DNA of 64,000 nt from a virus. Numbering within the stretch: the stretch's first letter is position 1; the number at the start of each line of letters is the position of its first letter. Positions 1 through 64,000 of the stretch are shown here, in pieces. Below the pieces are notes generated by a model. That model did no database searches. It was not told the DNA's origin and worked only from the letters and a program-made list of their open reading frames with translations. Made by a program: the position numbers and the translations under genes. Where the stretch lies: the IMG/VR virus record IMGVR_UViG_3300041583_000284, positions 1 through 64,000 of that record; one strand, 5' to 3'.

Positions 1-44
1 GTTCATCCGCTTGCCCACAGACGAGGAAGAGAACGAGGCCGAAT

Positions 45-257
45 ATGTCCCAAAACGTGCAGCCTACTATTGAGATGCAGGAAGAATACACGAAGATGCG
101 GAAACGGCGGCGGCAACTGCTCCAGAGCGGGGCCCACACCGCGCACCGCAAGCTCCCCCACTTCGTCAAGACCGAGATCGACATGCTCAACGCCAGCCTC
201 AAGAACCTCGAGCGCCGGTACGCGTTCGCACCCTTCGATGAAGGCCCCAGCAAGTGA
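45..257 (+). CDS. hypothetical protein (70 aa)
   Basis: ATG ORF, basic and helical-looking, no motif recognised. Lies between an ORF entering from the left edge and the portal operon. Confidence 0.4.
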   Translation: MSQNVQPTIEMQEEYTKMRKRRRQLLQSGAHTAHRKLPHFVKTEIDMLNASLKNLERRYAFAPFDEGPSK

Positions 258-319
258 CTTCCACCCAAGGGCATTTTGCTGCTATAGTGCGGCCAACACA
301 CACGCTGGAGAGGTAAGCC

Positions 320-796
320 ATGGAGTTTTCAACAGGCGGGGGGATGCCACCCCCACAGGGCATGCCACAGGCGGCACCGCAAGGCATGGGTCTCCCGCAG
401 TTGCTCCCCGGCGCGCAGCAGATGTTCGGGGCACAGCTCTTGAACAGGGTGCAGCCGTCTCCAGAACTGATGGCGGCACCACCGACGGCCCCGCCCGGCA
501 TGCAGATCAACATCAACACTCCGAACTTTGACGCCTTGGCCGCGGCACAGGCTGCCACACGAGACCGGGCGGCCCTCGCTCTGGCGGGGCAGGCACAGGG
601 GCAGTTTGGTAAAGGCGGCGGCTTGGCAGGAAAAGGGTCTGGCGTATCCGGGCTTGTTGGGCAGATGGGTCCGACAGGGCTTTTTCAGGGGGGTGGCCAG
701 CAAGTGGAGGAAAGGTCGCGCCTCAGCGACAACACCCCGTACAACATGCCCGGCGGCCGGCCGGCCCCTGACAACCGCTTCAACGGCATTTATTGA
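320..796 (+). CDS. hypothetical Gly/Pro/Gln/Met-rich protein (158 aa)
   Basis: ATG preceded by GGAGAGG. Low-complexity protein directly upstream of the portal gene. Confidence 0.5.
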   Translation: MEFSTGGGMPPPQGMPQAAPQGMGLPQLLPGAQQMFGAQLLNRVQPSPELMAAPPTAPPGMQININTPNFDALAAAQAATRDRAALALAGQAQGQFGKGGGLAGKGSGVSGLVGQMGPTGLFQGGGQQVEERSRLSDNTPYNMPGGRPAPDNRFNGIY

Positions 797-814
797 GCAC
801 CAGAGGTAAGAAAT

Positions 815-3262
815 ATGGCGATTGAGAAGCCAATGCAGCCGTCAGACTTTCTGGCGCAAGAGGACCTCCACGAGATAGAGGTCGAGGTGCTTGACCCCCT
901 GTCGGTTGTAACCGAGGGGGACGACGGTAGTGTCACAATAGAGTTTGGTGACGAGACTGAGGCTAAGCCCGCCGCCATGGAGCACTCTGCCAACCTCGCT
1001 GAGTTTCTTGACGAGGGTGAGCTGACGACGATCGCCACTGATCTGGTTGAGGGCTTCGAGATGGACCGCCGCAGCCGTAAGGACTGGGCCGAGTCTTACA
1101 TCAAGGGTCTTGAGCTGCTTGGGATGCGGATCGAGGACCGCATGGAGCCGTGGGACGGCGCGTCGGGCGTGTTTCACCCCATGCTGGCCGAGGCTGTGGT
1201 GCGGTTCCAAGCGCAGGCCATGGGCGAGATGATGCCGTCGGGTGGCCCAGCAAAGACCAAGATCATGGGCAAGTCCACCCGGGAGAAGGTCGAGCGGGCC
1301 CAGCGCGTTGAGCAGGAGCTGAACTACCAGATCACCGAGCGCATGCCGGGCTACCGGGAAGAGACCGAGCAGATGTTGTTCAAGCTCCCGCTGGCGGGCT
1401 CTGCGTTCAAGAAAATTTACTTCGACCCCACCACCAAGCGGGCGCGGGCGGTGTTCGTGCAGGCTGAGGACTTCGTTGTGTCCTACGGCGCGTCTGGGCT
1501 GGAGGACTGCCCTCGCTATACCCATGTGATGAAGCGGACCCCCAACGAAGTGCGAAAACTCCAAGTGGCGGGGCTCTACATCGACGAGGATCTCCCAGAG
1601 CCCACGCGGGAGACGACTGACATCGAGGAGGCATACGCCAAGATCACGGGCGTTGATGTCCCAACGGAGCAGGAGGAGCGGCACACTCTGCTCGAGATGC
1701 ACGTGGACATCTCCCTCCCTGCGCCGTTTGACGACCCCGAAGGGATCGATCGGCCGTATGTGGTCACCATTGACCTCACTTCACGCACAGTTCTGGCCAT
1801 CTACCGCAACTGGTACGAGGACGACGAGACGCGGACCAAGCGGCAGCACTTCGCCCACTACCCGTACCTGCCGGGTATGGGGTTTTATGGCACGGGTCTA
1901 ACCCATCTGGTGGGCGGCCTCACGAAGTCTGCCACCTCAATCCTTCGCCAGCTGATCGACGCTGGCACTCTGTCCAACCTACCTGCGGGTTTGAAGTCAA
2001 GATCGTTGCGCATCAAGGGGGACAATAGCCCCCTGAAGCCGGGCGAGTGGCGGGACGTGGACATCGTGGGCGGATCGCTCCGCGACTCGCTGTTTCCCAT
2101 GCCCTACAAGGAGCCCAGCGCTGTCTTGTACCAGCTGCTCGGGAACGTGGTGCAGGAAGGCCGGCGGATCAGCTCCATGGCGGACCTGCAGGTCAGCGAT
2201 ATGAGCGCACAGGCACCGGTGGGGACCACACTGGCCCTCCTCGAGCGCAACATGAAGGTGATGTCGGGCATCCAGCACAGGCTGCATGCCGCGATGAAAC
2301 AAGAGCTCCGCCTGCTTGCTCGGGTCATTCGGGACTTCATGTCCAGCAAATACGACTATTTTGAAGATGATGATTTTGACCGGGCAGAGGACTTCGGGAC
2401 GGGGGTAGACATTATCCCGGTGTCGGACCCCAACGCGGCCACCACAGCGCAGCGCATCATGCAGTATCAGGCTGCACTGCAGCTCTCTACACAGGCTCCG
2501 CAGCTGTACGATATGGGCAAGCTCCACCGGCAGATGCTGGAGGTGCTGGGCATCCAAGACGCAGCGGAGATTATCAAGCTCCCAAGCGAGCTGAAGCCCA
2601 AGGACCCGGTGGCCGAGAACATGGCCATCCTGAAGCAAGAGCCTGTGAAGGCGTTCCTGTATCAGGACCACGAGGCGCACATCGCAGTTCACATGGCTGC
2701 GGCGCAGGACCCCAAGCTCATGCAGATCGTGGGCCAGTCTCCGTTTGCGTCGGCAATCCAGAACGCTATGGCGGCTCACATCACGGAGCACGTGGCTCTA
2801 GCGTACCGCAAGTCGCTGGAAGCGCAGCTGGGCGTACCGCTGCCCGCAGAGGACGAGCCCATGCCCGAGGATGTTGAGCTGGAGCTGTCAAGGCTCGTGG
2901 CTGCGGCGGCGGGTAAACTGTTGCAGAAGAATCAGGCCGAGGCTGCACAGCAGCAGGCCGAGCAGCAGGCCAAGGACCCACTCACCCAGATCCAGCTGAA
3001 GGAGTTGGAGCTCGAGGAAATGGGCATCAAGCTCGACGCGGAGATCAAGACCAAGCGCCTCGAACTCGACGCAATGAAGGCGATCGACGCATCTGCTATC
3101 CAGCGCGAGCGTATCGCGGCCGAGGACAAGCGGGAAGGTGCTAGGCTCGGAGTGCGTGTTGCAGAGGATGCCACCAACGCGACACGGGAAGACAAGGCCA
3201 AGGGGCTCGCCATGGGGATTGACATCGCCAAGCAGCTCGCAGGAAATAGGGGGAAAACCTGA
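815..3262 (+). CDS. portal protein
   Basis: 815-aa ORF with an AGAGG RBS. It is the first large gene after the terminase when the window ends are joined, and is followed by scaffold and capsid genes. Long C-terminal coiled coil (AEAAQQQAEQQAKD...ELEEMGIKLDAEIK) as in podovirus portals. Assignment rests on position, size and memory of portal sequences. Confidence 0.75.
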   Translation: MAIEKPMQPSDFLAQEDLHEIEVEVLDPLSVVTEGDDGSVTIEFGDETEAKPAAMEHSANLAEFLDEGELTTIATDLVEGFEMDRRSRKDWAESYIKGLELLGMRIEDRMEPWDGASGVFHPMLAEAVVRFQAQAMGEMMPSGGPAKTKIMGKSTREKVERAQRVEQELNYQITERMPGYREETEQMLFKLPLAGSAFKKIYFDPTTKRARAVFVQAEDFVVSYGASGLEDCPRYTHVMKRTPNEVRKLQVAGLYIDEDLPEPTRETTDIEEAYAKITGVDVPTEQEERHTLLEMHVDISLPAPFDDPEGIDRPYVVTIDLTSRTVLAIYRNWYEDDETRTKRQHFAHYPYLPGMGFYGTGLTHLVGGLTKSATSILRQLIDAGTLSNLPAGLKSRSLRIKGDNSPLKPGEWRDVDIVGGSLRDSLFPMPYKEPSAVLYQLLGNVVQEGRRISSMADLQVSDMSAQAPVGTTLALLERNMKVMSGIQHRLHAAMKQELRLLARVIRDFMSSKYDYFEDDDFDRAEDFGTGVDIIPVSDPNAATTAQRIMQYQAALQLSTQAPQLYDMGKLHRQMLEVLGIQDAAEIIKLPSELKPKDPVAENMAILKQEPVKAFLYQDHEAHIAVHMAAAQDPKLMQIVGQSPFASAIQNAMAAHITEHVALAYRKSLEAQLGVPLPAEDEPMPEDVELELSRLVAAAAGKLLQKNQAEAAQQQAEQQAKDPLTQIQLKELELEEMGIKLDAEIKTKRLELDAMKAIDASAIQRERIAAEDKREGARLGVRVAEDATNATREDKAKGLAMGIDIAKQLAGNRGKT

Positions 3263-3444
3263 TGGAAACCCTAGAACGCCTCCGGCGGACACTTGCCACC
3301 CAGCGCCAAGACCTCGCGGACCATCTGGCGCTGGGTGGCGCAGCAGACTTCAACGCCTATTCCAAAGCAGTAGGGGCTATTCAGACCCTAGATATGGTGT
3401 TGGGAGAGATTGCCGACATCGAAAAGAAGCAGCTTGAAGAATAA
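3262..3444 (+). CDS. hypothetical protein (60 aa)
   Basis: ATG overlaps the portal stop (TGATG), so it is translationally coupled. Helical, no motif. Confidence 0.45.
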   Translation: METLERLRRTLATQRQDLADHLALGGAADFNAYSKAVGAIQTLDMVLGEIADIEKKQLEE

Positions 3445-3528
3445 ACTGCTCCTCGCTATCATATGACCCCATACCGTGGGACCAGCCCACGCTAGGTAAC
3501 GGCGTACCTTAAACGCTGCGGAGAGACC

Positions 3529-3900
3529 ATGTTTACACCAACCGGCGTCAAGATCGACGAGGAGTTGCGCGCCAAACTCCCGGAACCCAAGGGCTACAAG
3601 CTCCTGATTGCTGTTCCCAAGCTGAACAAGACGACCGAGGGCGGGGTACACCTGCCCGATGAGCGTCGGGACGCAGAAGAAACTGCCTCCATCATTGGAT
3701 ACGTTCTCAGGCTAGGTTCCGATGCCTACGGAGACACGACCAAATTCCCCGGCGGCCCGTGGTGCAAGGAAGGCGACTTCATCATCTTCCGTTCGTACTC
3801 CGGCACGCGCTTCAGAGTGCATGGGGACGAGTTCCGCATCATCAATGATGACACTGTGGAAGCAGTTGTCGAAGACCCACGGGGGTACAGCCGCGCATGA
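3529..3900 (+). CDS. GroES/Cpn10-like co-chaperonin fold protein
   Basis: GGAGAG RBS. The pattern KLLIAVPK..TTEGGVHLPD...IIGYVLRLG....KEGDFIIF..YSG......DEFRIINDDTVEAVV follows the GroES signature (GGI.LP, GD.V.F, mobile loop). Confidence 0.55.
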   Translation: MFTPTGVKIDEELRAKLPEPKGYKLLIAVPKLNKTTEGGVHLPDERRDAEETASIIGYVLRLGSDAYGDTTKFPGGPWCKEGDFIIFRSYSGTRFRVHGDEFRIINDDTVEAVVEDPRGYSRA

Positions 3901-4799
3901 ACGAGAAAGCCAAAAAGCCCGCTGAAGACGACGACTTCGAGATTGAAATTGTCGATGATACGCCTGCGGATGACAAGGGTCGGCCACGCCGCCCGGAAGG
4001 CGCCGCACCGGAAATCCCGGAAGATGATGATCTGGAGCAGTATTCTGATGGCGTGAAGAAGCGCATCAGCAAGCTCAAGTACGAGTTCCACGAGGAGCGC
4101 CGCCGCGCGGACGAGTCCGCCCGGCTGCGGGACGAGGCTGTTTCCTACGCCCAGCGCCAGCAAGAAGAAATCGCTGGGTATCGCAAGCGCCTCTCTGATG
4201 GCGACGCAGCCTTCGTTTCGCAGGCTCAGGGCCGGGTAAAGTCCCAGCTGGAGCAGGTGAAGGCTAAGATGAAAGCCGCCTATGAGGCAGGGGACTCAGA
4301 TGCGTTCGTGTCTGCAAGTGCCGAGCTCGCCGACATCAAGGGCGAAGAAGGACGGCTCGCGTCATACCGGCCACCTCAGCCACAGCAGGCGGCCACCCCG
4401 GCCCCCGCTCCGCAGCGCCCCTCAGTGCCAAAACCGTCGCCCCGGGCAGAATCTTGGGCCACGACAAACGACTGGTTCGGCAAGGACGCGGAGATGACGG
4501 CTCTTGCGTTCGGCGTCCACGAGCGCGCGGTGCGCGAAGGTGTTGCGCCAGACAGTGAAGCGTACTATACTGAGATAGACACCGCTATGCGACAGCGGTT
4601 TCCAGACAAGTTTGCGACCAGCGGGGAGTCAACACCCCGGAAGCAACCGGGTTCCGTGGTGGCCCCCGGCGGTAGAAGTACCGCAGCAACACCTCGCAAG
4701 GTTACGTTGACAGCGACGCAGGTTTCTCTCGCCAAGAAGCTCGGGTTGACGGTAGAACAGTACGCGGCGCAGATTATCAAGGAGATGAAGAATGGCTGA
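3897..4799 (+). CDS. putative scaffolding protein
   Basis: ATGA overlap with the upstream gene. 300 aa, acidic N-terminus, long charged helical region, Pro/Ala-rich linker. Sits between portal and capsid. Confidence 0.55.
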   Translation: MNEKAKKPAEDDDFEIEIVDDTPADDKGRPRRPEGAAPEIPEDDDLEQYSDGVKKRISKLKYEFHEERRRADESARLRDEAVSYAQRQQEEIAGYRKRLSDGDAAFVSQAQGRVKSQLEQVKAKMKAAYEAGDSDAFVSASAELADIKGEEGRLASYRPPQPQQAATPAPAPQRPSVPKPSPRAESWATTNDWFGKDAEMTALAFGVHERAVREGVAPDSEAYYTEIDTAMRQRFPDKFATSGESTPRKQPGSVVAPGGRSTAATPRKVTLTATQVSLAKKLGLTVEQYAAQIIKEMKNG

Positions 4800-5238
4800 T
4801 CGTACCCCCAGAGAGTCGGAGACTCGTGAGGCCGAAGCCCACGACACACCGTGGAAACGCCAGTCTATGCTCCCCACCCCCGAACCGCGTGATGGTCTCC
4901 ATTATCGTTGGGTTCGCACCTCGTCCCTCGGCAATGCTGACATGGCAAACGTCTCACGTCGCTTTCGTGAAGGTTACGTCCCTGTCAAAGCCTCCGAGTA
5001 CCTCGAACTGAAGATCATGTCTGACGTGGACTCTCGGTTCCCGGACAACATTGAGGTTGGTGGTCTGTTGCTCTGCAGCATCCCCGACAAACAGGCGGCC
5101 CGACGTGTTGTCGGTCAGGCCCAGCAGGCGCAAGCCCAGATGGATGCCGTTGACCGGAACTACATGAAGGAGTCCGACTCACGGATGCCCGTGCTCGCGC
5201 CGGAGCGTTCGTCCCGCACTTCGTTTGGCAAGGGATAA
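4792..5238 (+). CDS. hypothetical head-module protein (148 aa)
   Basis: ATG overlaps the scaffold gene end. Positioned in the head morphogenesis block, no motif recognised. Confidence 0.5.
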   Translation: MADRTPRESETREAEAHDTPWKRQSMLPTPEPRDGLHYRWVRTSSLGNADMANVSRRFREGYVPVKASEYLELKIMSDVDSRFPDNIEVGGLLLCSIPDKQAARRVVGQAQQAQAQMDAVDRNYMKESDSRMPVLAPERSSRTSFGKG

Positions 5239-5273
5239 CCTTGCCTCCTCAACACGATTCTGGAGGATGAGAA

Positions 5274-5894
5274 ATGGCACTTACTGCCGCTCCCTATGGC
5301 CTGAAGCCCGTAAAACGCGCTGACGGTATGGCTTATGCTGGGGCTATGTCCCAGTACCTGATCGACCCCGCTGGTGAAGCGACGAACCTGTTTGTAGGGC
5401 AAGTCGTACACATCGGCGCGGACGGCTATCTTGCTTTGACCACCGCAACTGGCGCCGATGGCACCACCAACGCGTTTGCGACTGGCACAACCCTCCGGGG
5501 TTCGCTGGGCGTCTTCATGGGTTGTGAGTATATCAACGCGCAAGGTCAGCTGATCTTCTCGCAGCTTTATCCTTCGGGTTATGCTGCACCGGCGGGCACT
5601 GAGATCAAGGCGCTTGTCGTCGATGATCCGAACGTCCTGTTCCAAGTTCAGCTGGACGGCGTTGCCGATCAGTCGGACATCGGGGCCAACACCTTCTTCG
5701 CCGCTGCCCAGACCACTTCGACTGGCAACGTGGTGACGGGCGTATCCACCTCGGCGCTGGAATCCACCACGGTCACCACGACCGCGGCGTTCCGCATTGT
5801 GTCCGCGGTATCCCCGCTGACCGACGCTTTTCCAGATGTTCTGGTCAAGTTCAACCCCGGCTACCACAGCATGACCAATGCTGTTGGCCTTTAA
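5274..5894 (+). CDS. capsid-associated structural protein (possible decoration protein)
   Basis: GGAGGA RBS. 206 aa, Thr/Ala/Gly-rich and beta-like, immediately upstream of the major capsid gene. Confidence 0.5.
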   Translation: MALTAAPYGLKPVKRADGMAYAGAMSQYLIDPAGEATNLFVGQVVHIGADGYLALTTATGADGTTNAFATGTTLRGSLGVFMGCEYINAQGQLIFSQLYPSGYAAPAGTEIKALVVDDPNVLFQVQLDGVADQSDIGANTFFAAAQTTSTGNVVTGVSTSALESTTVTTTAAFRIVSAVSPLTDAFPDVLVKFNPGYHSMTNAVGL

Positions 5895-5907
5895 GGAGGG
5901 CTAACCC

Positions 5908-6813
5908 ATGGCAATTTCGCGCGCACAGGCCCTCAAAGAGCTTCTTCCCGGATTGAACGCTCTGTTCGGTCTGGAATACAAGAAGTACGAGGACGAGCAT
6001 TCGGAGATCTACGAGACCGAGACATCCGAGCGGTCGTTTGAAGAAGAACTGAAGCTGTCCGGCTTCGGCGCTGCCCCCATCAAGACCGAAGGGGGCGCAC
6101 TGTCCTATGATAACGCGCAGGAGTCCTACACTGCACGTTATGTCCACGAGACCGTGGCTATGGGTTTCGCCATCACTGAAGAAGCGATGGAAGACAACCT
6201 GTATGACTCCTTGTCCAGCCGGTATACCAAGGCGCTCGCTCGTGCCATGGCTTACACCAAGCAGGTCAAGGCCGCGTCGCTGCTGAATACAGGCTTCACG
6301 ACGTTCCGGTCGGGCGACGGGGCTTTCCTGTTCTCGGCAGCACACCCAACTGTATCGGGCGTAGTCAACGCCAACACTCCTTCCGTTGCTGTTGACTTGA
6401 ACGAGACGGCGTTGGAGCAAGCTGTGATCGACATTGCGGGGTACGTGGATGAGCGTGGCCTGCTGATCGCTGCAATGCCACGCAAGCTGATCATCCCACC
6501 GGGCCTCATGTTCGTTGCAACTCGTCTGCTGCAGACTGATTTGCGTGTCGGCACTGCTGACAACGACCTGAACGCCCTGAAGACGAACGGCTCCATCCCT
6601 GAAGGCTACCGTGTCAATCACTATCTGACTGATGCTGATGCGTGGTTCCTTACAACTGACGTGCCGAACGGGATGAAACACTTTGTTCGGGCGGCGATCA
6701 CCACAGCGATGGACGGCGATTTCGACTCAGGAAATGTGCGTTACAAAAGCAGAGAACGTTACAGCTTCGGGGTGAGCGATCCCTTGGGCATCTACGGCTC
6801 CGCAGGAGCTTGA
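5908..6813 (+). CDS. major capsid protein (HK97-fold type)
   Basis: AGGAGGG RBS. 301 aa in the expected position, followed by a strong terminator. The sequence resembles Mu gpT-like major head proteins from memory. Confidence 0.75.
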   Translation: MAISRAQALKELLPGLNALFGLEYKKYEDEHSEIYETETSERSFEEELKLSGFGAAPIKTEGGALSYDNAQESYTARYVHETVAMGFAITEEAMEDNLYDSLSSRYTKALARAMAYTKQVKAASLLNTGFTTFRSGDGAFLFSAAHPTVSGVVNANTPSVAVDLNETALEQAVIDIAGYVDERGLLIAAMPRKLIIPPGLMFVATRLLQTDLRVGTADNDLNALKTNGSIPEGYRVNHYLTDADAWFLTTDVPNGMKHFVRAAITTAMDGDFDSGNVRYKSRERYSFGVSDPLGIYGSAGA

Positions 6814-6842
6814 TAGCAATATCAAGCACTTAGGCTACAGGA

Positions 6843-6869
6843 GGCCCGCTTCGGCGGGCCTTTTCTTTT
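6843..6869 (+). terminator. rho-independent terminator after the capsid gene
   Basis: GGCCCGC-TTCG-GCGGGCC stem-loop followed by TTTTCTTTT. Confidence 0.8.
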
Positions 6870-6935
6870 GTGTTGACCGCAAGTGGTAACTTACCGTATA
6901 AGAGGGAACACCCGCTATAAGAGGTAACCCAGCCT

Positions 6936-8471
6936 ATGAAAACCCTTGAGCAAACGCTTGCCCTGTTCCCCTTACAAATACTGGAAAGGTACGATTTTAG
7001 CAACGCCACCTATAAAGGCGCGTTGGTGCCTATGACAGGTATTGTGTGCCCTACACACGGGACGTTCCAACAATACTCAGCACAGTTTCGCAAAGATGGC
7101 GCGGGGTGCCCTTCCTGCGGGGCCGCCCAGCGAACTTTAACAGTGCGGATGGACCCAGAAGAGTTTCTTAGGCGGGCGGAATTGGCCCATCCGGGAAAAT
7201 ATGACTACTCAAAAACGCGTTACCTCACCATGGTGGAGAAAGTCGTGGTCACCTGTCCAGAGCATGGGGACTTCGAAGTGCGACCCCTTAAGCTGGTGCA
7301 TGGCAAGCAGGGGTGCCGTGCATGTGGGGACCGCAGGAAGGGGCCGACCCCCCAGTCCCACAGAAACGCAGCGGCCACCAAGAAGAAAAAGTTTCAGGCC
7401 CTATTCCCAGAGCGGGCCCGAGAGGTTCACGGGGACCTGTATGATTACTCCCAGCATGGGTACACCACCGGGCGCAACAAGGTGACTATCCTGTGCGGCA
7501 AACACGGGGCTTTCGAGCAGGCCGTGTACCACCACCTAGCAGGGCAGGGGTGCCCTAGTTGCGGGCAGAAATCAGCCCCAGAAGACGCCGTGGCGGCCTA
7601 CCTCTCACAGTTCACAACAGTTGTCCGCCGCGACCGCACGCTGATCGGGCCCAAGGAGCTGGACATTTACCTGCCTGAGCATAACCTAGCTGTCGAGTTC
7701 TGCGGGGTGTACTGGCACAGCCACGGCGACAAGGACGACGAGCGCAAGAACAAGCTGCGCCATGCTGAGAAGCACCGCCTGTGCGAGGCTCAGGGCATCC
7801 GCCTCATAACGCTCTACGAGACAGAGTGGGCAGAACGGACGGCCACGATCAAGCGGATGCTACGCAACGCCGTTGGGAAGACCCGGGGCAGGCTGATGGC
7901 CCGCAAGTGCGAGCTGCGCAAGCCTACAGTGCAGGAGTCCCGAGAGTTCTATGAGAAGTTCCACCCGCAGGGCGGCGGGGGATCTGGAGATCATTATGGC
8001 CTCTATCACAAGGGCAAGCTCGTTGCCTGCATGAGGTTCTCCTTCGGGAACAACGATCGGGGTGCGGGGGCAAAGGTGCGCCAATGGACCTTGAGCCGGT
8101 ACGCAACACGCCTTGCAGTGGCAGGGGCGGCCAGCCGGTTGTTCAAAGCGTTCGTGAAGGAGCATGACCCAAGCGAGGTCAAGTCGTTCTCCGACAACAG
8201 GTTGTTCGGCGGGGGCATGTACGCCCAGCTAGGCTTCGAGAAGGAAGCCGACGTTGTTGCGGACTATCAGGTCTGGAGCCCCAAGCTAGGGTTGCGCCCG
8301 AAACCCCACTATCAGCGGCGAGTCTTGCCGACCCGGTTGAAAGATCACGGGATCCTAGAGGTGTTTGACCCCGCCACAGACAAGCGAACTGAGGGGGAGA
8401 TGACCTACCTCATGGGTGCGCGGCGGATCTTCGATTGCGGCAAGAAAAGATGGGTGTGGCAAAGGCCGTGA
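6936..8471 (+). CDS. endonuclease-like protein: 3x Zn-ribbon repeats + Vsr/DUF559-like nuclease core + GNAT-like C-terminal domain (putative homing endonuclease)
   Basis: Three repeats of C(P/G)xHGxF...GxGC(P/R)xCG. Then ELDIYLPEHNLAVEFCGVYWH (PD-(D/E)XK / Vsr-like). Then ARKCELRKPTVQESREFYEKFHPQG... Flanked by duplicated terminators, with a lower-GC 5' end. Confidence 0.6.
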   Translation: MKTLEQTLALFPLQILERYDFSNATYKGALVPMTGIVCPTHGTFQQYSAQFRKDGAGCPSCGAAQRTLTVRMDPEEFLRRAELAHPGKYDYSKTRYLTMVEKVVVTCPEHGDFEVRPLKLVHGKQGCRACGDRRKGPTPQSHRNAAATKKKKFQALFPERAREVHGDLYDYSQHGYTTGRNKVTILCGKHGAFEQAVYHHLAGQGCPSCGQKSAPEDAVAAYLSQFTTVVRRDRTLIGPKELDIYLPEHNLAVEFCGVYWHSHGDKDDERKNKLRHAEKHRLCEAQGIRLITLYETEWAERTATIKRMLRNAVGKTRGRLMARKCELRKPTVQESREFYEKFHPQGGGGSGDHYGLYHKGKLVACMRFSFGNNDRGAGAKVRQWTLSRYATRLAVAGAASRLFKAFVKEHDPSEVKSFSDNRLFGGGMYAQLGFEKEADVVADYQVWSPKLGLRPKPHYQRRVLPTRLKDHGILEVFDPATDKRTEGEMTYLMGARRIFDCGKKRWVWQRP

Positions 8472-8479
8472 CTACAGAA

Positions 8480-8506
8480 GGCCCGCCGAAGCGGGCCTTT
8501 TCTTTT
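8480..8506 (+). terminator. rho-independent terminator, twin of 6843-6869
   Basis: GGCCCGC-CGAA-GCGGGCC followed by TTTTCTTTT. The stem and tail are identical to the capsid terminator and the loop is its reverse complement. Confidence 0.8.
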
Positions 8507-8585
8507 GTCAAGAGGTAGTGTATCCTTCGGGCTATCCCTGACAGCGTGCATTGTGCCGCTGACCTAACCCTGACAGGAGATTCTC

Positions 8586-8822
8586 ATGGGTACTACAACA
8601 TTTTCGGGCCCCGTCATTTCGACCAACGGTTTGGTCGCTGACGTTATTGGGGCTATCAAGCTCCCCACATACACTGTAGCCTCCGCGCCCTCCGCAGCCA
8701 CCGCTGGTGCAGGCACGCTCATCTATGTGTCCAACGGCGCTGCTGGTGCAGCAATCCTCGCCTTCTCCGACGGCACAAACTGGAAGCGCTCTGATACCGG
8801 CGCAACCATCGCAGCAGCATAA
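8586..8822 (+). CDS. hypothetical virion-module protein (78 aa)
   Basis: AGGAGA RBS. Ala/Gly/Thr-rich small protein. Confidence 0.5.
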   Translation: MGTTTFSGPVISTNGLVADVIGAIKLPTYTVASAPSAATAGAGTLIYVSNGAAGAAILAFSDGTNWKRSDTGATIAAA

Positions 8823-8833
8823 GGGCAGCTCCC

Positions 8834-8959
8834 ATGAAAAAAGCTATTGTTTGGGCGGCTCCGTCCGCTGAGGAACTGGAAGCCCGGGGGGCAACCCCGG
8901 CTCCTGCCGAGGCCCCGAAGCCCGCCCCCAAGAAGGCTGCCAAGAAAGCCAAGGAGTAA
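8834..8959 (+). CDS. small Ala/Pro/Lys-rich protein (41 aa)
   Basis: ATG ORF below the track cutoff. Its 3' end supplies the AAGGAG RBS of the next gene. Confidence 0.35.
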   Translation: MKKAIVWAAPSAEELEARGATPAPAEAPKPAPKKAAKKAKE

Positions 8960-8962
8960 GTC

Positions 8963-9271
8963 ATGGCCCGCAATCAAGAAGTCGTAAACTGCCTGCCAAA
9001 AGTGTGGACGGAGTTGACAAACTCCGACGCTGTGTCGATCACCTTTCAGGTGCAGTCGGGGGCTATCAAGGTGCGGGCCACCACGGGGGCGGCGCCCAGT
9101 TCTTTAGCTGATGGCGGGTACATCTACCACGCACATGCCACTGGCCAGCAGACAGAGGAGGGTGAGCTGCGGATACTCCTCAGCGACCTTACTGCAACAG
9201 CGGGCGCTGATCGGGTGTTTGCTACCCCCATCGACGGGCGCCCCTCGAACGTAATTGTGGACCATGCGTAA
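8963..9271 (+). CDS. hypothetical protein (102 aa)
   Basis: AAGGAG RBS. Its stop overlaps the next start (TAATG). Confidence 0.5.
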   Translation: MARNQEVVNCLPKVWTELTNSDAVSITFQVQSGAIKVRATTGAAPSSLADGGYIYHAHATGQQTEEGELRILLSDLTATAGADRVFATPIDGRPSNVIVDHA

Positions 9272-10008
9272 TGCGTAACTGGCACCGCCTCAAGTCGCCG
9301 TTTGGCTCTTGGCACAGCGGCCTCTCCCCCGCGCCCTTCTCCCCTGCAACACTATACAGCGCCGCGCAGCTTGGCGACTATATTACAGCCGACGACGACA
9401 CTCGCCAATGGCAAAACCAAGCCGGGTCAGTTGCGCCTGTTGTTGATAGCCCGATTGGCAAGATTAACGGCGGGCAGGGCGTAATGTCGTGGGGTCCGGG
9501 TGACGCGAATGACTCAAGGCGTCCGGCGCTAAGGGCTGCCGGCGCGTTGCGGTATTGGGAATACGACGGAATAAATGACGGGATGGGCACAGGCATTAGT
9601 TACGGCGCAACTCTGATGGACTTGTTTTTTGTTTCGCAAAGAGCAACTACGCCTAACTTTCTGCAAGCTACAGCTATCTACGGCGCAGGTAGCTTTTTGG
9701 GAGCGGCACAAGCTACCACTACACGCCCAGATCAAGACCTTGGTACTCCAACGTACTTTATAAATGGGAACGCAATCGACCGCACTAGATTGGCAATTTT
9801 TAACGCAACAACCCCCGACGTACCTTTTATTATGGAAGTACGCGGTTGTAACATGGTGTCATTCTGGCCGGAATTGTGGACTGGTTTTTACCCGACATAT
9901 AGTAGCCTGCGACGCGTTTACGCAGTAGTTGCCCGCCAAACGTTGTCCACCGACGAGCGAAATTTGCTGATGCCGTGGCTGGCAGCAAAAGCAGGGATTA
10001 CACTATGA
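9271..10008 (+). CDS. hypothetical virion-module protein with a low-GC C-terminal half (245 aa)
   Basis: Coupled start. Positions about 9560-9930 are about 45 percent GC by hand count, against about 65 percent in neighbouring genes. Confidence 0.55.
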   Translation: MRNWHRLKSPFGSWHSGLSPAPFSPATLYSAAQLGDYITADDDTRQWQNQAGSVAPVVDSPIGKINGGQGVMSWGPGDANDSRRPALRAAGALRYWEYDGINDGMGTGISYGATLMDLFFVSQRATTPNFLQATAIYGAGSFLGAAQATTTRPDQDLGTPTYFINGNAIDRTRLAIFNATTPDVPFIMEVRGCNMVSFWPELWTGFYPTYSSLRRVYAVVARQTLSTDERNLLMPWLAAKAGITL

Positions 10009-10778
10009 GCATGGTAGCAATTATCCCCGCTGTACTTCTGGATGCGGCAAACAAGAAACTTGAGGCGGCTGGCTTTGGTCCAAGCAATTTCAGCGTAGCT
10101 GCGTACACTGGCCCCGGCATCTCGCACGCTGCGTTTCATTCGTGGAACGATCCTGCCTTTGAGGCTGATGTGCAGGCCATTGCTGGCGTGGTCTGGGAAA
10201 TCAGTGAGGGCAATCATGAAGCCCGCGTTACGGCGATGATCAAGGCGCAAGGGGCAAAGTGGGGCGACCGGGCAGCCGCATTGCCTGACAAGGGAACAGT
10301 CAAAGCGGGCGACCTGTTGCGGGATACGGACGGCAACCTGTGGTCAGTGATCCAGCCATTCAGCCGCACCACCTACGGCGCAGCACCGGAAACCTACCCG
10401 GCCCTGATCCGCCGCGTTCGTGACCCCAAAGCGACCGAGGAATACAAGCAACCGATTGACCAATACGACAGCTACAGCCTCAAGAACCCGTTCACGGGCG
10501 CGGCTGACCGCGTTACCGTAGAGGGTAAGACCTACGCGTCACTAGTCAACGCCAATGTATGGAAGCCACCAAGCGCACAGTGGCAAGAGATTGACCCAAA
10601 GACGGGTGAACCTATCGTGCCAGTCAAAACCGTGGCCGCGTGGAAACAGCCTGCGGGGGCGCATGACGCCTATAAGGCGGGCGATCAAGTTACCTTTGGG
10701 GGCAAGACCTACGCAAGCGCAATTGACGCTAACGTCTGGTCGCCAACAGCCTACCCGGCTGGCTGGAAAGCGATCTGA
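10005..10778 (+). CDS. protein with two CBM5/12-like carbohydrate-binding repeats
   Basis: ATGA overlap at 10005. C-terminal repeats ..VEGKTYASLVNANVWKPPSAQW.. and W..P.....AYKAGDQVTFGGKTYASAIDANVWSPTAYPAGW match the aromatic CBM5/12 pattern. Confidence 0.55.
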   Translation: MSMVAIIPAVLLDAANKKLEAAGFGPSNFSVAAYTGPGISHAAFHSWNDPAFEADVQAIAGVVWEISEGNHEARVTAMIKAQGAKWGDRAAALPDKGTVKAGDLLRDTDGNLWSVIQPFSRTTYGAAPETYPALIRRVRDPKATEEYKQPIDQYDSYSLKNPFTGAADRVTVEGKTYASLVNANVWKPPSAQWQEIDPKTGEPIVPVKTVAAWKQPAGAHDAYKAGDQVTFGGKTYASAIDANVWSPTAYPAGWKAI

Positions 10779-11143
10779 TGCTCTGCGCCCTGATCATCGC
10801 AACACATATGGGCGGCAGCATCTCGGATGCGACAGCCGTTGCGCGATGGGCCGATAAGTCAGGGTGCATTGTTCGGATTGAGGGTCAATGCGCAAGCGCC
10901 TGCGTCATGCTCGTGAAGCTGGGCTGTGTAACACCTAGTGCTAGGCTTGGTTTCCATGCCCCTACGCGCAACGGAAGGCCCCTTGTGGGTGATGACCGGG
11001 CGTTCTGGGCACAACGTATGGCAAGTCACATGCCTGCCGCTATGGCGCGGTGGTATCTGGCAGGTCCAGCATACAAAGCAGGCCTGACATGGCTGGATGC
11101 AAGGAATGCAATTATAATGGGGGCGAAACCATGCCGCTCCTGA
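10778..11143 (+). CDS. hypothetical Cys-containing protein (121 aa)
   Basis: TGATG coupling. No confident motif. Confidence 0.45.
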   Translation: MLCALIIATHMGGSISDATAVARWADKSGCIVRIEGQCASACVMLVKLGCVTPSARLGFHAPTRNGRPLVGDDRAFWAQRMASHMPAAMARWYLAGPAYKAGLTWLDARNAIIMGAKPCRS

Positions 11144-11275
11144 TATTTCACAGCACAAAGGAATCCCCCATGAAATACATACTCGCAGGTCACGGCTACG
11201 CCTTTGAACCCGAGGGCGAGATTTAATGGCAACGCTTGCCGCGATGGGGCTGACGCAGGTGGTGGTGGACATCTG

Positions 11276-11530
11276 ATGGCCAAGTCCCCTGCATGGACCC
11301 GCAAAGATGGCAAGAGCGCCAAAGGCGGGTTGAACGCCAAGGGGCGGGCATCCTACAACAAGGCCAACCCCGGGAAGCCGGGGCTGAAGGCCCCCCAGCC
11401 GGAAGGGGGCTCCCGCAAAGCGAGTTTCTGTGCTAGAATGACAGGTATGAAGAAGAAGTTGACCTCGAAGAAGACGGCCAGCGACCCGAACAGTCGCATC
11501 AACAAAAGCCTGCGGGCTTGGAAGTGTTAG
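11276..11530 (+). CDS. small highly basic Lys/Gly-rich protein (84 aa)
   Basis: In-frame ATG at 11276 (MAKSPAWTRKDGKSAKGG...). First of a run of basic microproteins. Confidence 0.5.
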   Translation: MAKSPAWTRKDGKSAKGGLNAKGRASYNKANPGKPGLKAPQPEGGSRKASFCARMTGMKKKLTSKKTASDPNSRINKSLRAWKC

Positions 11531-11544
11531 ATGGAGGATACCCG

Positions 11545-11730
11545 ATGATGAACCGTGCGATGATGGGCAGCCAGATGACGGGCAACCAGATGGCGATGCC
11601 TAGCGCCCAACCGATGATGCCCGTCGCTCCCATGAAAAATGGGGGCAAGGTCAAGAAGATGGCCAAGGGCGGCAAGGTCCGCGGCGATGGCGCCTGCATC
11701 AAGGGCAAGACCCGGGGGGCAATGAAATGA
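11545..11730 (+). CDS. small Met/Lys/Gly-rich protein (61 aa)
   Basis: ATG at 11545 with a GGAGGA RBS. C-terminus is AKGGKVRGDGACIKGK. Confidence 0.45.
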   Translation: MMNRAMMGSQMTGNQMAMPSAQPMMPVAPMKNGGKVKKMAKGGKVRGDGACIKGKTRGAMK

Positions 11731-11957
11731 AGAAACCCGTCAAGAAGGCTGACTACAAGTCCTCTAAGTATCGGGACGGCAGATCGCAGGGGGCTGCTGC
11801 ACCTCTCGGTACAAAACGATCTATCAAAGACCGTGCAGACCCAGCGTATGGCACTCCCGCGCAGCAAGCTAAAGGGGCAGCTTTTCGGGCAGCCGCATCC
11901 CTCAAGAGCAATAAAAAGGCTGGCAAAGACGTAAAGCTAGCTAGAAATGGCAAGTGA
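11727..11957 (+). CDS. small basic protein (76 aa)
   Basis: ATGA overlap with the upstream gene. Lys/Ala/Gly-rich. Confidence 0.45.
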   Translation: MKKPVKKADYKSSKYRDGRSQGAAAPLGTKRSIKDRADPAYGTPAQQAKGAAFRAAASLKSNKKAGKDVKLARNGK

Positions 11958-12067
11958 TGTCGAAGAAACCCACCAAGAAGGCCGACGAGGGCAAGATGTC
12001 TGGCAAAGACCGCTTCCTCGCGATGATCGAGAAGAAAAAGGCGAAGAAGCCTAAGAAGAAAAAGTGA
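11957..12067 (+). CDS. very small basic protein (36 aa)
   Basis: TGATG coupling. MSKKPTKKADEGK...KKPKKKK, below the track cutoff. Confidence 0.35.
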   Translation: MSKKPTKKADEGKMSGKDRFLAMIEKKKAKKPKKKK

Positions 12068-12070
12068 CCT

Positions 12071-12445
12071 ATGGGCCGCACGAACGAGAAGCTGTGGGGC
12101 AAGGCTAAGGCGGAAGCCAAGGCTAAGATGGGCGGGAAACACTCCGCCCGGGCCATGCAGCTCGCAGGTAAGATATACCGTGAGGACGGCGGCGGATACA
12201 CTGGCACGAAGACAAAATCCCAGTCCTCCCTGTCAAAATGGGGCAACGAGGACTGGGGTACAAAGAGCGGCAAACCCTCTGGCAAGACGGGCGAGAGATA
12301 CCTGCCAAAGAAGGCGCGTGAGTCTTTGTCCGATGCAGAGTATAGTGCCACCTCAAAGGCGAAGCGGGCGGGCACTGCCAAGGGCAAGCAGTTCGTAGCG
12401 CAACCGAAGAAGATCGCGAAGAAGACCGCGAAGTTTAGGGACTGA
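12071..12445 (+). CDS. basic Lys/Gly-rich protein (124 aa)
   Basis: ATG ORF. KAKAEAKAKMGGKHSARAMQLAGKIY..., last of the basic cluster. Confidence 0.5.
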   Translation: MGRTNEKLWGKAKAEAKAKMGGKHSARAMQLAGKIYREDGGGYTGTKTKSQSSLSKWGNEDWGTKSGKPSGKTGERYLPKKARESLSDAEYSATSKAKRAGTAKGKQFVAQPKKIAKKTAKFRD

Positions 12446-12447
12446 CC

Positions 12448-13113
12448 ATGGCCGCCATCGTACCAGACCTGTCGGAACTCTTTGAGGAAGCCTACGAGCG
12501 GGCAGGCCTCGAGATGCGTTCAGGGTATGACCTAAAGACCATCCGCCGCAGCCTGAACCTGCTGTCGTTGGAGTGGGCGAACCGGGGCCTGAACCTCTTC
12601 ACCATTGAGGCGGGCACGATTCCTCTCACCGCCGGCACTGCGTCATACGAGATGCCTGTGGACACGATTGATCTGATCGAGCACCAGCTGCGCACCGGGC
12701 AGCAAGATACGTTCTTGGAGCGGATCAGCGTGTCAACCTATGCGCAGCAGTCCAACAAGGCGATGATTGCGCGCCCCACCCAGATCTATGTGAGCCGCGG
12801 GGCCACTGGCACGACGGTGACGCTCTGGCCCGTGCCAGACAGCACGCAGGCCTACACCCTTGTCTACTACCGGCTCAAATACATAGAGGGCCTGTCTGGT
12901 GGTATCGGTGGCGAAGTCACGTCCATCCCACCCCGCTTTGTGCCTGCCCTCGTGGCGGGCCTCGCCTACTACATCGCGGGCAAGCGGCCGCAGGCGGAAG
13001 GGCGTATCCCCCGGCTCCAAGCAGAGTACGAGGCGCAGTTCGATCGCGCAGCGGGCGAGGACCGGGAGCGCGCGTCTGTCAGGCTGGTGCCCACTGGCCC
13101 ACGGGGGTACTGA
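12448..13113 (+). CDS. virion structural protein (possible head-tail adaptor)
   Basis: 221 aa. Positioned after the head genes and coupled to downstream genes. Function is inferred from position only. Confidence 0.5.
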   Translation: MAAIVPDLSELFEEAYERAGLEMRSGYDLKTIRRSLNLLSLEWANRGLNLFTIEAGTIPLTAGTASYEMPVDTIDLIEHQLRTGQQDTFLERISVSTYAQQSNKAMIARPTQIYVSRGATGTTVTLWPVPDSTQAYTLVYYRLKYIEGLSGGIGGEVTSIPPRFVPALVAGLAYYIAGKRPQAEGRIPRLQAEYEAQFDRAAGEDRERASVRLVPTGPRGY

Positions 13114-13436
13114 TGACATACGCACGTGCGAGCAAAGCGTTTGGGTTCTGCGACCGGACGGGGTTCAGATACCCCCTGAAAGACCTTGTGTATGAAGTCC
13201 GCGATGGCCAGCAAACTGGTTTCAGGGTCGGCCGCGACGTTGTAGACCCCGACCACCCGCAGAATTTTGTAGGGCGCCTCAAGGTGAACGACCCGCAGTC
13301 GCTCTTTGACCCACGCCCGGACACATCACAGGACGCAGCAAACGCGCTGTGGGGCTGGAATCCCGTAGGAAACCCCGCACAATCTATGGTAGGCTCCGTT
13401 GGAGTCGTAACAGTCAACATTGAGGAGGCCTCCTGA
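13113..13436 (+). CDS. hypothetical virion-module protein (107 aa)
   Basis: TGATG coupling. Confidence 0.5.
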   Translation: MTYARASKAFGFCDRTGFRYPLKDLVYEVRDGQQTGFRVGRDVVDPDHPQNFVGRLKVNDPQSLFDPRPDTSQDAANALWGWNPVGNPAQSMVGSVGVVTVNIEEAS

Positions 13437-13669
13437 TGAAATCCCCACGCCCCAAAGCCGATCCCCGCAAGAGCGCCCCCAAGATGCGCCCGAAGCCCCG
13501 CGATCAAAAGAAGATCGACGCTATCGTGGATGACAAGGCCGCCAAGGGCGCGGTCGAGCGCGGCAATCGCAATGCCCAGCCTCCGGGGCCCACTGGCTAC
13601 GCCAAGGGTGGTACTGTCCGCGGGATGGGTGCAGCTGCCAAGGGCGGCAAGTTCAACAAGAACGGGTAA
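13436..13669 (+). CDS. small basic protein (77 aa) sharing the AKGG(K/T)VRGxGA motif
   Basis: TGATG coupling. The C-terminus YAKGGTVRGMGAAAKGGKF resembles the C-terminus of the 11545-11730 protein. Confidence 0.45.
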   Translation: MKSPRPKADPRKSAPKMRPKPRDQKKIDAIVDDKAAKGAVERGNRNAQPPGPTGYAKGGTVRGMGAAAKGGKFNKNG

Positions 13670-13672
13670 GCC

Positions 13673-14320
13673 ATGACGTATGCAGAGCTGGTGCAAGCGA
13701 TCACGGACTACACGGAAAACCTTGAAGCGACTTTCGTTTCGAGCATCCCTACGTTTGTCAGGCAAGCGGAAAGCCGCATCCAGCGGTCGGTTCTCATCCC
13801 AGAGTTCCGTACCAATTCCTTGGGAACGGTGTCTACGGGCAACCGCTATCTTGCGCGACCTGCGGACTTCCTATCCGTATTTTCTGTGGCTGTGATCGCG
13901 GCCAACGGGGCATACACCTACCTGCTCGACAAAGACATGAACTTCATGCGTGAGGCTTACCCGAACCCAACTGTGACGGGTGTGCCGAAGTATTATGCCC
14001 AGTACGCAGGGGACAGCGCTGATGTCCCCACTGGGTCCTTCTTGATAGGCCCCACGCCCAACGCTGACTATCAGGTGGAGCTGCAGTATTACCGCGACCC
14101 TGCGTCCATCGTAGACGCGGGCACGTCGTGGCTCGGGGAGAACGCGGCCCCGGCGCTGCTATATGGTTCGCTGATCGAGGCCTACACCTTCATGAAGGGC
14201 GACGCAGACATGGCTGCCGTCTACAAGGGTCGGTATGACGAGGCCCTTGCCCAGCTGGGGATCATTGACGTGCGGAGCAAGCGTGACAGCTACCGCGATG
14301 GGGATATGAGGGTCGAATGA
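13673..14320 (+). CDS. virion structural protein (215 aa)
   Basis: ATG ORF in the head-tail block, coupled to the downstream gene (ATGA). Confidence 0.55.
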   Translation: MTYAELVQAITDYTENLEATFVSSIPTFVRQAESRIQRSVLIPEFRTNSLGTVSTGNRYLARPADFLSVFSVAVIAANGAYTYLLDKDMNFMREAYPNPTVTGVPKYYAQYAGDSADVPTGSFLIGPTPNADYQVELQYYRDPASIVDAGTSWLGENAAPALLYGSLIEAYTFMKGDADMAAVYKGRYDEALAQLGIIDVRSKRDSYRDGDMRVE

Positions 14321-14745
14321 GCTTCTCTGGCAACTATATGTGCACGAGCTTCAAGGTGCAGCTTTTTCAGGGGGTCCACGACTTCCCGGACCACGTATTC
14401 AAGCTCGCCCTGTACACGGAAGACGCGGTGCTTACGGCGGCAACAACGGCGTACACCACCACGGAGGAAATCCCAGCCACTGGTGGTTATACCACGGGCG
14501 GGGTCACGCTCACGCCCACAGCACCGGTAGCTGCAGGCACGGCCGCTGTTGTGTCTTTCGCTCCGCTCACTTTGGCAGGGGCGCAGGTGCGGGCCCGCGG
14601 GGCGCTGATCTACAACAGCACTGTGGCGGGCAACCCAGCCGTCGCTGTGCTGGACTTCGGGCTCTTGCGCGGGGGTACAGCGTCGGGGATCACCATCAGC
14701 TTCCCCCTCGCGACGGCCACTAATGCCATCTTGCGTGTCACATGA
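14317..14745 (+). CDS. virion structural protein (142 aa)
   Basis: ATGA overlap. Thr/Ala/Gly-rich and beta-like. Confidence 0.55.
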   Translation: MSFSGNYMCTSFKVQLFQGVHDFPDHVFKLALYTEDAVLTAATTAYTTTEEIPATGGYTTGGVTLTPTAPVAAGTAAVVSFAPLTLAGAQVRARGALIYNSTVAGNPAVAVLDFGLLRGGTASGITISFPLATATNAILRVT

Positions 14746-14867
14746 GCTGGAGCCCTGTGAACCCGGTCCAGACGCCTGTTTACACAGCCGTTGCCCCAAA
14801 CCAGAATCCGGGGTATTCTCCCGACAATCCGAACCAGACCCCATCGTGGGTCACCATCGCAGCGTGA
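14742..14867 (+). CDS. small Pro/Asn-rich protein (41 aa)
   Basis: ATGA overlap with the upstream stop, below the track cutoff. A 62-aa alternative frame exists, so this call is weak. Confidence 0.3.
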   Translation: MSWSPVNPVQTPVYTAVAPNQNPGYSPDNPNQTPSWVTIAA

Positions 14868-14877
14868 GGCCTAGACC

Positions 14878-16146
14878 ATGCCAAGTACCTATACAACGAA
14901 CCTCGGTGTAGAGAAGCCCGGCTCTGGCGAGCAGTCAGGCACGTGGGGTGGCACTGTCAACGACAACATGGACATCGTGGACCGGGCGATTAACGGAGCA
15001 GTATCGCTCACGCTTGTGGGCGCCACGTCCACGCTGACGACATCCGAGGGCACGCTGTCGGACGGGCAGAACAAGTTCCTGCGCCTCTCAGGGTCGCCCG
15101 GCGGCACCCACACTATTACTGTGTCGCCCAACGACGCCCAGAAGGTTTACTTCGTGACCAACGGGAGCAACCAATCGGCGGTGTTCTCCCAAGGCTCAGG
15201 TGCCAACGTCACAGTTCTGGCAGGCGATGCCGCTGTAATTTACTGCAACGGCGCCGGGGCGGGCGCAGCTGTGCTCAGTATGCTCGACGCCCTTGCCATG
15301 GGCGCGGTGCGGATCACCGGCGGCACTATCACAGGCATCACTGACCTTGCTGTCGCGGACGGCGGCACGGGGGCTTCGACTGCCGCCGCTGCTCTGATAA
15401 ATCTGGACCTGACGGCCACGGCGGCGGAGCTGAACATCCTCGACGGGGTTACGGCCTCGACGGCGGAGTTGAACCATGTTGACGGGGTGACTTCTGGCAT
15501 ACAGACGCAGCTGGACGCTAAAGCGCCGCTGGCAAGCCCCGCCCTGACGGGGAACCCGACAGCCCCCACGCAAACCCCATTAAACAACTCAACGCGGGTC
15601 GCGACAACGGCTTATACAGATGCTGCTGTTGCAGCAATACCGGCGGCTGATCCTTTCCCCGCAGGTGCAGTGGCACAGTTTGCTATGAACACTGCCCCCT
15701 CTGGGTGGCTAAAAGCTAACGGAGCGTTGGTTTCTCGGGCTACCTACGCCGCTCTTTTTACGGCCATTGGCACCACCTTTGGGGTTGGGGACGGGAGTAC
15801 AACCTTCGGTTTGCCCGACCTTCGTGGGGAATTTGTTCGGGGTTGGGATGATGGGCGAGGCGTTGATACCGCGCGGGCTTTTGGTTCTGCGCAAGACGAC
15901 CTTCTCGAAACGCACACCCACACGGGTACGGCTGCATCTGCGGGGGCACATACGCACACCGTTGCCATTAACGGTTCAGGCGATAACGGCGGGTCTCAAT
16001 CTTCGGCAAGCGCCAGTAAGGAAAATCCGGGTAATTACACCACTTCCAGCGCCGGGGCGCACACGCACTCTGTGACCGTAGACGCAACAGGGGGTGCAGA
16101 AACACGCCCGCGCAACGTTGCGCTCTTGTTCTGCATCAAACACTGA
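14878..16146 (+). CDS. tail fibre protein with phage tail-collar domain
   Basis: 422 aa. The C-terminal FGVGDGSTTFGLPDLRGEFVRGWDDGRGVD..RAFGSAQDD is the classic tail-collar signature (LPDLRG). Followed by His/Thr/Gly repeats. Confidence 0.75.
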   Translation: MPSTYTTNLGVEKPGSGEQSGTWGGTVNDNMDIVDRAINGAVSLTLVGATSTLTTSEGTLSDGQNKFLRLSGSPGGTHTITVSPNDAQKVYFVTNGSNQSAVFSQGSGANVTVLAGDAAVIYCNGAGAGAAVLSMLDALAMGAVRITGGTITGITDLAVADGGTGASTAAAALINLDLTATAAELNILDGVTASTAELNHVDGVTSGIQTQLDAKAPLASPALTGNPTAPTQTPLNNSTRVATTAYTDAAVAAIPAADPFPAGAVAQFAMNTAPSGWLKANGALVSRATYAALFTAIGTTFGVGDGSTTFGLPDLRGEFVRGWDDGRGVDTARAFGSAQDDLLETHTHTGTAASAGAHTHTVAINGSGDNGGSQSSASASKENPGNYTTSSAGAHTHSVTVDATGGAETRPRNVALLFCIKH

Positions 16147-16191
16147 AACACCGCGCCTGCCGGAAGCAGGTAACAACCTACGGAGACTAAA

Positions 16192-16524
16192 ATGAAGACT
16201 TTCCTTTACGCAATCGTGGCGATGATGACTACGGCAGCCGCCGCAATGGCTGGTGGCATGTACGAGGTCAGCCGCACGTCCACCCTTGAAGCTGGCATCT
16301 TTGTGCCTGCTTTGGCCGTGCTGGTCGCTGGTGAACGCCACATTCTGAAACTTGGTGAGAATGGCCTGACCCGCAATATTGTGTTCGACGCTGACAAAGC
16401 CAAAGCCTTCGCCGTGGCCAACGTTGCTCTACCCGCTGGCGTTGTCTTGCAGGTCGCATTGCGCGGCGGCGGTGCTGTGGATGCACTTGGCGTTGAAACC
16501 TCCAGCAATGGTCAGAGCTGGTAA
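16192..16524 (+). CDS. secreted/periplasmic small protein (110 aa)
   Basis: GGAGAC RBS. N-terminal signal-like segment MKTFLYAIVAMMTTAAAAMA. Confidence 0.5.
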   Translation: MKTFLYAIVAMMTTAAAAMAGGMYEVSRTSTLEAGIFVPALAVLVAGERHILKLGENGLTRNIVFDADKAKAFAVANVALPAGVVLQVALRGGGAVDALGVETSSNGQSW

Positions 16525-16539
16525 AGCGACAAGACTCAG

Positions 16540-16565
16540 CACGGGGGACAAGTTGATCCCCCGTG
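16540..16565 (+). terminator. putative intrinsic terminator
   Basis: CACGGGGGA-N8-TCCCCCGTG stem-loop followed by TACTTATTTG (weak U-tract). Confidence 0.5.
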
Positions 16566-16599
16566 TACTTATTTGAGTCTAAAAACAGAAAGAGCGCGC

Positions 16600-16929
16600 A
16601 TGCCACCATCTATAGCAAGCCAAGTCGCCGCCATGGCCGCAATCCTAGAGCGGATGGAACGGCAGGCTGATGACGATCGCAGAGACCGTAAATCGGCTCA
16701 ACGTGAAACTGAACTTACGCGGGCGGCTGTTTCTGCGGAATTAGCTGACATTCGCCACAGCCAGATTGACGTAGTGAAGCGTCTCGACAAGATCGAGCCA
16801 ATCACAGATTTGGTCACCTCTGTTCGCAGCCGGGTGACTGGCGGCCTGATGTTGCTGGGGGTGCTTGGCGGCGTCGCTTGGGCTGGCGTCTTGTTTTTCA
16901 AAGAGACAATTTTGGGGTGGTTCCAATGA
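16600..16929 (+). CDS. C-terminally membrane-anchored coiled-coil protein (lysis-cassette associated)
   Basis: ATG at 16600. Charged helical body plus a C-terminal TM segment (GGLMLLGVLGGVAWAGVLFF). ATGA overlap with the endolysin gene. Confidence 0.5.
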   Translation: MPPSIASQVAAMAAILERMERQADDDRRDRKSAQRETELTRAAVSAELADIRHSQIDVVKRLDKIEPITDLVTSVRSRVTGGLMLLGVLGGVAWAGVLFFKETILGWFQ

Positions 16930-17612
16930 GATACAACTACAAAATCGTGCAGCCGTGGGTGCTGGCATACGAGGGCGGGTACGTCAACCATCCAGATGAC
17001 CCCGGCGGAGCGACCATGGAAGGCGTGACGCAGCGCACCTATAATGCTGACCGGCGGCGGCGCGGTCTCAGCACAAGGCCAGTGATCCGGTTGGAACCCC
17101 TTGAGCGCGACGCGATCTATAAGATCCAATACTGGGATGCAATCCGTGGCGATGATCTGCCAAGCGGCATTGACGCTGCGGTCTATGACTACGCGGTCAA
17201 CTCTGGGCCGAGCCGCGCGGCGCGCGAGTTACAGGCGGTGCTGGGCGTGACGCAGGACGGCGTGATCGGGATCTTGACACTGGAAGCGGCGATGCGGGCA
17301 AGCCCTTTCGTGGTCATCAAGGCCCTGTGCGAGCGGCGGTTGGCGTTCATGCGGCGCGCCCGGCATTCCAAGACCAAAAAGCTGCTGTGGCCCACTTTCA
17401 GCGTCGGCTGGACCCGGCGCGTGATGGGCGACATGCCCGGCATCCAAGACGCCGACACAGGGATCATTGACCGGGCGACACGGCTGGCCCGCGGCGCTCC
17501 GCACATCCCCGCGCCGAAGATCCGCGACGACGGTGCCGGGCAAGCTGCCACCGAGACTTTGCTTGGGTTCTGGGCGCGGCTGTTCGCGCTGTTGTTTGGA
17601 AAGGTCGCGTGA
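16926..17612 (+). CDS. endolysin, glycoside hydrolase family 108 domain + PG_binding_3 domain
   Basis: VLAYEGGYVNHPDDPGGATMEGVTQ is the GH108 catalytic signature. Followed by YW......LPSGIDAAVYDYAVNSGPSRAARELQAVLGVTQDGVIG (peptidoglycan-binding). Confidence 0.85.
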   Translation: MRYNYKIVQPWVLAYEGGYVNHPDDPGGATMEGVTQRTYNADRRRRGLSTRPVIRLEPLERDAIYKIQYWDAIRGDDLPSGIDAAVYDYAVNSGPSRAARELQAVLGVTQDGVIGILTLEAAMRASPFVVIKALCERRLAFMRRARHSKTKKLLWPTFSVGWTRRVMGDMPGIQDADTGIIDRATRLARGAPHIPAPKIRDDGAGQAATETLLGFWARLFALLFGKVA

Positions 17613-17821
17613 TGGGAAAGTTTGTGAGGCTCGGGGTCTACCTCGCCGCGCTGGTGGCGGGTGTGTTGGCCATGGCGGGATACGGGGATTTCGATATGTC
17701 CACGTTTGAGTTTGACCTGTATCCGTTCAATGTCAAAGAGGCTGTGCTGACGCTAGGCATGATGGGCGGCAACGCGCTGGCAGCGTTTGCGTTCTTGCGC
17801 GGCTGGAAGGGCAAGAAATGA
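17612..17821 (+). CDS. putative holin (two TM segments)
   Basis: TGATG coupling to the endolysin. 69 aa with two hydrophobic helices and a basic C-terminus (RGWKGKK). Confidence 0.6.
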   Translation: MGKFVRLGVYLAALVAGVLAMAGYGDFDMSTFEFDLYPFNVKEAVLTLGMMGGNALAAFAFLRGWKGKK

Positions 17822-18051
17822 TTACCTTGATCCCTGTTGAGGTGTGGGCGGCGCTCGGTGCGATCATCGCGGCTATCGTGGCGTGGTTCGGCCTCCGCCG
17901 CAGCGGGGCAAAAGCGGAGCGGAGCAAGACCGAACGCGACGACGCAGCAGCGTATCGCAAAACAACGGGGGACATGCAGAATGCGGATATTGGTCGCGGT
18001 GATCCTGACGATGACACTGAGTGGCTGTCCAAGCGCAAGGACAAGCGATAG
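17818..18051 (+). CDS. i-spanin-like protein
   Basis: ATGA overlap. N-terminal TM (VWAALGAIIAAIVAWFGL) followed by a charged periplasmic part. Confidence 0.6.
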   Translation: MITLIPVEVWAALGAIIAAIVAWFGLRRSGAKAERSKTERDDAAAYRKTTGDMQNADIGRGDPDDDTEWLSKRKDKR

Positions 18052-18178
18052 CGCGCTGGTTACGAATTTGCGGGGGCCTATGGCTGATCTTGCCGGGGCG
18101 CTTGTGATTGACGGGGGTCCACTGTCCAAACGTGCTGGGCGAGTGGTTATTGCAAAATTTGACGCGGGGGCGCCATAA
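17981..18178 (+). CDS. o-spanin-like outer-membrane lipoprotein, overlapping the i-spanin gene in another frame
   Basis: ATG at 17981. MRILVAVILTMTLSGC carries a lipobox (LSGC). It starts inside 17818-18051. Confidence 0.65.
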   Translation: MRILVAVILTMTLSGCPSARTSDSALVTNLRGPMADLAGALVIDGGPLSKRAGRVVIAKFDAGAP

Positions 18179-18179
18179 T

Positions 18180-18458
18180 ATGAAATACCTTCTAGCAGCT
18201 CTACTGGCATTTGCGGCGTATCCCGCTCTTGCGATCCAGCAATGCAACACCCGAGAGAGCATCCTCTCGCAGCTTGAGAAAAACTACGGAGAGGTTCGCC
18301 TCATGGCTGGGCTGGCCGGGAACGGCAATATGCTGGAAGTTTTTGCCAACACTGCGACAGGCACTTGGACGATCACGGCGACCAGACCAGATGAGATCAC
18401 GTGCCTGATCGGTAGTGGCGGCAAGTTCGAGGCTATCGAGCCCGGCATAGACGGCTGA
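18180..18458 (+). CDS. secreted small protein (92 aa)
   Basis: ATG at 18180. Signal peptide MKYLLAALLAFAAYPALA. Confidence 0.5.
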   Translation: MKYLLAALLAFAAYPALAIQQCNTRESILSQLEKNYGEVRLMAGLAGNGNMLEVFANTATGTWTITATRPDEITCLIGSGGKFEAIEPGIDG

Positions 18459-18515
18459 TCCGGGCTATCGACGCGGGGCTTATTTCGCGGTATATTCCCG
18501 CCACAGGAGAACCCC

Positions 18516-20381
18516 ATGCCATTCATCAAGCTGCAGTTCCGCCCGGGCATCAACCGCGAGACCACCGCCTACACGAACGAGGGCGGTTGGATCGACGGCG
18601 ACAAGATCCGGTTCCGCGCAGGGCTCCCCGAGACTATTGGGGGCTGGGAGCGGTACAGCCAGCAAGCCATGCTTGGCGTACCCCGCAGCTTGTTCCCATG
18701 GGCAGCGCTGGACAGCAGCACCTATATCGGGGCGGGGACACAGCTTAAATACTACATCCTTGAGGGCGGTACGCCGAACGACATCACGCCGATCCGGGCA
18801 ACCACGGCTGCGGGGGACGCCACGTTTGCGGCCACTAACGGCTCTACCACCCTCGTCGTGTCGGACACCTCCCACGGCGCTGCCGTGAATGATTTTGTCA
18901 CGTTCTCCGCCGCCGTATCGCTGGGTGGGGTGGTCACAGCAGCAGTGCTCAACGTGGAGCACCAGATCACCAGCATCGTCGATTCCAACAGCTATCAGAT
19001 ACAGATCGCCGTCGCCGCAAACGCTTCGGATACCGGGAACGGGGGCGCGGGGACTATTGCTGCCTACCAGCTCACAGTTGGCCTAGATAGCGCAATTCTC
19101 GGCAGCGGGTGGGGCGCGGGGGCGTGGTCTCGCGGCGGGTGGGGCTCTGCAGCGGATGTCAGCATCCCCGGCGCACAGCTGCGGGTATGGAGCCAAGACA
19201 ACTTCGGTGGGGACCTGCTTATCTGCCCCCGCGGCGGGGCTATATTCTTGTGGGATACAAGCGCGGGGCTCGCGGCGCGGGCAGTCAACATCGCGGCACT
19301 TGTAGGGTCTTCTGAAGCTCCGACCGTTGCGCAGCAGGTGATCGTATCAGAGCGGGATCGGCACACTATTGCCTTTGGCTGCGACAGTCAGTTCTCGGTG
19401 GGGGTTGCGGACCCCTTGCTGGTCCGCTTTTCCAGTCAAGAAACCTTGCTTGACTGGGATGTCACAAGCGCCACAAACACGGCTGGGGAAATCCGGCTGG
19501 GGTCTGGCTCCAAGTTCCTCACAGCGGTGCAGACCAAGCAGCAGATTGTTATCTTCACTGATATGTCGCTGCACGCCATGCAGTTCATCGGCCCCCCCTT
19601 CACGTTTGGCACTCAAGAAGTGGCAGCGGGCATCTCCCTGATTGGACCCAACGCGGCACTTGCCGTGGGCGATGCCGTGTACTGGATGGGCCTTGGCGAC
19701 TTCCACATATATGACGGCGCGGTGACCCCGCTCCCCTGCGATGTGAAAGAATACGTGTTCAGCAACATCAACCGGATACAGGGCGCCAAGATATGCACGG
19801 GGCACAACAGCGGCTTTTCAGAAATTTGGTGGTTCTATCCGTCCAGTAATAGCCTGAGCAACGACCGATACGTCGTGTATAACTACGCCCAGAAACTCTG
19901 GTATTACGGGACTATGGACAGGACCGCGTGGGCGGACACGGGGCTTGTGCAGTACCCTCTGGCCTCGACGAGCGATGGGGAGGTGTACTTCCAAGAGTTC
20001 GGTCTGGACGATGGGAGTACCAACCCTCCGGTGGCGCTGGCCCCCTACATCGAGTCCAGCGTGGTCGATATGGGCGAGGGCGATCAGTTCATGTTTGCTT
20101 CGCGGCTTATTCCTGACATCACGTTCCGGTCGTCCCCTGACAGCGGGCCCTCGGCTACGATGACGATCTCCGCACGGAACTTCCCGGGCGACGCCTTCAG
20201 TGGTGCCGATGCAAACCCTGTGGTCAAGACGGCCACGCTGCCTGTTGAGAGGTTCACGGACCAGCTCTTCATCCGCATCAGGGGGCGGTCAATGTCTTTG
20301 CGGATAGAGTCCGCACAGGTTGGAACTGCTTGGCGACTGGGCAGTCCCCGGCTTGAAGTCCGCACCGATGGGAGGCGATAA
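18516..20381 (+). CDS. large virion structural protein (tail/nozzle-like, 621 aa)
   Basis: AGGAGA RBS. Size and position ahead of the ejectosome-like genes. Function inferred from position. Confidence 0.55.
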   Translation: MPFIKLQFRPGINRETTAYTNEGGWIDGDKIRFRAGLPETIGGWERYSQQAMLGVPRSLFPWAALDSSTYIGAGTQLKYYILEGGTPNDITPIRATTAAGDATFAATNGSTTLVVSDTSHGAAVNDFVTFSAAVSLGGVVTAAVLNVEHQITSIVDSNSYQIQIAVAANASDTGNGGAGTIAAYQLTVGLDSAILGSGWGAGAWSRGGWGSAADVSIPGAQLRVWSQDNFGGDLLICPRGGAIFLWDTSAGLAARAVNIAALVGSSEAPTVAQQVIVSERDRHTIAFGCDSQFSVGVADPLLVRFSSQETLLDWDVTSATNTAGEIRLGSGSKFLTAVQTKQQIVIFTDMSLHAMQFIGPPFTFGTQEVAAGISLIGPNAALAVGDAVYWMGLGDFHIYDGAVTPLPCDVKEYVFSNINRIQGAKICTGHNSGFSEIWWFYPSSNSLSNDRYVVYNYAQKLWYYGTMDRTAWADTGLVQYPLASTSDGEVYFQEFGLDDGSTNPPVALAPYIESSVVDMGEGDQFMFASRLIPDITFRSSPDSGPSATMTISARNFPGDAFSGADANPVVKTATLPVERFTDQLFIRIRGRSMSLRIESAQVGTAWRLGSPRLEVRTDGRR

Positions 20382-20632
20382 TGGCGTCCACTAACCCAGC
20401 ACCGTTTTTTGCGGCACCCCCGGCGGCGTACGACCAGCGGTACTTTGCACAGGTCACACGTGCGTTTTCTGTGTTCGTACAGCAGACTAGAAACCCCGGG
20501 CCGAATGTGGCGTCCACGTTGCGCCTGACCAATCTGGCTGTCCATGCAGACAACGCCGCCGCCGTTGCTGGGGGCCTGTCTGTGGACGACGTTTACAAGA
20601 CCGCGACGGGCGAGCTCCGCATCGTGGTGTGA
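20381..20632 (+). CDS. hypothetical virion-module protein (83 aa)
   Basis: TAATG coupling. Confidence 0.5.
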   Translation: MASTNPAPFFAAPPAAYDQRYFAQVTRAFSVFVQQTRNPGPNVASTLRLTNLAVHADNAAAVAGGLSVDDVYKTATGELRIVV

Positions 20633-20688
20633 CCTAGCATTTCTCGTAGGATCTTGCTATTCTGCGCGCAGCCTTCAGGAGATAACCC

Positions 20689-21840
20689 ATGGTACTGCCC
20701 CTTCTATTTTCCTTCCTCGCCCCGCAGCTGCTCGCTGGGACCGGTATGTCGGCCCTCGCCGCAAGTGCGCTCGGTGCGGGTGTGGGGGGCGCTGTGCAGA
20801 CAGGAGACCTCGAGAAGGGCCTGCTCACTGGGCTTGGGGCGTTCGCCGGCGGATCGCTGCTGGGCCCTCTCATGGGCGGAGGTGCGGAGGCGGCGGCGCT
20901 GCAGCCGGGACAGGTGGCCACAGGCACGGGCAGTAACGCCGCGACAGCGCTTGCACCGGGTAACCCGGGGATCACAGGGCTGCCACAAGCTGCGCTGCTG
21001 CCTCCGCCAGCTGCTCCATCAGGCATGTTTGGCAATATGATCGGGGATGCCAAGGCGTTTGCGATGTCCCCAACGGGCATGGGTGCAGGCCTTGGTGCTA
21101 TGGTGGGCCCAGAGCTCTCAGGCCTGTTCAAGGGCAAAGACGATGGCAAGAAGACCAGCAAGTACGCAAACACTGAGATGTCACCGATCCCGAGGATACC
21201 CACGATGCCCGGTGCAGATTACCAGCCCGGCGTTTCTGGGGAGTTCAACTACGGGGTCGGCACGCCCCAGTCCGCGGGGGACATCATTGATTATAACCAG
21301 AAGAGAAACCGCTTCGCCGATGGGGGCATGATCCAGCGGTTCGCGAACCCCAACATGCCGGGCCTTGGCCCCGTCCGTCTTGCGAGCGGGGGTATCGTTG
21401 CCTTGGCCGAGGGCGGCGAGATGCCCCAGCAAGCGCCAAACGAGCGAGAGATCGTATCGGGAGCCGTCGCTGCTATCAAGGGCAACTCAGCCCAGCCCGA
21501 AGCGGCCCTCGGCCTGTTCCTTGCCACCTACGGGGAAGAAGCCCTCCGCGACCTTGTGGATAAGGTGCAGTCTGGCGCAGTGGACGAGACCGCCGAGAGG
21601 TTCCGCAGCGGAGAGAACGGCGAAGTCCGAGGCGTTGGCGATGGCTCTGGCACAGATGACAAGGTGCCCGCACGGATGGCTGACGGCTCTGGCGATGTGT
21701 TGTTGTCCGACGGGGAGTTCGTGATGCGCAAAGATGCCTCCGATTCTCTGGAAAAGCAGTTCGGAGACGGCTTCCTTGATGAGGTCAACGACGCCGGGCC
21801 CGGGGCCGGAAACGCCGCGAAGCGCCGGGTGGCCGCATGA
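20689..21840 (+). CDS. Gly/Ala-rich membrane-active virion protein (possible internal/ejection protein)
   Basis: AGGAGA RBS. N-terminal hydrophobic glycine-zipper segments (LLAGTGMSALAASALGAGVGGAV..GLGAFAGGSLLGPLMGGG). Confidence 0.55.
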   Translation: MVLPLLFSFLAPQLLAGTGMSALAASALGAGVGGAVQTGDLEKGLLTGLGAFAGGSLLGPLMGGGAEAAALQPGQVATGTGSNAATALAPGNPGITGLPQAALLPPPAAPSGMFGNMIGDAKAFAMSPTGMGAGLGAMVGPELSGLFKGKDDGKKTSKYANTEMSPIPRIPTMPGADYQPGVSGEFNYGVGTPQSAGDIIDYNQKRNRFADGGMIQRFANPNMPGLGPVRLASGGIVALAEGGEMPQQAPNEREIVSGAVAAIKGNSAQPEAALGLFLATYGEEALRDLVDKVQSGAVDETAERFRSGENGEVRGVGDGSGTDDKVPARMADGSGDVLLSDGEFVMRKDASDSLEKQFGDGFLDEVNDAGPGAGNAAKRRVAA

Positions 21841-22265
21841 GCGAGGTCCAGTGCCTCGCTGTGCACCGTGAGCACCTCGCTCACATCTGGCCTGTGGTTG
21901 AGCCTATGCTTGCAAAGGCAGTGCTCACCGCCCCGGACAAGGTCGCAGTCGATGACATCCTAGCAGGGGCGCATGCGGGGGCATACGTGATATGGGTTGT
22001 CACAGTGGACGGCACTATCACAGCGGCGATCACCTCACGGGTTATTGAGTACCCCCTGCGACGCGCCATGGCCCTCGACTGGATCGGGGGCACCCGCATG
22101 AAGGTATGGTTCGGTCTGGCGATGCGTGTTATGAAAGAGCATGCCGCCCGCAACGACTGCGCGCACATGGAAGGCTACGGCCGCGAGGCTTGGATGCGGT
22201 GGCTTGGCAAAGAGGGTTGGCGCCCGGAGTACGTGGCGTTCAGGATGGAGCTAGACAATGGGTAA
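21837..22265 (+). CDS. hypothetical protein (142 aa), possibly acetyltransferase-like fold
   Basis: ATGA overlap. The fold guess comes from the general pattern only. Confidence 0.45.
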   Translation: MSEVQCLAVHREHLAHIWPVVEPMLAKAVLTAPDKVAVDDILAGAHAGAYVIWVVTVDGTITAAITSRVIEYPLRRAMALDWIGGTRMKVWFGLAMRVMKEHAARNDCAHMEGYGREAWMRWLGKEGWRPEYVAFRMELDNG

Positions 22266-23277
22266 AGGTGGCGGCAATACCACTTCAACAGTTACGCAGC
22301 AAAACATCCCTGATGAGTTCAAGCCGTATTTCGAGCGGATGCTCATCCGGGGCGAAGCCGCGTCCCAAGAGCCCTACACCCCCTATGGGGGCCAGCGCTT
22401 GGCTGGGCAGACCGGTGACACACTTGCCTCGCAGCAGATGGTGCGTGACATCGCCTCCAACCCACAGCCGGGGCTGGATCTTGCAACAGGCATGACGGCG
22501 AACAACGCGCTCTCCGCGCAGGGGATGTCGGGCCAGCCTAACGCCCAGTTCTCAGAGTTCGGGTTCTCTCCCGTGCAGCAGTTCTCCGGGGACGCTGTGC
22601 AGCAATACATGAACCCGTACATGCAGAACGTGGTGGACATCCAGAAGCAGCAGGCTGCCTCGGACTACCAGATCGCGCAGCAGTCTCGGAACGCCGGGGC
22701 TATCCAAGCAGGGGCCTTTGGGGGCTCGCGGCAGGCCGTTGGCGAAGCTATGGCCGAACGAGACCTGCTGACCCGCACCGGGCAGATACAGGCGGAGGGG
22801 CTGTCAAACGCCTACACCGACGCCCAACGGATGTTCGAGGCTGACCGCAACGCAGGGTTCATGACCCAGCAAGCGCAGGCTGGGGAGCTTGGGCGCGTGC
22901 AAGGTGCGCGGGCAGGTGAGGGTCTATCCCGCGATCAGTTCGGGCTCGACGCTCTCGCGCAGTCCAGCGGTATGGCCCAGCAGCTCGCAGGGCTGTCAGA
23001 GCAGGCACGGTCTGGCGATATTCAAGCAGCGCAGCTGCTCGAGGTCATGGGTCGGTCCAATGAGGCACGCAGTCAGGCAGGCATGGACATTGCCTATCAG
23101 GACTTCTTGCGCCAACAAGGCTACCCGATGGAGCAGCTGCAGCAGTTCTCGGCCATGATTAACGGGCTCCCCGTGCAACCAGCGGGCACCACGAGCACAC
23201 AGACGCCCTACAACCCCGTGCAGCAGGCGCTGGGCATGGGTATTTCGGCCCTCGGCCTCTACAAAGGGATGCAGTGA
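22258..23277 (+). CDS. Gln/Gly-rich virion protein (339 aa)
   Basis: The start overlaps the upstream gene. Low-complexity Q/A/G-rich protein. Confidence 0.55.
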   Translation: MGKGGGNTTSTVTQQNIPDEFKPYFERMLIRGEAASQEPYTPYGGQRLAGQTGDTLASQQMVRDIASNPQPGLDLATGMTANNALSAQGMSGQPNAQFSEFGFSPVQQFSGDAVQQYMNPYMQNVVDIQKQQAASDYQIAQQSRNAGAIQAGAFGGSRQAVGEAMAERDLLTRTGQIQAEGLSNAYTDAQRMFEADRNAGFMTQQAQAGELGRVQGARAGEGLSRDQFGLDALAQSSGMAQQLAGLSEQARSGDIQAAQLLEVMGRSNEARSQAGMDIAYQDFLRQQGYPMEQLQQFSAMINGLPVQPAGTTSTQTPYNPVQQALGMGISALGLYKGMQ

Positions 23278-25454
23278 TGAATATCCTCGACCAGCAGGAT
23301 AAACTCAAAGGGCTGTCCGAGCAGCAGCTCGTGTCCGAGATGCAGATGCCCACGGGCCAGATGCCACAGTTCCTTGTGTTGTCGGAGATCACCCGGCGCA
23401 AAGGGCTGCGCGATGAGATGGCGGCACGCGAGCAGCGGGGGCCCCAGTCTACCGTGGCCGAGGAGGCCGTCGCTGCTGCAGGTATGCCCCAGCAGGGTCT
23501 GGGCCGTATGGCCGCAGCCATGGCACCGAAGTCTGACGTTGTTGGCAACACTGGCATCGCCAGCCTGCCACAAGCCCCGCAAGCCATGGCCGAAGGCGGC
23601 CGGGTCGGCGGGCAAACTTATGACGTGCCTCCGACAGCATATCTTCGGGACCCCGCGGTGCAGGCGCTCGCCGCTCGCATGGGTATCCGCCCCGCACAGA
23701 TGTGGGACCAGATGTCCGAGGGCCAACGGGCAAGCGAAGTCGCGCGTCTCGCAGCGCAGGACAACAACGCGTCGGGCCCCGTTACCCGCGAGGACTTCGT
23801 TGCAGGGCTCACGCAGATGGGGAGCGGGGTAAACCCCAGCTACGACCCTGTCGCCACGGAACAAGGCACCCGTGCAGACTTCATCATGCCCTCACAGGGA
23901 GACATGGATCGCCGGTTCAGCGAGACTGTCGTGCCCCGGGGGTTCCCACCGAACCTCAGCCCACAGCCTGCGTCCACCGGGTTTGGTGTGCAGCTGCCCT
24001 CCATGCAGGACGCCCCGGGGGTGTTTGGCGCTCCGCAAGCACCGGGAGTCGATATTGACCTTGACCTGACGGGGCCAGCCTTCGAGCAGCAGGGCCGTAG
24101 CCCAGCTATGCCCGCGTCGTTCCCCTTCAACCCAGACGCTGCGGCGATGGCCTTGGGGCGGACAGACTTTGCACCGAACATGCTGCAGGCGTCCCAAGCG
24201 GGCTTGGAAGAAGACCGCGCCGCGCGCAAAGATTTTGGCGCGAAAACCGATGCCGCTGTGCGCAACTTCCTTTTTCCGGGCCCAGACCCGGCCGTCGCCG
24301 CGCGTCTTGCAGAAATCACAGCTGCAAACCCTCCTGCTGTCAAAGACTACAGCGCGATGACCCCCAACCAGCTGCGGGCTGCGATGCTCGCCGCGGAGAC
24401 CCCCAGCCTTGGGGAAGGGTTAGGTGCCCTAGCAGGACGCGGGGCCGGGGGTATTCGCAACGCAGGCGAGGTTGTCCAAGGCGGGCTGGGCACCTTAGCA
24501 GCGAGATTGGGCTTCCCTGATGCGGGGGCGTTCATGTTCGACCAAGCTGACAAGACTGCGAGTCTGAGCGCGCAGCGTGCAGGGGAGTCGGTCGAAGCTG
24601 CGGCTGCCAGAGCGGCAAAAGTGGCGGAGATAGGAGCAGCAAGCACGGGTCTGGCACCCGTGTCACCTGTGCAAGACCTCCAGCGTAGGCCTGAGCCGAG
24701 ACCAGACCCCGCAGCCTTAGAGGCCGCGATACAAACCCGCGTAGCAAATGAGGCAGCTGCTGCGCCCGCGGTTACGCCTCCGGCCCCTGCGGTTACGCCG
24801 CCGGTTCCAGATACGGCGACGGACCCTGTGGCAGACCCTGCTGCCGCCCCAACAGCCAACCCTGCTATTGCCGCGGGCGCTGGTGGGTCAGGTGGGTCAG
24901 GTGGGTCAGGCGGATCAGGCGGCGCGGCTGCCACAGGCGGCATGTCTTCCTACGAGCAGGAGCTTACCAACGCCATCACCCGTGGCGAGAAGCGCGCGCA
25001 GCAGGACAAGTGGCTGGCACTGGCACAGGCTGGTATGGCCCTCATGTCGTCCAAAGAGCCAACGCTCGGTGGCGCCCTCGGCGAAGCTGGGGCCACAGGG
25101 CTTGCTGCGTTCCGCGGCAGCCGCGACTCCGCAGAAGAAAGCCGCATGAAACTGCTAGAGCAGCAGTTCGGTGTGCAGATGACCCGTCAGCAGATGGCCA
25201 TGGCACAAGCCAAGGCAGCGAGAGGCGGTGGCGGCAGTGGCGGGTTGACCCCACTTCAGCTGATTAAATTGCAGCAGGACGAGCAAAAAACCCTCCTATC
25301 CGAGATTGAGGTGTTGAGCGGTATGGCGGGGGACTTCAATTTGACAGAGGCCCAGCGTATGCAGGCAACCGAGGCTATGCGAGTCAGGATGGACCGCGCG
25401 TTCGGAGGGGCGTCCGTCGCCGCTGACCGCCGTGACTCCATGGCTATCCCTTAG
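23277..25454 (+). CDS. large Ala/Gly/Pro-rich virion protein (possible internal/ejection protein, about 725 aa)
   Basis: ATG at 23277 (TGATG coupling). Contains a (GGS)n linker at 24886-24925. Confidence 0.55.
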   Translation: MNILDQQDKLKGLSEQQLVSEMQMPTGQMPQFLVLSEITRRKGLRDEMAAREQRGPQSTVAEEAVAAAGMPQQGLGRMAAAMAPKSDVVGNTGIASLPQAPQAMAEGGRVGGQTYDVPPTAYLRDPAVQALAARMGIRPAQMWDQMSEGQRASEVARLAAQDNNASGPVTREDFVAGLTQMGSGVNPSYDPVATEQGTRADFIMPSQGDMDRRFSETVVPRGFPPNLSPQPASTGFGVQLPSMQDAPGVFGAPQAPGVDIDLDLTGPAFEQQGRSPAMPASFPFNPDAAAMALGRTDFAPNMLQASQAGLEEDRAARKDFGAKTDAAVRNFLFPGPDPAVAARLAEITAANPPAVKDYSAMTPNQLRAAMLAAETPSLGEGLGALAGRGAGGIRNAGEVVQGGLGTLAARLGFPDAGAFMFDQADKTASLSAQRAGESVEAAAARAAKVAEIGAASTGLAPVSPVQDLQRRPEPRPDPAALEAAIQTRVANEAAAAPAVTPPAPAVTPPVPDTATDPVADPAAAPTANPAIAAGAGGSGGSGGSGGSGGAAATGGMSSYEQELTNAITRGEKRAQQDKWLALAQAGMALMSSKEPTLGGALGEAGATGLAAFRGSRDSAEESRMKLLEQQFGVQMTRQQMAMAQAKAARGGGGSGGLTPLQLIKLQQDEQKTLLSEIEVLSGMAGDFNLTEAQRMQATEAMRVRMDRAFGGASVAADRRDSMAIP

Positions 25455-25496
25455 CCGCAAATAGCGTATACTGCGCCCTAACCATGGAGGCGCAGT

Positions 25497-28400
25497 ATGG
25501 CTATTCTCACCATCCCCGGGCAGTTCAGCGGGAAAAACTACACTGTGAACATCCCCGGCGAGACGCCGTCGGTCGATGAGCAAAACAAAATTGATGCTTT
25601 TGTTCGCCAGCGGGAATCTGATTTTCTCGCAGAGTACGAGCAGGTTTACGGCAAGCCCTTGGATACGGGCGAAGGCTCGGGCTTCGGCAACTATCTTGGC
25701 GAGATACCCAAAGGTCTGGCCCGGGGTGCCGTTGGCATGCTGGAGACTGGCGCGCTCGGCGCTGCTGCCTTGCTGCCTGAGCGCTTCGAGGACCCGACGC
25801 GGGAGTTTATTCGTGGCACGGCCTACAACCTTAAACCCCAGACAGACATTGGCCTCGAAGACAGCCTCGTGGGCAAGCTCTCGGAAGGTGTGGGTTCTTT
25901 CGCGGGCATCCTTGCTGCTGGTGCGATTAACCCCGCAGCGGCCGTGGCCTTGGCTGGCGCAGCGGGTTCCGGGGAAGCCTCGGAGCGGGCCCGTGCCAAA
26001 GATGCAACAGAAGAAGAGCGCACCCTCGCTGCGGCACTGGGCCTCGTCCCCGGCATGTTCGACTACATCCCTGTCGCGCGAATTTTTAACCGGCTAGGGG
26101 CCACGAGAACACGGGGCCTGAAAGCCTCGTTGGGCCGCATCCTCCAGCAGAGCGGCGAGGAAGCCTTGCAGGAAGCCGCGCAGGAAGTGGCGCAGAACCT
26201 CATTGCGCAGGGCGTCTACGACCCTGACCAAGACGCACTTGGTGGCGTTGGCGAGGCGGCAGCACTTGGCGGCGGTGTTGGTGCTATCGTGCAGGGGCTC
26301 GTAGAGCTTGTACTCCCCGGCAGACGGCGCGGTGCCGCGACAGGCACTGAGGCAGGAGAGAGCGCGGATGCAGGCACTGAGGCCGGAGAGAGTGCGGATG
26401 CAGAGCCGTTCGACGATGCGGACATGCTTTTTCCCCCGGGGATGGAGATGCGCCCCGCCATCACAGGCGACGCCTTCGCGGCGCTCACACAGCAGCAGCA
26501 AGCCCAAGAGACTGCGTTCGCACAGGCTGAAAAGTTTGTGGTGCAGAAGCAGATCTTGGCAGACGCTGCCAACGGCATGTCTACGGCCGATAGCGCCAAG
26601 AAGCGGCGGGATACGATCAAAAACCTGACCGCAGGTGTTGAAAAGGGGGCTCAACTCGGGGTCCTGACTGATTTCGTGCAGCAAGTGCGCAACCGCATTG
26701 GTGTCCCTGTTGTGAGGCCCGAGCCCGAGTTCTCCGCAGACGACCAACTAAAGCTAGACAAGTGGCGGGCTTCGACGAAAGCGTTTCTCGACGCTGGGAA
26801 AAAGGCGGGCCCCGAAATGGTCCCTACGCCAGTAAGCGGGACGCAACTCACCGCAAAACAAAAGAAAGCTGCGGAGGCAGCTGCGAGGAAGGCTGCGAAG
26901 GAAGCTGCTGCGGGCGTAGTGCCCCCTGCTGCCGCTGTGGAGCCTGTTGCCACTGCTGATGCAGGCCCCCCTGCCGCCATTGCTGATCTGTTCGCTCCCG
27001 CCGCCACTGCGGAGCCTGTCGTCACACCTGCCGCCGCCACTGCTGATCTGTTCGCTCCCGCCGCCGCTGCGCCGGTTATCGCTTCGGCTGATGCTGTCGC
27101 TGCTGCACCCGTAGGTGCGCCTGTCGTCGCTACGCCCCCTGCCGGCGAAACCCTGTTCACCCCAGAGTTTGTGCAGTCGCTCGGATTTTCTAAGGGGTCG
27201 CCTGTCACAAAGGCTGCGACAGCTCCTGCGGGAGTCCTCGCGGGCAAACCCTTGTCTGACCCTGCGGTGCAAAAACGACTGAAGGAGCTGTTGGCCAACG
27301 CTCAGGTGCCGTCCGCGAACAAAGCCGCGATCCGCGCTGCGATGGCTCCTGCACCTTCAGCTGCTCCTGTGCTCGATCCTGCACCCACGGCTTCTGTGGC
27401 CGAGACGCCTGCACCCACTGCGTCCGTGGCCGAGCGCGAGCCTATGCGTGGGGCGATCCCCGGCGAGGTGTCGGGTACAGCAGGACAGAACATCGCCCAA
27501 GGGGTCCGCGGAGTAGCGTCTTCCCCGGCACCATCAGTTGTGACCCCCACAGCGGCGGCAAACCCGAATGACAGCAAGGCGCTGGGCGAGCAGATCGCGG
27601 CCTATGTGCGCAGCACGCTGCCGCAAGAGCAGCAGGACTTCCTCTACGCGGGAGGAGCTGGGTTTATCGGGGTGGACTCTACGGATGCCACAGATAAGAG
27701 CCTCATTCTTGCGCTGCTCGCGCAGGGTGGAGCCAAGACCCCAGAGGAGAAGGCCGCGAAGAAGTTCTTCTCAAAGTTTACCAACCCCACAGAAGCCTTG
27801 GAGGAGATCGCTGCGCAATCGGTGCTGTCCCCAAAAACCTTTGACAAGCGCGGCGACTCTGCTGAGGCTTCCGCGTTCTACGCAGGGATGGGTAGTGATG
27901 CTGCTGTTCTGGCAGGCAAGTGGGCGCTCACCCGCGTGTCCGCCCCGGCGCGCGCTGCGTTCCGCAAGGCTCGGCAAGATGCCCGGTCTGCGAAGGCCCG
28001 CCTCTATGTGCAGAGCACCGCTGGCCAAGACCCGGTGACCACCCCACTGACAGCAGTCAATACGGAAGCCCCCACCGCAGAAGAAAAGGCAGCTGGGGAG
28101 GCAGCGTTCGCTGCGCCGATCACGCCTGAAGAGCGAGCCGGGTGGGCGACTGGAGTCGCAGAGGCGGCAGAAGCTACCAAAGCCGAACAAAACCTTCTTC
28201 GGGCAGAGCGGGCCGCCGCCCTTGCGCGACGCGACGCCGAACCTGCAGCGATCAAGCGGGCAGGGCTGGCTCTTCTCCGGGCCCAGCGGGAAGCTGCGAT
28301 GACCCCAGAAGAGCGTAATGCCCGGGCTCAACGGGACATGGCGAAGCGTGCGGCTGTGAGTGCAGAGCAAGACCTTGAGAATGCGGTAGACATTATCATG

Positions 28401-31400
28401 CGGACCCGGGCAACCTTGGCACTCAAGGCATCCGCCGTCACGGGGCTCGACCAACCCCTGTTGCCGAGCGTTCGGCGCCTTCTGGCCAAGGGGGATCTGA
28501 AGCGGGCTCTGGAGGCTATCGCGGCAACCGCGGAGAGCTCTGGCGTGGCCCGCGTTGCTCGGGCGCTCTCCCGTGTGTCTGGCACCACGAAGGTGGAGCT
28601 CGTCACCGACCTGACTGCTGAGGACGGATCGCCCGCCTCTGGCCGGTTTGACCCCGCGACAAACACGATCTCCCTTGACGCTTCCACGGGCCTGAATTTC
28701 CACACGGTGCTGCACGAGATGACCCACGCAGCAGTGTCCAAGACCCTTGCCAACCCGAGCCACCCCCTAACAGTGCAGCTGAAGACGCTGTTCACCAACA
28801 CGAAGCCCGCTCTGGGGGCTGCCTACGGCACCACAAGCCTGCAAGAGTTCGCCGCGGAAGTCATGGGCAGCGTCAAGTTTCGGCAGTCTCTGGCCCAGCT
28901 GAACGAGCGGGGAAAAACTATCTCTGCGCTGGACCGCGCGATGCACGCCATCAGCAACTTTGTGCGCCGCTTGATGGGCATGAACCACCGGACCATGGAC
29001 TCGGCGCTGTCTCGCGGCGACCAGATCGTTATGGGCATGCTGGCCCCGGCCCCTGAGTCCCGAAACTCAGGCGTGCTCTATATGGCAAGCCGTAGAGGGA
29101 CCGGAGGGCGCCTTCTCAGCAACCTGCTTAACGCGGGCACCGTGGAGCCGACCGCAGAGCGTATGGAGAGGCTCACGGAGGTCCTGACCGACGCGGGTTC
29201 TGACGCAAAGTACGGAATTACCTACTTGTTCCGGGAGGCGCTGCTGCGCCTGACGCCGCTGCACTACATAGTGCAGATAGCTGCACCGTACTTCCCCAGT
29301 GCGCCCCGGCTGAACGAGCTGGTGAACGAAGCCAACGGGGAAATAGCAAGGGTTCTTGAGCGGACCTCCGCGCTGAACAATGCTATTGGTAAGTGGGCAA
29401 GCGGTAACCGGGAGCTCGTGGACCGGTTCAACTCCCTCATCAACTATTCGACGCTCTATCAGGTGGACCCGGAGATCAGTGGGGCTGCGGCCCTCAAGGC
29501 CTACGGCTCTGACACAGACCGCATGCAGCAGTACCGCGCGGTTATGGCAGACTGGAACGCCGTAGACCCCTCGGGGCAGGCAGAGTATCGCCGCATACGC
29601 AACGTGTTTCGCACCTTGCAGTCAGACCTCATGTCCGCGCTTGATGCCCGGCTCGAGGCTGCTATCCCTGACGCGCAGGTCCGCGCCCGGGTGCGCAAAG
29701 ACTTGTACACGCAGCTCACGAAGAAAGATCAGCTCTCGGTCTACTTTGCGCTGGGCCGTGATGGGGACTATTGGATGACTTACAACGCCTATGACCCTCG
29801 CAGCGGATCGGTTGAGTATTTTGTGGAGGCGTTCAAGTCCCAAGCAGACCGCAACCGTGCCCAGTTGGAGCTCCAGAGTGATCCCGACACTCAGGCGGGC
29901 AACTTTAACCACATGCTGCGGACTGACAGTGAGGGGTTCGCCAACGCCCCTCCGGCGTCGTTTATCGCGAAGCTCAACACACAGCTCCGGGGGGCGAGCG
30001 TGGATGAGGACACCATCAGGCTGGTCACGAACTTGTACCTAGACACGGTGCCAGAGACCTCATTCCTGCAGTCATACCGGCAGCGGAAGGGCACGTTGGG
30101 CTTCAACAAGGACGCGATCCGCACCAACACGTCCAAGGCCAACTCACTCGCGCGCAATATCGTGCAGCTGCGGTTCGGGTCAAAGTTCTCGGCGCTGAAG
30201 ACGAAGTTCGAGAAAGAAGCCAAGCAGCTTGGTTCCGAGGCTGCAGAGGTGCGGCAGATCCGAAATCAGTTGAACGCCTTCGCCAACTTCGCATCTAACC
30301 CTGCCCTCCCCGGCTGGTCCCAGACGCTGAGGTCCTTTGCGTTCAACATGACCCTCGGGTTCAACATCTCCACAGCCATGCTGAACCTCATGCAGATGCC
30401 TATGATCGGGCTGCCCTTCCTCGGAGCGAAGTATGGCTACCGGGAAACCACTCGTGCCATGGGCGCAGCCACGCGGCTGATCGCTGGCAGCGGCACCATG
30501 CGGGAGATCGACGCCTTCAACCCTGACGGCACTGGACTGGTCAAGGAGCGGGTGGAGGCACAGCCGTCGCTGGAGAACTATGACTTCACCGCGCCGAACC
30601 TATCACCCGAGCTGCAAAAGCTGCAGTATCTCGTGGCTGAGGGACGCACCAACGGGCAGTTCAACCGGTCCATTACGCTCGACACCCTCGACATTGACGG
30701 GTCTCAGGGCCTTTCGGAGAAGTTCAACCGGGCAACGGGCTGGATGCTCCACCACTCGGAGCGCTACAACCGTGAGGTCGCACTGGCATCATCGTACATG
30801 CTCGAGCTGGGCAGGTTGGAAAAGGCGGGCACCGCGCTGACCTCTGAGGTTATGCGCAACGCGGCCAAGCAGGCTGTGTACCTGACGGAGATGATAAACG
30901 GGGGCACCGCAGCGGCGTCTACGCCTCGCATCGCCCAGAACGGGCTCGGCTCTCTTGTGTTCATGTACAAGCGGTACGGCGTGTCTATGTATGCCCTGAT
31001 GTTTGACTCGGCCAAGCGTGCCCTCAAGGACCAGTCGCCCGAAGCAAGGCGCATTGCGCAGAAGCAGATCGGGGGCCTCGTGGGCGCAACAGCGCTCCTG
31101 TCCGGTATCGCTGGCCTGCCAATGTTCGGCACCGCCGCCATGCTCTACAACTTGCTGTGGGCCGACGACGACGAGGAACAGTTCGAGTCTGTGGTGCGGG
31201 AGTACATTGGGGACGGTGCAAATCGAGGGATACTTGATTACGCTCTGGGCATCAGCGTTGCGCCCCGCATCGGCCTGTCAGACATCTTGTTCCGGGAGCC
31301 TATGATCGAGAAGGAGCAGTCCAGCCTATGGACTGTTGCGGAGGTGCTGGGGGGCCCTGCTATCGGCACCTATCTGAACCTCGAGCGCGGCGTCAAAGAC

Positions 31401-31889
31401 ATGGCCGCTGGTCAATGGCAACGAGGCATCGAGTCAGCATCTCCTGCGGCGGTCCGTTACTTCCTGAAGGCTGGCCGGTATGCGGCTGACGGTTCCGTGA
31501 CGCGCTCCGGGGACACTATTGTCGAGGAGATACACCCCGGCCACGTTCTTGCGCAGGCCCTCGGCTTCGCCCCGGCGGAAATCATCGCGGTGCAAGAGGT
31601 CAACTCTGCACGAAAAAGGCTGGATCTGGGTATCAATAAGCGCAAGTCCAAGCTAGCTGATCGCTATGCAATGGCGCAGAAGGAAGGCAACTCCGAGGCC
31701 ATGAAGGACATTATCGCGGACATAAAGGACTTCAACGCGGATCACCCATACACGGGGATAGACCGCGATTTCCTTCGGAGCTCTATGAAGAGCCGGGCGA
31801 ACACCGACAAGCGGACCTACAACGGGGTGTCGTTCGACGCCAGATTGGTGGATGAGGTGCGGGCCCGGTTCAAGGACTATCAGGGATGA
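25497..31889 (+). CDS. giant virion protein (2130 aa) with HExxH zincin motif and C-terminal hydrophobic segments
   Basis: GGAGG RBS. HEMTH at 28713-28727 (aa 1073-1077). Several short internal tandem duplications. TM-like segments near aa 1620-1650 and 1860-1885. Last gene of the + strand virion block, in a T7 gp16-like position. Confidence 0.7.
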   Translation: MAILTIPGQFSGKNYTVNIPGETPSVDEQNKIDAFVRQRESDFLAEYEQVYGKPLDTGEGSGFGNYLGEIPKGLARGAVGMLETGALGAAALLPERFEDPTREFIRGTAYNLKPQTDIGLEDSLVGKLSEGVGSFAGILAAGAINPAAAVALAGAAGSGEASERARAKDATEEERTLAAALGLVPGMFDYIPVARIFNRLGATRTRGLKASLGRILQQSGEEALQEAAQEVAQNLIAQGVYDPDQDALGGVGEAAALGGGVGAIVQGLVELVLPGRRRGAATGTEAGESADAGTEAGESADAEPFDDADMLFPPGMEMRPAITGDAFAALTQQQQAQETAFAQAEKFVVQKQILADAANGMSTADSAKKRRDTIKNLTAGVEKGAQLGVLTDFVQQVRNRIGVPVVRPEPEFSADDQLKLDKWRASTKAFLDAGKKAGPEMVPTPVSGTQLTAKQKKAAEAAARKAAKEAAAGVVPPAAAVEPVATADAGPPAAIADLFAPAATAEPVVTPAAATADLFAPAAAAPVIASADAVAAAPVGAPVVATPPAGETLFTPEFVQSLGFSKGSPVTKAATAPAGVLAGKPLSDPAVQKRLKELLANAQVPSANKAAIRAAMAPAPSAAPVLDPAPTASVAETPAPTASVAEREPMRGAIPGEVSGTAGQNIAQGVRGVASSPAPSVVTPTAAANPNDSKALGEQIAAYVRSTLPQEQQDFLYAGGAGFIGVDSTDATDKSLILALLAQGGAKTPEEKAAKKFFSKFTNPTEALEEIAAQSVLSPKTFDKRGDSAEASAFYAGMGSDAAVLAGKWALTRVSAPARAAFRKARQDARSAKARLYVQSTAGQDPVTTPLTAVNTEAPTAEEKAAGEAAFAAPITPEERAGWATGVAEAAEATKAEQNLLRAERAAALARRDAEPAAIKRAGLALLRAQREAAMTPEERNARAQRDMAKRAAVSAEQDLENAVDIIMRTRATLALKASAVTGLDQPLLPSVRRLLAKGDLKRALEAIAATAESSGVARVARALSRVSGTTKVELVTDLTAEDGSPASGRFDPATNTISLDASTGLNFHTVLHEMTHAAVSKTLANPSHPLTVQLKTLFTNTKPALGAAYGTTSLQEFAAEVMGSVKFRQSLAQLNERGKTISALDRAMHAISNFVRRLMGMNHRTMDSALSRGDQIVMGMLAPAPESRNSGVLYMASRRGTGGRLLSNLLNAGTVEPTAERMERLTEVLTDAGSDAKYGITYLFREALLRLTPLHYIVQIAAPYFPSAPRLNELVNEANGEIARVLERTSALNNAIGKWASGNRELVDRFNSLINYSTLYQVDPEISGAAALKAYGSDTDRMQQYRAVMADWNAVDPSGQAEYRRIRNVFRTLQSDLMSALDARLEAAIPDAQVRARVRKDLYTQLTKKDQLSVYFALGRDGDYWMTYNAYDPRSGSVEYFVEAFKSQADRNRAQLELQSDPDTQAGNFNHMLRTDSEGFANAPPASFIAKLNTQLRGASVDEDTIRLVTNLYLDTVPETSFLQSYRQRKGTLGFNKDAIRTNTSKANSLARNIVQLRFGSKFSALKTKFEKEAKQLGSEAAEVRQIRNQLNAFANFASNPALPGWSQTLRSFAFNMTLGFNISTAMLNLMQMPMIGLPFLGAKYGYRETTRAMGAATRLIAGSGTMREIDAFNPDGTGLVKERVEAQPSLENYDFTAPNLSPELQKLQYLVAEGRTNGQFNRSITLDTLDIDGSQGLSEKFNRATGWMLHHSERYNREVALASSYMLELGRLEKAGTALTSEVMRNAAKQAVYLTEMINGGTAAASTPRIAQNGLGSLVFMYKRYGVSMYALMFDSAKRALKDQSPEARRIAQKQIGGLVGATALLSGIAGLPMFGTAAMLYNLLWADDDEEQFESVVREYIGDGANRGILDYALGISVAPRIGLSDILFREPMIEKEQSSLWTVAEVLGGPAIGTYLNLERGVKDMAAGQWQRGIESASPAAVRYFLKAGRYAADGSVTRSGDTIVEEIHPGHVLAQALGFAPAEIIAVQEVNSARKRLDLGINKRKSKLADRYAMAQKEGNSEAMKDIIADIKDFNADHPYTGIDRDFLRSSMKSRANTDKRTYNGVSFDARLVDEVRARFKDYQG

Positions 31890-31894
31890 AAAAA

Positions 31895-31914
31895 GCCCCC
31901 GCCGGAGCGGGGGC
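31895..31914 (-). terminator. terminator at the convergent junction of + and - modules
   Basis: GCCCCCGC-CGGA-GCGGGGGC stem-loop with an A6 tract on its left, which is a U-tract for - strand transcripts. 5 nt after the + strand stop. Confidence 0.55.
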
Positions 31915-31983
31915 AGTAGGCTAGGAACAACCTTGGGAGGTACGACAGGAAGCAGGTGGCTCTGTTCTGTCAAGGTAACTATA

Positions 31984-32205
31984 TCATGGGGTTCGCCATA
32001 TACGCAACCCCAAAATGTTGTCTTTGAAGGCCCGCCGACAGGCGATACGGATCTCCAGTTTTCTCGCTATGACCTCGGCCTGCTTCTGGCAGGCTTGGGC
32101 GTTTATGCAGGGCACGAACACTGACATCCCGGGATAGAGCTCCTTCCACGGGACCACGATGCGAAGCCCGTCCGGGCATAGGTCAAGTAGGGTCCGAACT
32201 GTCAT
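31984..32205 (-). CDS. hypothetical protein (73 aa), last gene of the - strand replication operon
   Basis: ATG at 32205 overlapping the primase-helicase 3' end, followed by the 31895-31914 terminator. Confidence 0.4.
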   Translation of the reverse strand: MTVRTLLDLCPDGLRIVVPWKELYPGMSVFVPCINAQACQKQAEVIARKLEIRIACRRAFKDNILGLRIWRTP

Positions 32206-35092
32206 GAGGTGCCTCAAAATGCATGGGGATCTTCAGCACGTCCACCGGGGGCAGGCTCATCGAGGTGCCTTTGGACAGCCGCACGCGGACTTTCTCAGCC
32301 TTGACCTTCTTCGTCAGCTCATCTTGCACCGATGCATAGTTGATCTGCTGCTCGGACAACCACTCCTTGAACGGACGGATCAACAGGTACAACTGCTTGA
32401 GGTCTGTCTCGTACCGCCCCGCAAAGTCTGTGCTGCGGGGCATCTGCTCTGGCACCGCCATGTGCTCCATCGTGGTCGATGTGCCCCGGGCCCGAAGGTC
32501 TATGGTCGATTTGATCTGCAGGATGCGGCCCCAGTTCTCGTAGACGTACTCGTTGACCAGCGCCACTGCGTCAATCGTGAGTTCCCCGCTCGCCTGCTGG
32601 TTCGGGCGCAGCACCTTGGCGATGACGTAATCGCGGAGCGTCTTGACGTTGTACTGTAGCAGACCAAGGTGGTTGCAGATCACGGCCGCGGCGATAGATG
32701 CTGCCATGGCGGACGACCAGAAGCGGTTCTCCGGCCCCAAGTTCGCTGTGGTGTCGATCTGGCGCTGGACAGTCTGCACCAGTATCTGGACCTCCTGCAG
32801 GTTCTGGAGGACGTACTGAACGAAGGGCACACCGGCATGACCGTAGTGCAGGAGCAGGTCCCGGCTGAACTTGTCGGTGTCCTCCTTGTCAGACTTCTGC
32901 GAGAACAGCCGGCCAACCTCAATCTCGAGGACCCGCTGGGCTTCTGCTTTTGGCATGGCCTTGGCGCTGGCCACCTTGTCGATCAGGCTGGCATTGCCAG
33001 ATGTGATGAACAGCAGGTTCCAAGGATCGCCGCGGAAGCGCTCCGAGTTGCCGCTGGACGACATCCTGTTGCGCTGCTGGCCCCCGGTCACCTGATAGAT
33101 GAGGTCTGATGCGTGGTCGGGGCGGATGTTGGTCACCTCGTCCATGCACACAGGGATGCTGTGCATCACGTCAGCCCGGTTCATGCGAGAGTTGTGGGTG
33201 TCCCGCTCGTCAAGGATCAGCTTCTTCGGGTTGCCCCAGATAGATAGCGCTGCGAGCTTCGCTGTGGTTTTGCCGAACCCAGAATCTTTGGACCACAGGT
33301 GGATCAGGGCAGCGCTTTCCGGCAGGAACTTCATCAGGGCAGAGCCGAACCCCGCGCAGACCACGAGCTGGTGCAGCTCGAAGCCGGGCCGATTGTAGAA
33401 GGCCATTGTCTCCTTCCAGCCCTCCAAGGTGCCTTTGGGGGTGAAAAACTCGGTCAGCCCCCGTGTGCCTGCTGCTGGTGCATTGTGCTCGATACGGTCG
33501 CTTTGGATGACTTGCTCACCCAGCACGAACCCGTTGAACTCGCCGACCCAGCCAAACTGGCGGTGCGCGTTGTCTGCTTGCGATCTATATTGCAATTCTC
33601 TCACCCATGTTTGTGTGTACTGCATAAGCGCGTCCACTTCTTTGTTGATAGCCGCCACACCCTGCATAGCGAGGGCGCGTCGAAATTCCTCTTTCGAGGT
33701 GACTGCGTAGAGGGGCACAACGAACGTGCGGGCCTTGTCTTGGGGCAGATGATACCGCATCTCGATAACCTCGCCTTGCTCGGGATCAACCAGCCGCCGG
33801 AGCACGTAGATGTCGTGGAGCCAGACCAGCTTTGAGTCCACCACCCCTTCGGCATCCTTGGTCTCTAGGTATACTCCGCCCCCGATACCGCGCTTGTAGG
33901 GGTACGGCAGAGGAGGAAGCACCATCTTGCCGTCGCCGCGGACTTCCACGACCAGCTTCGTGCCTTCTGGAGCCTCGAACACTTCCACAGGGCCCTCGGC
34001 CTGTATCAGGGAGTTCCCCAAAACAATCGGGGACTTGATTTTGCCCCAGTGCGGGCAGCCTTCGCAGCCGCCGGGGTTCAACTCGTCAAACCGCACACAG
34101 AGATAGGGACCCTTGATCTGGGAGGCCTTGTACGCAGTGTCTTCAGCGTCGTAGTCCGGGTGCCCCGCAGACAGCCAATGGATGGCCTGCTGCTCGGCGC
34201 AGTGTGTCGCGATGGACAGCCCTGCACGCCACAATGGTTCTGGCACAGTTGTCGGGTCTGACAGCATGGCCCCTATCTGTGCGCAGCCGGTGCCCGCAGC
34301 GGTCTTTCGGGCGATCTTCTTGAACGATGCTTCTATGTTGCCCCGCAGGGCATCCATGACAGCGCTGGTGCCTACCACGGCGGCGGCCGCAGCGGAAACC
34401 TTCATGGCAGGGTCTGCAAACAGGCCTGCTGGTGCCGAGACCGCTGCGTGGGGCGCTATGCACGCATTGAACAGCTCAAGAGATGTTGCCTCATGATCCC
34501 CGTTGGCCAGTATCGTGACCGGGTTCGGCGGGGTGTCCTTGTAGTTGTGGGTGCCCGGCATGCGCAGCACCCGTGCAGCATCTGCAGTTGCCGTGGTATC
34601 GCAGCAAAAGCCTAGTGTCTTGCAGGCCGACTTGAACCGTGTCGCCACAGGCAGCCAGCTTGCATAGGGCACCGCAGAAGTGAGCGGCCAGTAGACATGC
34701 AGGCCCCGGCCCGAGTTTACGATGATCGGTTTTGGCAATTTCAGCTTCTTGACGAAGCCGCGCAGAGACAGCAGTGCTTCTCCTTGGTTGGGGTAGTCCT
34801 TGCCCGCCCCGCAGTCCAGATCGAGAAAGAAAGACCCCATCGAAGTAACGTTGCCAGCCTCACGGCTGTCTGCTGTAGCGAAACGCCCCAGCGCGAAATA
34901 GGCATCACGCTCGTTGCTGTCGAAGTTTAAGGCCGCATGGATAGCGGCCTCTGGGGTATCGTAGAATTTCTGGGTGCGTTTGCCCTTGTCGGGCCCTAGT
35001 GCAAGGATGCTGTAGTATCCGGCGTCCCCCGTGACACGCCTTACGAAGTCTGTTGTTTCCATAGCCGCCACTCTTTGGATGATGCTCGCCAA
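32183..35092 (-). CDS. bifunctional primase-polymerase / superfamily 3 (D5-like) helicase
   Basis: N-terminal prim-pol-like block (FFLDLDCG...GRGLHVYWPL). Central and C-terminal P-loop WSKDSGFGKTT with downstream DE (CMDEVT). The start is ambiguous: TTG at 35092 or ATG at 35062. Confidence 0.75.
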   Translation of the reverse strand: MASIIQRVAAMETTDFVRRVTGDAGYYSILALGPDKGKRTQKFYDTPEAAIHAALNFDSNERDAYFALGRFATADSREAGNVTSMGSFFLDLDCGAGKDYPNQGEALLSLRGFVKKLKLPKPIIVNSGRGLHVYWPLTSAVPYASWLPVATRFKSACKTLGFCCDTTATADAARVLRMPGTHNYKDTPPNPVTILANGDHEATSLELFNACIAPHAAVSAPAGLFADPAMKVSAAAAAVVGTSAVMDALRGNIEASFKKIARKTAAGTGCAQIGAMLSDPTTVPEPLWRAGLSIATHCAEQQAIHWLSAGHPDYDAEDTAYKASQIKGPYLCVRFDELNPGGCEGCPHWGKIKSPIVLGNSLIQAEGPVEVFEAPEGTKLVVEVRGDGKMVLPPLPYPYKRGIGGGVYLETKDAEGVVDSKLVWLHDIYVLRRLVDPEQGEVIEMRYHLPQDKARTFVVPLYAVTSKEEFRRALAMQGVAAINKEVDALMQYTQTWVRELQYRSQADNAHRQFGWVGEFNGFVLGEQVIQSDRIEHNAPAAGTRGLTEFFTPKGTLEGWKETMAFYNRPGFELHQLVVCAGFGSALMKFLPESAALIHLWSKDSGFGKTTAKLAALSIWGNPKKLILDERDTHNSRMNRADVMHSIPVCMDEVTNIRPDHASDLIYQVTGGQQRNRMSSSGNSERFRGDPWNLLFITSGNASLIDKVASAKAMPKAEAQRVLEIEVGRLFSQKSDKEDTDKFSRDLLLHYGHAGVPFVQYVLQNLQEVQILVQTVQRQIDTTANLGPENRFWSSAMAASIAAAVICNHLGLLQYNVKTLRDYVIAKVLRPNQQASGELTIDAVALVNEYVYENWGRILQIKSTIDLRARGTSTTMEHMAVPEQMPRSTDFAGRYETDLKQLYLLIRPFKEWLSEQQINYASVQDELTKKVKAEKVRVRLSKGTSMSLPPVDVLKIPMHFEAPHDSSDPT

Positions 35093-35142
35093 GGCTGGTG
35101 CCTTTACCCCCTCGGCGAGCTTTGTTTCAGTGACCTGCGACC

Positions 35143-36123
35143 TTATTCGTCGTCATCGTCATCCCACTGCCCAATGATGCTGGCCAGATCCGTCTTGGTC
35201 TCCGCAACAGCCGCAGGCTTGGTCGTGCGCTTGATGGGCGCATCTTCGTCCTCGTCTTCGACCGGAGCAGGCTTGGGCTTCGGCTTGGGCTTTGGCGCGG
35301 GCTCTTCGTCCTCTTCTTCGACCGGAGCAGGCTTCGGCTTCGGCTTCGGCTTCGCCTTCGGCTTCGGGGCAGGGTCCGCCGACTTAGGCTTGACGCCGTC
35401 GCCTTGGGACACGGTCATTGTCAGTGCAGCCTTCGCCGCATCGCTGTCCCGTGCGTCCACAGCAGCGCGGAGCTCGTCCTCATCCAGTGGGCGGACAGGC
35501 TTGAAGTACAGCTTCGGCGTCTCTGTGTCTTCGTCGAAGGACACCTCGGTCACGATGGCCGTGATCGGAGTACTGTGGACCCCCAGCAGCTTGGCATACG
35601 CCTGCATGCCCATCAGGCCCTTGTTCGCCTCGCCGAAGATTGACGTGGCAGGGAGCTGCATCTGGTACACGGTGTTCTCCGGGTCGCCTTCCAGCACCAC
35701 GGCAAGGCGCTGGCTGAAGCGGCATGCACGTGAGTCGCCCTGCCCAGAGCCCTTGATGTTCATCGGGCAGTCAGTGCAGCTGGCCGACATCTTCTGGTCT
35801 TCAGGCACGTCTGGGCTCGGCACCCGGGTATCAGAGGACCAGCAGACTGGCGCCGTGGCGCTGTTCGGGTCGTAGGTGCCTTCATAATAGGTGCGCGCCA
35901 GAGGGGCAGCGTTCGCGATGATAAGGTTGAGCTGGCCACCTTTGAACACGCGCACTTGCTCGCCACCGATGATCTCACGGAAGCGGCCGCCTTTGATACT
36001 GATACGCGGGATGCCGATAGGGTTGCCCGCAAGGGTTTTGTTCGTATCCAGCAGGGACTTGAACAGGTCGCTGGTCACCATCGAGTTCCCGGCGCCACCG
36101 AAAAGGGTCATTGCATCACTCAT
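35143..36123 (-). CDS. putative ssDNA-binding protein
   Basis: 326 aa. Globular N-terminal region with CxxC (SCTDCPMN), a PKPK/acidic tandem linker and an acidic tail QWDDDDDE typical of SSB C-termini. Positioned next to the primase. Functional call is an inference. Confidence 0.45.
   Translation of the reverse strand: MSDAMTLFGGAGNSMVTSDLFKSLLDTNKTLAGNPIGIPRISIKGGRFREIIGGEQVRVFKGGQLNLIIANAAPLARTYYEGTYDPNSATAPVCWSSDTRVPSPDVPEDQKMSASCTDCPMNIKGSGQGDSRACRFSQRLAVVLEGDPENTVYQMQLPATSIFGEANKGLMGMQAYAKLLGVHSTPITAIVTEVSFDEDTETPKLYFKPVRPLDEDELRAAVDARDSDAAKAALTMTVSQGDGVKPKSADPAPKPKAKPKPKPKPAPVEEEDEEPAPKPKPKPKPAPVEDEDEDAPIKRTTKPAAVAETKTDLASIIGQWDDDDDE
35244..35363 (-). repeat. 60-nt tandem duplication in the SSB-like gene linker
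   Basis: CTTCGTCCTC(G/T)TCTTCGACCGGAGCAGGCTT(G/C)GGCTTCGGCTT occurs twice. Encodes PKPKPKPAPVE(E/D)EDE. Confidence 0.85.
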
Positions 36124-36346
36124 TGTTATCTCCAGAGGTTGTAGGTTTTTGTTGTGCAGCCTCAGCGTGGGACTGCAGGGCAGTGACGACCGCGGGCAGG
36201 TTAAAGCGGTACACGGAGCCCAGTTGGATGTATGTATCCTTGGGGACTGTGCCCGCCCGCACCCAACTGCGGAAGGTAGAGAGGGACACCAGAAAATGCT
36301 TCGCAGCGTCCTCCAGCGTCACATAGGGAGTGGGGTTCGGTGTCAT
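36116..36346 (-). CDS. helix-turn-helix DNA-binding protein (excisionase/MerR-like HTH_17 type)
   Basis: YVTLEDAAKHFLVSLSTFRSWVRAGTVP....LGSVYRF is the typical Xis/AlpA-like HTH pattern. Confidence 0.6.
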   Translation of the reverse strand: MTPNPTPYVTLEDAAKHFLVSLSTFRSWVRAGTVPKDTYIQLGSVYRFNLPAVVTALQSHAEAAQQKPTTSGDNNE

Positions 36347-36750
36347 GCTTTCCTCACAGAAATGGAATACTCCGAATCGACGTTCAACGCCGGGAGCGTG
36401 ATTTCAGGGTTCTCCTCAATGTACGCCTTAACCGCCGTCTGGTTCAAGCGCTTCTCAAGGAACTCGGGTAGGCTGTGCTCCATGATGAAGGCATGCATCG
36501 CCTGCCAATCGCCCGTCCAGTAACGGGTCTTCGTGGAGCGGTAGAACAAGCCGCTGGCCGTGCGGACAGAGTCCACGCCATGCTCCTTGCAGTGGTCCAA
36601 CAGCGCCCGCTTGATGGTGTCCATCTGCTCAGTGAACTTCTTGTCCTCGGTGTCGTACTCCAGCTTCAGCTTCGCCTTCGCGTCGCGGATGCGGATGTAG
36701 GCTTTGGTCATCTTGCCCACCATTGCCGACTCTGTGTTCTCGGTTGTCAT
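36343..36750 (-). CDS. hypothetical protein (135 aa)
   Basis: ATG with the conserved AACCACTGGAGAA leader. ATGA overlap downstream. Confidence 0.5.
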   Translation of the reverse strand: MTTENTESAMVGKMTKAYIRIRDAKAKLKLEYDTEDKKFTEQMDTIKRALLDHCKEHGVDSVRTASGLFYRSTKTRYWTGDWQAMHAFIMEHSLPEFLEKRLNQTAVKAYIEENPEITLPALNVDSEYSISVRKA

Positions 36751-36798
36751 TAGCTGTTCTCCAGTGGTTATAGCGCTTATCTAATAGTGCGCGGTTAC

Positions 36799-38340
36799 TT
36801 AGTCAAGTATTTCTTTGTAGAGGGTCGTAAGTTTCATGTGGTCACCTTCGCGGGTGTCCAGCATGCTGTACAGGTGTCGCTCCACAGGCGATCCCTGCAG
36901 CTGCACCACCGTGCACTTATCCGTCTGGCCAGACCGGTGTACCCGGGCGTTGGCCTGTGCGTATATTTCCAAGGACGATGTTGGCCCCCACCAGACCACG
37001 ACGTTCGCCGCTGTCAGGGTCACACCATGCGCTGCTGCCTGCGGCTGGATCAGCAAGACCTGCGGGTCTGCTTCACGCTGGAACCGCTGGAAAATCTCCG
37101 TGCGCTTGCTCACAGGCACGTCGCCTCGGATGATGTCCACAGAGTAGCCGTCAGCCCGCATCTTCTCTGCCAAGATGTCGGTGATGTGCGTATAGGGCAC
37201 GAATACCAGAACCTTCTTGGACGCCTCGGCTATGACTTCCTTGAGCACCGTGTAGCGGTTCCCGATGTCGAACTCCAACACGTTGCCGTCGTCGTCGTAC
37301 ACGGCGCCGCAACTAATTTGGATTAATTTATTCATGCCCACCGCAGCGTTCACCGCGGACACGACAGACCCCGAGGTCTCCAGCAGGAGGTTCTTGCGCA
37401 ACTTCTCGTAGTAGGTTTTCTGCTGCTTTGTGAGCTCCACGGCGCGCTTGACGTACACCATATCTGGTAGGTCCATGCACTCTTCCTTGGTGAAGCGGAT
37501 GGCCGGCTGCAGGGCTTTGTGCACGATCTGGGACGACTCTTTTCGGGGCACCCACTTGAACTGGGTGATCTTAATCATCACCATGTCCTTGAAGGAGCTG
37601 AACGTGCGGGGCACCCCGGTGGGGTTCACGAGCTTCGCCAAGCCGTAGGCGTCCTCTGGGCCCTGCGCGGCAGGTGTGCCAGTCATCATCCACAGCCACG
37701 TGTCGGGGCACGCCTTCAGGATCGCGTTGAGTGTCTTCCACCGCTTGCTCTGGGCGTTCTTATAGGACGTGGCCTCGTCCACGATTATCAGATCGAAGCC
37801 GCCGTTGATGATCTCGTCTTCCACAATCTCCACGCCGTCGTAGTTGATGATGACGAACTCCGCGCCCTCGGCGAGAATCTTCTTGCGCTTGACGGGGGTG
37901 CCGTGGGCGATGCTCACCGTGCGGTGCATGGCGAAGCTAAAGAGGTCGCCCTTCCATGCCACGTCCATGATTGACACTGGACAGATCACCAGCACCCGGC
38001 GGATGCGTTTGGTTTTCATCAGGAAGTCCGCGGCCCATATGGTGCTGGCTGTCTTGCCTGAACCTGCCTCGGAAAAGCAGAACGCCTTCTTGTGCAGCGT
38101 GAGAAAGGCTGCGGTCTTCTTCTGGTGGGACATAGGCTTGTGCAGCCCGGTCCACTGATAGCGGCCCTCGATAGGAGAGGGGACCTTTATGTTCATGGCG
38201 ATCAAGCGCTGCACTGTGGGCATGTCCCACCGCACCAGCACCTCGTGCTCCCCCAAGAGGTGGGCTTTGTCCACCGCCGCCATGATGTGGGCAGGCTCCT
38301 TGACTCGCAAGAGCAAGGCTTTGTTGTCGATGATCTGCAT
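36799..38340 (-). CDS. SNF2-family DEAD/H helicase
   Basis: GSGKT Walker A (EAGSGKTAST), DEATSYKN motif II, a C-terminal helicase domain ending in HRSGQT-like motif VI (VHRSGQT). Confidence 0.75.
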   Translation of the reverse strand: MQIIDNKALLLRVKEPAHIMAAVDKAHLLGEHEVLVRWDMPTVQRLIAMNIKVPSPIEGRYQWTGLHKPMSHQKKTAAFLTLHKKAFCFSEAGSGKTASTIWAADFLMKTKRIRRVLVICPVSIMDVAWKGDLFSFAMHRTVSIAHGTPVKRKKILAEGAEFVIINYDGVEIVEDEIINGGFDLIIVDEATSYKNAQSKRWKTLNAILKACPDTWLWMMTGTPAAQGPEDAYGLAKLVNPTGVPRTFSSFKDMVMIKITQFKWVPRKESSQIVHKALQPAIRFTKEECMDLPDMVYVKRAVELTKQQKTYYEKLRKNLLLETSGSVVSAVNAAVGMNKLIQISCGAVYDDDGNVLEFDIGNRYTVLKEVIAEASKKVLVFVPYTHITDILAEKMRADGYSVDIIRGDVPVSKRTEIFQRFQREADPQVLLIQPQAAAHGVTLTAANVVVWWGPTSSLEIYAQANARVHRSGQTDKCTVVQLQGSPVERHLYSMLDTREGDHMKLTTLYKEILD

Positions 38341-38354
38341 GGTTTCTCCAGTGG

Positions 38355-38609
38355 TTAGGGCTTCTCGCCCTTCTTGTGCCCGTTGCGGGCCCGGTTCTTC
38401 GACGGTGCCTCGAGCGTGTAGCCGTCAGAGTTCTTGCCACCCTTGGCGATGGCCTTCTTGTGGCTGACATCCTTGCCCTTGCGGGGGACGCCCTTCTTGT
38501 CCAGCGCGCGGCGGGCACGCTGCCGCTCCATGCGACCCTCGTGTTCACCGCGCGACTGTTGCAGTTCATATTCGCGTTTGTAGGGTCGTGGCGACTTCGT
38601 GTACGGCAT
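38355..38609 (-). CDS. small basic protein (84 aa)
   Basis: ATG at 38609 with a strong AGGAGG RBS. Arg/Lys-rich. Confidence 0.5.
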   Translation of the reverse strand: MPYTKSPRPYKREYELQQSRGEHEGRMERQRARRALDKKGVPRKGKDVSHKKAIAKGGKNSDGYTLEAPSKNRARNGHKKGEKP

Positions 38610-38672
38610 GGTGGCCTCCTTTAGAGCTTCGGTCGCCACTTATACCACGGGATACGCGCAGAGTGAGCAGGC

Positions 38673-39344
38673 TCATTGTCCATGGTGGGGGCACTCCGTT
38701 ACAGGGCAATAGTTGCGGCACAGGCCCGAGGGGCTCGGGTTCCATACGCCAGTCTCGAACGCTCCGAGCAGCTTGGAGTATTTGGCCAGCCACCCCGCCC
38801 ACATCTGCTTGCGATCGCGCCTGTGGTAGGTGGCCTTTATCATCTGGTTCGGGACCACAAAGAGCAGGGCCCCGCGCACTTCCTTGATCTCAGGGTACAA
38901 GGCGAAGATCATGATCGCCATGAGCTCCAGCTGCCCGGTGTCTGCGTACCGGCTGGACTTGCCAGTCTTGTAGTCCACGTAGAAAGCCACGCCCTTCTCA
39001 CGCTGCAAGATGATGAGGTCACCGATGCCCCGCACAAAGCAGTCCTTGGCGAAGAAGGTGCAGCCCTCCAGCTTGGTGTTCAGGGCCATCTTGAGTTCGC
39101 ACAACCGCTCCCCCTTGATATTCTTCAACGCGTCCAGCACTGGCTTCACGTGGACGAACCGGCCCTCGAGCTCGGTGTCGTCCCGCACGTACTCCTCGCA
39201 TGCGGTGTGGAACTCCTCGCCATAGGCTGTCGCCGCGGTCGGAGCACTCGTGTACTCCTTGGTGACGCGGGTGTGGTAGTATTGTTTGGCGCATGTCAGA
39301 AAGCCTTTGAGGCTGCTGAACGACCATGCTGGTAGTTTGTTCAT
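38673..39344 (-). CDS. PD-(D/E)XK nuclease, Cas4/RecB-like with C-terminal Cys cluster
   Basis: GIGDLIIL...YVDYKTGK (D..D/ExK core). One N-terminal Cys (LTCAKQYY) plus C-terminal CRNYCPVTEC suggests an Fe-S cluster as in Cas4-type exonucleases. Confidence 0.65.
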   Translation of the reverse strand: MNKLPAWSFSSLKGFLTCAKQYYHTRVTKEYTSAPTAATAYGEEFHTACEEYVRDDTELEGRFVHVKPVLDALKNIKGERLCELKMALNTKLEGCTFFAKDCFVRGIGDLIILQREKGVAFYVDYKTGKSSRYADTGQLELMAIMIFALYPEIKEVRGALLFVVPNQMIKATYHRRDRKQMWAGWLAKYSKLLGAFETGVWNPSPSGLCRNYCPVTECPHHGQ

Positions 39345-40297
39345 CAAGTGTCTCCATAGTTCTGGGCAGAGCCCGCTTCACAATCGACTGGCAAGCCCTT
39401 GGCCCACTTAGGCAGCCAGCGCATGCAGTCCTCCACGTAGGCCTTGGCTGTCTCTTCCTCCGCCTTGGGCACGACAATAAGTGCGGAGTCGTGCACGGTC
39501 AGGGCGATGGGGTATTCTTTTTTGATCTGGAGCATCTGCTCCGCCACGATGATGCGGGCCAGCGCTTGTGTAACATTCTCGATCACAAGAGCGCCGTATA
39601 CCTTCTTGCGGCTGGTGCCGCGCCCTGCGTAGTCGAACTGCCACCCTCGCTCGGTCTGGTGCCCTTGCAGGTCGGGGTACTGCACGTAGAGGCCGGAGGG
39701 CAGGCGGATGCCGAACCGGTCTGGATCCACCCCAAGGACACCGGGCTTGCCGAAATGGTAGGCCGTCTCACGGGTCATGTAGGTCAGCATGTTCCCCGCG
39801 TCTTTCCACAGCTTGACGATACGTGGATTGGCCGCGCGGTAGATCTTCACGATACGCTGGCACTCGTCCAGCTCGAGGGGGATGCCGTAGGTGCCTTTCA
39901 TGGTCCCCTGAAACTTGTCGGGGCCCATGCCAAATCCGCAGCCCAGAACCACACCCTTGCCCACCTGCCGCTGGTCTTTGGTAACGTCGGCTTCCAGCAC
40001 GCCGTAGATGGGGACCGCCATCTTCTTGTAGGGGTCTTCCTTGTCCCGAAAGGTCTGGAGCATGTCCGCCTGCTCCGCGAGCCACGCCAGAACACGCGCT
40101 TCGATTTGGGAGGAGTCGGCCTCGATGATGACATACCCGGGAGGAGCTTCGATGGTGGACTTTATCTTCTTGGCGTTGGGCCCCCGGCTCGGCAGGTTTT
40201 GCAGGTTCACGGAGTCTGAGTTGTGCACGAGCTTGCCATTGGCCACGAACCGGTGCCGGGGCCCGCAATTCTTGATGTCATAGACTGGGACGAGCAT
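39344..40297 (-). CDS. DNA polymerase I family, C-terminal half preceded by a C-intein fragment
   Basis: MLVPVYDIKNCGPRHRFVANGKLVHN|SDSVNLQNLP. Then motif A ADSSQIEARVLA, motif B RQVGKGVVLGCGFGMG, motif C LTVHDS. Confidence 0.85.
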   Translation of the reverse strand: MLVPVYDIKNCGPRHRFVANGKLVHNSDSVNLQNLPSRGPNAKKIKSTIEAPPGYVIIEADSSQIEARVLAWLAEQADMLQTFRDKEDPYKKMAVPIYGVLEADVTKDQRQVGKGVVLGCGFGMGPDKFQGTMKGTYGIPLELDECQRIVKIYRAANPRIVKLWKDAGNMLTYMTRETAYHFGKPGVLGVDPDRFGIRLPSGLYVQYPDLQGHQTERGWQFDYAGRGTSRKKVYGALVIENVTQALARIIVAEQMLQIKKEYPIALTVHDSALIVVPKAEEETAKAYVEDCMRWLPKWAKGLPVDCEAGSAQNYGDT

Positions 40298-41211
40298 ATT
40301 TGCGCCTCTTTGTTATCTCTGTGTTGCTTTGCCCCTGCTTGATCCACATTCGCAGGGTCTCATATGTCAGGTCTGGGCGCTGCGCTTGGAGGGCCCGGAT
40401 GCGCTCGCCGGTTATGGACCGCTTGTAAGCCCTCTTGTTGCACGCCTGTTCCTTGCGAGTAGCCCAGCGCAGATTACCCGGCTCGTAGTGCCGGTTATTG
40501 TCGATCCGGTCTATGCTGTGGTCCTTTGAGGGGCGGGGGCCTGTGTTGGCTAGAACCCAAGCAGCTGCGGCGAGGGGCGTCGGGAAACAAAACTGTATCC
40601 CGCGCCCTCCATAGTCAGAGTAGGAAGCACCTGCGGGGTTGGTACAGCGCTGTCTGGCGCCCACCATGATGGACACTAGCGCACGGGCATGCGCAAGGGG
40701 GTGCGGGGTACGGGGGCGCGCGGCGGCTGCATCTGAAGCCTTCTTGGCCAGCTGCGTTCTTTGCGCCGGGGGGAGTGTAGCCATCCGGGCCTTGGAAGCG
40801 CAGCTCCGGCACATCCTCGTCCCTCCCGACAGCAGGTCCGACACGCGAATTGAAGCCCCGCGTCCGCAAGTACACTGACACAAAACCTTAGACTTTGATG
40901 CGACCGCGCCTGTGCACGTTCGGGTCCACTGCGTCAGGATCAGGGCGCCCTCCAGACGTGAGGTAGTGGCCTCCCTGCATCGCGTCTCGTAGGCCAATCT
41001 CTCCGGCGTCCGTAAATACAACATGGTCTTCTGTCCCCCTCACCCCATCCCACTCGATCACTTCAGCAAACCCGCTGAACACGACCCCCTCGTGCTGTAC
41101 GAAAGCTACCCCGTCCCATACGAGGTCGTCGGGCATGACATCTGTTATCTTCTTCTCGTGCATAGTGCCTGAAGTGTCAAGCACTGTGACCGCAGTATCG
41201 GCCACTAAGCA
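40220..41211 (-). mobile_element. split intein (N fragment 107 aa, C fragment 26 aa) with intervening HNH gene
   Basis: Cys1 codon at 41211-41209, terminal His-Asn and +1 Ser codon at 40219-40217. The extein junction restores TGRWSG/SDSVNLQNLP. Confidence 0.7.
40278..41024 (-). CDS. free-standing HNH homing endonuclease between the two polymerase halves
   Basis: HSIDRIDNNRHYEPGNLRWATRKEQ is an HNH signature, with an N-terminal Cys-rich Zn-ribbon. Lies in a separate frame and overlaps both polymerase ORFs. Paralogue of 52256-52891. Confidence 0.75.
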   Translation of the reverse strand: MLYLRTPERLAYETRCREATTSRLEGALILTQWTRTCTGAVASKSKVLCQCTCGRGASIRVSDLLSGGTRMCRSCASKARMATLPPAQRTQLAKKASDAAAARPRTPHPLAHARALVSIMVGARQRCTNPAGASYSDYGGRGIQFCFPTPLAAAAWVLANTGPRPSKDHSIDRIDNNRHYEPGNLRWATRKEQACNKRAYKRSITGERIRALQAQRPDLTYETLRMWIKQGQSNTEITKRRKYARPSL

Positions 41212-42177
41212 TCCAGACCAGCGCCCTGTGTGTGCCCCATAGTACCGAAGCGGCACCGGGAACATACCCCGGTCAGCGATCCCGATGAACCGCGCGGTGC
41301 GCGTCTCTTCGAGGGTGGACTTGTTCCCAAGCCGCGCTGCAACGAGGGCCTGCACGTCAGGGTCGTCGTGCTCAAGCAGCGCCTTGAACTCCTCGTCGGT
41401 CTTGGCGAAGGCCCACGCTTCCTTGCCGGTGGTGGCGCTGACCTTGCGTGGGGGGTCCACGCCCATGTCCTGCAACAACCCTGCAAACTTATCGTTGGAC
41501 ATCAGGTCCTTCTTGTCCGCCCCCACGCGGTCCAGCAACGCCTGCTTGGCCCTGACAGTCTCGATCAGGTGGGCTTCCAGCTTGGGCTTGTTCAGTTGCA
41601 GCTGGGGTTCTGTGAACATGCGCAACGTCATGTCAATCAGCTGGAGTTCCTTTTTCGGGAACCCCCCGGGGATAGAGCCCATGAAGATGTTGAAGAGCTG
41701 ATAGCACAGGTCAGTGTCGTGCTTGCAGTATTTGCCGTAGGCTGCCAGCTCGGTAGGGGTGAAGTCTGCCCGCCGCATCCCCATCGCCCGCAGCACCTCG
41801 TCCCCCTTGGGCGGCAGGTTGTACCGCTTGGCGAGGGCTGCGAGGCCGTGCGATGCGTCGGGGCCATGAATGGCCCGTGACATAGACAACGTGTCCAGCC
41901 ACAACTTAGGCTTGATGCCTAAGCGCCACGCAAGGATCGCCCCGTCGAACAGGGTGTTGTGCGCGAGGATCGCAGCGTTTGACCAGTCGATGGTGTGCAG
42001 CGCCGCGTATATCTCGAGGATGTCGCCCGAGAGCCACTTGGCTTTCTTGCCATTCTTCTTGACGGACAGCCCGATAAGTTCAAACCGGGGGTCCCGCACG
42101 TATTCTTCCGTGGTGATCTTGGATAGGCTGTACTCCTTGGAGTAAAACGTCTCCGCGTCTATCGTATAAAGATCCAT
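40888..42177 (-). CDS. DNA polymerase I family, N-terminal half (3'-5' exonuclease + palm start) ending in an N-intein fragment
   Basis: AGGAGG RBS. Exo motifs (IDAETF.., NTLFDG). Extein ends ...YGAHTGRWSG, followed by CLVADTAVTVLD...GTEDHVVFT (Hint blocks A/B) and a stop. Confidence 0.85.
   Translation of the reverse strand: MDLYTIDAETFYSKEYSLSKITTEEYVRDPRFELIGLSVKKNGKKAKWLSGDILEIYAALHTIDWSNAAILAHNTLFDGAILAWRLGIKPKLWLDTLSMSRAIHGPDASHGLAALAKRYNLPPKGDEVLRAMGMRRADFTPTELAAYGKYCKHDTDLCYQLFNIFMGSIPGGFPKKELQLIDMTLRMFTEPQLQLNKPKLEAHLIETVRAKQALLDRVGADKKDLMSNDKFAGLLQDMGVDPPRKVSATTGKEAWAFAKTDEEFKALLEHDDPDVQALVAARLGNKSTLEETRTARFIGIADRGMFPVPLRYYGAHTGRWSGCLVADTAVTVLDTSGTMHEKKITDVMPDDLVWDGVAFVQHEGVVFSGFAEVIEWDGVRGTEDHVVFTDAGEIGLRDAMQGGHYLTSGGRPDPDAVDPNVHRRGRIKV
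41905..41923. repeat. variant palindrome CTTAGGC-TTGAT-GCCTAAG inside the DNA polymerase N-half CDS
   Basis: Read directly. Encodes RLGIKPK in frame. Both arms carry the same compensated change. Confidence 0.8.
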
Positions 42178-42223
42178 TAGTTATTCCTCCTAATCCAGTC
42201 TGCAAACAACTTCTAGTGAGCTG

Positions 42224-42706
42224 CTAGGGCACCTTTCTCCAGTAGCTGCCGAGGGCGCTTGCACGCTTCGACAAGATTAGATCAGCGCGCCTCCCCGCAG
42301 CCCACAGCGTTATGCCATGGCCGGGGGACTTGCCGACAGAGCCGTCGGGCCGCTCGAACTTCGGCTTGCCCAGCACCAACATCATCCCTTTGGCTCTCTT
42401 GGCGGCGTCTTGCCACCACGGGGCGCTTGTGCGGTCGGGCGTCAGTGCGATCCCGTTACCGTGCAGGAAGAACTTGTCTAGCCACGGCGAAAGCCCGTTG
42501 CGCCCCCCAAAGGGCGGGTTCATCCAAACAAAACCTTGCCATTGCGCGGTCAGGCTGTCCGAACTGATCCATCCTTTGCAGGGTACGTGTTGCGGCCCTT
42601 CCAGTGGGGCTGCAACGTCGAGGTCAAAAGTTACGCCCAAGGCGTCAAAGATATATTTTGGGGTATACCAATCGTCTGTTGCGCCGGGGGCTTCCCACGC
42701 GCTCAT
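42224..42706 (-). CDS. DNA N6-adenine methyltransferase (phage Dam-like)
   Basis: DDWYTPKYIFDALGVTFDLDVAAP ... FVWMNPPFGG (NPPF catalytic motif). Confidence 0.75.
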   Translation of the reverse strand: MSAWEAPGATDDWYTPKYIFDALGVTFDLDVAAPLEGPQHVPCKGWISSDSLTAQWQGFVWMNPPFGGRNGLSPWLDKFFLHGNGIALTPDRTSAPWWQDAAKRAKGMMLVLGKPKFERPDGSVGKSPGHGITLWAAGRRADLILSKRASALGSYWRKVP

Positions 42707-42855
42707 TGGTCACCCTCGTCGGCGTTCTTCTCCCGGCGCGCGAGAGCTTCGCCAACATCCCGATGGATGCGCGCGGCCATCAAAGCCGCGGCACCAACCA
42801 AGAAAAACAGCACGAGCCACAGGATTGAGGTGGCTACGTAGCCCAAGCACGCCAT
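42703..42855 (-). CDS. small membrane protein (50 aa)
   Basis: ATG at 42855 overlaps the upstream stop and its own stop overlaps the Dam start (ATGA). One TM segment (ILWLVLFFLVGAAALMAA). Below the track cutoff. Confidence 0.35.
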   Translation of the reverse strand: MACLGYVATSILWLVLFFLVGAAALMAARIHRDVGEALARREKNADEGDQ

Positions 42856-43388
42856 CACAGGAACTCGCCATGCTTGGCACTGATCGCGATCAAGTGCTCT
42901 GCCTGCGAGCGGGCGTCGTCCAGCGCGTTGTGGTGGGTGCCGCTGCGAGCCATCTTCACGTCAGGATACATACCCTTAACAGTGCGGTAGCACTTGTCTT
43001 TCCGGAACTCCCACATCGGCACGCCGCATCGCCTCCCCGACTCGCGCGTCAATACGTTGTCAAAAGGTGCCCCTTTGCCCCATACGCCTTTTAGGCTGTC
43101 ACCGTAGGCGCATACAAACTGCATAAAGTCGCGCAAAGCCACGTCAAGTCCAATGGCTTCGTCTTGGGCTTCGGTCAGTGCGTTGCGAGCACTGTCTCCT
43201 TGCCGCAGCCACCACATGACAGTGCTGGGGTCAATAACGGCACCTGAGCGCACGGCGCTGTGAAGCGACACAACGCGGTAGAACGTCTCGTCAGTCACGC
43301 CCATGGCGTTAAACGCCACGGCACCAATAGCCACGATTGGTGCATCCGGGCGAGTGCCCATGGTCTCTAGGTCAAGCATGATGTGCAT
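42855..43388 (-). CDS. DEDDh 3'-5' exonuclease (DnaQ-like)
   Basis: MLDLETMG (Exo I), the C-terminal HHNALDDARSQAEH (Exo III, H-x4-D). Confidence 0.7.
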   Translation of the reverse strand: MHIMLDLETMGTRPDAPIVAIGAVAFNAMGVTDETFYRVVSLHSAVRSGAVIDPSTVMWWLRQGDSARNALTEAQDEAIGLDVALRDFMQFVCAYGDSLKGVWGKGAPFDNVLTRESGRRCGVPMWEFRKDKCYRTVKGMYPDVKMARSGTHHNALDDARSQAEHLIAISAKHGEFL

Positions 43389-43684
43389 CAGTTTGTCTCC
43401 TCAATAAGCAGATAACAGGCTGCGAGGTAGACGATTGCCCCAAGCACCTCGGCCTGCGCGCGGGCGGGTTCCTTACGGCCCAGCATGCCAGAGGCTTCCT
43501 GTGTTTTCTTCATGGCTTGGCCGAGGGAGTACCCGGGCCCCACCATACGTCCGATCTCCATGATGGGTTGGCGGTCAAAGGGCTTGCCGTTGGCGTGGCG
43601 CTCCTTGCCTTTGCCTGCGGCCGCTTGGTTGTAGGCCGCGCCCAAGACGCGGCCCAGCCCTACGTAGTCGGGATTCTCAATCAT
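43388..43684 (-). CDS. hypothetical protein (98 aa), possibly DUF5664-like nucleotide pyrophosphohydrolase-associated domain
   Basis: GKGKERHA...W motif recalled from small phage proteins. Family label from memory only. Confidence 0.4.
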   Translation of the reverse strand: MIENPDYVGLGRVLGAAYNQAAAGKGKERHANGKPFDRQPIMEIGRMVGPGYSLGQAMKKTQEASGMLGRKEPARAQAEVLGAIVYLAACYLLIEETN

Positions 43685-43708
43685 GTGCTTTCTCCAGTGG
43701 GTTGTTGT

Positions 43709-43900
43709 TTAAGACGGTGTATCACGCTGCGCAGCGGTGCGCAAGGCAATCATAGCGTAGGCGTTGGTAAAGAATGGTCTCAGACCTCGTTTAGGGTCTT
43801 TTGCTATCCAATGGGCAGCGGTCAACTGCGCCGGGGACATCTTATTCAGAGTCGCCAAGAGCTGTGTTTGCTTTGGCGGCTTGTGCTTGCGTCGGGTCAT
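43709..43900 (-). CDS. hypothetical protein (63 aa)
   Basis: ATG ORF coupled to its neighbours. Confidence 0.45.
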   Translation of the reverse strand: MTRRKHKPPKQTQLLATLNKMSPAQLTAAHWIAKDPKRGLRPFFTNAYAMIALRTAAQRDTPS

Positions 43901-44193
43901 GGCTTGGCCTCCTGTGCGGGGGATAAGGCACGTATCTTGAGCGTTATAACTGACGCCTCATCTTCGCGTATTGGTGCGCTGGAATGGGCTGACATGAAGG
44001 CCGTGCGTGATCTGGCAAGACTAACATCGGAGGCATCTTTAAGCCCCTCCGCATACCCATCTGCCTTTGCCGATGCCAGCGCGGCCTCGGCAACGGCAAG
44101 GCTGGCTGATAATGCCGCTATTTGGTCTATGTATGGCTGGCATACTCGCCGGGTTTTCGGTGGGTATCCCATCGGTAATATTTCGTCGGTCAT
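43897..44193 (-). CDS. hypothetical protein (98 aa)
   Basis: ATGA-type overlaps on both sides. Confidence 0.45.
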   Translation of the reverse strand: MTDEILPMGYPPKTRRVCQPYIDQIAALSASLAVAEAALASAKADGYAEGLKDASDVSLARSRTAFMSAHSSAPIREDEASVITLKIRALSPAQEAKP

Positions 44194-44525
44194 TCCCCGT
44201 TACCTCTCTCCCAATATCCGCGTTCATAGGCGGCGCGGGCGTTGTCACGCTCGTCCTCAAGTTTTTGCTCAAGCACCACCTCACGCGCCAAGGATGCGGC
44301 AAGCTCGCGGTGCAGGTCTGGTGCGGCGGCGATTAGGGCCGCGTTCCAATGATTAGGTGTTTCCCCCGCTGTTGGGTAGTAGGTTGTATCACAACCAAAA
44401 TTGCAAACTGCGGTTTCGCCGCTATAAAATCCTCCCAGCCAATCACCTTTACCGAGGTCAAGTTCCCACGTCCCAGGCGTAAAGCCTGTCAGGCGTGCGA
44501 TTAGTTCTTGTGGTGTTTCGGTCAT
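44190..44525 (-). CDS. hypothetical protein (111 aa)
   Basis: ATGA overlaps on both sides. Confidence 0.5.
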   Translation of the reverse strand: MTETPQELIARLTGFTPGTWELDLGKGDWLGGFYSGETAVCNFGCDTTYYPTAGETPNHWNAALIAAAPDLHRELAASLAREVVLEQKLEDERDNARAAYERGYWERGNGE

Positions 44526-44734
44526 AGCTTTACCTTTTGCATAAAGTCATCAACCTGATCGAAGTGCAGCCAGCCGTCTTTGTACCTCGGGCGGCTATTC
44601 GTGGCGGGTTGGATAAACTCGTCAACACCCCACATTTTTACCAATGCGCAGGTATCACCCAACTCGCAAAGTTCTTTGCCTTCGAGGTCTTTGAAGGCGT
44701 AGTAATTCTTAGGTAGTTTCCAGTCGGGTTTCAT
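44522..44734 (-). CDS. hypothetical protein (70 aa)
   Basis: ATG at 44734 with a GGAGGA RBS. Confidence 0.45.
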   Translation of the reverse strand: MKPDWKLPKNYYAFKDLEGKELCELGDTCALVKMWGVDEFIQPATNSRPRYKDGWLHFDQVDDFMQKVKL

Positions 44735-44877
44735 AGCATCCTCCAAACAAGCCAGCCCAGACCTGCCCATGTGGACAGGCATAGCGTGGCGAAAATAATC
44801 AGTACACCAGCGCCGGATTTACTCACGCGGTGCGGGCAGTCGCGGCCTTGGCGGCAATTGTGATTGCAGCAGGTCAT
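44731..44877 (-). CDS. small Cys-rich membrane protein (48 aa)
   Basis: MTCCNHNCRQGRDCPH followed by a TM segment. ATGA overlap with the downstream gene. Below the track cutoff. Confidence 0.35.
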   Translation of the reverse strand: MTCCNHNCRQGRDCPHRVSKSGAGVLIIFATLCLSTWAGLGWLVWRML

Positions 44878-44946
44878 GGCTTCACCTCATCGCGGCATGC
44901 GTGTAAAGTACACTCGGGAACGCTGGCCCGCCTGTGTTGATCTTGG

Positions 44947-45153
44947 TCATGGCTTGGCCTCCAGCGCCTTGATGGCTTCACGCGGGCGTGGGTCGCGGTA
45001 TCCGTCAACCTTGCATCGCTGTCCGGGCAGCAGAATTGATGCGTGGGCTTTTGGTCGTGCAATCGCGCATTGCGGGCAATCTATGCCGCGTTCTGCACGG
45101 TCAGCTTTCCGCGCGTCCCGAATGTCGTTGTAGTAGTCGCCCATGTCACCCAT
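44947..45153 (-). CDS. hypothetical protein (68 aa) with CPQC motif
   Basis: ATG ORF, basic. Confidence 0.45.
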   Translation of the reverse strand: MGDMGDYYNDIRDARKADRAERGIDCPQCAIARPKAHASILLPGQRCKVDGYRDPRPREAIKALEAKP

Positions 45154-45289
45154 CGGTCAGTCTCCATTTGTTGCGTTGCAGTTCCAGCGCCGGCCGATAC
45201 AGGGCCTTGCGCAAATCGGTTGGCATCGTTGCCAGCGGGCCAAGGTCGCGGCCAAGGCGGACCACGTCTGCTTTTGTTAGGTTTGTCAT
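45146..45289 (-). CDS. hypothetical small protein (47 aa)
   Basis: ATG at 45289 preceded by CAACCAAAGGAACCAACACA leader. Overlaps the next start. Below the track cutoff. Confidence 0.35.
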   Translation of the reverse strand: MTNLTKADVVRLGRDLGPLATMPTDLRKALYRPALELQRNKWRLTDG

Positions 45290-45334
45290 TGTGTTGGTTC
45301 CTTTGGTTGGGTTGGTTGTGGATCGTGGTAGGTG

Positions 45335-45448
45335 CTATGTCAGCCAAGGCTTGCGCCGCCAGACAGTCACCGTGCCCCCGTAGGTTTGCGGCCGGCTCTC
45401 GACGATTTGTAGCTTGGGATTGCCGGGGCAGGTGGGGCAGGTCAGCAT
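45335..45448 (-). CDS. hypothetical small Zn-ribbon-like protein (37 aa)
   Basis: MLTCPTCPG.... ATG overlaps the upstream gene end. Below the track cutoff. Confidence 0.3.
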   Translation of the reverse strand: MLTCPTCPGNPKLQIVESRPQTYGGTVTVWRRKPWLT

Positions 45449-45735
45449 GACTCGCACTCCCCATCACAATCCTGCTTCTTGAGCCGCACAATTATGCGGT
45501 ACTTGGCGCTGCTGGTCTTTTTCTTGGTCAAGCCCACGGGGCCAGTGTACCTCATGTGACCATAGGTGCAGATGTACGCCGAGACCTTGACAAACCCGAC
45601 GTTCGACAGGCACCGAAGGGTTTCTGTCCGCCCAATAGCGAAGTCACTCCAACGAGTGCCCTCGGGCTTACCAGACCAGCGGCGCTGGTTTGGGATGTAA
45701 GTGTACTGGGTCTCCGTCACGCCCGGTCCTCCCAC
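45442..45735 (-). CDS. hypothetical protein (about 92-97 aa)
   Basis: ATG at 45735 or a GTGA-coupled GTG at 45720. Cys-rich C-terminus (DCDGECESC). Confidence 0.45.
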   Translation of the reverse strand: MGGPGVTETQYTYIPNQRRWSGKPEGTRWSDFAIGRTETLRCLSNVGFVKVSAYICTYGHMRYTGPVGLTKKKTSSAKYRIIVRLKKQDCDGECESC

Positions 45736-46181
45736 TCGTCAACGTCAGCGCGGTGTGGGCTGCACGTGAACCATTCCTTTGCTGGGTTGGTCGTGCTTGG
45801 CGAGGTGCGCAGCTCAAACTTGGAACAGCCGCCCTCATTGAAGAGGGTCAGCAGGTGGCCACGGGCCACGCCTACATCGTGCCAGCCCAGCGCGGTGTTC
45901 ACTTGCTCAGGGGTCCATACGCCGCCTCGCGTCAGGACATTCGCCACCAAGCCCAGCGGGGTTGGCGCTCCAGAGAGGAGCTTCATAGACAGCACCTGCC
46001 ATGGCGTGCGTTCCGTATCGCGCGGGTTCGGCACAAGCGTTGCGTCGTAGGCGCTGCCTATCGTTGCGTTCAGGGAGTCGGCAATCCGCCCCGGCACAAA
46101 CACGGAATCGGCACGGCCTTCCGTGGTCACAGCAAACGTCGAGCCAGAGGGTAGTCGGTGGGTGATTGTAATCTGCGGCAT
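45717..46181 (-). CDS. hypothetical protein (154 aa)
   Basis: ATG at 46181 (MPQITITH...), just after the VRR-NUC gene stop. Confidence 0.5.
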   Translation of the reverse strand: MPQITITHRLPSGSTFAVTTEGRADSVFVPGRIADSLNATIGSAYDATLVPNPRDTERTPWQVLSMKLLSGAPTPLGLVANVLTRGGVWTPEQVNTALGWHDVGVARGHLLTLFNEGGCSKFELRTSPSTTNPAKEWFTCSPHRADVDEWEDRA

Positions 46182-46183
46182 TG

Positions 46184-46477
46184 CTAGGTCTTTCTGTTGA
46201 GGGCAGAGGTTACCTCTGCGATATTGGTCTCGTTTATTACGAGCGCGATGCCCCCCGCGGCTGTGATGGCCGCGAGGTTCTTGCTTTGTAGGGGGGTGGG
46301 CTTGTTCGTCCCTGCCTTGCACTCGATGCCGAAGAACAAGCCTTTGTGGCAACCCACTATGTCGGGAACGCCCGAGGCACCGTAGCCGCCCGTAGCGGGG
46401 AAGAAGTAATACGCCTCCATGCCCTTCAGCAGGGCGACGACCTCCCGCTTTACTTTTTTCTCGGGGGTGTCAGCCAT
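46184..46477 (-). CDS. VRR-NUC domain nuclease
   Basis: GASGVPDIVGCHKGLFFGIECKAG matches the G.PD....E.K core of VRR-NUC / PD-(D/E)XK resolvase-like nucleases. Confidence 0.65.
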   Translation of the reverse strand: MADTPEKKVKREVVALLKGMEAYYFFPATGGYGASGVPDIVGCHKGLFFGIECKAGTNKPTPLQSKNLAAITAAGGIALVINETNIAEVTSALNRKT

Positions 46478-46815
46478 TACGTTTCCTTAGTTGGGGCAAT
46501 GATCCAGAAGACCGTTGCAGACATCCGAAGCCCAACACCTTCGATGGGCCGGGGCGGAGGAGGTATCTCCATAAGCCCCAACGCCATCAGCCGGTCAGTG
46601 ACCCACATAGGCTCGGTGCCCATAGTATAATCACCACTTGGAAGTAGATCAACACATACCTCACTGAATGGTTGTAGCACAACACGTGTCGCGTCCATAA
46701 CTTCAGCACGTATCGTGCGGTCCCGGTTCTTGCCCATCCAGTGCATGACCCCCGCGTGTAGCGTCGCTGCGGGGCCCCACTTCAACAAGTCCCCTACGGC
46801 CTGCCATCTTGCCAT
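46477..46815 (-). CDS. hypothetical protein (112 aa)
   Basis: ATG at 46815 (MARWQ...), TGATG-coupled to the upstream gene. Confidence 0.45.
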   Translation of the reverse strand: MARWQAVGDLLKWGPAATLHAGVMHWMGKNRDRTIRAEVMDATRVVLQPFSEVCVDLLPSGDYTMGTEPMWVTDRLMALGLMEIPPPPRPIEGVGLRMSATVFWIIAPTKET

Positions 46816-47012
46816 CAGTGCGCCTTCCCCGCCACTGGGCCAACGGAGGCTACAAGCAGCCGGATCTTGCGGATCGCGTTGCGCAGCTCTGTGTGGTCCT
46901 CGGGGTCGCTGACCCCGTATGTGGCCCCCGTGGGTTGGTGGCGCACCTGCCACCCCGTACCACAAGGTTCAATCACGAAGTTGGGGGTCGCCCCCCGGCT
47001 GTCCTTAATCAT
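46815..47012 (-). CDS. hypothetical protein (65 aa)
   Basis: ATG 14 nt downstream of palindrome 47027-47045, with an AAAGGA RBS. Confidence 0.45.
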   Translation of the reverse strand: MIKDSRGATPNFVIEPCGTGWQVRHQPTGATYGVSDPEDHTELRNAIRKIRLLVASVGPVAGKAH

Positions 47013-47026
47013 ATCGTATCCTTTCT

Positions 47027-47045
47027 CTTAGTCCCGAGGACTAAG
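47027..47045 (-). repeat. palindrome CTTAGTC-N5-GACTAAG
   Basis: Perfect arms, + strand loop CCGAG. 2 nt after the stop of 47048-47977 and 14 nt before ATG 47012. Confidence 0.9.
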
Positions 47046-47047
47046 TG

Positions 47048-47977
47048 TTACCAACCAAAGCCGGGCAGAGCTGCGATCGCTGCGTCCAGCTGCTTCTTTG
47101 TATCCGCCTTGTGGTAGGGGTCGTCCCGCAGAGCGAGGGCCGACGTGCCATTGAGGGTTTCGCTGAGGACACGCTGCATCCGCACCATGTCCGGGTCGTT
47201 GGTGATGTTGCACGTCTCCATCATGGCCACGAGGTCATGCGCCCGGTCAATCACGCTGTCGTAGATGCGCCGTGCCTTCTCCCCTTCCGCTGTCGGCTCC
47301 AGCTGCCGGGTCAGGGTGGTCAGGGTGTCGCGCAGCCGGGCCCAGATGTCGTCCATGGCGGACTTGATCTGCGTGTCGAAGTAGGAGGAATACTCCTTCT
47401 GCAAGGCTGCCTTGGCCTCGGCCTCCATATCCACACGCCAGTCGCCTGCATCAGGCAAGGGCACGAAGCTCATGCGGAACGCGAACTTGTCCCGGATGGA
47501 ATCGACCGTGGGGTATTCCTCGCGGTTGAACAGGGTGCCCAACTTGAGCTCGGAGGCGGAAATCTCCCAGCTGTATGCCTTGAGGAACGCGTTGGCCAAG
47601 CGGTGGAACTCGTCTTGCAGGGCCGTCATCTGCTTCTGGTACTTGAAGAACTGCGCCGTGGGGAGCAGGCGCAGGCCGAGGTCGGACCATGGCATGGTCA
47701 TGGACCGGTGCAAGCTACGCACATTCTCCGAGAACTTCTGCACAGCATCGAGCTCTGCGCAGTCGCCCAGCAGGTTCTTGTTGACGCTGGCCACACCCCG
47801 TGCAGCACCGCTGGAGCGGGTCACCGCCTCGGATGCCGTCTTGTCCCGCTTACGTGCCGTCCACACAGAGATGGACAGGTCCACCAGCATAGCCGCGCTG
47901 GACACCGACGGGGCACTCTGCCCGAAACCCGCAGGCAGCTGGATCGGGTTAGGCTTGTTTGTGATATTGATTGTCAT
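47048..47977 (-). CDS. DUF3150-like protein (309 aa)
   Basis: LVDLSISVWTARKRDK... and the overall layout recall the DUF3150 family that travels with AAA/VWA pairs. Label from memory only. Confidence 0.5.
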   Translation of the reverse strand: MTINITNKPNPIQLPAGFGQSAPSVSSAAMLVDLSISVWTARKRDKTASEAVTRSSGAARGVASVNKNLLGDCAELDAVQKFSENVRSLHRSMTMPWSDLGLRLLPTAQFFKYQKQMTALQDEFHRLANAFLKAYSWEISASELKLGTLFNREEYPTVDSIRDKFAFRMSFVPLPDAGDWRVDMEAEAKAALQKEYSSYFDTQIKSAMDDIWARLRDTLTTLTRQLEPTAEGEKARRIYDSVIDRAHDLVAMMETCNITNDPDMVRMQRVLSETLNGTSALALRDDPYHKADTKKQLDAAIAALPGFGW

Positions 47978-48207
47978 GGTGTTTGGTCTCCTACAATGGA
48001 TGTTAATCTAAAAGCGACGATACGATCCGCCGCTATGGATACAGACTCCTTGTCGTTACGCAGGGTCAGGAACCCTGTGTCTCGTATCTTCTGGGTGAAG
48101 AACTCCCCGATCCCCGGGCCCACTGGCACGTGCAGCGCCACCATGCCTCCGCCGGTCACCTGCACTTCAACAAGGGACCACTCCGTGGGGTATTTTGGTT
48201 TTGTCAT
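47974..48207 (-). CDS. hypothetical protein (77 aa)
   Basis: ATG 22 nt downstream of palindrome 48230-48248 with an AAGGAGAG RBS. ATGA overlap downstream. Confidence 0.5.
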   Translation of the reverse strand: MTKPKYPTEWSLVEVQVTGGGMVALHVPVGPGIGEFFTQKIRDTGFLTLRNDKESVSIAADRIVAFRLTSIVGDQTP

Positions 48208-48229
48208 TCTTTTTCTCTCCTTGGTTGGA

Positions 48230-48248
48230 CTTAGTCGGGATGACTAAG
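48230..48248 (-). repeat. palindrome CTTAGTC-N5-GACTAAG
   Basis: Perfect arms, loop GGGAT. Follows a Gly-X gene and lies 22 nt before ATG 48207. Confidence 0.9.
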
Positions 48249-48482
48249 TTAGTTGTCGCCGTCGCCGGAGCCGTCGCCGGAGCCGTAGCCATCGCCGTAG
48301 CCGTTGCCGAAGCCGTAGCCGAAGCCGTTGCCGAAGCCATCGCCGTTGCCGTTGCCGAAGCCGTAGCCGAAGCCGTTGCCGAAGCCGTTGCCGAAGCCGT
48401 AGCCGTCGCCGTCGCCGTAGCCGTAGCCGTCGCCGTAGCGGGACCCCGCCCACACCAGCGGGCGCAGGAACGTCCAGATCAT
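48249..48482 (-). CDS. Gly-X repeat microprotein, MIWxFLRPLVW family (77 aa)
   Basis: MIWTFLRPLVWAGSRYG + (GX)n. ATGA overlap with the upstream family member. TAA stop abuts palindrome 48230-48248. Confidence 0.65.
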   Translation of the reverse strand: MIWTFLRPLVWAGSRYGDGYGYGDGDGYGFGNGFGNGFGYGFGNGNGDGFGNGFGYGFGNGYGDGYGSGDGSGDGDN

Positions 48483-48655
48483 TGTTCACCTCTGTTCCCA
48501 TTGCCGTAGCCGTAGCCGTCGCCGTCGCCGTCGCCGTCGCCATCGCCGTAGCCGTAGCCGTCGCCGTAGCCGTTGCCGTTGCCGTTGCCGTTGCCGTGGC
48601 CGTGGCCGTAGCGGGACTTCGACCACACCAGCGGCCGCAGGAAAGTCCAGATCAT
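48479..48655 (-). CDS. Gly-X repeat microprotein, MIWxFLRPLVW family (58 aa)
   Basis: MIWTFLRPLVWSKSRYG + (GX)n, ending NRGEQ. ATGA overlap with the stop of the 278-aa gene. Near-identical to 51192-51368. Confidence 0.65.
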   Translation of the reverse strand: MIWTFLRPLVWSKSRYGHGHGNGNGNGNGYGDGYGYGDGDGDGDGDGYGYGNGNRGEQ

Positions 48656-49488
48656 AGCGCTGCGTAGAGGCACTCTACCTGCATAGTGTGGGTTGAGCGC
48701 TCGAACCCGTGGTGTCTGATCTGGAAGATCCGCTCTGGTGCGAGGTCAGAGAGCTCGGTGTCCATGCCATTGGGCAATTCTGGGATCAGGTATGGCCGGT
48801 GGAGGGGCTGCTCGGGGCCGTGCCGATACCCTGAGCTGGAATACTTAGGCGCTAGCTTATGGGCGTCGTCGTTGCCCAGCGCACACCATGCGGTACAGGC
48901 CGCATGCAGATTGTGCAGAGCTTTCTTCTCCTCCGGGGTGCGCTTGACCGGCACACGGACCGGGATGTTGTCGCCGACGGCCTTGCTCTGCGGGCTGGGG
49001 ATGTAGGCCATGGGCCGGTTGTAGTGGTTCACACCAACTGCCGACCACGCGGACGCCCACTGCCACGCGGCGTTGCGCCCCTTGTCGTTTCGGTAGTTGC
49101 TACCAATACCCACGCTGCGCCCGGTGCTCGCATCGAGGAGCAGGAGCTGCGAGTCTCCTCTGTTGATCCACGCCTTGGGCAGGGGCTTGGCTGCCAGAAC
49201 GTCGGCGTCCTGCCTGCACAGTGCGAGCACCGCGCGTGCCTCGGGGGTCAGGCTGTCTTTGCCAAGCGACAGTGCGGGGCAGTCCCCTTCCACGCTGCTG
49301 ACCACACGCAGGTCACTCTCGCCCCGCCCGAGCCTGCGCTCCATGCCGCGATGATCGGGCTTGAAGTCCCGCGCCGAGAGCAGAACTTCGCCGCTCTCGA
49401 ACACGATCAGATTGTGCTCGGGCTCGTTGTAGAACCGCTTGAAGCGATCCCAGCGGGCGTCTTTGTTGTCGAATGTTGGGAGTTTCAT
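48652..49488 (-). CDS. hypothetical protein (278 aa)
   Basis: ATG 24 nt downstream of palindrome 49513-49531, with an AAAGGAAAG RBS. Confidence 0.6.
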   Translation of the reverse strand: MKLPTFDNKDARWDRFKRFYNEPEHNLIVFESGEVLLSARDFKPDHRGMERRLGRGESDLRVVSSVEGDCPALSLGKDSLTPEARAVLALCRQDADVLAAKPLPKAWINRGDSQLLLLDASTGRSVGIGSNYRNDKGRNAAWQWASAWSAVGVNHYNRPMAYIPSPQSKAVGDNIPVRVPVKRTPEEKKALHNLHAACTAWCALGNDDAHKLAPKYSSSGYRHGPEQPLHRPYLIPELPNGMDTELSDLAPERIFQIRHHGFERSTHTMQVECLYAAL

Positions 49489-49512
49489 GTTGTTTGCTTT
49501 CCTTTGGTTGGG

Positions 49513-49531
49513 CTTAGTCGGAATGACTAAG
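49513..49531 (-). repeat. palindrome CTTAGTC-N5-GACTAAG
   Basis: Perfect arms, loop GGAAT. Follows a Gly-X gene and lies 24 nt before ATG 49488. Confidence 0.9.
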
Positions 49532-49672
49532 TCAGTTGCCGTAGCCGTAGCCGAAGCCGTAGCCGTCGCCGAAGCCGTAGCCGAAGCCGTAGCCGTAGCC
49601 GCCGCCGTCGCCGTAGCCGTAGCCGTAGCGGAACCGGGACCACACCAGTGGGCGTAGAAAGCCCCAGATCAC
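49532..49672 (-). CDS. Gly-X repeat microprotein, MIWxFLRPLVW family (46 aa, GTG start)
   Basis: (V/M)IWGFLRPLVWSRFRYG + (GX)n. GTGA overlap with the VWA gene stop. TGA stop abuts palindrome 49513-49531. Confidence 0.55.
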   Translation of the reverse strand: MIWGFLRPLVWSRFRYGYGYGDGGGYGYGFGYGFGDGYGFGYGYGN

Positions 49673-50928
49673 AGCTCGTGACCCTTGATGTGTGTCGTGG
49701 CCCCGTGGGCGGGGCGGGCGCTCTTGTTGTCGAGGATAGTCCACAGGACCGGGCAGGTCCACGTTCCCCAGCCGCCGCCGAGGTAGCCGTCAGTCAGCAC
49801 GATGACCGCCTGTGGTGCGATACCATTCTTGTTGAGGAACTCCGGCACGCACTCGACCATGGTGCCGCCACCGCCCGCAGGCTTAGTCGAGGCGACTAAG
49901 TTGGGCAGGTCTTGCTCGAGATACACCTCGTGTCTGCACACTTCGGTATCCCAGTACAGCAGGTGGACGCGCTCGGGGCGCACGGAGTCTGCGATGCCGC
50001 GGACCTCGCTCAAAAACGATGCCAGTTGCGGTCCTCCGATAGACCCCGACGTGTCTATCGCCACGCAGATGTCCTTGACGCGCTCGGTGGTGCCACTGGG
50101 CATGTAGTAGCCGCCGATGAAGCGACGGTTGGGCCGCTTCCACGTGGAGAAGTCAGACCCTGCGCAGGTTGTCGTGATGAAGTCGCGCAGCGCTGTGCGC
50201 CAATCCACCTGTGGCTGCATCAGGTCGTCGAGGGAGCGATCGCCACCGGACCCCGTCTTGCCTGCCATCAGCGCGCCTTGACGCACTGCCTCGTCAATGT
50301 CACGGGCCAGCGCTTGCTTGTCCGCATCGGGCATATCCTGCGCCCCGTCCCAGTCGTGCATATCGAAACCTTGACCGGACTGGCCCTCGCCTTGGCCCTC
50401 GCCTTGGCCCTCGCCTTGGCCCTCGCCTTGGCCCTCGCCTTGGCCCTCGCCTGACTTGGCGTTCTTGAGCAGATCGTGGAACACCGCAGCGCTGTCCCAG
50501 TCGCGGTACTTCTCGTCGAAGCAACCGGTCCGCAGGGCACCGGTCATGGTGGCGAAGTGATCTGACTTGTTGTCATCTACCAGCTTGATGTTGATGACGA
50601 AGTCGCAAGCCTGATTGGCCATCTGAGCATGGCGCAGGTACATCCACCGCCACGTGGTCAGGTGCTTGTACAGCTTGTGATAGTTCTCGTGCAGGACGAG
50701 GAACCGCAGCTCGGAGTCCTTGAGCGATGCGATGAAGTCGGGGTTGTAGACCTCATTCATGCCGTCCGTGGCCGCAGTATTCACAGGGCTGCGACGTATG
50801 TGGGTATCCACCGTGCGGCTGCCGATCATCAGCACGCCCGCCAAGGCGCGATACCTCTCGTGGTGCATGATCGCAATGACAGCCTTTTGCAGGCGCTGTT
50901 CTGGAGTGAGTTTGCCGTTCCCAAACAT
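49669..50928 (-). CDS. VWA-domain protein with N-terminal putative metallopeptidase-like domain (DUF2201-like)
   Basis: LVLHENYHKLYKH (HExxH-like). (GEGQ)6 linker. DICVAIDTSGSIGG (MIDAS DxSxS). Carries palindrome 49882-49900 in frame. Confidence 0.65.
   Translation of the reverse strand: MFGNGKLTPEQRLQKAVIAIMHHERYRALAGVLMIGSRTVDTHIRRSPVNTAATDGMNEVYNPDFIASLKDSELRFLVLHENYHKLYKHLTTWRWMYLRHAQMANQACDFVINIKLVDDNKSDHFATMTGALRTGCFDEKYRDWDSAAVFHDLLKNAKSGEGQGEGQGEGQGEGQGEGQGEGQSGQGFDMHDWDGAQDMPDADKQALARDIDEAVRQGALMAGKTGSGGDRSLDDLMQPQVDWRTALRDFITTTCAGSDFSTWKRPNRRFIGGYYMPSGTTERVKDICVAIDTSGSIGGPQLASFLSEVRGIADSVRPERVHLLYWDTEVCRHEVYLEQDLPNLVASTKPAGGGGTMVECVPEFLNKNGIAPQAVIVLTDGYLGGGWGTWTCPVLWTILDNKSARPAHGATTHIKGHEL
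49882..49900. repeat. palindrome CTTAGTC-N5-GACTAAG inside the VWA gene CDS
   Basis: Perfect arms, loop GAGGC. Encodes NLVASTK in frame. Confidence 0.9.
50382..50453 (-). repeat. 12-nt tandem repeat x6 encoding (GEGQ)6 inside the VWA gene
   Basis: GGCCCTCGCCTT x6 on the + strand. Confidence 0.9.
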
Positions 50929-50951
50929 GGGGTATTCCTTCCTTGATTGGA

Positions 50952-50970
50952 CTTAGTCGGGATGACTAAG
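50952..50970 (-). repeat. palindrome CTTAGTC-N5-GACTAAG
   Basis: Perfect arms, loop GGGAT. Follows a Gly-X gene and lies 23 nt before ATG 50928. Confidence 0.9.
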
Positions 50971-51195
50971 TCAGTTGCTGTTGCCGTAGCCGAGGCCGAG
51001 GCCGTAGCCGTCGCCGCTACCCCATCCGTTGCCGCTGCCCCATCCGTTGCCGTAGCCGCGGCCGTAGCCGGGGCCGTGGCCGTGGCCGTAGCCGTCGCCG
51101 TAGCCGGGGCCGTGGCCGTCGCCGTAGCCGTAGCCGTCGCCGTCGCCGTAGCGGGACTTCGACCACACCAGCGGGCGCAGGAACGTCCAGATCAT
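50971..51195 (-). CDS. Gly-X repeat microprotein, MIWxFLRPLVW family (74 aa)
   Basis: MIWTFLRPLVWSKSRYG + (GX)n. ATGA overlap with the upstream member. TGA stop abuts palindrome 50952-50970. Confidence 0.65.
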   Translation of the reverse strand: MIWTFLRPLVWSKSRYGDGDGYGYGDGHGPGYGDGYGHGHGPGYGRGYGNGWGSGNGWGSGDGYGLGLGYGNSN

Positions 51196-51368
51196 TGTTC
51201 ACCTCCGTTCCCATTGCCGTAGCCGCAGCCGTCGCCGTCGCCGTCGCCGTCGCCATCGCCGTAGCCGTAGCCGTCGCCGTAGCCGTTGCCGTTGCCGTTG
51301 CCGTTGCCGTGGCCGTGGCCGTAGCGGGACTTCGACCATACCAGCGGGCGGGCAAAGAGCCAGATCAT
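51192..51368 (-). CDS. Gly-X repeat microprotein, MIWxFLRPLVW family (58 aa)
   Basis: MIWLFARPLVWSKSRYGHGHGNGNGNGNGYGDGYGYGDGDGDGDGDGCGYGNGNGGEQ, read by hand because it is below the track cutoff. ATGA overlap with the 252-aa gene stop. Confidence 0.6.
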   Translation of the reverse strand: MIWLFARPLVWSKSRYGHGHGNGNGNGNGYGDGYGYGDGDGDGDGDGCGYGNGNGGEQ

Positions 51369-52123
51369 TCGCTACTCTTTACCCACGCAGTGAACGACCC
51401 GTAGTCGGGGGCGCTCGCGTGCTCCTCGGTGTAGTAGGCGTCGTGCTCCTCATACACAATTTTGCGGAGTTCTTTCTCTACTGCTGGCACCTCTGCCCCG
51501 TAGTCTGCGATCCCAGCGGAGACGCGCAGATTCTCCCACTGGTCCCGGTCCAGCAAGGCCACGAGGGTATCAGGCCAGCCCGGCTGCCCCCTGTGCATCT
51601 GCTCGTTACCAAGCAAGGCTGCCATGGGCTTGTACCATGCGAGGAAGTCCTTGAGACCGGACACTTCCATGGCCTTGTTTGCCTTCTTGCGGTCTACCCG
51701 CACACGGGCGATAGGGCGCGTGTCCTCGCTGGCGTGGGTCAGCCTGCCCTCTGCGTCAAGGCGCACCTGGGCCCCGGGCTTATAGTAAGCATCGCCGGAA
51801 CGAAGGGCCTTGCACTCCCCGCTTATGCCGGCGCCCCGAGGCATGAAGCGATCGGCGAAGGCCGCGGTGCTCTGGCTCTCGTAGTTGAGGTCCAGCGTGC
51901 ATGTGTTGTCGGGGTGCCACTGCACCACCTCAGTGCTGTGATAGATGAAGCAGATCGTGCCGTCGTGGCTCTTTGACAGCCCGGTGAAGTGGGCGCTGTG
52001 GCGGGGCATGGCATGTGTGCCCGAGCGACCGTAGGTGTTCTTGCGCAGCTTGGCCTTGTCGAACAGGGCTGCTGCCTCTGCGTAGGTGTTGAGGCGTCTG
52101 ACGCCGGGCATTTGAAGTCTCAT
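51365..52123 (-). CDS. hypothetical protein (252 aa)
   Basis: ATG at 52123, 24 nt downstream of palindrome 52148-52166, with an AAGGAAGGA RBS. Confidence 0.6.
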   Translation of the reverse strand: MRLQMPGVRRLNTYAEAAALFDKAKLRKNTYGRSGTHAMPRHSAHFTGLSKSHDGTICFIYHSTEVVQWHPDNTCTLDLNYESQSTAAFADRFMPRGAGISGECKALRSGDAYYKPGAQVRLDAEGRLTHASEDTRPIARVRVDRKKANKAMEVSGLKDFLAWYKPMAALLGNEQMHRGQPGWPDTLVALLDRDQWENLRVSAGIADYGAEVPAVEKELRKIVYEEHDAYYTEEHASAPDYGSFTAWVKSSE

Positions 52124-52147
52124 GGTTTTAGTCCTTCCTTGGTTGCA

Positions 52148-52166
52148 CTTAGTCGGGATGACTAAG
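52148..52166 (-). repeat. palindrome CTTAGTC-N5-GACTAAG
   Basis: Perfect arms, loop GGGAT. Follows a Gly-X gene and lies 24 nt before ATG 52123. Confidence 0.9.
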
Positions 52167-52259
52167 TCAGTTGTGGTTGTAGCGGCCATAGCCGAGGCCG
52201 AGGCCGTAGCCGTAGCGGGATTTCGACCACACCAGCGGGCGGGCGAAGAGCCAGATCAT
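52167..52259 (-). CDS. Gly-X repeat microprotein, MIWxFLRPLVW family (short, 30 aa)
   Basis: MIWLFARPLVWSKSRYGYGLGLGYGRYNHN. ATGA overlap with the HNH gene stop. TGA abuts palindrome 52148-52166. Confidence 0.5.
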   Translation of the reverse strand: MIWLFARPLVWSKSRYGYGLGLGYGRYNHN

Positions 52260-52891
52260 GTCACTGATCCTTTCTTTGGCACGAGTAGTGCTAGGCCCCG
52301 CACACCCTTGCGCCACCGGCTGTCCACTGTTGAGTACGGCAAGCCGTATTCTCGGACAGCATCTGTCAGGGCCAATCGGCGGTCGGGCAGGTAGACCCAC
52401 CGGGTCTGGCGACGGTTGTTCAGTTGCTCAGTCATGGTGACCCAGCGCACGTTACCGGGCTCGTAGCCCCGCTCGTTATCAATCCGGTCCAGTGTACTGT
52501 GCCGATCTTGGGTAGGTGCGGGACCGATGTGGGCGTAGAACAAGGCAAAGTCCGCCTCCCACGCGGGGAGCATGGCTATGCCGCGCCCCCCATAGTTGTG
52601 GTATTTAGGGTTCTTTGGGTTGTTGCATCGCTGCTTTGCAGCAATCCACGCAACCCATTCTTTGCCGTGGGCCAGACCATGCCTAGCCCTACGGCGATTG
52701 CTTTCGGCGACGCCGCACTTTACCGAACAGGAGATAGCCCCTGTCCGCAAGTGGCTGCCGGTCTTTATGCAGATGTTCCCACAGTCGCATTGGCATTCCC
52801 ACCGAGCTTGCCCGTCGTGGCTACTGTCCACTTGTCTAGTTACAAGTAACTTTCCTTGGCGTATTCCAGCCCACTGAACTAGGTTGCCCAC
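52256..52891 (-). CDS. free-standing HNH endonuclease (paralogue of 40278-41024)
   Basis: GTG start with a GGGGAGAA RBS. CQCDCG Zn-ribbon. LDRIDNERGYEPGNVRWVTMTEQ HNH motif. Confidence 0.7.
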   Translation of the reverse strand: MGNLVQWAGIRQGKLLVTRQVDSSHDGQARWECQCDCGNICIKTGSHLRTGAISCSVKCGVAESNRRRARHGLAHGKEWVAWIAAKQRCNNPKNPKYHNYGGRGIAMLPAWEADFALFYAHIGPAPTQDRHSTLDRIDNERGYEPGNVRWVTMTEQLNNRRQTRWVYLPDRRLALTDAVREYGLPYSTVDSRWRKGVRGLALLVPKKGSVT

Positions 52892-52907
52892 TTAGGTTTC
52901 TCCCCTG

Positions 52908-54008
52908 CTATTGATCCGCCCCGAAGAGGTAGGCATGGGCCTGAACCCAGCGAGTGAAGCTCTTGTTAAGCAGCACTACGGACTGCTTGGCATACTTCGG
53001 GGAGCGAACACCGTTCGCAAACAGACCTTGCGCTTCCGCGTCTAACTTGTCAACGTAAATCATCCAGTTGTCCACCCAATCTGCTTCCATGGTTGACAGC
53101 GCCCGGTATACTACCATGCACGTGGCAGCGGCCGAGGTGGGCACCTTGGCGTTGGCCGGGTCGTTCTTGATCGAGGCATGGCTGGGCAGGTCGTTGGCCA
53201 GCCTTACGAAGGCCATCAGGTCCATCGCTGCCCGGTCCCCGAGGGTGCCCATCAGGGCGGCAGTCAGGGTCATGTCGTCCACCTTGCCCATGGTGGCCTT
53301 GATGATGTTGCTGGCCTTCTCCAGCGAACGCCCGGTCACGAACGCCTTGCGGCTCGGGTCACGTGGGTGGAAGATGTAGGGGTTCTGGTCTGGCTCCTTG
53401 ACTTCCTCGAAGGACTGGAACAGCTGCGGGTTGTCGCGCACCCAGCCCAGCAACGTGTGGTCCACGCCGTTGGAGATACCCCACTCCAGCCACTCCATGT
53501 GGCTCGGCTTGCGCACGGTCAGCACCGAGATGCGGTTCCACTGGTGGGGCAGCAGCATATCCCCAACGCCTTCGGCGCCGAGGTTGGTGGTGGCAAACAC
53601 AATGCTGTCTGGATGCATCGTGTACCCTGCCATCTTGCGCTCGTAGAGGATGCGGGTCAGTGCGTTCTTCACCGAGGGGTTGGCTTTGCCAAGCTCGTCG
53701 ATCATCAAGATGATGGGCTGGTCGCACAGGTGCATGCCAAGCTCCTCGTTGGTGGCAAACCGCACGAAGGGTGCGCCGCCCGATGCCTCGGCGAGGTTGG
53801 GGATCATGATGTCCCCGAGGTCCTTGGTTGTGCAGTCAAAGTAGACTGGCAGGTGGTTGGGCAGGCTCTTGCCGAGCTGGCCCAGCAGGGCTGACTTGCC
53901 GATGCCAATACCGCCTTGCAGCAGGTAGGTCACCGTGTTGCCCGAGGCCTCGATGAGTGCTGCGCACTGGTCAAGGCTCACGTCGTAGATTGCGTTTGCT
54001 CGTGTCAT
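52908..54008 (-). CDS. AAA+ ATPase, MoxR/CobS-like (AAA_5 type)
   Basis: Walker A GGIGIGKS, Walker B IILMIDELG, sensor-like FATTNLG. ATG 22 nt downstream of palindrome 54031-54049. Confidence 0.7.
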   Translation of the reverse strand: MTRANAIYDVSLDQCAALIEASGNTVTYLLQGGIGIGKSALLGQLGKSLPNHLPVYFDCTTKDLGDIMIPNLAEASGGAPFVRFATNEELGMHLCDQPIILMIDELGKANPSVKNALTRILYERKMAGYTMHPDSIVFATTNLGAEGVGDMLLPHQWNRISVLTVRKPSHMEWLEWGISNGVDHTLLGWVRDNPQLFQSFEEVKEPDQNPYIFHPRDPSRKAFVTGRSLEKASNIIKATMGKVDDMTLTAALMGTLGDRAAMDLMAFVRLANDLPSHASIKNDPANAKVPTSAAATCMVVYRALSTMEADWVDNWMIYVDKLDAEAQGLFANGVRSPKYAKQSVVLLNKSFTRWVQAHAYLFGADQ

Positions 54009-54030
54009 TGTGTGTATTCCTTTGGTTGAA

Positions 54031-54049
54031 CTTAGTCGGGATGACTAAG
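54031..54049 (-). repeat. palindrome CTTAGTC-N5-GACTAAG
   Basis: Perfect arms, loop GGGAT. Follows a Gly-X gene and lies 22 nt before ATG 54008. Confidence 0.9.
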
Positions 54050-54241
54050 TTAGTTGTCGCCGTAGCCATCGCCGTAGCCGTTGCCGAAGCCGAAGCCGTA
54101 GCCGTAGCCGTCGCCGTTGCCGTTGCCGTAGCCGAAGCCGTGGCCGTAGCCGTTGCCGAAGCCGTTGCCGAAGCCGTAGCCGTCGCCGTCGCCGTAGCGG
54201 GACCCCGCCCACACCAGCGGGCGGAGAAAGCCCCAGATCAT
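54050..54241 (-). CDS. Gly-X repeat microprotein, MIWxFLRPLVW family (63 aa)
   Basis: MIWGFLRPLVWAGSRYG + (GX)n. ATGA overlap with the upstream member. TAA abuts palindrome 54031-54049. Confidence 0.65.
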   Translation of the reverse strand: MIWGFLRPLVWAGSRYGDGDGYGFGNGFGNGYGHGFGYGNGNGDGYGYGFGFGNGYGDGYGDN

Positions 54242-54480
54242 TGGCCACCTCCGTTCCCGTTTCCATAGCCGTCGCCGTCGCCGAAGCCGTAGCCGTAGCC
54301 ATCGCCGTTGCCGAAGCCATCGCCGTTGCCGTTGCCGAAGCCGTAGCCGAAGCCGTTGCCGAAGCCGTTGCCGAAGCCGTAGCCGTCGCCGGAGCCGTCG
54401 CCGGAGCCGTTGCCGAAGCCGTAGCCGCTACCGTAGCGGAACTTCGACCACACCAGCGGGCGGAGAAAGCCCCAGATCAT
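54238..54480 (-). CDS. Gly-X repeat microprotein, MIWxFLRPLVW family (80 aa)
   Basis: MIWGFLRPLVWSKFRYG + (GX)n, ending GGGQ. TAATG overlap with the 92-aa gene stop. Confidence 0.65.
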   Translation of the reverse strand: MIWGFLRPLVWSKFRYGSGYGFGNGSGDGSGDGYGFGNGFGNGFGYGFGNGNGDGFGNGDGYGYGFGDGDGYGNGNGGGQ

Positions 54481-54758
54481 TATGCCAGTGCTTCGATCCA
54501 TGCTGCGCTCTCATTCACAGGCAGGGCAAAGATGATGTGGATATTCGGCACCAAGATGAGAGGCGCCTTGGCGTCCAGCACGGTGTCTTTGGTCGGGCCG
54601 TCAAAGAGCTGGTTCAGCCCGTGTGCAGTGCCCCACTTGCGGATGGTGCGGGCATCGTAGAGTTCCACGAAGCCGTCGTTGCCACCCCGTGCCCGGCCGA
54701 CCATAACGTGGCCAGCAGTGATTACGAGGATCGCGAGAGTTGGTGTTCCAAAGTTCAT
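54480..54758 (-). CDS. hypothetical protein (92 aa)
   Basis: ATG at 54758, 24 nt downstream of palindrome 54783-54801, with a GGAG RBS. Confidence 0.55.
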   Translation of the reverse strand: MNFGTPTLAILVITAGHVMVGRARGGNDGFVELYDARTIRKWGTAHGLNQLFDGPTKDTVLDAKAPLILVPNIHIIFALPVNESAAWIEALA

Positions 54759-54782
54759 GGTAGTCTCCATAGGTTGTTGTAA

Positions 54783-54801
54783 CTTAGTCGGAATGACTAA
54801 G
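54783..54801 (-). repeat. palindrome CTTAGTC-N5-GACTAAG
   Basis: Perfect arms, loop GGAAT. Follows a Gly-X gene and lies 24 nt before ATG 54758. Confidence 0.9.
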
Positions 54802-55047
54802 TCAGTTGTAGCCGTCGCCGTAGCCGTCGCCGTCACCGTTGCCATAGTTGTAGCCGTCGCCAGTGCCGTCACCGTTGCCATAGTTGTAGCCGTCGCCGTC
54901 ACCGTTGCCATAGTTGTAGCCGTCGCCAGTGCCGTCACCGTTGCCATAGTTGTAGCCGTAGCCGTCGCCGTCACCGTTGCCATAGCCGTCGCCATTGCCG
55001 AAGCTGGACTTCGACCACACCAGCGGGCGGAGAAAGCCCCAGATCAT
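54802..55047 (-). CDS. Gly-X repeat microprotein, MIWxFLRPLVW family (81 aa, GYNYGNGDG variant)
   Basis: MIWGFLRPLVWSKSSFG + repeats. ATGA overlap with the 100-aa gene stop. TGA abuts palindrome 54783-54801. Confidence 0.65.
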   Translation of the reverse strand: MIWGFLRPLVWSKSSFGNGDGYGNGDGDGYGYNYGNGDGTGDGYNYGNGDGDGYNYGNGDGTGDGYNYGNGDGDGYGDGYN

Positions 55048-55346
55048 TTCAGTCTGGCGTGCATCACCTGCCACTCCTCCGGCCACAGCAGGGTCGGCAC
55101 ATCCTTCAGTGCGAAGACTTGCGGCTCTCCGTCCTCCACACGGATGCTGTATGTGGCACGGAGCCAAGGCTTGTGGTTGTGATAGGAGCCGCTGCCTGTC
55201 TCCGTGATCTGCATGGTGATCTTACCCTTGATCGACTTAGGCGGCATGCCTAAGAGGGTGGCGATCATGAACAGCTTCTTAAACTCTATGAAGGTTGCGA
55301 TCTGCTCGTGCAGGTTGGCGATTGCTTTGTCGATGATGTCGATCAT
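55044..55346 (-). CDS. hypothetical protein (100 aa)
   Basis: ATG ORF. Contains the variant palindrome 55236-55254 in frame (LLGMPPK). Confidence 0.55.
   Translation of the reverse strand: MIDIIDKAIANLHEQIATFIEFKKLFMIATLLGMPPKSIKGKITMQITETGSGSYHNHKPWLRATYSIRVEDGEPQVFALKDVPTLLWPEEWQVMHARLK
55236..55254. repeat. variant palindrome CTTAGGC-GGCAT-GCCTAAG inside a CDS
   Basis: Encodes LLGMPPK in frame within 55044-55346. Same compensated variant as 41905-41923. Confidence 0.8.
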
Positions 55347-55561
55347 AGCATCATCGCCCCAACAAGGGCGATCACCCCCAAGAGGGCAACCAGCACGATG
55401 GTGGCAGCCGCCAAGGCGTCACGCTGGTTGCCCGCAGGCTTCGCGGTCACTGATGCCAATTGTGCTACGATGCGGGCCCGTGCGGCGATGCGGGCGTCCG
55501 CTGCGGCCTTGTCGAGGATAGCCTCGATCGCCACGTCGATGTCAGATTTCGTTGTCATCAT
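55343..55561 (-). CDS. small C-terminally membrane-anchored protein (72 aa)
   Basis: ATG at 55561 with an AAGGAGA RBS. C-terminal TM segment (IVLVALLGVIALVGAMML). Confidence 0.5.
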   Translation of the reverse strand: MMTTKSDIDVAIEAILDKAAADARIAARARIVAQLASVTAKPAGNQRDALAAATIVLVALLGVIALVGAMML

Positions 55562-55832
55562 CGTCTCCTTCGTTGTTGTCTGGAAAGTACACCCACACCC
55601 AAGCGGATATGTAGATGCCCGGGTCCTCGCCGGGCGAGAGCAGCACCTCGTCGTCAAGCTCCACCTCGCCGTCCACGTGGTGTTGGTACCGCGCCATTTG
55701 GATAGCCTCGGCGTACTCGATCTGGTGGGCGTCGTGCTGGGCGAGCCAATCTCTGGCGGCGCTGACTGCTTTCATCAAGTCGTCGGCATCTGATGCTACC
55801 GTGATGTTGCGCAGGATTTGCAGGACCATCAT
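55542..55832 (-). CDS. hypothetical acidic protein (96 aa)
   Basis: ATG at 55832 with an AAAGGAGAAG RBS, 22 nt downstream of degenerate palindrome 55855-55873. Confidence 0.55.
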   Translation of the reverse strand: MMVLQILRNITVASDADDLMKAVSAARDWLAQHDAHQIEYAEAIQMARYQHHVDGEVELDDEVLLSPGEDPGIYISAWVWVYFPDNNEGDDDDNEI

Positions 55833-55850
55833 CGTCTTCTCCTTTGTTGT

Positions 55851-56357
55851 TTAACTTAGTCGTTGTGACCGAGTGGTTTTCCATGGGGCTTTGCCCGCGA
55901 TCACGCGGCGGACTGCAGCGGCCGCTTGTGCCGGGCTGCACGGGTCTGGGGCCAGCACGGCGTCGAACAGCGGATGCCCCTTGTGCACCGCCATTTCGCT
56001 CTCGTGCAGATTGCGGCTGAGGCCGAGGAACCCCAAGGCGGCGTCTCTTGTGGCTGCCCAGTCGCCTTCCGTGTCCTTCAGCAAGGCCTGCTGCCGCTTG
56101 AGGGATGGGAAAATCTCCCCCGGCTCTGCGACAGACATGAGGTGTGCGGCCCCTGCGATGCAGCAAACGGTGCCACAGTCAGGCTTCAGCATCTCGTCCG
56201 TGCGCCGCAACAGGCTGCCCAAGGTGCTGCAATCGCCGGTGGCGTCGGCCACTCCGTCGTCCGTGGCGGCGCAGATACCCAGCTCCATGTTGAAATAGGC
56301 ATGTGGTGCGCCGGCCTCGAGCCACTCGGCGAGCTGTGTCAGGTGTGGGATATGCAT
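55851..56357 (-). CDS. hypothetical protein (168 aa)
   Basis: ATG 23 nt downstream of palindrome 56381-56399. Its last codons (TRSQRLS) are encoded by the degenerate palindrome. Confidence 0.55.
   Translation of the reverse strand: MHIPHLTQLAEWLEAGAPHAYFNMELGICAATDDGVADATGDCSTLGSLLRRTDEMLKPDCGTVCCIAGAAHLMSVAEPGEIFPSLKRQQALLKDTEGDWAATRDAALGFLGLSRNLHESEMAVHKGHPLFDAVLAPDPCSPAQAAAAVRRVIAGKAPWKTTRSQRLS
55855..55873 (-). repeat. degenerate palindrome CTTAGTC-GTTGT-GACCGAG
   Basis: Two mismatches in the right arm. Overlaps the 3' end of 55851-56357 and lies 22 nt before ATG 55832. Confidence 0.6.
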
Positions 56358-56380
56358 CGTCTTGTTCCTTTCTTGGTTGA

Positions 56381-56399
56381 CTTAGTCGTTGTGACTAAG
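56381..56399 (-). repeat. palindrome CTTAGTC-N5-GACTAAG
   Basis: Perfect arms, loop GTTGT. Contains the TAG stop of 56395-56628 and lies 23 nt before ATG 56357. Confidence 0.9.
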
Positions 56400-56628
56400 T
56401 GGTGTAAGTATGGGCCTCGGGCCGCCCAGCTTCTTGGTCAGCAGCCCACTTGTCATGCAGGTCGTTGTGCTGGACGAGTGCAGTGGCCTCGTCAGGGGCT
56501 TCCTGCCAGACATAGGCGTCGGCGTCGTCCACAATTGCCCGGCCAGCAGGCGTGGCGAAGGTTGCCTCAGTCATGCAGGCTGGCTCGAAGGCGTTGTCGC
56601 TGTGTTCGTAGGTGCAGTATCTTGGCAT
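56395..56628 (-). CDS. hypothetical protein (77 aa)
   Basis: ATG 23 nt downstream of palindrome 56652-56670. Its TAG stop lies inside palindrome 56381-56399. Confidence 0.55.
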   Translation of the reverse strand: MPRYCTYEHSDNAFEPACMTEATFATPAGRAIVDDADAYVWQEAPDEATALVQHNDLHDKWAADQEAGRPEAHTYTT

Positions 56629-56651
56629 TGTCTTGTTCCTTTCTCGGTTGA

Positions 56652-56670
56652 CTTAGTCGTTGGGACTAAG
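56652..56670 (-). repeat. palindrome CTTAGTC-N5-GACTAAG
   Basis: Perfect arms, loop GTTGG. Contains the TAG stop of 56666-56956 and lies 23 nt before ATG 56628. Confidence 0.9.
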
Positions 56671-56956
56671 AGTGAAAGCCAAAGTGGCCATTGCTCTCGT
56701 CGGCTCTGGCGGAGTCTGGGTGCCACACGGCACAGATCTGGTAAGCGATCGGCCCCAGCGGGTCTGCACGATAGGTAGCTGTGATTTCGAGGCTGTCGGC
56801 GGACGCATGACCAATCAACTCAGCATAAGCATACTGAGCGGAGCTGCTGGCCCACTGGGACAGATAGCCAATGGCTTGGTGCATGTCGTCGCGTCCAGTA
56901 ACAGACTCAATCTTTGTGAGGGTGTCCGGCTCGATGTTCAGATGCGTGGTTCTCAT
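56666..56956 (-). CDS. hypothetical protein (96 aa)
   Basis: ATG 24 nt downstream of palindrome 56981-56999. Its TAG stop lies inside palindrome 56652-56670. Confidence 0.55.
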   Translation of the reverse strand: MRTTHLNIEPDTLTKIESVTGRDDMHQAIGYLSQWASSSAQYAYAELIGHASADSLEITATYRADPLGPIAYQICAVWHPDSARADESNGHFGFHS

Positions 56957-56980
56957 TTGGTTGGTTCCTTCTGTTGTTGA

Positions 56981-56999
56981 CTTAGTTGTTGTGACTAAG
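56981..56999 (-). repeat. palindrome CTTAGTT-GTTGT-GACTAAG (one mismatch)
   Basis: Contains the TAG stop of 56995-57420 and lies 24 nt before ATG 56956. Confidence 0.8.
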
Positions 57000-57420
57000 C
57001 AGGGCGTGCGTCGCCCTGCGGGATCGGTGCAGCGAGGGCCTGCATGATGGCAAGGTAGTGCTCATCCACGATGGTGTGGCACAGTTGCTCCTTCTGCTCC
57101 TTCGACAGGCCCTTGAGGTGCTTCAGGTGCTTGGCCTTTTGCTTATCGAACACAGCTCGGGCGTCGGCGAGATCCTCTTCTGTATGACGCCACGGCAACG
57201 GGGTGCACCACTGGGTGTGCAACGGGGTGTGCCACACCATCGTGTGGTGCAGTTGTTCCCTCGACATGCGCTTGAGGCGCTTGAGATGCTTGGCCTTTTG
57301 CTCCTCGAACACAGCTCGGGCGTCGGCGAGATCCTCTTCTGTATGACGCTGGGGGAAGATCAGCGTGCAGCGCGCGTTTTCGTACCGTGCGGCGGCGGCG
57401 GCCTTGCGGACTTTGGGCAT
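56995..57420 (-). CDS. hypothetical protein with internal tandem duplication (141 aa)
   Basis: ATG at 57420, 21 nt downstream of palindrome 57442-57460. RHTEEDLADARAVF(E/D)(E/K)QKAKHLK(R/H)LK occurs twice. Confidence 0.55.
   Translation of the reverse strand: MPKVRKAAAAARYENARCTLIFPQRHTEEDLADARAVFEEQKAKHLKRLKRMSREQLHHTMVWHTPLHTQWCTPLPWRHTEEDLADARAVFDKQKAKHLKHLKGLSKEQKEQLCHTIVDEHYLAIMQALAAPIPQGDARPA
57071..57349 (-). repeat. internal duplication (about 110-120 nt x2) within 56995-57420
   Basis: 57130-57190 and 57289-57349 are nearly identical. The flanks diverge, with a 9-nt indel. Confidence 0.8.
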
Positions 57421-57441
57421 CGTCTTGTTCCTTTCGGTTGA

Positions 57442-57460
57442 CTTAGTTGTTGTGACTAAG
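57442..57460 (-). repeat. palindrome CTTAGTT-GTTGT-GACTAAG (one mismatch)
   Basis: Contains the TAG stop of 57456-57716 and lies 21 nt before ATG 57420. Confidence 0.8.
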
Positions 57461-57716
57461 CGCTTGTTGCAAACATAACTGTCACGTCGTGGCAATCGCA
57501 CGGCAGGACACCGTATTCGGCGGCGTCATGGTAACGTGCGAAGTGAGACTGCTCGGCGGCATCGGCGTAGGTCAGCGGGCCAAACTCCATCACCATGTCT
57601 GTTTCCCAGCGGGTGAAGGCGCGTGCCTCATTGTCGTCGAGGCCTGTCGTGTCGCCGTTGATGCACGCAGGCAGCCAGTGGGTCGGCAGTGCGAGGGTGA
57701 GTCGGTCGAATGTCAT
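57456..57716 (-). CDS. hypothetical protein (86 aa)
   Basis: ATG at 57716 with a GAAGGAA RBS. Its TAG stop lies inside palindrome 57442-57460. Confidence 0.5.
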   Translation of the reverse strand: MTFDRLTLALPTHWLPACINGDTTGLDDNEARAFTRWETDMVMEFGPLTYADAAEQSHFARYHDAAEYGVLPCDCHDVTVMFATSA

Positions 57717-57735
57717 GGTGTGGTTCCTTCTGTTG

Positions 57736-57939
57736 TTAGATTTGAAAATCAGCGACGACGCCGTTTTTTTGGCACTGGGGGCAGATGCAGCTTGCATACT
57801 CATCCCAGTCGCTGTCCCAGTTGGGCAGTTTCTTGTCGTCTGTATCGAAGCCATCGGCGTCGTACCTGCCCCACACACTAGCAGTGATGTGGAAGGCCTT
57901 GTTCTGGCCACAGTTGGGGCACTTCATGTCTTCCAGCAT
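57736..57939 (-). CDS. four-Cys zinc-ribbon protein (67 aa), first gene of the leftward early operon
   Basis: ATG at 57939, 21 nt downstream of palindrome 57961-57979. CPNC ... CPQC. Confidence 0.55.
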   Translation of the reverse strand: MLEDMKCPNCGQNKAFHITASVWGRYDADGFDTDDKKLPNWDSDWDEYASCICPQCQKNGVVADFQI

Positions 57940-57960
57940 AGTGCGGTTCCTTTCGGTTGA

Positions 57961-57979
57961 CTTAGTTGTTGTGACTAAG
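57961..57979 (-). repeat. palindrome CTTAGTT-GTTGT-GACTAAG (one mismatch)
   Basis: 21 nt before ATG 57939, the first early gene. Its right flank GCAGGGCG..CGCCC is homologous to the flank of 56981-56999. Confidence 0.8.
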
Positions 57980-58278
57980 CAGGGCGGTGTCGCCCCGCTG
58001 CGTTGTTTCCTTGAACGTCTGCCTTGTGTGTTCCTTGGCCTGTTGTCAGCAGGCATGACTTGACGGCTCTGTCGGTGTCGTGGGGTTTTAGTGGCTATCG
58101 CTTGGCCGTGCGTCATGCACGGGGGTCTGGAGGCTTCTTAGGCAGGTTCGGCGTCGCTTCACAGCGGGGCTTACTTCTCCGATAGCATACACCCTCTTGT
58201 CCGAGAGACGTATGGCAGATCATCTAGCATCATCGAGGCATTGTTTCCGGCTATGCCATCTCTGGCGTAGCCAGATAA

Positions 58279-58297
58279 CTTAGTCGGGGGGACTAAG
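58279..58297. repeat. palindrome CTTAGTC-N5-GACTAAG in non-coding leader
   Basis: Perfect arms, loop GGGGG. Confidence 0.9.
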
Positions 58298-58381
58298 TGC
58301 CTCTAGCGTTTGGTTATGGTCCACGTGCCATGCAGGGCAGGCGGCTGATAAAGAGCTGGCAAGCGCCTCACGACGCGGCCA

Positions 58382-58400
58382 CTTAGTCGCAAGGACTAAG
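58382..58400. repeat. palindrome CTTAGTC-N5-GACTAAG in non-coding leader
   Basis: Perfect arms, loop GCAAG. Directly left of the 10-bp stem hairpin at 58402-58436. Confidence 0.9.
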
Positions 58401-58442
58401 CACGAAGCGGCACCAACTGCATCTGGGCCGCTTCGTACTATT

Positions 58443-58470
58443 AGAATATCATGGTGGCACCTCATATCAA
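58443..58470 (-). promoter_or_regulatory. candidate sigma70-type promoter for the leftward early operon
   Basis: On the - strand: TTGATA (58470-58465), a 16-nt spacer, TATTCT (58448-58443). By-eye match only. The transcript would begin at hairpin 58402-58436 and include palindromes 58382 and 58279. Confidence 0.25.
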
Positions 58471-58647
58471 GCAGTTTGTTCTAGAAGTGGGCATGTTTGT
58501 TTAGGAAGGTTTCGTGGTTTCTGATGGTGGGAGATGGCACACTTTTGTTAATGCTATGCTGTGTCTGTCGGTTTAGTGGTGGGAGGTGGCGGGGTGTGAG
58601 AACTGGCATTGGTGGGCAGTGTTGGGGAGTGTGAGGTTTGTGGGGGG

Positions 58648-58666
58648 CTTAGTCGTCGGGACTAAG
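58648..58666. repeat. palindrome CTTAGTC-N5-GACTAAG in the G+T-skewed block
   Basis: Perfect arms, loop GTCGG. Confidence 0.9.
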
Positions 58667-58870
58667 TGGCAATGGATGGTATGAAAACAGAACTGCTACC
58701 CTGTGTCTGTCGGTTTAGACGTATATGGTGGTATGGGAACAGAACTGCTACCCTGTGTCCCAAAGTTTGGTGGTGTATGGTGGTTTATGCATGTATCTGC
58801 TGAGGGTTTTTCGGCGGTTTCGGATGGGGTCGGTATATGGTAGCATATGGTTGTAAGGGGTGGTATATGG

Positions 58871-59299
58871 GTAATGTTCTTATTGTCTTAGTAATGTTCT
58901 TAAAAATATATATATATAACAATGTCTTGCGGGAATGTAACAATGTTCCTGCTTGAAGGGTACTCAGCTACATTTTTTTGTGTTGTGCACGGAACATTGG
59001 TAAAACGGACCGCTTTTGCCAGAATCGCGTTTTCTAAATCCTACCCTACCCTTCAAAACGCGGAACATTACAACATTACTGCAATATCAATGACTTAGGG
59101 GGAACATTGGGTCGGAACATTACAAACTGGCAAAATCGCTAAGTCATTGATATATAACGAATTGCAATGTTCCTGCAAAAGGCCAACTTCACTATAACTC
59201 ACAGTCCCAGAGAGTTTAGTTATATAATATCTATTGACAAAAATACGCAGACTGTGACAAGTAGTGAAGTTGGCCGATTTTGGCCAAATCTGGAACATT
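58871..59299. promoter_or_regulatory. AT-rich block with GGAACATT iterons
   Basis: GGAACATT at 58991, 59062, 59101, 59114 and 59292 (+). Reverse copies at 58942-58949 and 59166-59173. Near copies GTAATGTTCT at 58871 and 58891. (TA)n at 58906-58917. An isolated TTGACA at 59234 and TATAAT at 59223, not properly spaced. Confidence 0.5.
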
Positions 59300-59316
59300 A
59301 CAAAAAGGGGCTAAAA

Positions 59317-59625
59317 ATGGCTACTGAGCGAGACCTCGACCGCGCGCAGGCAATCCACAATTACGGTAGAAACTGCTACTTTTGTGCAGCTGGCCCTCTG
59401 GAGCGACGCGCTTTATTCCTGAAACCCCTCGGGCCCAACAACACCAACGTGCCTATGTGCAAAACGTGTTGCCATGCCGTCGATACAGGCGTGTCGCTGC
59501 GTCCCATCCTGCTCGCGCACTTGAAGCGTGGTCGTGCACTTGAAGCTGTCGCCAGTCTGCGCCTGACCGAATACGGCTGGGCCACACCGCGCAGACCCGA
59601 GCACCTACTTAGTCACGAGGACTAA
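59317..59625 (+). CDS. small Zn-finger protein, paralogue 1 (102 aa)
   Basis: ATG at 59317 with an AAAGGGG RBS. MATERDLDRAQAIHNYGRNCYFCAAG...MCKTCC. Its TAA stop lies inside palindrome 59608-59626. Confidence 0.55.
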   Translation: MATERDLDRAQAIHNYGRNCYFCAAGPLERRALFLKPLGPNNTNVPMCKTCCHAVDTGVSLRPILLAHLKRGRALEAVASLRLTEYGWATPRRPEHLLSHED

Positions 59626-59688
59626 GTCCCGCCCCGGCCAAAGCCGCGGGGTTCCGAAGTCCCGTCGCTGTTGGAGAACTGGCTTCCG
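59608..59688 (+). repeat. 81-nt repeat unit copy 1 (starts with palindrome CTTAGTC-ACGAG-GACTAAG)
   Basis: CTTAGTCACGAGGACTAAGTCCCGCCCCGGCCAAAGCCGCGGGGTTCCGAAGTCCCGTCGCTGTTGGAGAACTGG.... Lies between the two Zn-finger genes. Confidence 0.9.
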
Positions 59689-59705
59689 TTTTGAAAGGAC
59701 ACAAC

Positions 59706-60014
59706 ATGGCTACTCAGAGAGATATTGACCGCGGGCTTGCGCAGCGCAGGTATGGCAAAAGCTGCTACTGTTGCGGGAAAGGCCCGCTGTCGGGGCACGG
59801 ACTGTTCTTGGCGCCTATTGGCTACACCGAGTACGCAAACACTGCCCACCCGCTTGCCCCCGTGTGCGCCTCGTGCCGCACAGCGCTCAAAACTGTCCCG
59901 ACCCTCCGCCACATTGAGAACCTGCGTAGGGACCTGCGTAAGTGTCTGGTGACCACGCGGCGCTGGGCGGACGAGATCCACGGACTGGACTTTGCTTACC
60001 TCAGTGAGAACTGA
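59706..60014 (+). CDS. small Zn-finger protein, paralogue 2 (102 aa)
   Basis: ATG at 59706 with a GAAAGGA RBS. MATQRDIDRGLAQRRYGKSCYCCGKG...VCASCR. Confidence 0.55.
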   Translation: MATQRDIDRGLAQRRYGKSCYCCGKGPLSGHGLFLAPIGYTEYANTAHPLAPVCASCRTALKTVPTLRHIENLRRDLRKCLVTTRRWADEIHGLDFAYLSEN

Positions 60015-60018
60015 CCCG

Positions 60019-60099
60019 CTTAGTCACGAGGACTAAGTCCCGCCCCGGCCAAAGCCGCGGGGTTCCGAAGTCCCGTCGCTGCTGGAGAACTGGTTTCTG
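60019..60099 (+). repeat. 81-nt repeat unit copy 2
   Basis: Near-identical to copy 1. Starts 5 nt after the stop of 59706-60014. Confidence 0.9.
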
Positions 60100-60104
60100 G
60101 CCCG

Positions 60105-60185
60105 CTTAGTCACGAGGACTAAGTCCCGCCCCGGCCAAAGCCGCGGGGTTCCGAAGTCCCGTCGCTGTTGGAGAACTGGTTTCCG
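60105..60185 (+). repeat. 81-nt repeat unit copy 3
   Basis: In tandem with copy 2 (86-nt period). Followed by GAAAGGAAAG but no ORF, then the terminators. Confidence 0.9.
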
Positions 60186-60197
60186 AAAGGAAAGCAC

Positions 60198-60229
60198 AAA
60201 AAAGCCCCCGAACCTTGCGGCGCGGGGGT
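60198..60229 (-). terminator. rho-independent terminator 2 (tandem)
   Basis: On the - strand: CCCCCG-N12-CGGGGG followed by CT6. The loop shares CCGCAAGGTT with terminator 1. Confidence 0.65.
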
Positions 60230-60242
60230 AAACGGCGGGCAC

Positions 60243-60274
60243 AAAAAAAACCCCGTAACCTTGCGGCTACGGGG
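60243..60274 (-). terminator. rho-independent terminator 1 of the 275-aa gene
   Basis: On the - strand: CCCCGTA-N10-TACGGGG followed by T8. 10 nt after the stop. Confidence 0.8.
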
Positions 60275-60284
60275 TTGATCTAGA

Positions 60285-61112
60285 TTACTTGATATCGGCG
60301 GGGTTCTGTTTCGCCGTCTGGCCCTTCACAGGCGCGGGACTCTTGCTAGCCTTTACTTTTGTTGCAAGGGGCTTGGGCTTCCGGTCAATCTTGGCGCTTG
60401 CCTTGTCAGCGGCCAGAACCGCGTCATAGGCGGCAAGGCACAACCGCGCCAAGTTTTGTTTTTCCTTCACAGGTGACAAGGCAAGCAAGGCAAGCTCGCA
60501 AAGACGCAAGTAAGCGGGCGCATCGACGTGGGGCGGTATCTGTTCGCCCTTGCCATTAGTCGCGGCAAGTGCCGTTGCCATTGCTTTCATTGGCGCACCC
60601 ATTGCGTCGATAGCGCGTTGATCAATTGGCGCTTTGCGATTTGGGGCTTTCGTTCCATCCGCCGCGATAGGCGCGGCATTGTCCGCTTTGGTTTGCGCGA
60701 TTGCTTTGGCAATCCGGTCCGTGATGCGACCGAACACCTTTCCCTTTTGCATCTGCCAATAGAGCCGCGTATTGCTTGCCATGCCTTTCTTGGGCGCGCC
60801 GATCATATCCTTTGCGCCCTTGCCATTGTTCACCTTATCGGTGAACACCTTACCCCAAGCCTCCACGACCGCCGCGTCCTTCAAGATGATATAGGCGTTC
60901 CTTTCCTCTACACTTGCATCCTTGTCGCGTGATGTAGCAGTAAGGCAACGGGCAGACCCGAACGTGGCCACGGCGGCATCGTGTACGGCCATTGCCGCTG
61001 CCATTGCAATCACGCTGGCCGTTGCTTCCCTATCCAAGGCACGAATGGCCAAGGGGATAGTGGACAAGATAAGGTCTAGATTCGGGCGGGGGCTATTTGT
61101 TTCGATTTTCAT
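60285..61112 (-). CDS. hypothetical protein (275 aa), isolated lower-GC gene
   Basis: ATG ORF on the opposite strand to its neighbours. Ala/Lys-rich. Followed by two tandem terminators. Codon third positions are visibly less GC-rich than in the rest of the genome. Confidence 0.6.
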   Translation of the reverse strand: MKIETNSPRPNLDLILSTIPLAIRALDREATASVIAMAAAMAVHDAAVATFGSARCLTATSRDKDASVEERNAYIILKDAAVVEAWGKVFTDKVNNGKGAKDMIGAPKKGMASNTRLYWQMQKGKVFGRITDRIAKAIAQTKADNAAPIAADGTKAPNRKAPIDQRAIDAMGAPMKAMATALAATNGKGEQIPPHVDAPAYLRLCELALLALSPVKEKQNLARLCLAAYDAVLAADKASAKIDRKPKPLATKVKASKSPAPVKGQTAKQNPADIK

Positions 61113-61201
61113 TGTGTAGTCTACTTTCTGTTAAGGTTATATGGCAGGCTTTCCCTGTCCACATCTTACTTATAGGACAGAGTAGAACCAATAACAATAG
61201 A

Positions 61202-61220
61202 CTTAGACCCAAGGACTAAG
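61202..61220. repeat. palindrome CTTAGAC-CCAAG-GACTAAG (one mismatch)
   Basis: Lies in the intergenic region between the 275-aa gene start and the rightward packaging operon. Confidence 0.7.
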
Positions 61221-61343
61221 GGAACGGGGCTGTTTTGTGGGGCTGGACGGCGCGACCCCACCTAGGGGGCAGGCCCGGTATTGGAGGGTGGCGGCGGCGC
61301 GGCTATATATTACTATTCCAGACGAACCATTCTGAGTTTCGCT

Positions 61344-61455
61344 GCGTTGCAGCATAAATACACCCCGTTGACCATAACGGCCAATAGTTACATTTTTTAA
61401 CTTGTTTTCAAGGGCTTGGGGTGGTGACCTCTTCCCCGCGTTGCAGCATAAATAC
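61344..61455 (+). repeat. direct repeat GCGTTGCAGCATAAATAC x2
   Basis: Copies at 61344-61361 and 61438-61455, both followed by ..GTTGA. The second overlaps the start of 61457-61615. Confidence 0.7.
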
Positions 61456-61456
61456 C

Positions 61457-61615
61457 ATGTTGATTGTCGGCGCACTTATCGGAGCGGGGTTGGGCTATCT
61501 TTTTGGCATGGTCGTGATTGCCATTGATGATAATTCAGCGTGGGTAGGTGCATTCCCTGCGGGGTTCGTCCTCATAGGCACAGTGATCGGGGCTGCAGTG
61601 GGCGCTTCGGGCTGA
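61457..61615 (+). CDS. small glycine-zipper membrane protein (52 aa)
   Basis: ATG at 61457. MLIVGALIGAGLGYLFGMVVIAI....FPAGFVLIGTVIGAAVGASG. Confidence 0.45.
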   Translation: MLIVGALIGAGLGYLFGMVVIAIDDNSAWVGAFPAGFVLIGTVIGAAVGASG

Positions 61616-61620
61616 GAGAC

Positions 61621-61686
61621 CCCCACCCCCATTTATTTTTCCAGCCCTTACCCCGCCAACAAAACGCCCCCCACCCCTATTTATTT
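61621..61686 (+). repeat. direct repeat CCCCACCCC(C/T)ATTTATTT x2
   Basis: Copies at 61621-61638 and 61669-61686, upstream of the candidate small terminase gene. Confidence 0.7.
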
Positions 61687-61740
61687 AGGGACTCCCCTTT
61701 TCTATCAAGGGGGGCTATATTGTGTCAGGAGGCGCTCCTG

Positions 61741-62310
61741 ATGACCATATACCTGTCGCCCGAGGTGAACATAGACATGCCAGACAACGATGAGTTTGAT
61801 CGGTTCGTGCCGACATTGAAGGCTGCTGCGGCCACGGCCCGGCTACTCGCTGAGGCAGGACTTTCCTTCGCCCCCACAGATGCAGACTTGGACTATGCAG
61901 CGGGGATCACGCGAACGGCGGCACAGGCACCGGGCGAGCTGATGACGAAAGCTGCGTCTCTCGGGCTGCTGAAACAGACCCCAGCCGCGCTCCTGCTCAC
62001 AGAGTCTATCCTTGAGGAGTTTGGACACAGGGTCGTGCAGGAAGCCGAGCAGGTGCGGAACCTCGTTACCAACAAGCTGGTGATCGAGACAGAGAACCCG
62101 GACCCCCGGGTTCGCATCCGTGCCTTGGAACTGTTGGGCAAGATCGGCGACGTGGGCTTGTTCAACGAGAAGCGCGAGGTCGTCGTCACCCACCAGACCG
62201 TGGACGACGTGAAGGACCGCCTGCGCGCCAAGCTAGAGAAGCTGCTGCTTGTGCAGGACGCGGAGTTCATCGACGAGGAGCCCGAAGCAGAGGAGGACGA
62301 TGATGAGTGA
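61741..62310 (+). CDS. candidate small terminase subunit (189 aa)
   Basis: ATG at 61741 with an AGGAGG RBS. Lies two genes upstream of the large terminase and has an acidic C-terminus. Assignment by position only. Confidence 0.35.
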   Translation: MTIYLSPEVNIDMPDNDEFDRFVPTLKAAAATARLLAEAGLSFAPTDADLDYAAGITRTAAQAPGELMTKAASLGLLKQTPAALLLTESILEEFGHRVVQEAEQVRNLVTNKLVIETENPDPRVRIRALELLGKIGDVGLFNEKREVVVTHQTVDDVKDRLRAKLEKLLLVQDAEFIDEEPEAEEDDDE

Positions 62311-62716
62311 TGTGATCCCGTCCCCCTCGAAAGTTGTGCCTGATACCATATGGGTGTGCGGCTGTGGCTGCTGCAGCTTCGCACTGCTTGACGGAGGCCG
62401 TACCACGTGCAGTGCGTGCGGGGGTGACACTGCTGGCTCAGCCGCAGGAGGCTGGTTCGTGCCACCATCACCGGGCTTGGTATGGGGAGGGAATACCCCT
62501 GTAACACACGTCACGGGCAACGGGTCGCCTGAGTTCGCCCGGCGGCGGATGACGCGCTTCGCAAACGAGGAGGATGTGGCGGGAATCATCATCATCCGGG
62601 ACTCAGGCCAGCTCCACACATGGACCGCTGTGGACACCAACGAGGGCGTGCAGTGGTTGCAGGAGCGGATAAAGGACGCTGCGGGACTAATCACGGAAGA
62701 CGCCGTAGATGAGTGA
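62300..62716 (+). CDS. Cys-rich protein (138 aa)
   Basis: ATG at 62300/62303 overlapping the upstream gene end. WVCGCGCCSF...TTCSACGG. Confidence 0.45.
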   Translation: MMSDVIPSPSKVVPDTIWVCGCGCCSFALLDGGRTTCSACGGDTAGSAAGGWFVPPSPGLVWGGNTPVTHVTGNGSPEFARRRMTRFANEEDVAGIIIIRDSGQLHTWTAVDTNEGVQWLQERIKDAAGLITEDAVDE

Positions 62717-64000
62717 TGTTGGGTTCACTGAGGCCGAGCTGCGGGCACTGCTGGCAAACATTGACCAGCTGACGAGCGACGAGGCGGCGGAGGTGGAGGA
62801 CATGCTCTCGGACCTGCAGGAGCGCTCCGCGCGGCAGGGAGCCTATGACGACCTGATCGCGTTCTGTAAGTACATGCAGCCTGACTACAAGGTGGGCCGA
62901 CACCACCGCATCCTCGCGGATCAGCTGATGGCGTTGGACAACGGGGCCAAGGATCGGGTGGCGGTCAACATGCCGCCGCGGCACGGCAAGAGCCAGCTTG
63001 TCTCTATATACTACCCCGCGTGGTATATTGGGCGTAACCCCGGCAAGAAGGTCATGATGGTGTCGCACACCTCCGATCTGGCTGTGGACTTCGGCCGCAA
63101 GGTGCGGAACCTGATGAACGACACACGGTATCAGGAGATATTTGCGGGGATCACCCTCGCTCAGGACTCCAAGTCCGCCGGGCGGTGGAGCACGAACCAC
63201 GGATCTGAGTATTACGCCACGGGTGTGGGCTCCAGCCTTGCCGGGCGGGGCGCGGACATGCTCATCATCGACGATCCTCACTCCGAGCAAGACGTGCTGG
63301 CAGGTAACTTTGAGGTGTTCGACAAGGCATATCAGTGGTTCACCTTCGGCGCGCGGACGCGCCTCATGCCCGGGGGCTGCGTGGCTCTCGTGCAGACACG
63401 CTGGCACCTCGACGACCTTACGGGGCGTGTTGTGCGGGACATGACCCAGAACGAGGACGCCGACCAGTATGAGGTGGTCGAGTTTCCAGCCATCATGGAG
63501 ATCGAGCAGCCCGATAAGACGTTCAAGGAGAAGGCCCTGTGGCCCGCGTTCTTCGATCTGCCAGCCTTGCACCGCACAAAGGCCTCAATGCCTACGTTCC
63601 AGTGGAACGCCCAGTACCAGCAGGACCCGACGGCAGAAGGTTCAGCGCTCATCAAACGAGAGTGGTGGCGGATATGGACGGAAACAGAGCCCCCTGAGGT
63701 GGACTACGTCATCATGACGCTCGACGCTGCTGCGGAGCAAAAAGAGCGGGCCGACTATACCGCGATTACCGCGTGGGGCGTGTTTTTCCATGAGGAAGAG
63801 CGCACAAACAACCTTATATTGCTCGACGCTGTTCGTCGTCGGGTCGAATACCCCGAACTGAGGGCGCTGGCCACGGAGATGTACCACAAGTGGGAGCCAG
63901 ATGCGTTCATCGTGGAGAAAAAGAGCTCCGGGGTGGCACTGTTTCAAGAACTGCGGCGCACAGGCATGATGCTGCAGGAGTTTACCCCCCACCGCGGGTC
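62709..64000 (+). CDS. terL: terminase large subunit (partial, runs off the right edge)
   Basis: Open frame from ATG 62709 to the window end, absent from the track because it has no stop. Walker A PPRHGKS, Walker B MLIIDDPH, coupling motif VQTRWHLDDL, then nuclease-domain start MTLDAA... Confidence 0.85.
   Translation, partial: MSDVGFTEAELRALLANIDQLTSDEAAEVEDMLSDLQERSARQGAYDDLIAFCKYMQPDYKVGRHHRILADQLMALDNGAKDRVAVNMPPRHGKSQLVSIYYPAWYIGRNPGKKVMMVSHTSDLAVDFGRKVRNLMNDTRYQEIFAGITLAQDSKSAGRWSTNHGSEYYATGVGSSLAGRGADMLIIDDPHSEQDVLAGNFEVFDKAYQWFTFGARTRLMPGGCVALVQTRWHLDDLTGRVVRDMTQNEDADQYEVVEFPAIMEIEQPDKTFKEKALWPAFFDLPALHRTKASMPTFQWNAQYQQDPTAEGSALIKREWWRIWTETEPPEVDYVIMTLDAAAEQKERADYTAITAWGVFFHEEERTNNLILLDAVRRRVEYPELRALATEMYHKWEPDAFIVEKKSSGVALFQELRRTGMMLQEFTPHRG

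Follow-up and report, generated by a model that had tools for sequence, protein, structure and literature searches.

The gene of the replicative family A DNA polymerase (PolA) in the window, a 64,000-nucleotide stretch from a phage of ~64 kb, was found to be broken at the conserved TGR/NLQN site and to be carried by two open reading frames (ORFs) on the minus strand with a third ORF between them, all three in different frames. The arrangement very probably represents a naturally split class-1 intein, whose halves would join the polymerase by protein trans-splicing and inside which a free-standing HNH homing endonuclease gene would be lodged. This reading is built on the observed gene anatomy and its conservation, dual coding, intein homology, an empty allele and contiguous relatives. 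The observation itself is confirmed as real and far beyond chance, and the three ORFs claimed in the original prediction were confirmed to the base. The polymerase features were located as follows.

40888 to 42177, minus strand: PolA N-half gene, 429 aa, with extein residues 1-322 followed by the N-intein (IntN) of 107 aa and a TAA stop
within extein residues 1-322, minus strand: 3'-5' exonuclease domain and N-terminal part of the polymerase domain
41212 to 42177, minus strand: N-extein, 322 aa, ending in the conserved TGR motif ...YGAHTGRWSG, co-linear with the empty allele L249
39344 to 40297, minus strand: PolA C-half gene, 317 aa, with the C-intein (IntC) of 26 aa followed by the +1 Ser and a C-extein of 291 aa with motifs A, B and C
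40217 to 40219, minus strand: +1 Ser codon TCA, the C-extein nucleophile, at the extein start SDSVNLQNLP; Gln (CAA) in the empty allele
40091 to 40120, minus strand: polymerase motif A, C half
39923 to 39970, minus strand: polymerase motif B, C half
39485 to 39502, minus strand: polymerase motif C, C half
40305 to 40310, minus strand: Shine-Dalgarno (SD) sequence AAGAGG of the C half, 7 nt upstream of its ATG, within the HNH 3' coding region

The N half was found to match Pfam DNA_pol_A_exo1 (E 1.3e-6) and the C half DNA_pol_A (E 2.4e-29). The profile phrog_17 was covered by N residues 1-322 at positions 670-977 followed by C residues 28-316 at positions 978-1232, and both halves aligned end to end to the uninterrupted KPP25 polymerase with one codon between them. 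The two halves would be translated separately, the C half from its own SD and ATG inside the HNH 3' end, and SD-like motifs were also found upstream of the equivalent C-half ATG in relatives. The three genes are probably co-transcribed within a minus-strand replication operon; promoter and terminator prediction within the locus found none.

Joining the exteins gave a predicted product of 613 aa with the junction ...TGRWSG-SDSVNLQNLP (predicted junction peptide WSGSDSVNLQNLPSR), as originally proposed, and this product was found to align without gaps and with 96.6% amino acid identity to P0002, a contiguous, intein-free allele of 613 aa. The allele encoding P0002 (L249) was co-linear with the joined exteins at 95.4% nucleotide identity, and the exteins differed by 54 synonymous and 21 nonsynonymous codon changes. 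Four of the 85 nucleotide differences lay within 6 nt at the insertion point, which read TCTGGA|TCA in the window and TCCGGG|CAA in the empty allele. The inserted element was delimited by this comparison.

40220 to 41211, minus strand: whole inserted element (IntN, HNH gene and IntC), 992 nt, missing from the 95.4%-identical empty allele

The element was thus missing in the closest relative and present in relatives at ~60% identity, a signature of mobility, and its distribution was found to be sporadic relative to polymerase similarity. The gene in its middle contained the following features.

40278 to 41024, minus strand: free-standing HNH-family gene, I-HmuI-like, 248 aa, between the halves and in frame +1 relative to IntN
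41022 to 41024, minus strand: ATG of the HNH gene, embedded in the block-B His codon CAT at 41023-41025
40888 to 41024, minus strand: dual-coding overlap of 137 nt, with IntN residues 63-107 in frame 0 and HNH residues 1-45 in frame +1
40800 to 40874, minus strand: HNH zinc knuckle C51-x-C53 ... C72-x-x-C75, invariant in the HNH alignment
40437 to 40511, minus strand: catalytic-core-like motif DRIDNNRHYEPGNLRWATRKEQACN, with D172, R173, D175, N176, W187 and N196 invariant
40278 to 40297, minus strand: overlap of the HNH 3' end with the C-half start, 20 nt, recurring in most relatives

The HNH-type ORF, its different frame and its overlaps of 137 nt and 20 nt with the two halves had been predicted exactly, and the type was found to hold as a family assignment by matches to phrog_374 (E 9e-33) and phrog_3377 (E 5e-27). 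The core DRIDN contained Arg throughout the family where I-HmuI-type enzymes have the general-base His, so that the term HNH endonuclease denotes a family and not a shown activity. The protein would presumably nick or cut polymerase alleles without the intein in co-infected cells, and the proposed repair of such a cut would copy in the 992-nt element together with the +1 Ser codon. That the middle ORF is instead inactive as a homing endonuclease, being a decayed or repurposed HNH-like DNA-binding protein in an element inherited only vertically, is unlikely; this alternative draws on the Arg and on the Pfam HNH_3 match, which was weak for the window protein (residues 160-194) and below threshold in all 47 family members tested, as well as on PDB sequence and fold searches without a match, but in >80 loci purifying selection has kept the ORF intact, and the zinc knuckle and the DRIDN...NLRWA...Q..N core are invariant. 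The AF2 model was also confident (mean pLDDT 90.3), with 85 BFVD fold matches (E<=1e-3) to proteins annotated as HNH/HTH homing endonucleases, and the family was found in 962 phage records by tblastn. The sporadic distribution of the element argues against purely vertical descent as well, and derivatives lacking the HNH gene exist, as a homing cycle would predict.

The HNH start and the first ~45 codons appear to be overprinted in frame +1 on the part of IntN that follows block B. In the overlap, the frame-0 third-position entropy was found to fall from 1.42 to 0.94 and 0.86, and the frame +1 peptide was conserved at 56% versus 33% upstream, with 0 frame +1 stops in 44 non-redundant loci versus 4.8 per sequence upstream. 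HNH residues 7-29 formed a helix in the AF2 model (pLDDT 97-98), and the ATG was found at Cys1+187 nt in 57 of 75 loci. On sequence grounds, dual coding is conserved across the 137-nt 5' overlap, which is no accident of ORF calling. This ATG is probably the start in use, and internal initiation there would presumably give low-level translation; gene callers usually choose a start further downstream, and many relatives contain an internal Met at residue 32. The region around the overlap showed no conserved RNA structure, and no conserved hairpin was present upstream of the endonuclease start.

The two flanking intein halves were found to contain the blocks expected from the original prediction, namely Cys1 and TxxH in a 107-aa tail after ...YGAHTGRWSG, and blocks F and G, terminal His-Asn and +1 Ser ahead of motifs A, B and C.

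40891 to 41211, minus strand: IntN, 107 aa, CLVADT...GTEDHVVFT...RIKV, with the Cys1 codon at 41209-41211 and block B TEDH at 41023-41034
40220 to 40297, minus strand: IntC MLVPVYDIKNCGPRHRFVANGKLVHN with blocks F and G, 26 aa, ending in His-Asn

The residues C1, T60 and H63 of IntN and the terminal Asn (N133) were invariant in intein alignments of >100 divergent sequences, followed by Ser or Cys at position +1 in all loci, whereas the IntN tail beyond about residue 90 was variable among relatives. In a PDB profile search, inteins made up 7 of the 8 matches (NrdJ-1, E 0.005; Spl DnaX, E 0.0066), and hhalign gave full-length matches to the NrdJ-1 and Npu DnaE inteins with probabilities of 91.7% and 92.2%. 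The AF2 model of IntN (pLDDT 85-93) found Npu DnaE IntN (probability 0.98) and gp41-1 as its best Foldseek matches; a Pfam search of both halves detected no Hint domain. The intein identity is supported by the Cys1, TxxH and terminal Asn residues, by the NrdJ-1 and Npu DnaE profile matches and by contiguous homologs at the same site.

IntN and IntC would assemble into a HINT fold that joins the exteins by trans-splicing into the 613-aa polymerase. The length of IntC is fixed at 26 aa by an in-frame TAA 5 codons upstream of its ATG, and the 26-aa form M[LR]VPVYDI...HN was the commonest in the family. The first beta-strand of canonical C-inteins is missing from it, and the canonical NrdJ-1 and Npu DnaE split points fell ~15 residues upstream of the actual break in hhalign, so that the 26-aa IntC may not suffice for the predicted splicing. 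The IntC of the fractured genes described in 2009 is reportedly roughly 37-41 aa, versus 26 aa in the window. In the AF2 model of fused IntN and IntC, the 26-aa IntC was unfolded (pLDDT <40) because alignment depth could not be supplied for it. The short, unfolded IntC would also suit halves that do not splice, with the intein fragments dead or serving as dimerisation handles for a non-covalent two-subunit polymerase, for which phage precedents exist in Aeh1 NrdA/mobE, as far as it is recounted in PMC2677866, and in exo/pol-split T7-like PolAs (PMC10201439). This is very unlikely, as only splicing chemistry demands that Cys1, Thr and His of block B, the terminal Asn and a +1 Ser/Cys stay invariant across >100 divergent sequences, and an unspliced 133-aa insert inside the TGR/NLQN active-site segment would probably be disruptive.

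Among related loci, the three-gene split layout was found in 86 of 104 non-redundant loci, and also in an independent Logan assembly (L008, 100% identity) and a contig of a second JGI sample (L089, 97-98% identity). More than 100 homologous N-half clusters (419-448 aa, 56-66% identity) were all found to stop 93-122 aa after Cys1, and many C-half homologs of ~315 aa with 99-100% coverage had a common start. The same insertion site contained contiguous homologous mini-inteins in Moraxella phage Mcat20 and L125, a contiguous intein with an out-of-frame HNH gene in L235, L237, L238, L243 and L245, and HNH-less split derivatives in L009/L178 and L118.

The single-ORF intein running through the same region in the five L-numbered contiguous loci with the out-of-frame HNH gene could suggest programmed ribosomal frameshifting or other recoding in the window, giving one precursor that splices in cis, but this is most improbable, as the window would require two shifts, the TAA ahead of the IntC ATG closes the C frame, the overlap was found to lack conserved RNA structure and the C half is preceded by its own strong SD. 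The region cannot be one continuous ORF, because the 992-nt element is not a multiple of 3, the TAA precedes IntC and the three-frame layout is kept across dozens of divergent, independently assembled loci. A sequencing or assembly frameshift artefact hiding a contiguous intein with an in-frame HNH domain, for which two indel errors would suffice to give three adjacent overlapping ORFs in three frames, is effectively refuted by the identical layout and frame relations in the Logan and L089 contigs and the 86 divergent loci, by the conserved start and SD of each half, by a mean of 17.4 stops (minimum 4) in the IntN frame across the HNH gene of split loci and by an HNH gene that is out of frame even in contiguous relatives. 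The recurrence of the layout in >100 environmental phage sequences thus shows the split gene to be real.

The original assignment to the fractured-gene class described by Dassa, London, Stoddard, Schueler-Furman & Pietrokovski (2009) was found to be right. That set comprises the split inteins of gp41-1/-8, NrdJ-1, IMPDH-1, NrdA-2 and DnaE, and in each case a free-standing endonuclease gene lies between the halves (PMC2677866). As in the window, the host gene is broken in the intein, the N part, endonuclease gene and C part follow in order on one strand, the sequences are phage-like and come from metagenomes, the 3' end of the endonuclease gene runs into the start of IntC (6-69 bp, against 20 nt in the window) and an endonuclease-less derivative exists (gp41-7; PMC2677866). 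The window differs in its PolA host gene, in its HNH-type endonuclease, whose start lies within IntN at the His codon of block B and which has 137 nt in common with IntN in another frame, and in the lack of a conserved hairpin upstream of the endonuclease start.

Like the Ssp/Npu DnaE split intein, the window contains a class-1 intein with Cys1 and a replicative polymerase from two gene products, here by predicted trans-splicing; however, cyanobacterial DnaE is a family C polymerase whose halves lie far apart in the genome with no endonuclease gene, and its IntC of 36 aa includes the strand missing from the window IntC. Contiguous inteins with an out-of-frame endonuclease have been described in actinobacteriophages (EndoVII-like; bioRxiv 10.1101/2025.01.02.630785) and in cyanobacterial dnaX (LAGLIDADG; bioRxiv 10.64898/2026.09.14.751524). 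They share with the window the different frames of intein and endonuclease, suppressed synonymous variation in the overlap and a proposed origin from a mini-intein invaded by a free-standing endonuclease gene, and their state is exactly that of the contiguous relatives with an out-of-frame HNH gene and of Gardnerella phage vB_Gva_AB1. In contrast, the window endonuclease is HNH-type, its intein frame is closed so that the gene is split, and a single family shows both the contiguous and the split state at one insertion site.

An HNH-type mobile gene also interrupts or overprints an essential phage gene of nucleic-acid metabolism in Aeromonas phage Aeh1, where nrdA is split by mobE (Gibb & Edgell, as recounted in PMC2677866), and in the ShiLan 'hidden HNH' insertion in a phage methylase (PMC11855218). 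As far as these accounts go, neither contains an intein; the Aeh1 NrdA halves assemble non-covalently and the ShiLan insertion is read through as a loop. Cyanophage S-SBP1 likewise makes a family A polymerase from two adjacent genes, but its T7-like PolA is split between the exonuclease and polymerase domains without intein or endonuclease, and the halves are presumed to work together non-covalently (Czernecki et al. 2023, PMC10201439); the PolA survey in that paper does not mention inteins.

PolA is absent from the 2009 set, and its endonucleases are only GIY-YIG and Vsr-like (PMC2677866), so that the window extends the class and does not repeat it. The PolA host, the HNH-type endonuclease, the conserved dual-coded HNH start and the 26-aa IntC are new beyond those fractured genes, and the three-gene split is no singular oddity but the commonest state in a large family of metagenomic phages.

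Three overlapping open reading frames (ORFs), each in a different frame, were found on the minus strand of the window. The original prediction had described a fractured PolA gene carrying a split intein, with an HNH endonuclease ORF between the halves, and its ORF anatomy was reproduced by translation and coordinate checks, including the overlaps of 137 nt between the N half and the HNH ORF and of 20 nt between the HNH ORF and the C half.

Features of the polymerase locus
40888-42177, minus strand: N half, 429 aa; a 322-aa extein (host PolA sequence) ending in YGAHTGRWSG, then 107 aa reading CLVADT...GTEDHVVFT...RIKV, then TAA
40278-41024, minus strand: HNH ORF, 248 aa
40305-40310, minus strand: Shine-Dalgarno (SD) sequence AAGAGG of the C half, strong, with a 7-nt spacer, within the 3′ end of the HNH ORF
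39344-40297, minus strand: C half, 317 aa; begins MLVPVYDIKNCGPRHRFVANGKLVHN, then Ser, then SDSVNLQNLP
40091-40120, minus strand: polymerase motif A, in the C half
39923-39970, minus strand: polymerase motif B, in the C half
39485-39502, minus strand: polymerase motif C, in the C half

The two outer ORFs were found to encode one family A polymerase, as had been claimed, with Pfam DNA_pol_A_exo1 in the N half and DNA_pol_A in the C half. It is a PolA with 3′-5′ exonuclease, in which the exonuclease domain, the motifs A, B and C and the TGR motif were all present, and it was matched partially by NCBIfam pola and PRK14975. The PHROG polymerase profile phrog_17 ran contiguously over the two halves, its positions 670-977 corresponding to N residues 1-322 and its positions 978-1232 to C residues 28-316. 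The polymerases of the cultured phages Pseudomonas KPP25 and Rhizobium RHph_TM3_14A were found to be uninterrupted across the junction, and the predicted tryptic junction peptide of the spliced product is WSGSDSVNLQNLPSR. No match was returned when window positions 39000-42500 were compared with phage records by megablast, and hence no close cultured relative of the window phage was found.

The insertion was delimited by an empty allele, the metagenomic locus L249. Its protein, P0002, agrees exactly in length (613 aa) with the predicted spliced product and shows 96.6% identity to it in a gap-free alignment; like the two cultured-phage polymerases, it is contiguous across the same conserved site. 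The L249 gene and the joined exteins of the window are co-linear (1842 nt each, 95.4% identical, with 54 synonymous and 21 nonsynonymous codon changes), and the inserted element, comprising the N-terminal intein part (IntN), the HNH gene and the C-terminal intein part (IntC), was therefore placed at 40220-41211, a length of 992 nt that is not divisible by three. Four of the differences lie close together, no more than 6 nt from the insertion point, which reads TCTGGA/TCA in the window and TCCGGG/CAA in L249, so that the first C-extein residue (+1) is Ser in the former and Gln in the latter. The L249 junction, a candidate target of the HNH protein, is ...CGCTGGTCCGGG/CAAGACTCCGTGAAC..., the same site also being given as ...GGGCGCTGGTCCGGG/CAAGACTCCGTGAACCTG....

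A sequencing frameshift or an assembly error would give the same appearance of broken frames, and one continuous ORF was what the original prediction had named as its refutation. Both were ruled out by the 992-nt length of the element and by the recurrence of the layout. The independent Logan assembly L008 was found to contain the exact N half of the window with the same three genes, and the JGI contig L089, 97-98% identical to the window, the same frames. About 160 element-bearing loci were collected from metagenomes and IMG/VR and then classified; the split layout with an HNH homolog in frame +1 was kept in 86 of the 104 that were non-redundant. More than 100 protein clusters (56-66% identity) were N halves of 419-448 aa with an intein-like tail, all stopping 93-122 residues past Cys1, and the C halves of about 315 aa share one start position. 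The commonest form is that of the window, with an IntN of 105-111 aa, the C half in frame +2, the 20-nt overlap between the HNH gene and the C half, and a 26-aa IntC reading M[LR]VPVYDI...HN, the window's type. The +1 residue was Ser or Cys in all classified loci. The two intein parts thus lie on separate ORFs, each joined to its own extein, IntN being ended by TAA and IntC being provided with the SD sequence and an ATG. The exact ORFs, the junction and the recurrence in independent assemblies confirmed what had been observed and supported its interpretation.

The intein blocks named in the original prediction were found to be conserved. Cys1 of block A did not vary in the intein alignments A2, A3 and A5 or among the N halves listed; block B was found to contain T60-E-D-H63, of which T60 and H63 were invariant in the same alignments, followed by the presence of VYDI...HRFVANGKLVHN/S in blocks F and G, with an invariant terminal N133. 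No Hint or intein model was found in either half with Pfam or NCBIfam, and the identity of the intein was therefore drawn from profile, hhalign, fold and comparative evidence. When the fused IntN and IntC profile was searched against the PDB, inteins made up 7 of the 8 matches (NrdJ-1, Spl DnaX, DnaB, DnaE and CDC21). Full-length hhalign matches were obtained with template sequences taken as those of the NrdJ-1 (probability 91.7%, E 8e-7) and Npu DnaE (probability 92.2%, E 6e-7) split inteins; the C-terminal part of the NrdJ-1 template agrees with the PDB alignment from the profile search. A search of the N half against PDB sequences with phmmer gave nothing or noise only. The AF2 model, for which alignment A5 was used and the MAFFT-misaligned IntN and IntC alignments A4 and A6 were left out, was confident for IntN (pLDDT 85-93). 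The PDB chain most similar in fold to this part was the IntN of Npu DnaE (probability 0.98); gp41-1 came next (0.90), and further inteins and Hedgehog ranked lower. IntC was unfolded in the same model because alignment depth was missing for it, and so the model supports the IntN fold only. Moraxella phage Mcat20 and the metagenomic locus L125 were found to contain homologous contiguous mini-inteins at this PolA site.

Very probably, the replicative PolA of this phage is broken by a split intein that splices in trans and is interlocked with an HNH homing endonuclease gene read in another frame. This interlocking would follow from the start codon of the HNH gene, which lies at the block-B His, and from its first approximately 45 codons, which are dual-coded with IntN. 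The ATG (41022-41024) sits within the His codon CAT (41023-41025), and CAT, hence the frame +1 ATG, was found in 57 of 75 loci with an automatically located block B; an SD-like AGGGG or AGGAA precedes the ATG by about 9-12 nt. Entropy in the IntN frame and stop codons in frame +1 were counted over 44 non-redundant gapless loci.

Entropy at codon positions 1, 2 and 3 of the IntN frame (44 loci)
IntN-only codons 1-62: 0.59, 0.50 and 1.42
Overlap codons 64-85: 0.62, 0.60 and 0.94
Overlap codons 86-97: 1.16, 0.76 and 0.86

The wobble position of the HNH frame was the most variable one in codons 86-97. The frame +1 peptide (MSYSQTPERLAYETRCRE...) was found to have a mean identity of 56% in the overlap against 33% upstream. 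Frame +1 is free of stops in the overlap, whereas 4.8 per sequence were counted upstream of it, and HNH residues 7-29 were modelled as a helix (pLDDT 97-98). The 5′ overlap of IntN and the HNH gene is real dual coding. Gene callers mostly place the HNH start downstream, giving proteins of 200-225 aa; residue 32 is Met in many relatives and Gln in the window, where just three starts, the block-B ATG and two TTGs, precede the zinc knuckle. The TTG just past the N-half stop (40881-40883) was considered as a start, but the block-B ATG was preferred in view of the dual-coding signal and the confidently modelled helix at the N-terminus. No conserved RNA structure was found near the HNH start with RNAalifold over 22 non-redundant loci, the consensus energies being 0 to -3 kcal/mol and those of the start-spanning windows -0.18 to -1.1.

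The HNH ORF was found to match PHROG families annotated as HNH endonuclease, phrog_374 (E 9e-33) and phrog_3377 (E 5e-27). Pfam HNH_3 gave 13.1 bits against a cut-off of 24.8 and was sub-threshold in all 47 relatives tested, 6 of which showed a weak match. Relatives with 26-35% identity were found by tblastn in 962 phage records, the matches mostly beginning at residue 40-50. Close relatives (alignment A7) contained an invariant zinc knuckle CxC...CxxC, followed by the presence of an invariant core DRIDN...Y.PGNLRWA...Q..N (D172-R173-I-D175-N176...N184-L-R-W...N196). Compared with I-HmuI (VDHKDGNKDNN...NLRWVT...N, with His75 as general base), the core keeps the metal-binding Asp and the distal Asn and has an invariant Arg in place of the general-base His; the canonical catalytic D-H...N...N/H motif with its general-base His was absent from the core in A7. 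The AF2 model was confident (mean pLDDT 90.3), and no significant match in the PDB was found by Foldseek or with the A7 profile, phmmer giving nothing or noise. Against the predicted viral structures of BFVD, 85 matches at E<=1e-3 were obtained (best E 1.6e-17), many of them annotated as HNH/HTH homing endonuclease or AP2-domain protein, and some carrying a keyword string that is presumably that of the I-HmuI PDB entry. Because of the PHROG, core-motif and BFVD matches, the ORF was filed, by family assignment, as a putative member of the I-HmuI-like phage homing endonucleases. The Arg of DRIDN (window 40437-40511, HNH residues 172-196) was invariant across the whole HNH clade, and the widespread phage annotation 'HNH endonuclease' may therefore cover enzymes of non-canonical chemistry.

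On the 3′ side, an in-frame TAA five codons upstream of the C-half start fixes the length of IntC at 26 aa. With the same NrdJ-1 and Npu DnaE templates, hhalign aligned the canonical split points near IntN residues 88-93, the actual break being 107/1; the break therefore seems to lie about 15 residues nearer to block F, and IntC appears to be without the canonical first C-intein strand. Among the relatives, IntN was found to vary from 93 to 122 aa, and an IntC of 35-41 aa occurs in some. The IntN tail may be a linker, given its weak conservation as a peptide and its low model confidence. Some relatives were found to contain KKYYLGES or TKLYRGKS upstream of the conserved IntC Met, similar to the Npu strand RKYLGKQN. 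If it works in splicing, an IntC of 26 aa would be, to our knowledge, shorter than any other natural C-intein of the standard type.

Other states of the element were found at the same site. The mini-inteins of L125 and Mcat20 are contiguous and contain no HNH gene. A single ORF with N-extein, IntN, an odd linker of 130-230 aa, IntC and C-extein was found in L235, L237, L238, L243 and L245 (Cys1 at locus position 5001 in the first three, about 4938 in L243 and 212 in L245), with the HNH gene wholly nested inside and read in frame +1. The inteins of these five loci (257-328 aa) contained no intein-frame stops, whereas in the 86 split loci at least 4, and on average 17.4, were counted over the length of the HNH gene. 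The HNH gene was found to be deleted or truncated in the split loci L009/L178, L118, L149 and L182. Of these, L009/L178 and L118 are split though the HNH gene is lost, with 8-56 nt from the N-half stop to the C-half ATG, and L182 contains a remnant of the first 85 aa of HNH fused in frame to IntC. Another insert, of 1.1-1.25 kb and without HNH similarity, was found between the IntN stop and IntC in L127, L128 and L130, and a Gly/Ser-rich repeat (GSGVGSG...) is encoded in frame upstream of IntC in L127.

A second PolA site, at motif B, was found to hold a related intein (...KGKIAELA/C...KLVHN/CGYGG) in Gardnerella phage vB_Gva_AB1 (L006), the Streptococcus phage Javan113 (L007), Javan422 (L004), L125 and L235. 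The inteins of the Streptococcus and Gardnerella phages, considered as same-site relatives, were rejected as such since they are located at motif B.

Motif-B inteins of two phage records
Gardnerella phage vB_Gva_AB1 (MW387018): polymerase 1693-4596; HNH-like sequence in frame +1 at about 3410-3772
Streptococcus phage Javan113: 3539-3775

The motif-B intein was found to contain HNH-like sequence in a frame other than that of the open intein ORF in vB_Gva_AB1, Javan113, L125 and L235; no HNH match was found in that of Javan422. An intein with an out-of-frame HNH sequence thus exists in a cultured phage, vB_Gva_AB1, whose gene is annotated merely as 'DNA polymerase'. The C-half match was found to restart at query residue 111-120 (approximately), 1.2-2 kb downstream, in L098, L176, L177, L181, L240 and L137, which suggests that these six loci may carry a second insertion at motif B besides the fractured intein at the first site.

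The fractured polymerase was found within a minus-strand replication module, between the PD-(D/E)XK nuclease and Dam methyltransferase genes.

Other genes of the replication module
32183-35092, minus strand: DUF927 primase-helicase
36799-38340, minus strand: SNF2 helicase
38673-39347, minus strand: PD-(D/E)XK nuclease
42224-42706, minus strand: Dam methyltransferase
42855-43388, minus strand: Rv2179c-like exonuclease

Neither a sigma-70-like promoter nor an intrinsic terminator was predicted on the minus strand of positions 39000-43500, which fits co-transcription of the locus. The Rv2179c-like exonuclease gene directly adjoins the polymerase gene in L249, whereas the window was found to contain the additional Dam gene and an ORF of about 50 aa between the two (L249 301-834 against window 42178-42854). 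Of the 85 mismatches between the window and L249, 22 fall in the initial 60 nt of the polymerase gene, and this cluster suggests a possible mosaic or recombination boundary. Matches in genome collections were found in MAG bins of scattered phyla, which are probably mis-binned phage contigs and indicate no host. The sole isolate was Methylobacterium platani PMB02 (contig039, NZ_LWHQ01000039.1; L260), with an IntN relative of 44% identity over residues 3-77 that is possibly a prophage polymerase intein.

Fractured genes were described by Dassa et al. 2009 (PMC2677866) at 26 loci, in gp41, NrdA/NrdJ, IMPDH and DnaE, with endonucleases of GIY-YIG or Vsr-like type only, HNH and LAGLIDADG endonucleases being named as ones that 'could' fracture genes. 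There, the 3′ end of the endonuclease gene overlaps the start of IntC by 6-69 bp and a hairpin lies just upstream of the endonuclease gene. The window resembles these loci in its free-standing endonuclease gene between the halves and in the 20-nt overlap with the start of IntC. Unlike them, it contains an endonuclease of HNH type (by PHROG and BFVD) in PolA, no upstream hairpin (RNAalifold, 22 loci) and an HNH start overprinted on IntN, and with HNH in place of GIY-YIG or Vsr-like it represents a variant of the fractured-gene class. An out-of-frame endonuclease was described for other inteins and endonuclease types in 2025-2026 preprints (bioRxiv 10.1101/2025.01.02.630785; 10.64898/2026.09.14.751524). 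[quoted passage not shown] No description of a PolA split intein was found by targeted full-text searches, whose coverage is incomplete, so that an earlier description elsewhere is possible.

Taken together, the contiguous, nested, fractured and HNH-less states of the family correspond to those that Dassa et al. 2009 (PMC2677866) proposed for gene breaking, and they include the out-of-frame state of the 2025-2026 preprints. The proposed steps may have been a mini-intein, a contiguous intein with an out-of-frame HNH gene, the fractured gene and the HNH-less split gene. That this PolA family preserves every one of them at a single site, with the HNH gene interlocked and with a working split intein of an approximately 90-aa IntN and a 26-aa IntC without the canonical first strand, is a reading for and against which the balance is even. 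The concept is established already; what is noteworthy is the scale of the family, its dual coding, the shortness of IntC and the evolutionary intermediates that occur side by side.

Such loci are systematically mis-annotated by gene callers as 'hypothetical protein', a truncated HNH gene and two 'DNA polymerase' fragments, and recognition of the fractured-PolA pattern would improve phage annotation. If the reading is true, the 26-aa IntC would be useful for peptide-based protein semisynthesis, and this fragment with its many diverged orthologs is a possible practical addition to the split-intein toolbox. In the conserved dual coding of IntN with the N-terminus of the HNH protein, one selfish element is overprinted on another, a clean example from nature. 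The family fills in the 2009 model with fracturing driven by HNH, which was predicted there but never observed, and since all four states occur in one family, phylogenetic and experimental tests of their order are feasible. Judged from the predicted genes, a phage replicative family A polymerase would depend on putative trans-splicing, and this dependence would be common, extending over hundreds of environmental phage contigs.

Follow-up and report, generated by a model that had tools for sequence, protein, structure and literature searches.

A hairpin-forming repeat between the early and middle genes of an uncultured phage

The window analysed here, 64,000 nucleotides of one strand, comprises positions 1 to 64,000 of the virus record IMGVR_UViG_3300041583_000284 and belongs to an uncultured phage in which a 19-base, hairpin-forming repeat is sited between early and middle genes. 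The pattern CTTAGTC-N5-GACTAAG has 16 exact matches in the window and none in 100 dinucleotide-preserving shuffles; with up to two mismatches there are 23 matches (shuffle mean 0.07), and a limit of three adds one doubtful site at 52427. These scans confirmed an earlier, sequence-only reading that had counted at least 23 copies, 16 with perfect arms, confined to 41.9-61.2 kb: the copies span 41905-61220, and a search of positions 1-41904 with up to three mismatches found none. The stem is 7 bp long, or up to 9 bp when its flanks are counted; folded as RNA, the element has an energy of -5 to -11.5 kcal/mol. A T-run was sought after the hairpin and was absent from every copy, as that reading had also noted, and canonical bidirectional intrinsic terminators with T-runs are present elsewhere in the window, at 60198-60276. 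When 185,579 bacterial and archaeal genomes were scanned with the pattern, only 60 scattered single matches were found, indicating that the repeat is not host-derived.

Thirteen copies (57961, 57442, 56981, 56652, 56381, 55855, 54783, 54031, 52148, 50952, 49513, 48230 and 47027) share one - strand intercistronic order, namely stop codon, hairpin, conserved leader with a ribosome-binding site, and ATG; this layout had been proposed before and held copy by copy. The leader T(C)CAACC(A/G)A(A)AGGA lies behind most of them on the - strand, and the cassette of hairpin plus leader, roughly 45 nt, recurs through the region. The ATG lies 21-24 nt past the hairpin; at 47027 the distance is the 14 nt already described, and at 54783 an additional ATG was found. 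Of the 15 copies tested between 47027 and 57961, 13 have an ATG at 21-24 nt. The hairpin at 57961-57979 stands before the zinc-ribbon gene 57939-57736, the first of the early genes (ATG at 21 nt), and, like the one at 57442-57460 (ATG at 21 nt), shares the variant form of the copy at 56981-56999 (ATG at 24 nt), whose closing pair is mismatched, C.A when read on the sense strand and G.T on the + strand. At 56652-56670 (loop CCAAC) and 56381-56399 (loop ACAAC) the ATG follows at 23 nt. As claimed earlier, four genes end on the TAG that the left arm supplies (57716-57456, 57420-56995, 56956-56666 and 56628-56395). A degenerate hairpin, CTCGGTC/GACTAAG, occupies 55855-55873 at the 3' end of gene 56357-55851, which reads through it and stops directly past it (next ATG at 22 nt).

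Six genes termed Gly-X have a TGA or TAA that abuts the hairpin arm, again in agreement with the earlier description. Hairpins behind Gly-X genes lie at 54783-54801 (ATGs at 12 and 24 nt), 52148-52166 (ATG at 24 nt), 50952-50970 (DUF2201 gene next, ATG at 23 nt), 49513-49531 (loop AUUCC; ATG at 24 nt) and 48230-48248 (sense loop AUCCC; ATG at 22 nt). The - strand copy at 54031-54049 stands 5' of the gene for the AAA_5 ATPase, whose ATG lies at 22 nt, and that at 47027-47045 begins 2 nt after the stop of the DUF3150 gene.

Three further - strand copies lie within open reading frames: 41905-41923 in the DNA polymerase exonuclease ORF (encoding LGIKPK; conserved in the relative L001), 49882-49900 in the DUF2201 ORF (NLVASTK) and 55236-55254 in ORF 55346-55044 (LLGMPPK). 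The first and last carry CTTAGGC/GCCTAAG, the symmetric variant recognised before; it occurs twice, and its location inside ORFs is new. A non-coding leader of about 0.9 kb holds - strand hairpins at 58279-58297 (without start-codon coupling), 58382-58400 and 58648-58666. The three + oriented copies reported at 59.6-60.1 kb exist, but as parts of a 97-nt repeat, to whose units no strand is assigned. In unit 1 (59608-59704) the hairpin at 59608-59626 overlaps the TAA that ends the + strand gene 59317-59625, and the unit also contains a second GC hairpin and, in - strand reading, the motif CCAGTTCTC; the hairpin of unit 2 (60019-60115; hairpin 60019-60037) lies 4 nt past the stop of the + strand gene 59706-60014; unit 3 (60105-60201; hairpin 60105-60123) adjoins the bidirectional terminators. 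These copies can be assigned either to the + strand zinc-finger genes, as hairpins next to their stops, or to the - strand, as units there. The most upstream hairpin (61202-61220, - strand) has one T.T mismatch, with the family-conserved motif GGTGGGGTCGCG (61262-61251) before it and a sigma70-like sequence, TTGTTA-17-TATAAG as read by eye, after it. Loop classes sort by region as originally described: GGGAT or GGAAT at 48.2-54.8 kb, GTTGT or GTTGG at 55.9-58.0 kb, unique loops in the 58.3-58.7 kb leader and ACGAG at 59.6-60.1 kb.

Related phages carry their own hairpins at equivalent positions

The window was compared with 62 related loci and the cultured Rhizobium phage RHph_TM27A. In nearly every comparison sequence a short hairpin of its own is over-represented in the same gene region, and one hairpin family with 6-nt arms exceeds every shuffle in 60 of the 63 family sequences. 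Lineage examples are GTTAGTG-N3-CACTAAC, GTTATACG-N3-CGTATAAC, GGTAGTG-N3-CACTACC and GTTACC-N5/6-GGTAAC. Lineages share the stem base (G)TTA...TAA(C), which as GUUA...UAAC nearly always includes a stop codon, while the inner stem covaries: at least 15 distinct arm sequences were found among the relatives, every one self-complementary. Two pair types occur at one stem position in the window (T-A/G-C), in L016 (A-T/G-C) and in L013 (C-G/T-A, paired in all eight copies), and in the L005 orthologue of copy 49882 both arms are changed (CTTGGTC/GACCAAG) with pairing kept. Loops measure 3, 4 or 5 nt by lineage, and L014/L019 and RHph_TM27A each have two frequent loop lengths within one genome; the gap between the conserved outer half-sites is not fixed, shifting by 1-2 bp from lineage to lineage and by 1 bp inside single genomes.

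On the sense strand, a Shine-Dalgarno sequence, ATG and ORF follow 6-34 nt past 162 of 439 unique family hairpins (37%), against 3.9% at random positions, and on the antisense strand only 5 of the 439 show such coupling. In 121 of 436 hairpins examined, an upstream ORF of 60 codons or more has its stop inside the hairpin or no more than 12 nt before it. Most relatives have a hairpin of their own sequence upstream of the AAA_5 gene, the position of window copy 54031, with AAA_5 identity among loci dropping to 44%, and the virion modules of most are hairpin-free; the association with gene starts and with one genome region, asserted from the window, holds. The DUF927 protein of RHph_TM27A is only about 26% identical, yet the stem base GTTA...TAAC is kept. 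In this phage the equivalent hairpin occurs genome-wide, every 0.3-2.5 kb across the replication block, and precedes starts in sense orientation in both strand blocks; its right arm AGGTAA seems to provide the Shine-Dalgarno sequence in several copies, and the copy at 12719 sits between convergent stop codons, where a promoter is not needed. The element is therefore a trait of a whole phage family, lineage-specific in sequence. Since each relative has its own version in the same places, it is a conserved gene-boundary signal that would most likely act in messenger RNA.

The hairpin as possible punctuation of polycistronic messenger RNA

Canonical terminators and a sigma70-like sequence, with no phage RNA polymerase found, lead us to expect long operons transcribed by the host enzyme. 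We tentatively favour an element that would act in RNA as intercistronic punctuation and insulator and double as a recombination linker. The stem-loop would be transcribed within long early and middle polycistronic mRNAs, on or directly past the stop codon of one translation unit, with 1-25 nt left between its end and the next unit's Shine-Dalgarno sequence. We infer roles in stability, insulation and translation: the hairpin would shield the upstream mRNA segment from 3' exonucleases, insulate the downstream ribosome-binding site from sequence upstream and could modulate re-initiation. A trans-acting reader, either a hairpin-specific RNA-binding protein or an endoribonuclease, may take part without being required; no RNA-binding protein or nuclease was identified as such a reader.

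Several observations count against action in RNA. In imperfect copies A.C mismatches outnumber G.U on the sense strand (15:4 and 15:6 in two counts, both confounded by an A/C-rich sense strand and non-independent copies), so that the wobble-compatible strand would be the antisense or template strand. A conserved stem with a variable loop is commoner in DNA-hairpin than in RNA-hairpin recognition. Some copies inside long conserved ORFs sit at conserved positions in several lineages (AAA_5 near residue 141, DUF2201 near residue 180), and there, as at 41905, 49882 and 55236, ribosomes would melt RNA hairpins. Finally, control-region hairpins lie directly behind intrinsic terminators and a G is conserved 12-14 nt from their centres, an arrangement that resembles N4-like hairpin promoters.

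The last point bears on an unlikely alternative, in which the hairpins are template-strand DNA promoters as in N4-like phages (Schitoviridae), extruded for recognition by an RNA polymerase specific to the phage. Transcripts would begin some 13-14 nt away from the centre of the hairpin, with short leaders bearing Shine-Dalgarno sequences or, in RHph_TM27A, as leaderless mRNAs, and the two loop classes would be early and middle promoter classes. The geometry resembles that of LUZ7, whose early promoters have a stem of at least 4 bp and a 3-nt loop, whose middle promoters have a stem of at least 6 bp and a 3-4-nt loop, and whose early transcripts start at a G located 13-14 nt from the centre of the hairpin (PMC9163698). 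In all lineages two to four tandem units, each a hairpin followed by G(+12..14)AWR-CCAGTTCYY, open the early region beyond the gene-1 terminator; hairpins and genes share one orientation, the hairpins are restricted to the early/middle region, G.T wobbles fall on the template strand, and N4 likewise mixes conserved with freely covarying stem positions (PMC4496689). The family also has modules in common with N4-like phages, which supply the nearest cultured-phage matches to the AAA_5 ATPase (about 24% identity), and the giant virion protein has, in its N-terminal part, a weak match to the N4 vRNAP phrog. However, neither Pfam or PHROG scans, which covered the larger ORFs of the window and those of the early/middle region, nor a PDB sequence search with the giant protein detected an RNA polymerase, and the 10 kb flanking the AAA_5 gene on each side contain no conserved candidate gene. 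The centre of the giant protein is Ala/Pro-rich with a zincin HEMTH motif; a low-confidence model (mean pLDDT 55) makes it largely helical, and its sole fold hints are non-significant matches to anthrax lethal factor. Moreover, N4 extrusion requires specific loop and closing-pair bases and the loops here vary, the conserved G is missing from gene-proximal copies, a genome has 23-34 copies against 3-13 known hairpin promoters in N4 and LUZ7, and one RHph_TM27A copy lies between convergent stops.

Less probable still are single-stranded-DNA priming or loading sites for the DUF927/SaPI-Rep-like primase-helicase, comparable to plasmid ssi signals or G4-type origins and intergenic only because gaps are free to carry hairpins. 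Lineage-specific stems on a conserved base would fit co-evolution with a phage enzyme, the helicase part of the 969-aa protein resembles the SaPI Rep helicase, some copies are accommodated inside long replication genes by rare codons such as TTA for Leu, and the control region is origin-like, with tandem repeats adjoining an AT-rich stretch. The genome-wide copies of RHph_TM27A and their spacing across its replication block agree with this, but the hairpins span only about a third of the genome in most relatives and in the lineage of the window, and flanks and spacing track the sense strand and start codons even in the oppositely transcribed blocks of RHph_TM27A. Pseudomonas phage Rollin has a DUF927 homologue (30% identity), and no such hairpin family was found in the half of its genome examined.

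It is comparably improbable that the palindromes are double-stranded operators at which a dimeric phage regulator switches early and middle genes, the first option of the sequence-only reading. The arms are perfectly symmetric and highly uniform within a genome, the window encodes small HTH and zinc-finger proteins, and such an operator role was proposed for TGTTCGGNNNCCGAACA, the 17-bp repeats of Cluster O phages (PMC4351075). Against it, half-site spacing differs both from lineage to lineage (1-2 bp) and among the copies of a single genome (1 bp), inner positions change in sequence and stay complementary, and loops and flanks track the transcribed strand; a covarying inner stem and a variable loop length favour a folded single strand over a rigid dimeric DNA operator. 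The earlier choice between a DNA-binding site and a hairpin accordingly shifts to the hairpin. The zinc-finger, zinc-ribbon and HTH proteins proposed as regulators are not conserved across the family, and the early and middle genes may form a regulon.

The cassettes as possible sites of recombination

When the window is aligned with L001, blocks terminate at hairpin cassettes (57957; 56965/56961), window positions 56626-55869 are missing from L001 with both ends within cassettes, and some insertion/deletion endpoints between close relatives coincide with hairpins. Being repeated across the region, the cassette offers homology for recombination, which would keep copies within a genome alike and make cassettes breakpoints in gain and loss of the hypervariable early genes; comparable repeat-mediated deletions have been reported for Cluster O repeats and T4 PeSLs (PMC4351075, PMC2839356). 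That the repeats are nothing more than recombination linkers or selfish elements, homogenised by gene conversion and tolerated at gene boundaries, has little likelihood: such endpoints of indels and replacements, copies homogeneous within a genome and different between lineages, and the analogy to PeSL-mediated shuffling (PMC2839356, PMC4122927) speak for it, but the GTTA...TAAC stem base is kept in very divergent lineages including RHph_TM27A, the positions before the AAA_5 gene and inside DUF2201 are kept despite complete turnover of arm sequence, and strict pairing is maintained, which together point to selection on the structure itself.

A hairpin repeat occupies stop-start junctions in the early and middle region

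The window is a near-complete single genome and comes from an uncultured podovirus-like phage (about 60% GC). Its portal protein shares ~40% identity with the portals of phage DSL-LC04, Planktothrix phage Pag-Yong1, Pelagibacter phage HTVC023P and Caulobacter phage RW, and a near-identity search of INPHARED with the hairpin region returned no match and no nucleotide-level relative. Virion genes occupy 1-32 kb on the + strand. The - strand at 32-61 kb holds the replication and early genes, among them a DUF927/SaPI-Rep-like helicase, an SNF2 helicase, exonucleases, an HNH-split DNA polymerase, a VRR-NUC nuclease, DUF3150 and DUF2201/VWA proteins, an AAA_5 ATPase and numerous small ORFs. A leftward terminase gene probably lies at ~62.7-64.0 kb. 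The full genome seems to be about 64.2 kb and circularly permuted, with the window covering almost exactly one copy of it: in L127, a related locus with a 100% identical portal, the hairpins lie 3.9-5.3 kb upstream of the portal gene, which corresponds to 59.6-61.2 kb of the window if the sequence wraps to 815.

The palindrome CTTAGTC-N5-GACTAAG is overrepresented in the window, with 16 exact matches and none in 100 dinucleotide-preserving shuffles. The sequence-only reading had claimed at least 23 copies, and 23 matches were recovered at up to two mismatches (shuffle mean 0.07); permitting three mismatches added one doubtful site. Every copy lies within 41905-61220, so the regional confinement proposed by that reading is borne out, as is its stop-hairpin-leader-ATG layout when the - strand, the coding strand there, is read. 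The TAG in the left arm is the stop codon of four early genes, the arm is abutted by TGA or TAA in six Gly-X genes (small genes ending in Gly-dipeptide tails), the leader T(C)CAACC(A/G)A(A)AGGA is conserved downstream of the hairpin, and ATG follows the hairpin by 21-24 nt in 13 of the 15 copies tested (47027-57961). Intrinsic (Rho-independent) terminators, which combine a GC-rich stem-loop with a U/T-run, had already been discounted by the sequence-only reading and were rejected here, as a T-run is absent after all 23 copies; two canonical T-run terminators are found in the window at 60198-60276. The predicted stability of the hairpin RNA ranges from -5 to -11.5 kcal/mol, and the folding energies of the two strands are so close (-8.3 versus -8.9 kcal/mol) that they are uninformative on strand.

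Related phages carry hairpin families of their own

A pattern scan found the same palindrome in four IMG/VR contigs, and a protein-guided scan with the AAA_5 ATPase yielded 64 loci (numbered with L) from phages of ~58-67 kb, with protein identities of 44-97%. When perfect short hairpins were counted de novo, a hairpin family of the lineage's own proved over-represented in the early/middle region of practically every lineage, and the top family exceeded all 30 shuffles in 60 of 63 sequences, typically with 5-19 copies against 1-2. The family CTTAGTC-N5-GACTAAG is shared by the window and L001. The others are TGTTAGTG-N3/4-CACTAACA (L007, L014, L017, L019, L029, L039), GTTAGGC-N3-GCCTAAC (L026, L031, L037, L040 and others), GTTAGGG-N3/4-CCCTAAC (L008, L021, L035, L046), GTTATACG-N3-CGTATAAC (L016, L041, L042, L045), TTATGC-N5-GCATAA (L020, L052, L058), GGTAGTG-N3-CACTACC (L024, L027, L043, L047, L054, L055), TTAGGGA-N3-TCCCTAA (L049-L051), TTCGGGC-N4-GCCCGAA (L059), GTTAAA-N4-TTTAAC (L063, L064) and GTCAGGGA-N3-TCCCTGAC (L006). 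In portal-centred loci of further relatives, hairpin families were found only in the few kb upstream of the portal gene, which correspond to the early region, and none was found in the structural module.

The cultured Rhizobium phage RHph_TM27A (MN988461.1) has its replication genes in the same order as the window, and its own family, (G)TTACC(T)-N4-6-(A)GGTAA(C), numbers 34 copies, most of them at gene junctions. These copies are densest in the early/replication block and present elsewhere too, and one separates two convergent genes, lying precisely between their stop codons. Pseudomonas phage Rollin also encodes the DUF927 protein (30% identity); a hairpin family of this kind is absent from the examined half of its genome. 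The hairpins matched no Rfam family at gathering or permissive thresholds, and the searchable literature checked on related phages does not mention them.

The element changes in pairs and is coupled to starts on the sense strand

All arm variants across lineages are self-complementary, and differences in the inner stem are paired changes. At one stem position L013 has C-G in four copies and T-A in four, so that 8/8 copies are paired; at one position the window has T-A in 19 and G-C in two, and at one position L016 has A-T in six and G-C in two. The L005 orthologue of the intragenic copy at 49882 reads CTTGGTC...GACCAAG, with both arms altered through synonymous codon changes. A MAFFT alignment of representative hairpins placed gaps in the 3' arm and was unusable for pair counting, and an alignment pair test is circular for sequences picked as palindromic; shuffle-based enrichment was therefore used. 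The pooled excess of pairing is modest (140/194 paired against a within-genome shuffle mean of 126.5 and maximum of 141). Judged from the paired substitutions, the element folds.

The stem base (G)TTA[G/T]...[C/A]TAA(C) persists across very deep divergence and nearly always includes a stop codon. A tally of stop positions for the upstream ORFs is noisy owing to long spurious open frames in GC-rich sequence. Most lineages have their own hairpin directly upstream of the RBS of the AAA_5 gene, and several have lineage-specific hairpins at matching internal positions of the AAA_5 and DUF2201 ORFs. Hairpin positions were tabulated relative to start codons, as the sequence-only reading had suggested, with start coupling defined as an SD and an ATG that opens an ORF of 40 codons or more, 6-34 nt from the hairpin. 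Such a start follows on the sense strand in 162 of the 439 non-redundant family hairpins (37%), against 3.9% at random, and on the antisense strand in only five of the 439. RHph_TM27A shows start coupling in both of its oppositely transcribed blocks; the hairpin ends 2-20 nt before the ATG, so that in several copies the SD is formed by the loop or the right arm (AGGAGGTAA), the arm sequence AGGTAA apparently serving as SD. An in-frame ATG also lies 21 nt after each of the three intragenic copies in the window, but it carries little weight since this Met is kept in the DNA polymerase family irrespective of the hairpin and is common in DUF2201.

The cassettes, each a hairpin with its RBS leader, also coincide with sites of gene gain and loss. 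The small genes that separate hairpins show no conservation across the phage family. Breakpoints were taken from main-diagonal alignment blocks between the window and L001, which are 90-97% identical, and these blocks stop at the cassettes at 57957 and 56965/56961. L001 has an extra 287 nt at 56965/56961 and is missing window positions 56626-55869, both ends of which lie in cassettes. Other indels end in repeated Gly-X genes.

A tentatively favoured RNA-level role for the hairpin

Among the readings considered, we tentatively favour an RNA-level role as the most likely one. In long host-RNAP transcripts the hairpin would form an intercistronic stem-loop that closes a translation unit, with the stop codon in or beside the stem; it would shield the 3' side of the upstream segment and give the next RBS a standard, insulated context. 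The repeated 45-nt cassette could additionally serve as a recombination linker, a function proposed for the PeSLs of T4-type phages (PMC2839356, PMC4122927). An RNA-level role would account for the stop/start adjacency, the sense orientation, the copy at the convergent junction, the SD arms of RHph_TM27A and the indel endpoints, and it requires no undiscovered enzyme. Several observations speak against it: stems are conserved and loops variable, some copies are selected within ORFs through rare TTA codons, some control-region copies stand directly after terminators, and A.C mismatches exceed G.U on the sense strand, a weak antisense-pointing signal that is confounded by strand composition. The conserved DUF3150 protein was considered as a reader of the hairpin and set aside; its model is helical (mean pLDDT 76), and the PDB holds neither a fold nor a sequence match to it.

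The control region and the question of N4-like hairpin promoters

Read leftward from ~61.3 kb, the control region comprises a GGTGGGGTCGCG motif (61251-61262, - strand) ~30 nt upstream of the most upstream hairpin (61202-61220), that hairpin, a sigma70-like TTGTTA-17-TATAAG assigned by eye and a 275-aa gene. Two terminators follow, then three hairpin-bearing 97-nt repeat units and lastly an AT-rich stretch rich in AATGTTC repeats and a 0.9-kb leader with three more hairpins. The GGTGGGGTCGCG motif recurs as GGT(G/A)GGGT... at the equivalent site in many relatives, and RHph_TM27A has a motif of this type beside its hairpin at 45685. The motif and first hairpin are followed by 'gene 1', which is fast-evolving, encodes 180-280 aa and is conserved in position, and then by strong terminators; the 'gene 1' proteins of several lineages gave no Pfam hits and are barely alignable. 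The motif CCAGTTCTC occurs on the - strand at 60179, 60093, 59682 and 58606 (within 58598-60179). It belongs to a family-conserved motif, GAWR-CCAGTTCYY-nn-AGCAGC, that is present in nearly all loci from L005 to L066; two to four tandem units head the early region downstream of the first-gene terminator, usually with a hairpin 8-12 nt upstream of the motif, and several relatives have one further copy ahead of the VRR-NUC gene. The motif could be a promoter/initial transcribed sequence, an origin iteron or a structured RNA. The AT-rich stretch at ~58900-59320 (52% GC in the 2-kb interval around it versus about 60% overall) holds at least eight AATGTTC/GAACATT repeats, and relatives have this repeat in their control regions too; taken with the SaPI-Rep-like helicase (32183-35092), the stretch looks like an iteron-type origin or a divergent early promoter/operator region.

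The most interesting rival explanation, which we regard as unlikely, is that the hairpins are template-strand hairpin promoters like those of N4. In LUZ7 both early and middle promoters are hairpins, and the start is a G lying 13-14 nt from the centre of the hairpin (PMC9163698). In every lineage the two to four tandem units that head the early region downstream of the gene-1 terminator combine a hairpin with G(+12..14)AWR-CCAGTTCYY. N4-like promoters start transcription 11-14 nt downstream of the hairpin centre, and here a conserved G at +12-14 is restricted to these control-region units. Further likenesses to the hairpin promoters of N4 vRNAP and LUZ7 are short stems with, in most relatives, 3-4-nt loops (PMC4496689, PMC9163698), stem positions that are part conserved and part free to covary, location in the early and middle regions and co-orientation with genes. 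The N4-like phages are also distant kin of this family in gene content, both having the ATPase and a domain like the N-terminus of vRNAP. In the window that domain belongs to a 2130-aa virion protein (25497-31889, + strand) with the look of a 'vRNAP without the RNAP': its N-terminal part bears a weak likeness to the corresponding domain of N4-type virion RNA polymerases, and after it come an Ala/Pro-rich linker, a zincin HEMTH motif, an LPD39 domain and a DarB-like C-terminus.

It is the polymerase and the extrusion rules that weigh against N4-like promoters. Pfam, PHROGs and PDB sequence/profile searches of the scanned ORFs gave no hits to an RNAP (vRNAP or RNAPII gp15/gp16), although a very divergent phage RNAP may be present. 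The centre of the giant virion protein is Ala/Pro-rich, contains the zincin and has no polymerase domain; its residues 690-1440 were modelled by AlphaFold with a mean pLDDT of 55, and Foldseek returned only non-significant zincin-like hits and no RNAP fold. RNAP motifs are likewise absent from this protein. The N4 hairpin requires a central purine and a G:C closing pair for extrusion and vRNAP contact (PMC4496689), whereas the hairpins here do not follow these loop and closing-pair rules and their loops vary freely within and between genomes, with a central purine on the template strand in 15/23 window copies by hand count. Stem and loop lengths point neither way: N4-like hairpins have stems of 4-7 bp and 3-nt loops; the window hairpins have 7-bp stems and 5-nt loops, becoming triloops only if a + strand G.T pair is counted, and most relatives have 6-8-bp stems and 3-4-nt loops. 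N4-like phages also have far fewer hairpin copies, and one RHph_TM27A copy lies between convergent genes. In its broader form, in which the hairpins would be single-stranded promoters or primer start sites on the template strand for an unrecognised phage polymerase, this explanation seems to us improbable; it would concern a large group of environmental podoviruses, distantly related to N4-like phages, in which the vRNAP domain was lost or never present. If true, hairpin-directed initiation would be far wider and more modular (20-35 sites per genome) than the few sites of Schitoviridae suggest, and a new polymerase or specificity factor would await discovery.

Weaker alternatives and rejected classes

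The sequence-only reading had interpreted the repeat as the site of either a dimeric DNA-binding regulator or a factor acting on an RNA hairpin. The hairpin part of this proposal stands and the dimeric site does not fare well, because the spacing of the half-sites differs: the distance from GTTA to TAAC is 9-11 nt across lineages, with a 1-nt difference among copies within L014/L019 and within RHph_TM27A, each of which has two loop lengths at similar frequency. By this comparison the element is not a rigid duplex operator, and we consider a dimeric DNA operator very unlikely. The trans-acting factor and the early/middle 'regulon' put forward in the same reading are unproven. A replication-priming signal for the DUF927/SaPI-Rep-like protein has, in our estimate, only a slim chance of being the explanation, and it is highly improbable that the hairpins are a purely selfish or recombinational repeat.

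Integron attC sites have RYYYAAC...GTTRRRY cores at the ends of a 57-141-nt imperfect hairpin and are used with an IntI integrase. The GTTAGGC/GCCTAAC of some relatives resembles these cores, but in the opposite order, GTT forming the stem base of the 5' arm, and the element is 17-21 nt long and perfectly paired; polarity and length rule out attC, and no integrase was found among the scanned ORFs. The lambda-type nut boxB has a conserved loop that is read by N protein and occurs once per early operon, whereas here the loops vary, the stems are conserved and 23 copies are present. REP/BIME elements are short, imperfectly conserved palindromes at gene boundaries or inside operons that stabilise upstream mRNA and promote rearrangements. 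They are host-chromosome elements mobilised by RAYT transposases, and no bacterial genome repeats this palindrome: across 185,579 bacterial/archaeal genomes, its A- and T-flanked form was matched only 60 times, always as an isolated single hit and in taxa unrelated to one another, with no genome holding several copies.

Comparison with known phage repeats

The 17-bp repeats 5'-TGTTCGGNNNCCGAACA of Cluster O mycobacteriophages are closest in form, and PeSLs are closest in evolutionary behaviour. The Cluster O repeats have 7-nt inverted arms with a short variable centre, and occur in more than 30 near-identical copies per genome. Many lie in the narrow spaces between genes of one long operon, about one third lie inside ORFs, and deletions between copies are seen; they were reported to lack close linkage to start codons, a dimeric DNA-binding protein was suggested for them and their function is unassigned (PMC4351075). 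Their sequence is strikingly similar in form to TGTTAGG-N3-CCTAACA of several relatives here. Taken as a descriptive class, in which a 7-N3/5-7 palindrome has more than 20-30 near-identical copies in each genome, Cluster O-type repeats agree with the window hairpins in copy number, in intergenic and intragenic placement and in lying in one long operon. The match is in form only and, being an analogy, implies no homology: Cluster O phages are siphoviruses of Actinobacteria that are unrelated to this family, and the element here is adjacent to stops and starts on the sense strand, varies in loop length and has been tracked over more than 60 diverged lineages with covarying stems.

T4-type PeSLs (promoter-early plus stem-loop) are short conserved intergenic cassettes with a stem-loop that flank small variable early genes and are points of homologous exchange and indels (PMC2839356, PMC4122927). 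The window cassettes likewise flank variable ORFs and mark indel or replacement endpoints, but a PeSL combines a sigma70 early promoter with a stem-loop that is a terminator. The cassettes here have no -35/-10 or other promoter-like site and no U-tract, and their conserved downstream part is an RBS leader, so they were not classed as PeSLs.

In the start-associated sequences (SAS/ESAS) of Cluster K mycobacteriophages, ESAS are inverted repeats upstream of SAS. The likeness to these elements, which are mentioned in PMC4351075, is that repeated motifs are tightly tied to the translation starts of a subset of genes; SAS, however, is an asymmetric 13-nt motif overlapping the RBS, whereas the conserved unit here is the hairpin, and the phages are unrelated.

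Short palindromic repeats at gene boundaries, specific to phages, already form a known class. What is new is that the hairpin is conserved throughout the family with its stem completely turned over, that the order of stop, hairpin and RBS is strict, and that a link to N4-type hairpins is possible. The value is comparative: a whole family of abundant uncultured phages, sampled by more than 60 IMG/VR loci and the cultured RHph_TM27A, keeps a short hairpin at early/middle gene boundaries, and its stem sequence has been fully replaced over evolution while hairpin and position were kept, a natural covariation experiment on a phage expression signal for which Rfam and the literature searched describe no counterpart. 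The hairpin marks early/middle regions and points of gene-cassette exchange in metagenomic phage genomes and gives a testable link or contrast with N4-like hairpin promoters, and the compact 'stop, hairpin, RBS' cassette may serve as a natural insulator or part for polycistronic expression. Since RHph_TM27A and its Rhizobium host are cultured, this phage is a tractable system in which the RNA-versus-DNA question can be tested directly.

Other features of the window

Nine paralogous small genes lie at 48249-55047 on the - strand, with starts at 55047, 54480, 54241, 52259, 51368, 51195, 49672, 48655 and 48482. Their products share the N-terminus MIW(T/G/L)F(L/A)RPLVW(S/A)xxRYG, in which the differences between paralogues look mostly synonymous by eye, followed by a Gly-(Tyr/Phe/Asp/Asn/His) dipeptide tail of 15-65 residues. 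Without exception these genes close a unit, singly or several together, right before the next hairpin. Their sole database match was a sub-threshold Pfam TrAA12 repeat. Gly-rich repeat ORFs are found beside hairpins in relatives too.

The DNA polymerase A gene (39344-42177, - strand) is divided between two ORFs, one for the exonuclease/N-terminal part (40888-42177) and one for the C-terminal part (39344-40297), and an HNH endonuclease ORF (40278-41024) overlaps the junction. In the virion-gene region, a match to the Rfam Mu-gpT-DE RNA (RF03012; 8536-8588, + strand; 52.5 bits versus a gathering threshold of 49) lies directly downstream of a DUF723 homing-endonuclease ORF (6936-8471). The ORF at 52256-52891 gave weak helix-turn-helix hits and has a Cys-rich N-terminus, and the gene at 57420-56995 contains a 96-nt internal duplication of 91% identity (57095-57349). 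Within the DUF2201 gene, positions 50369-50464 hold six in-register 36-nt copies at a 12-nt step, four of them identical, which encode a Gly/Glu/Gln linker.
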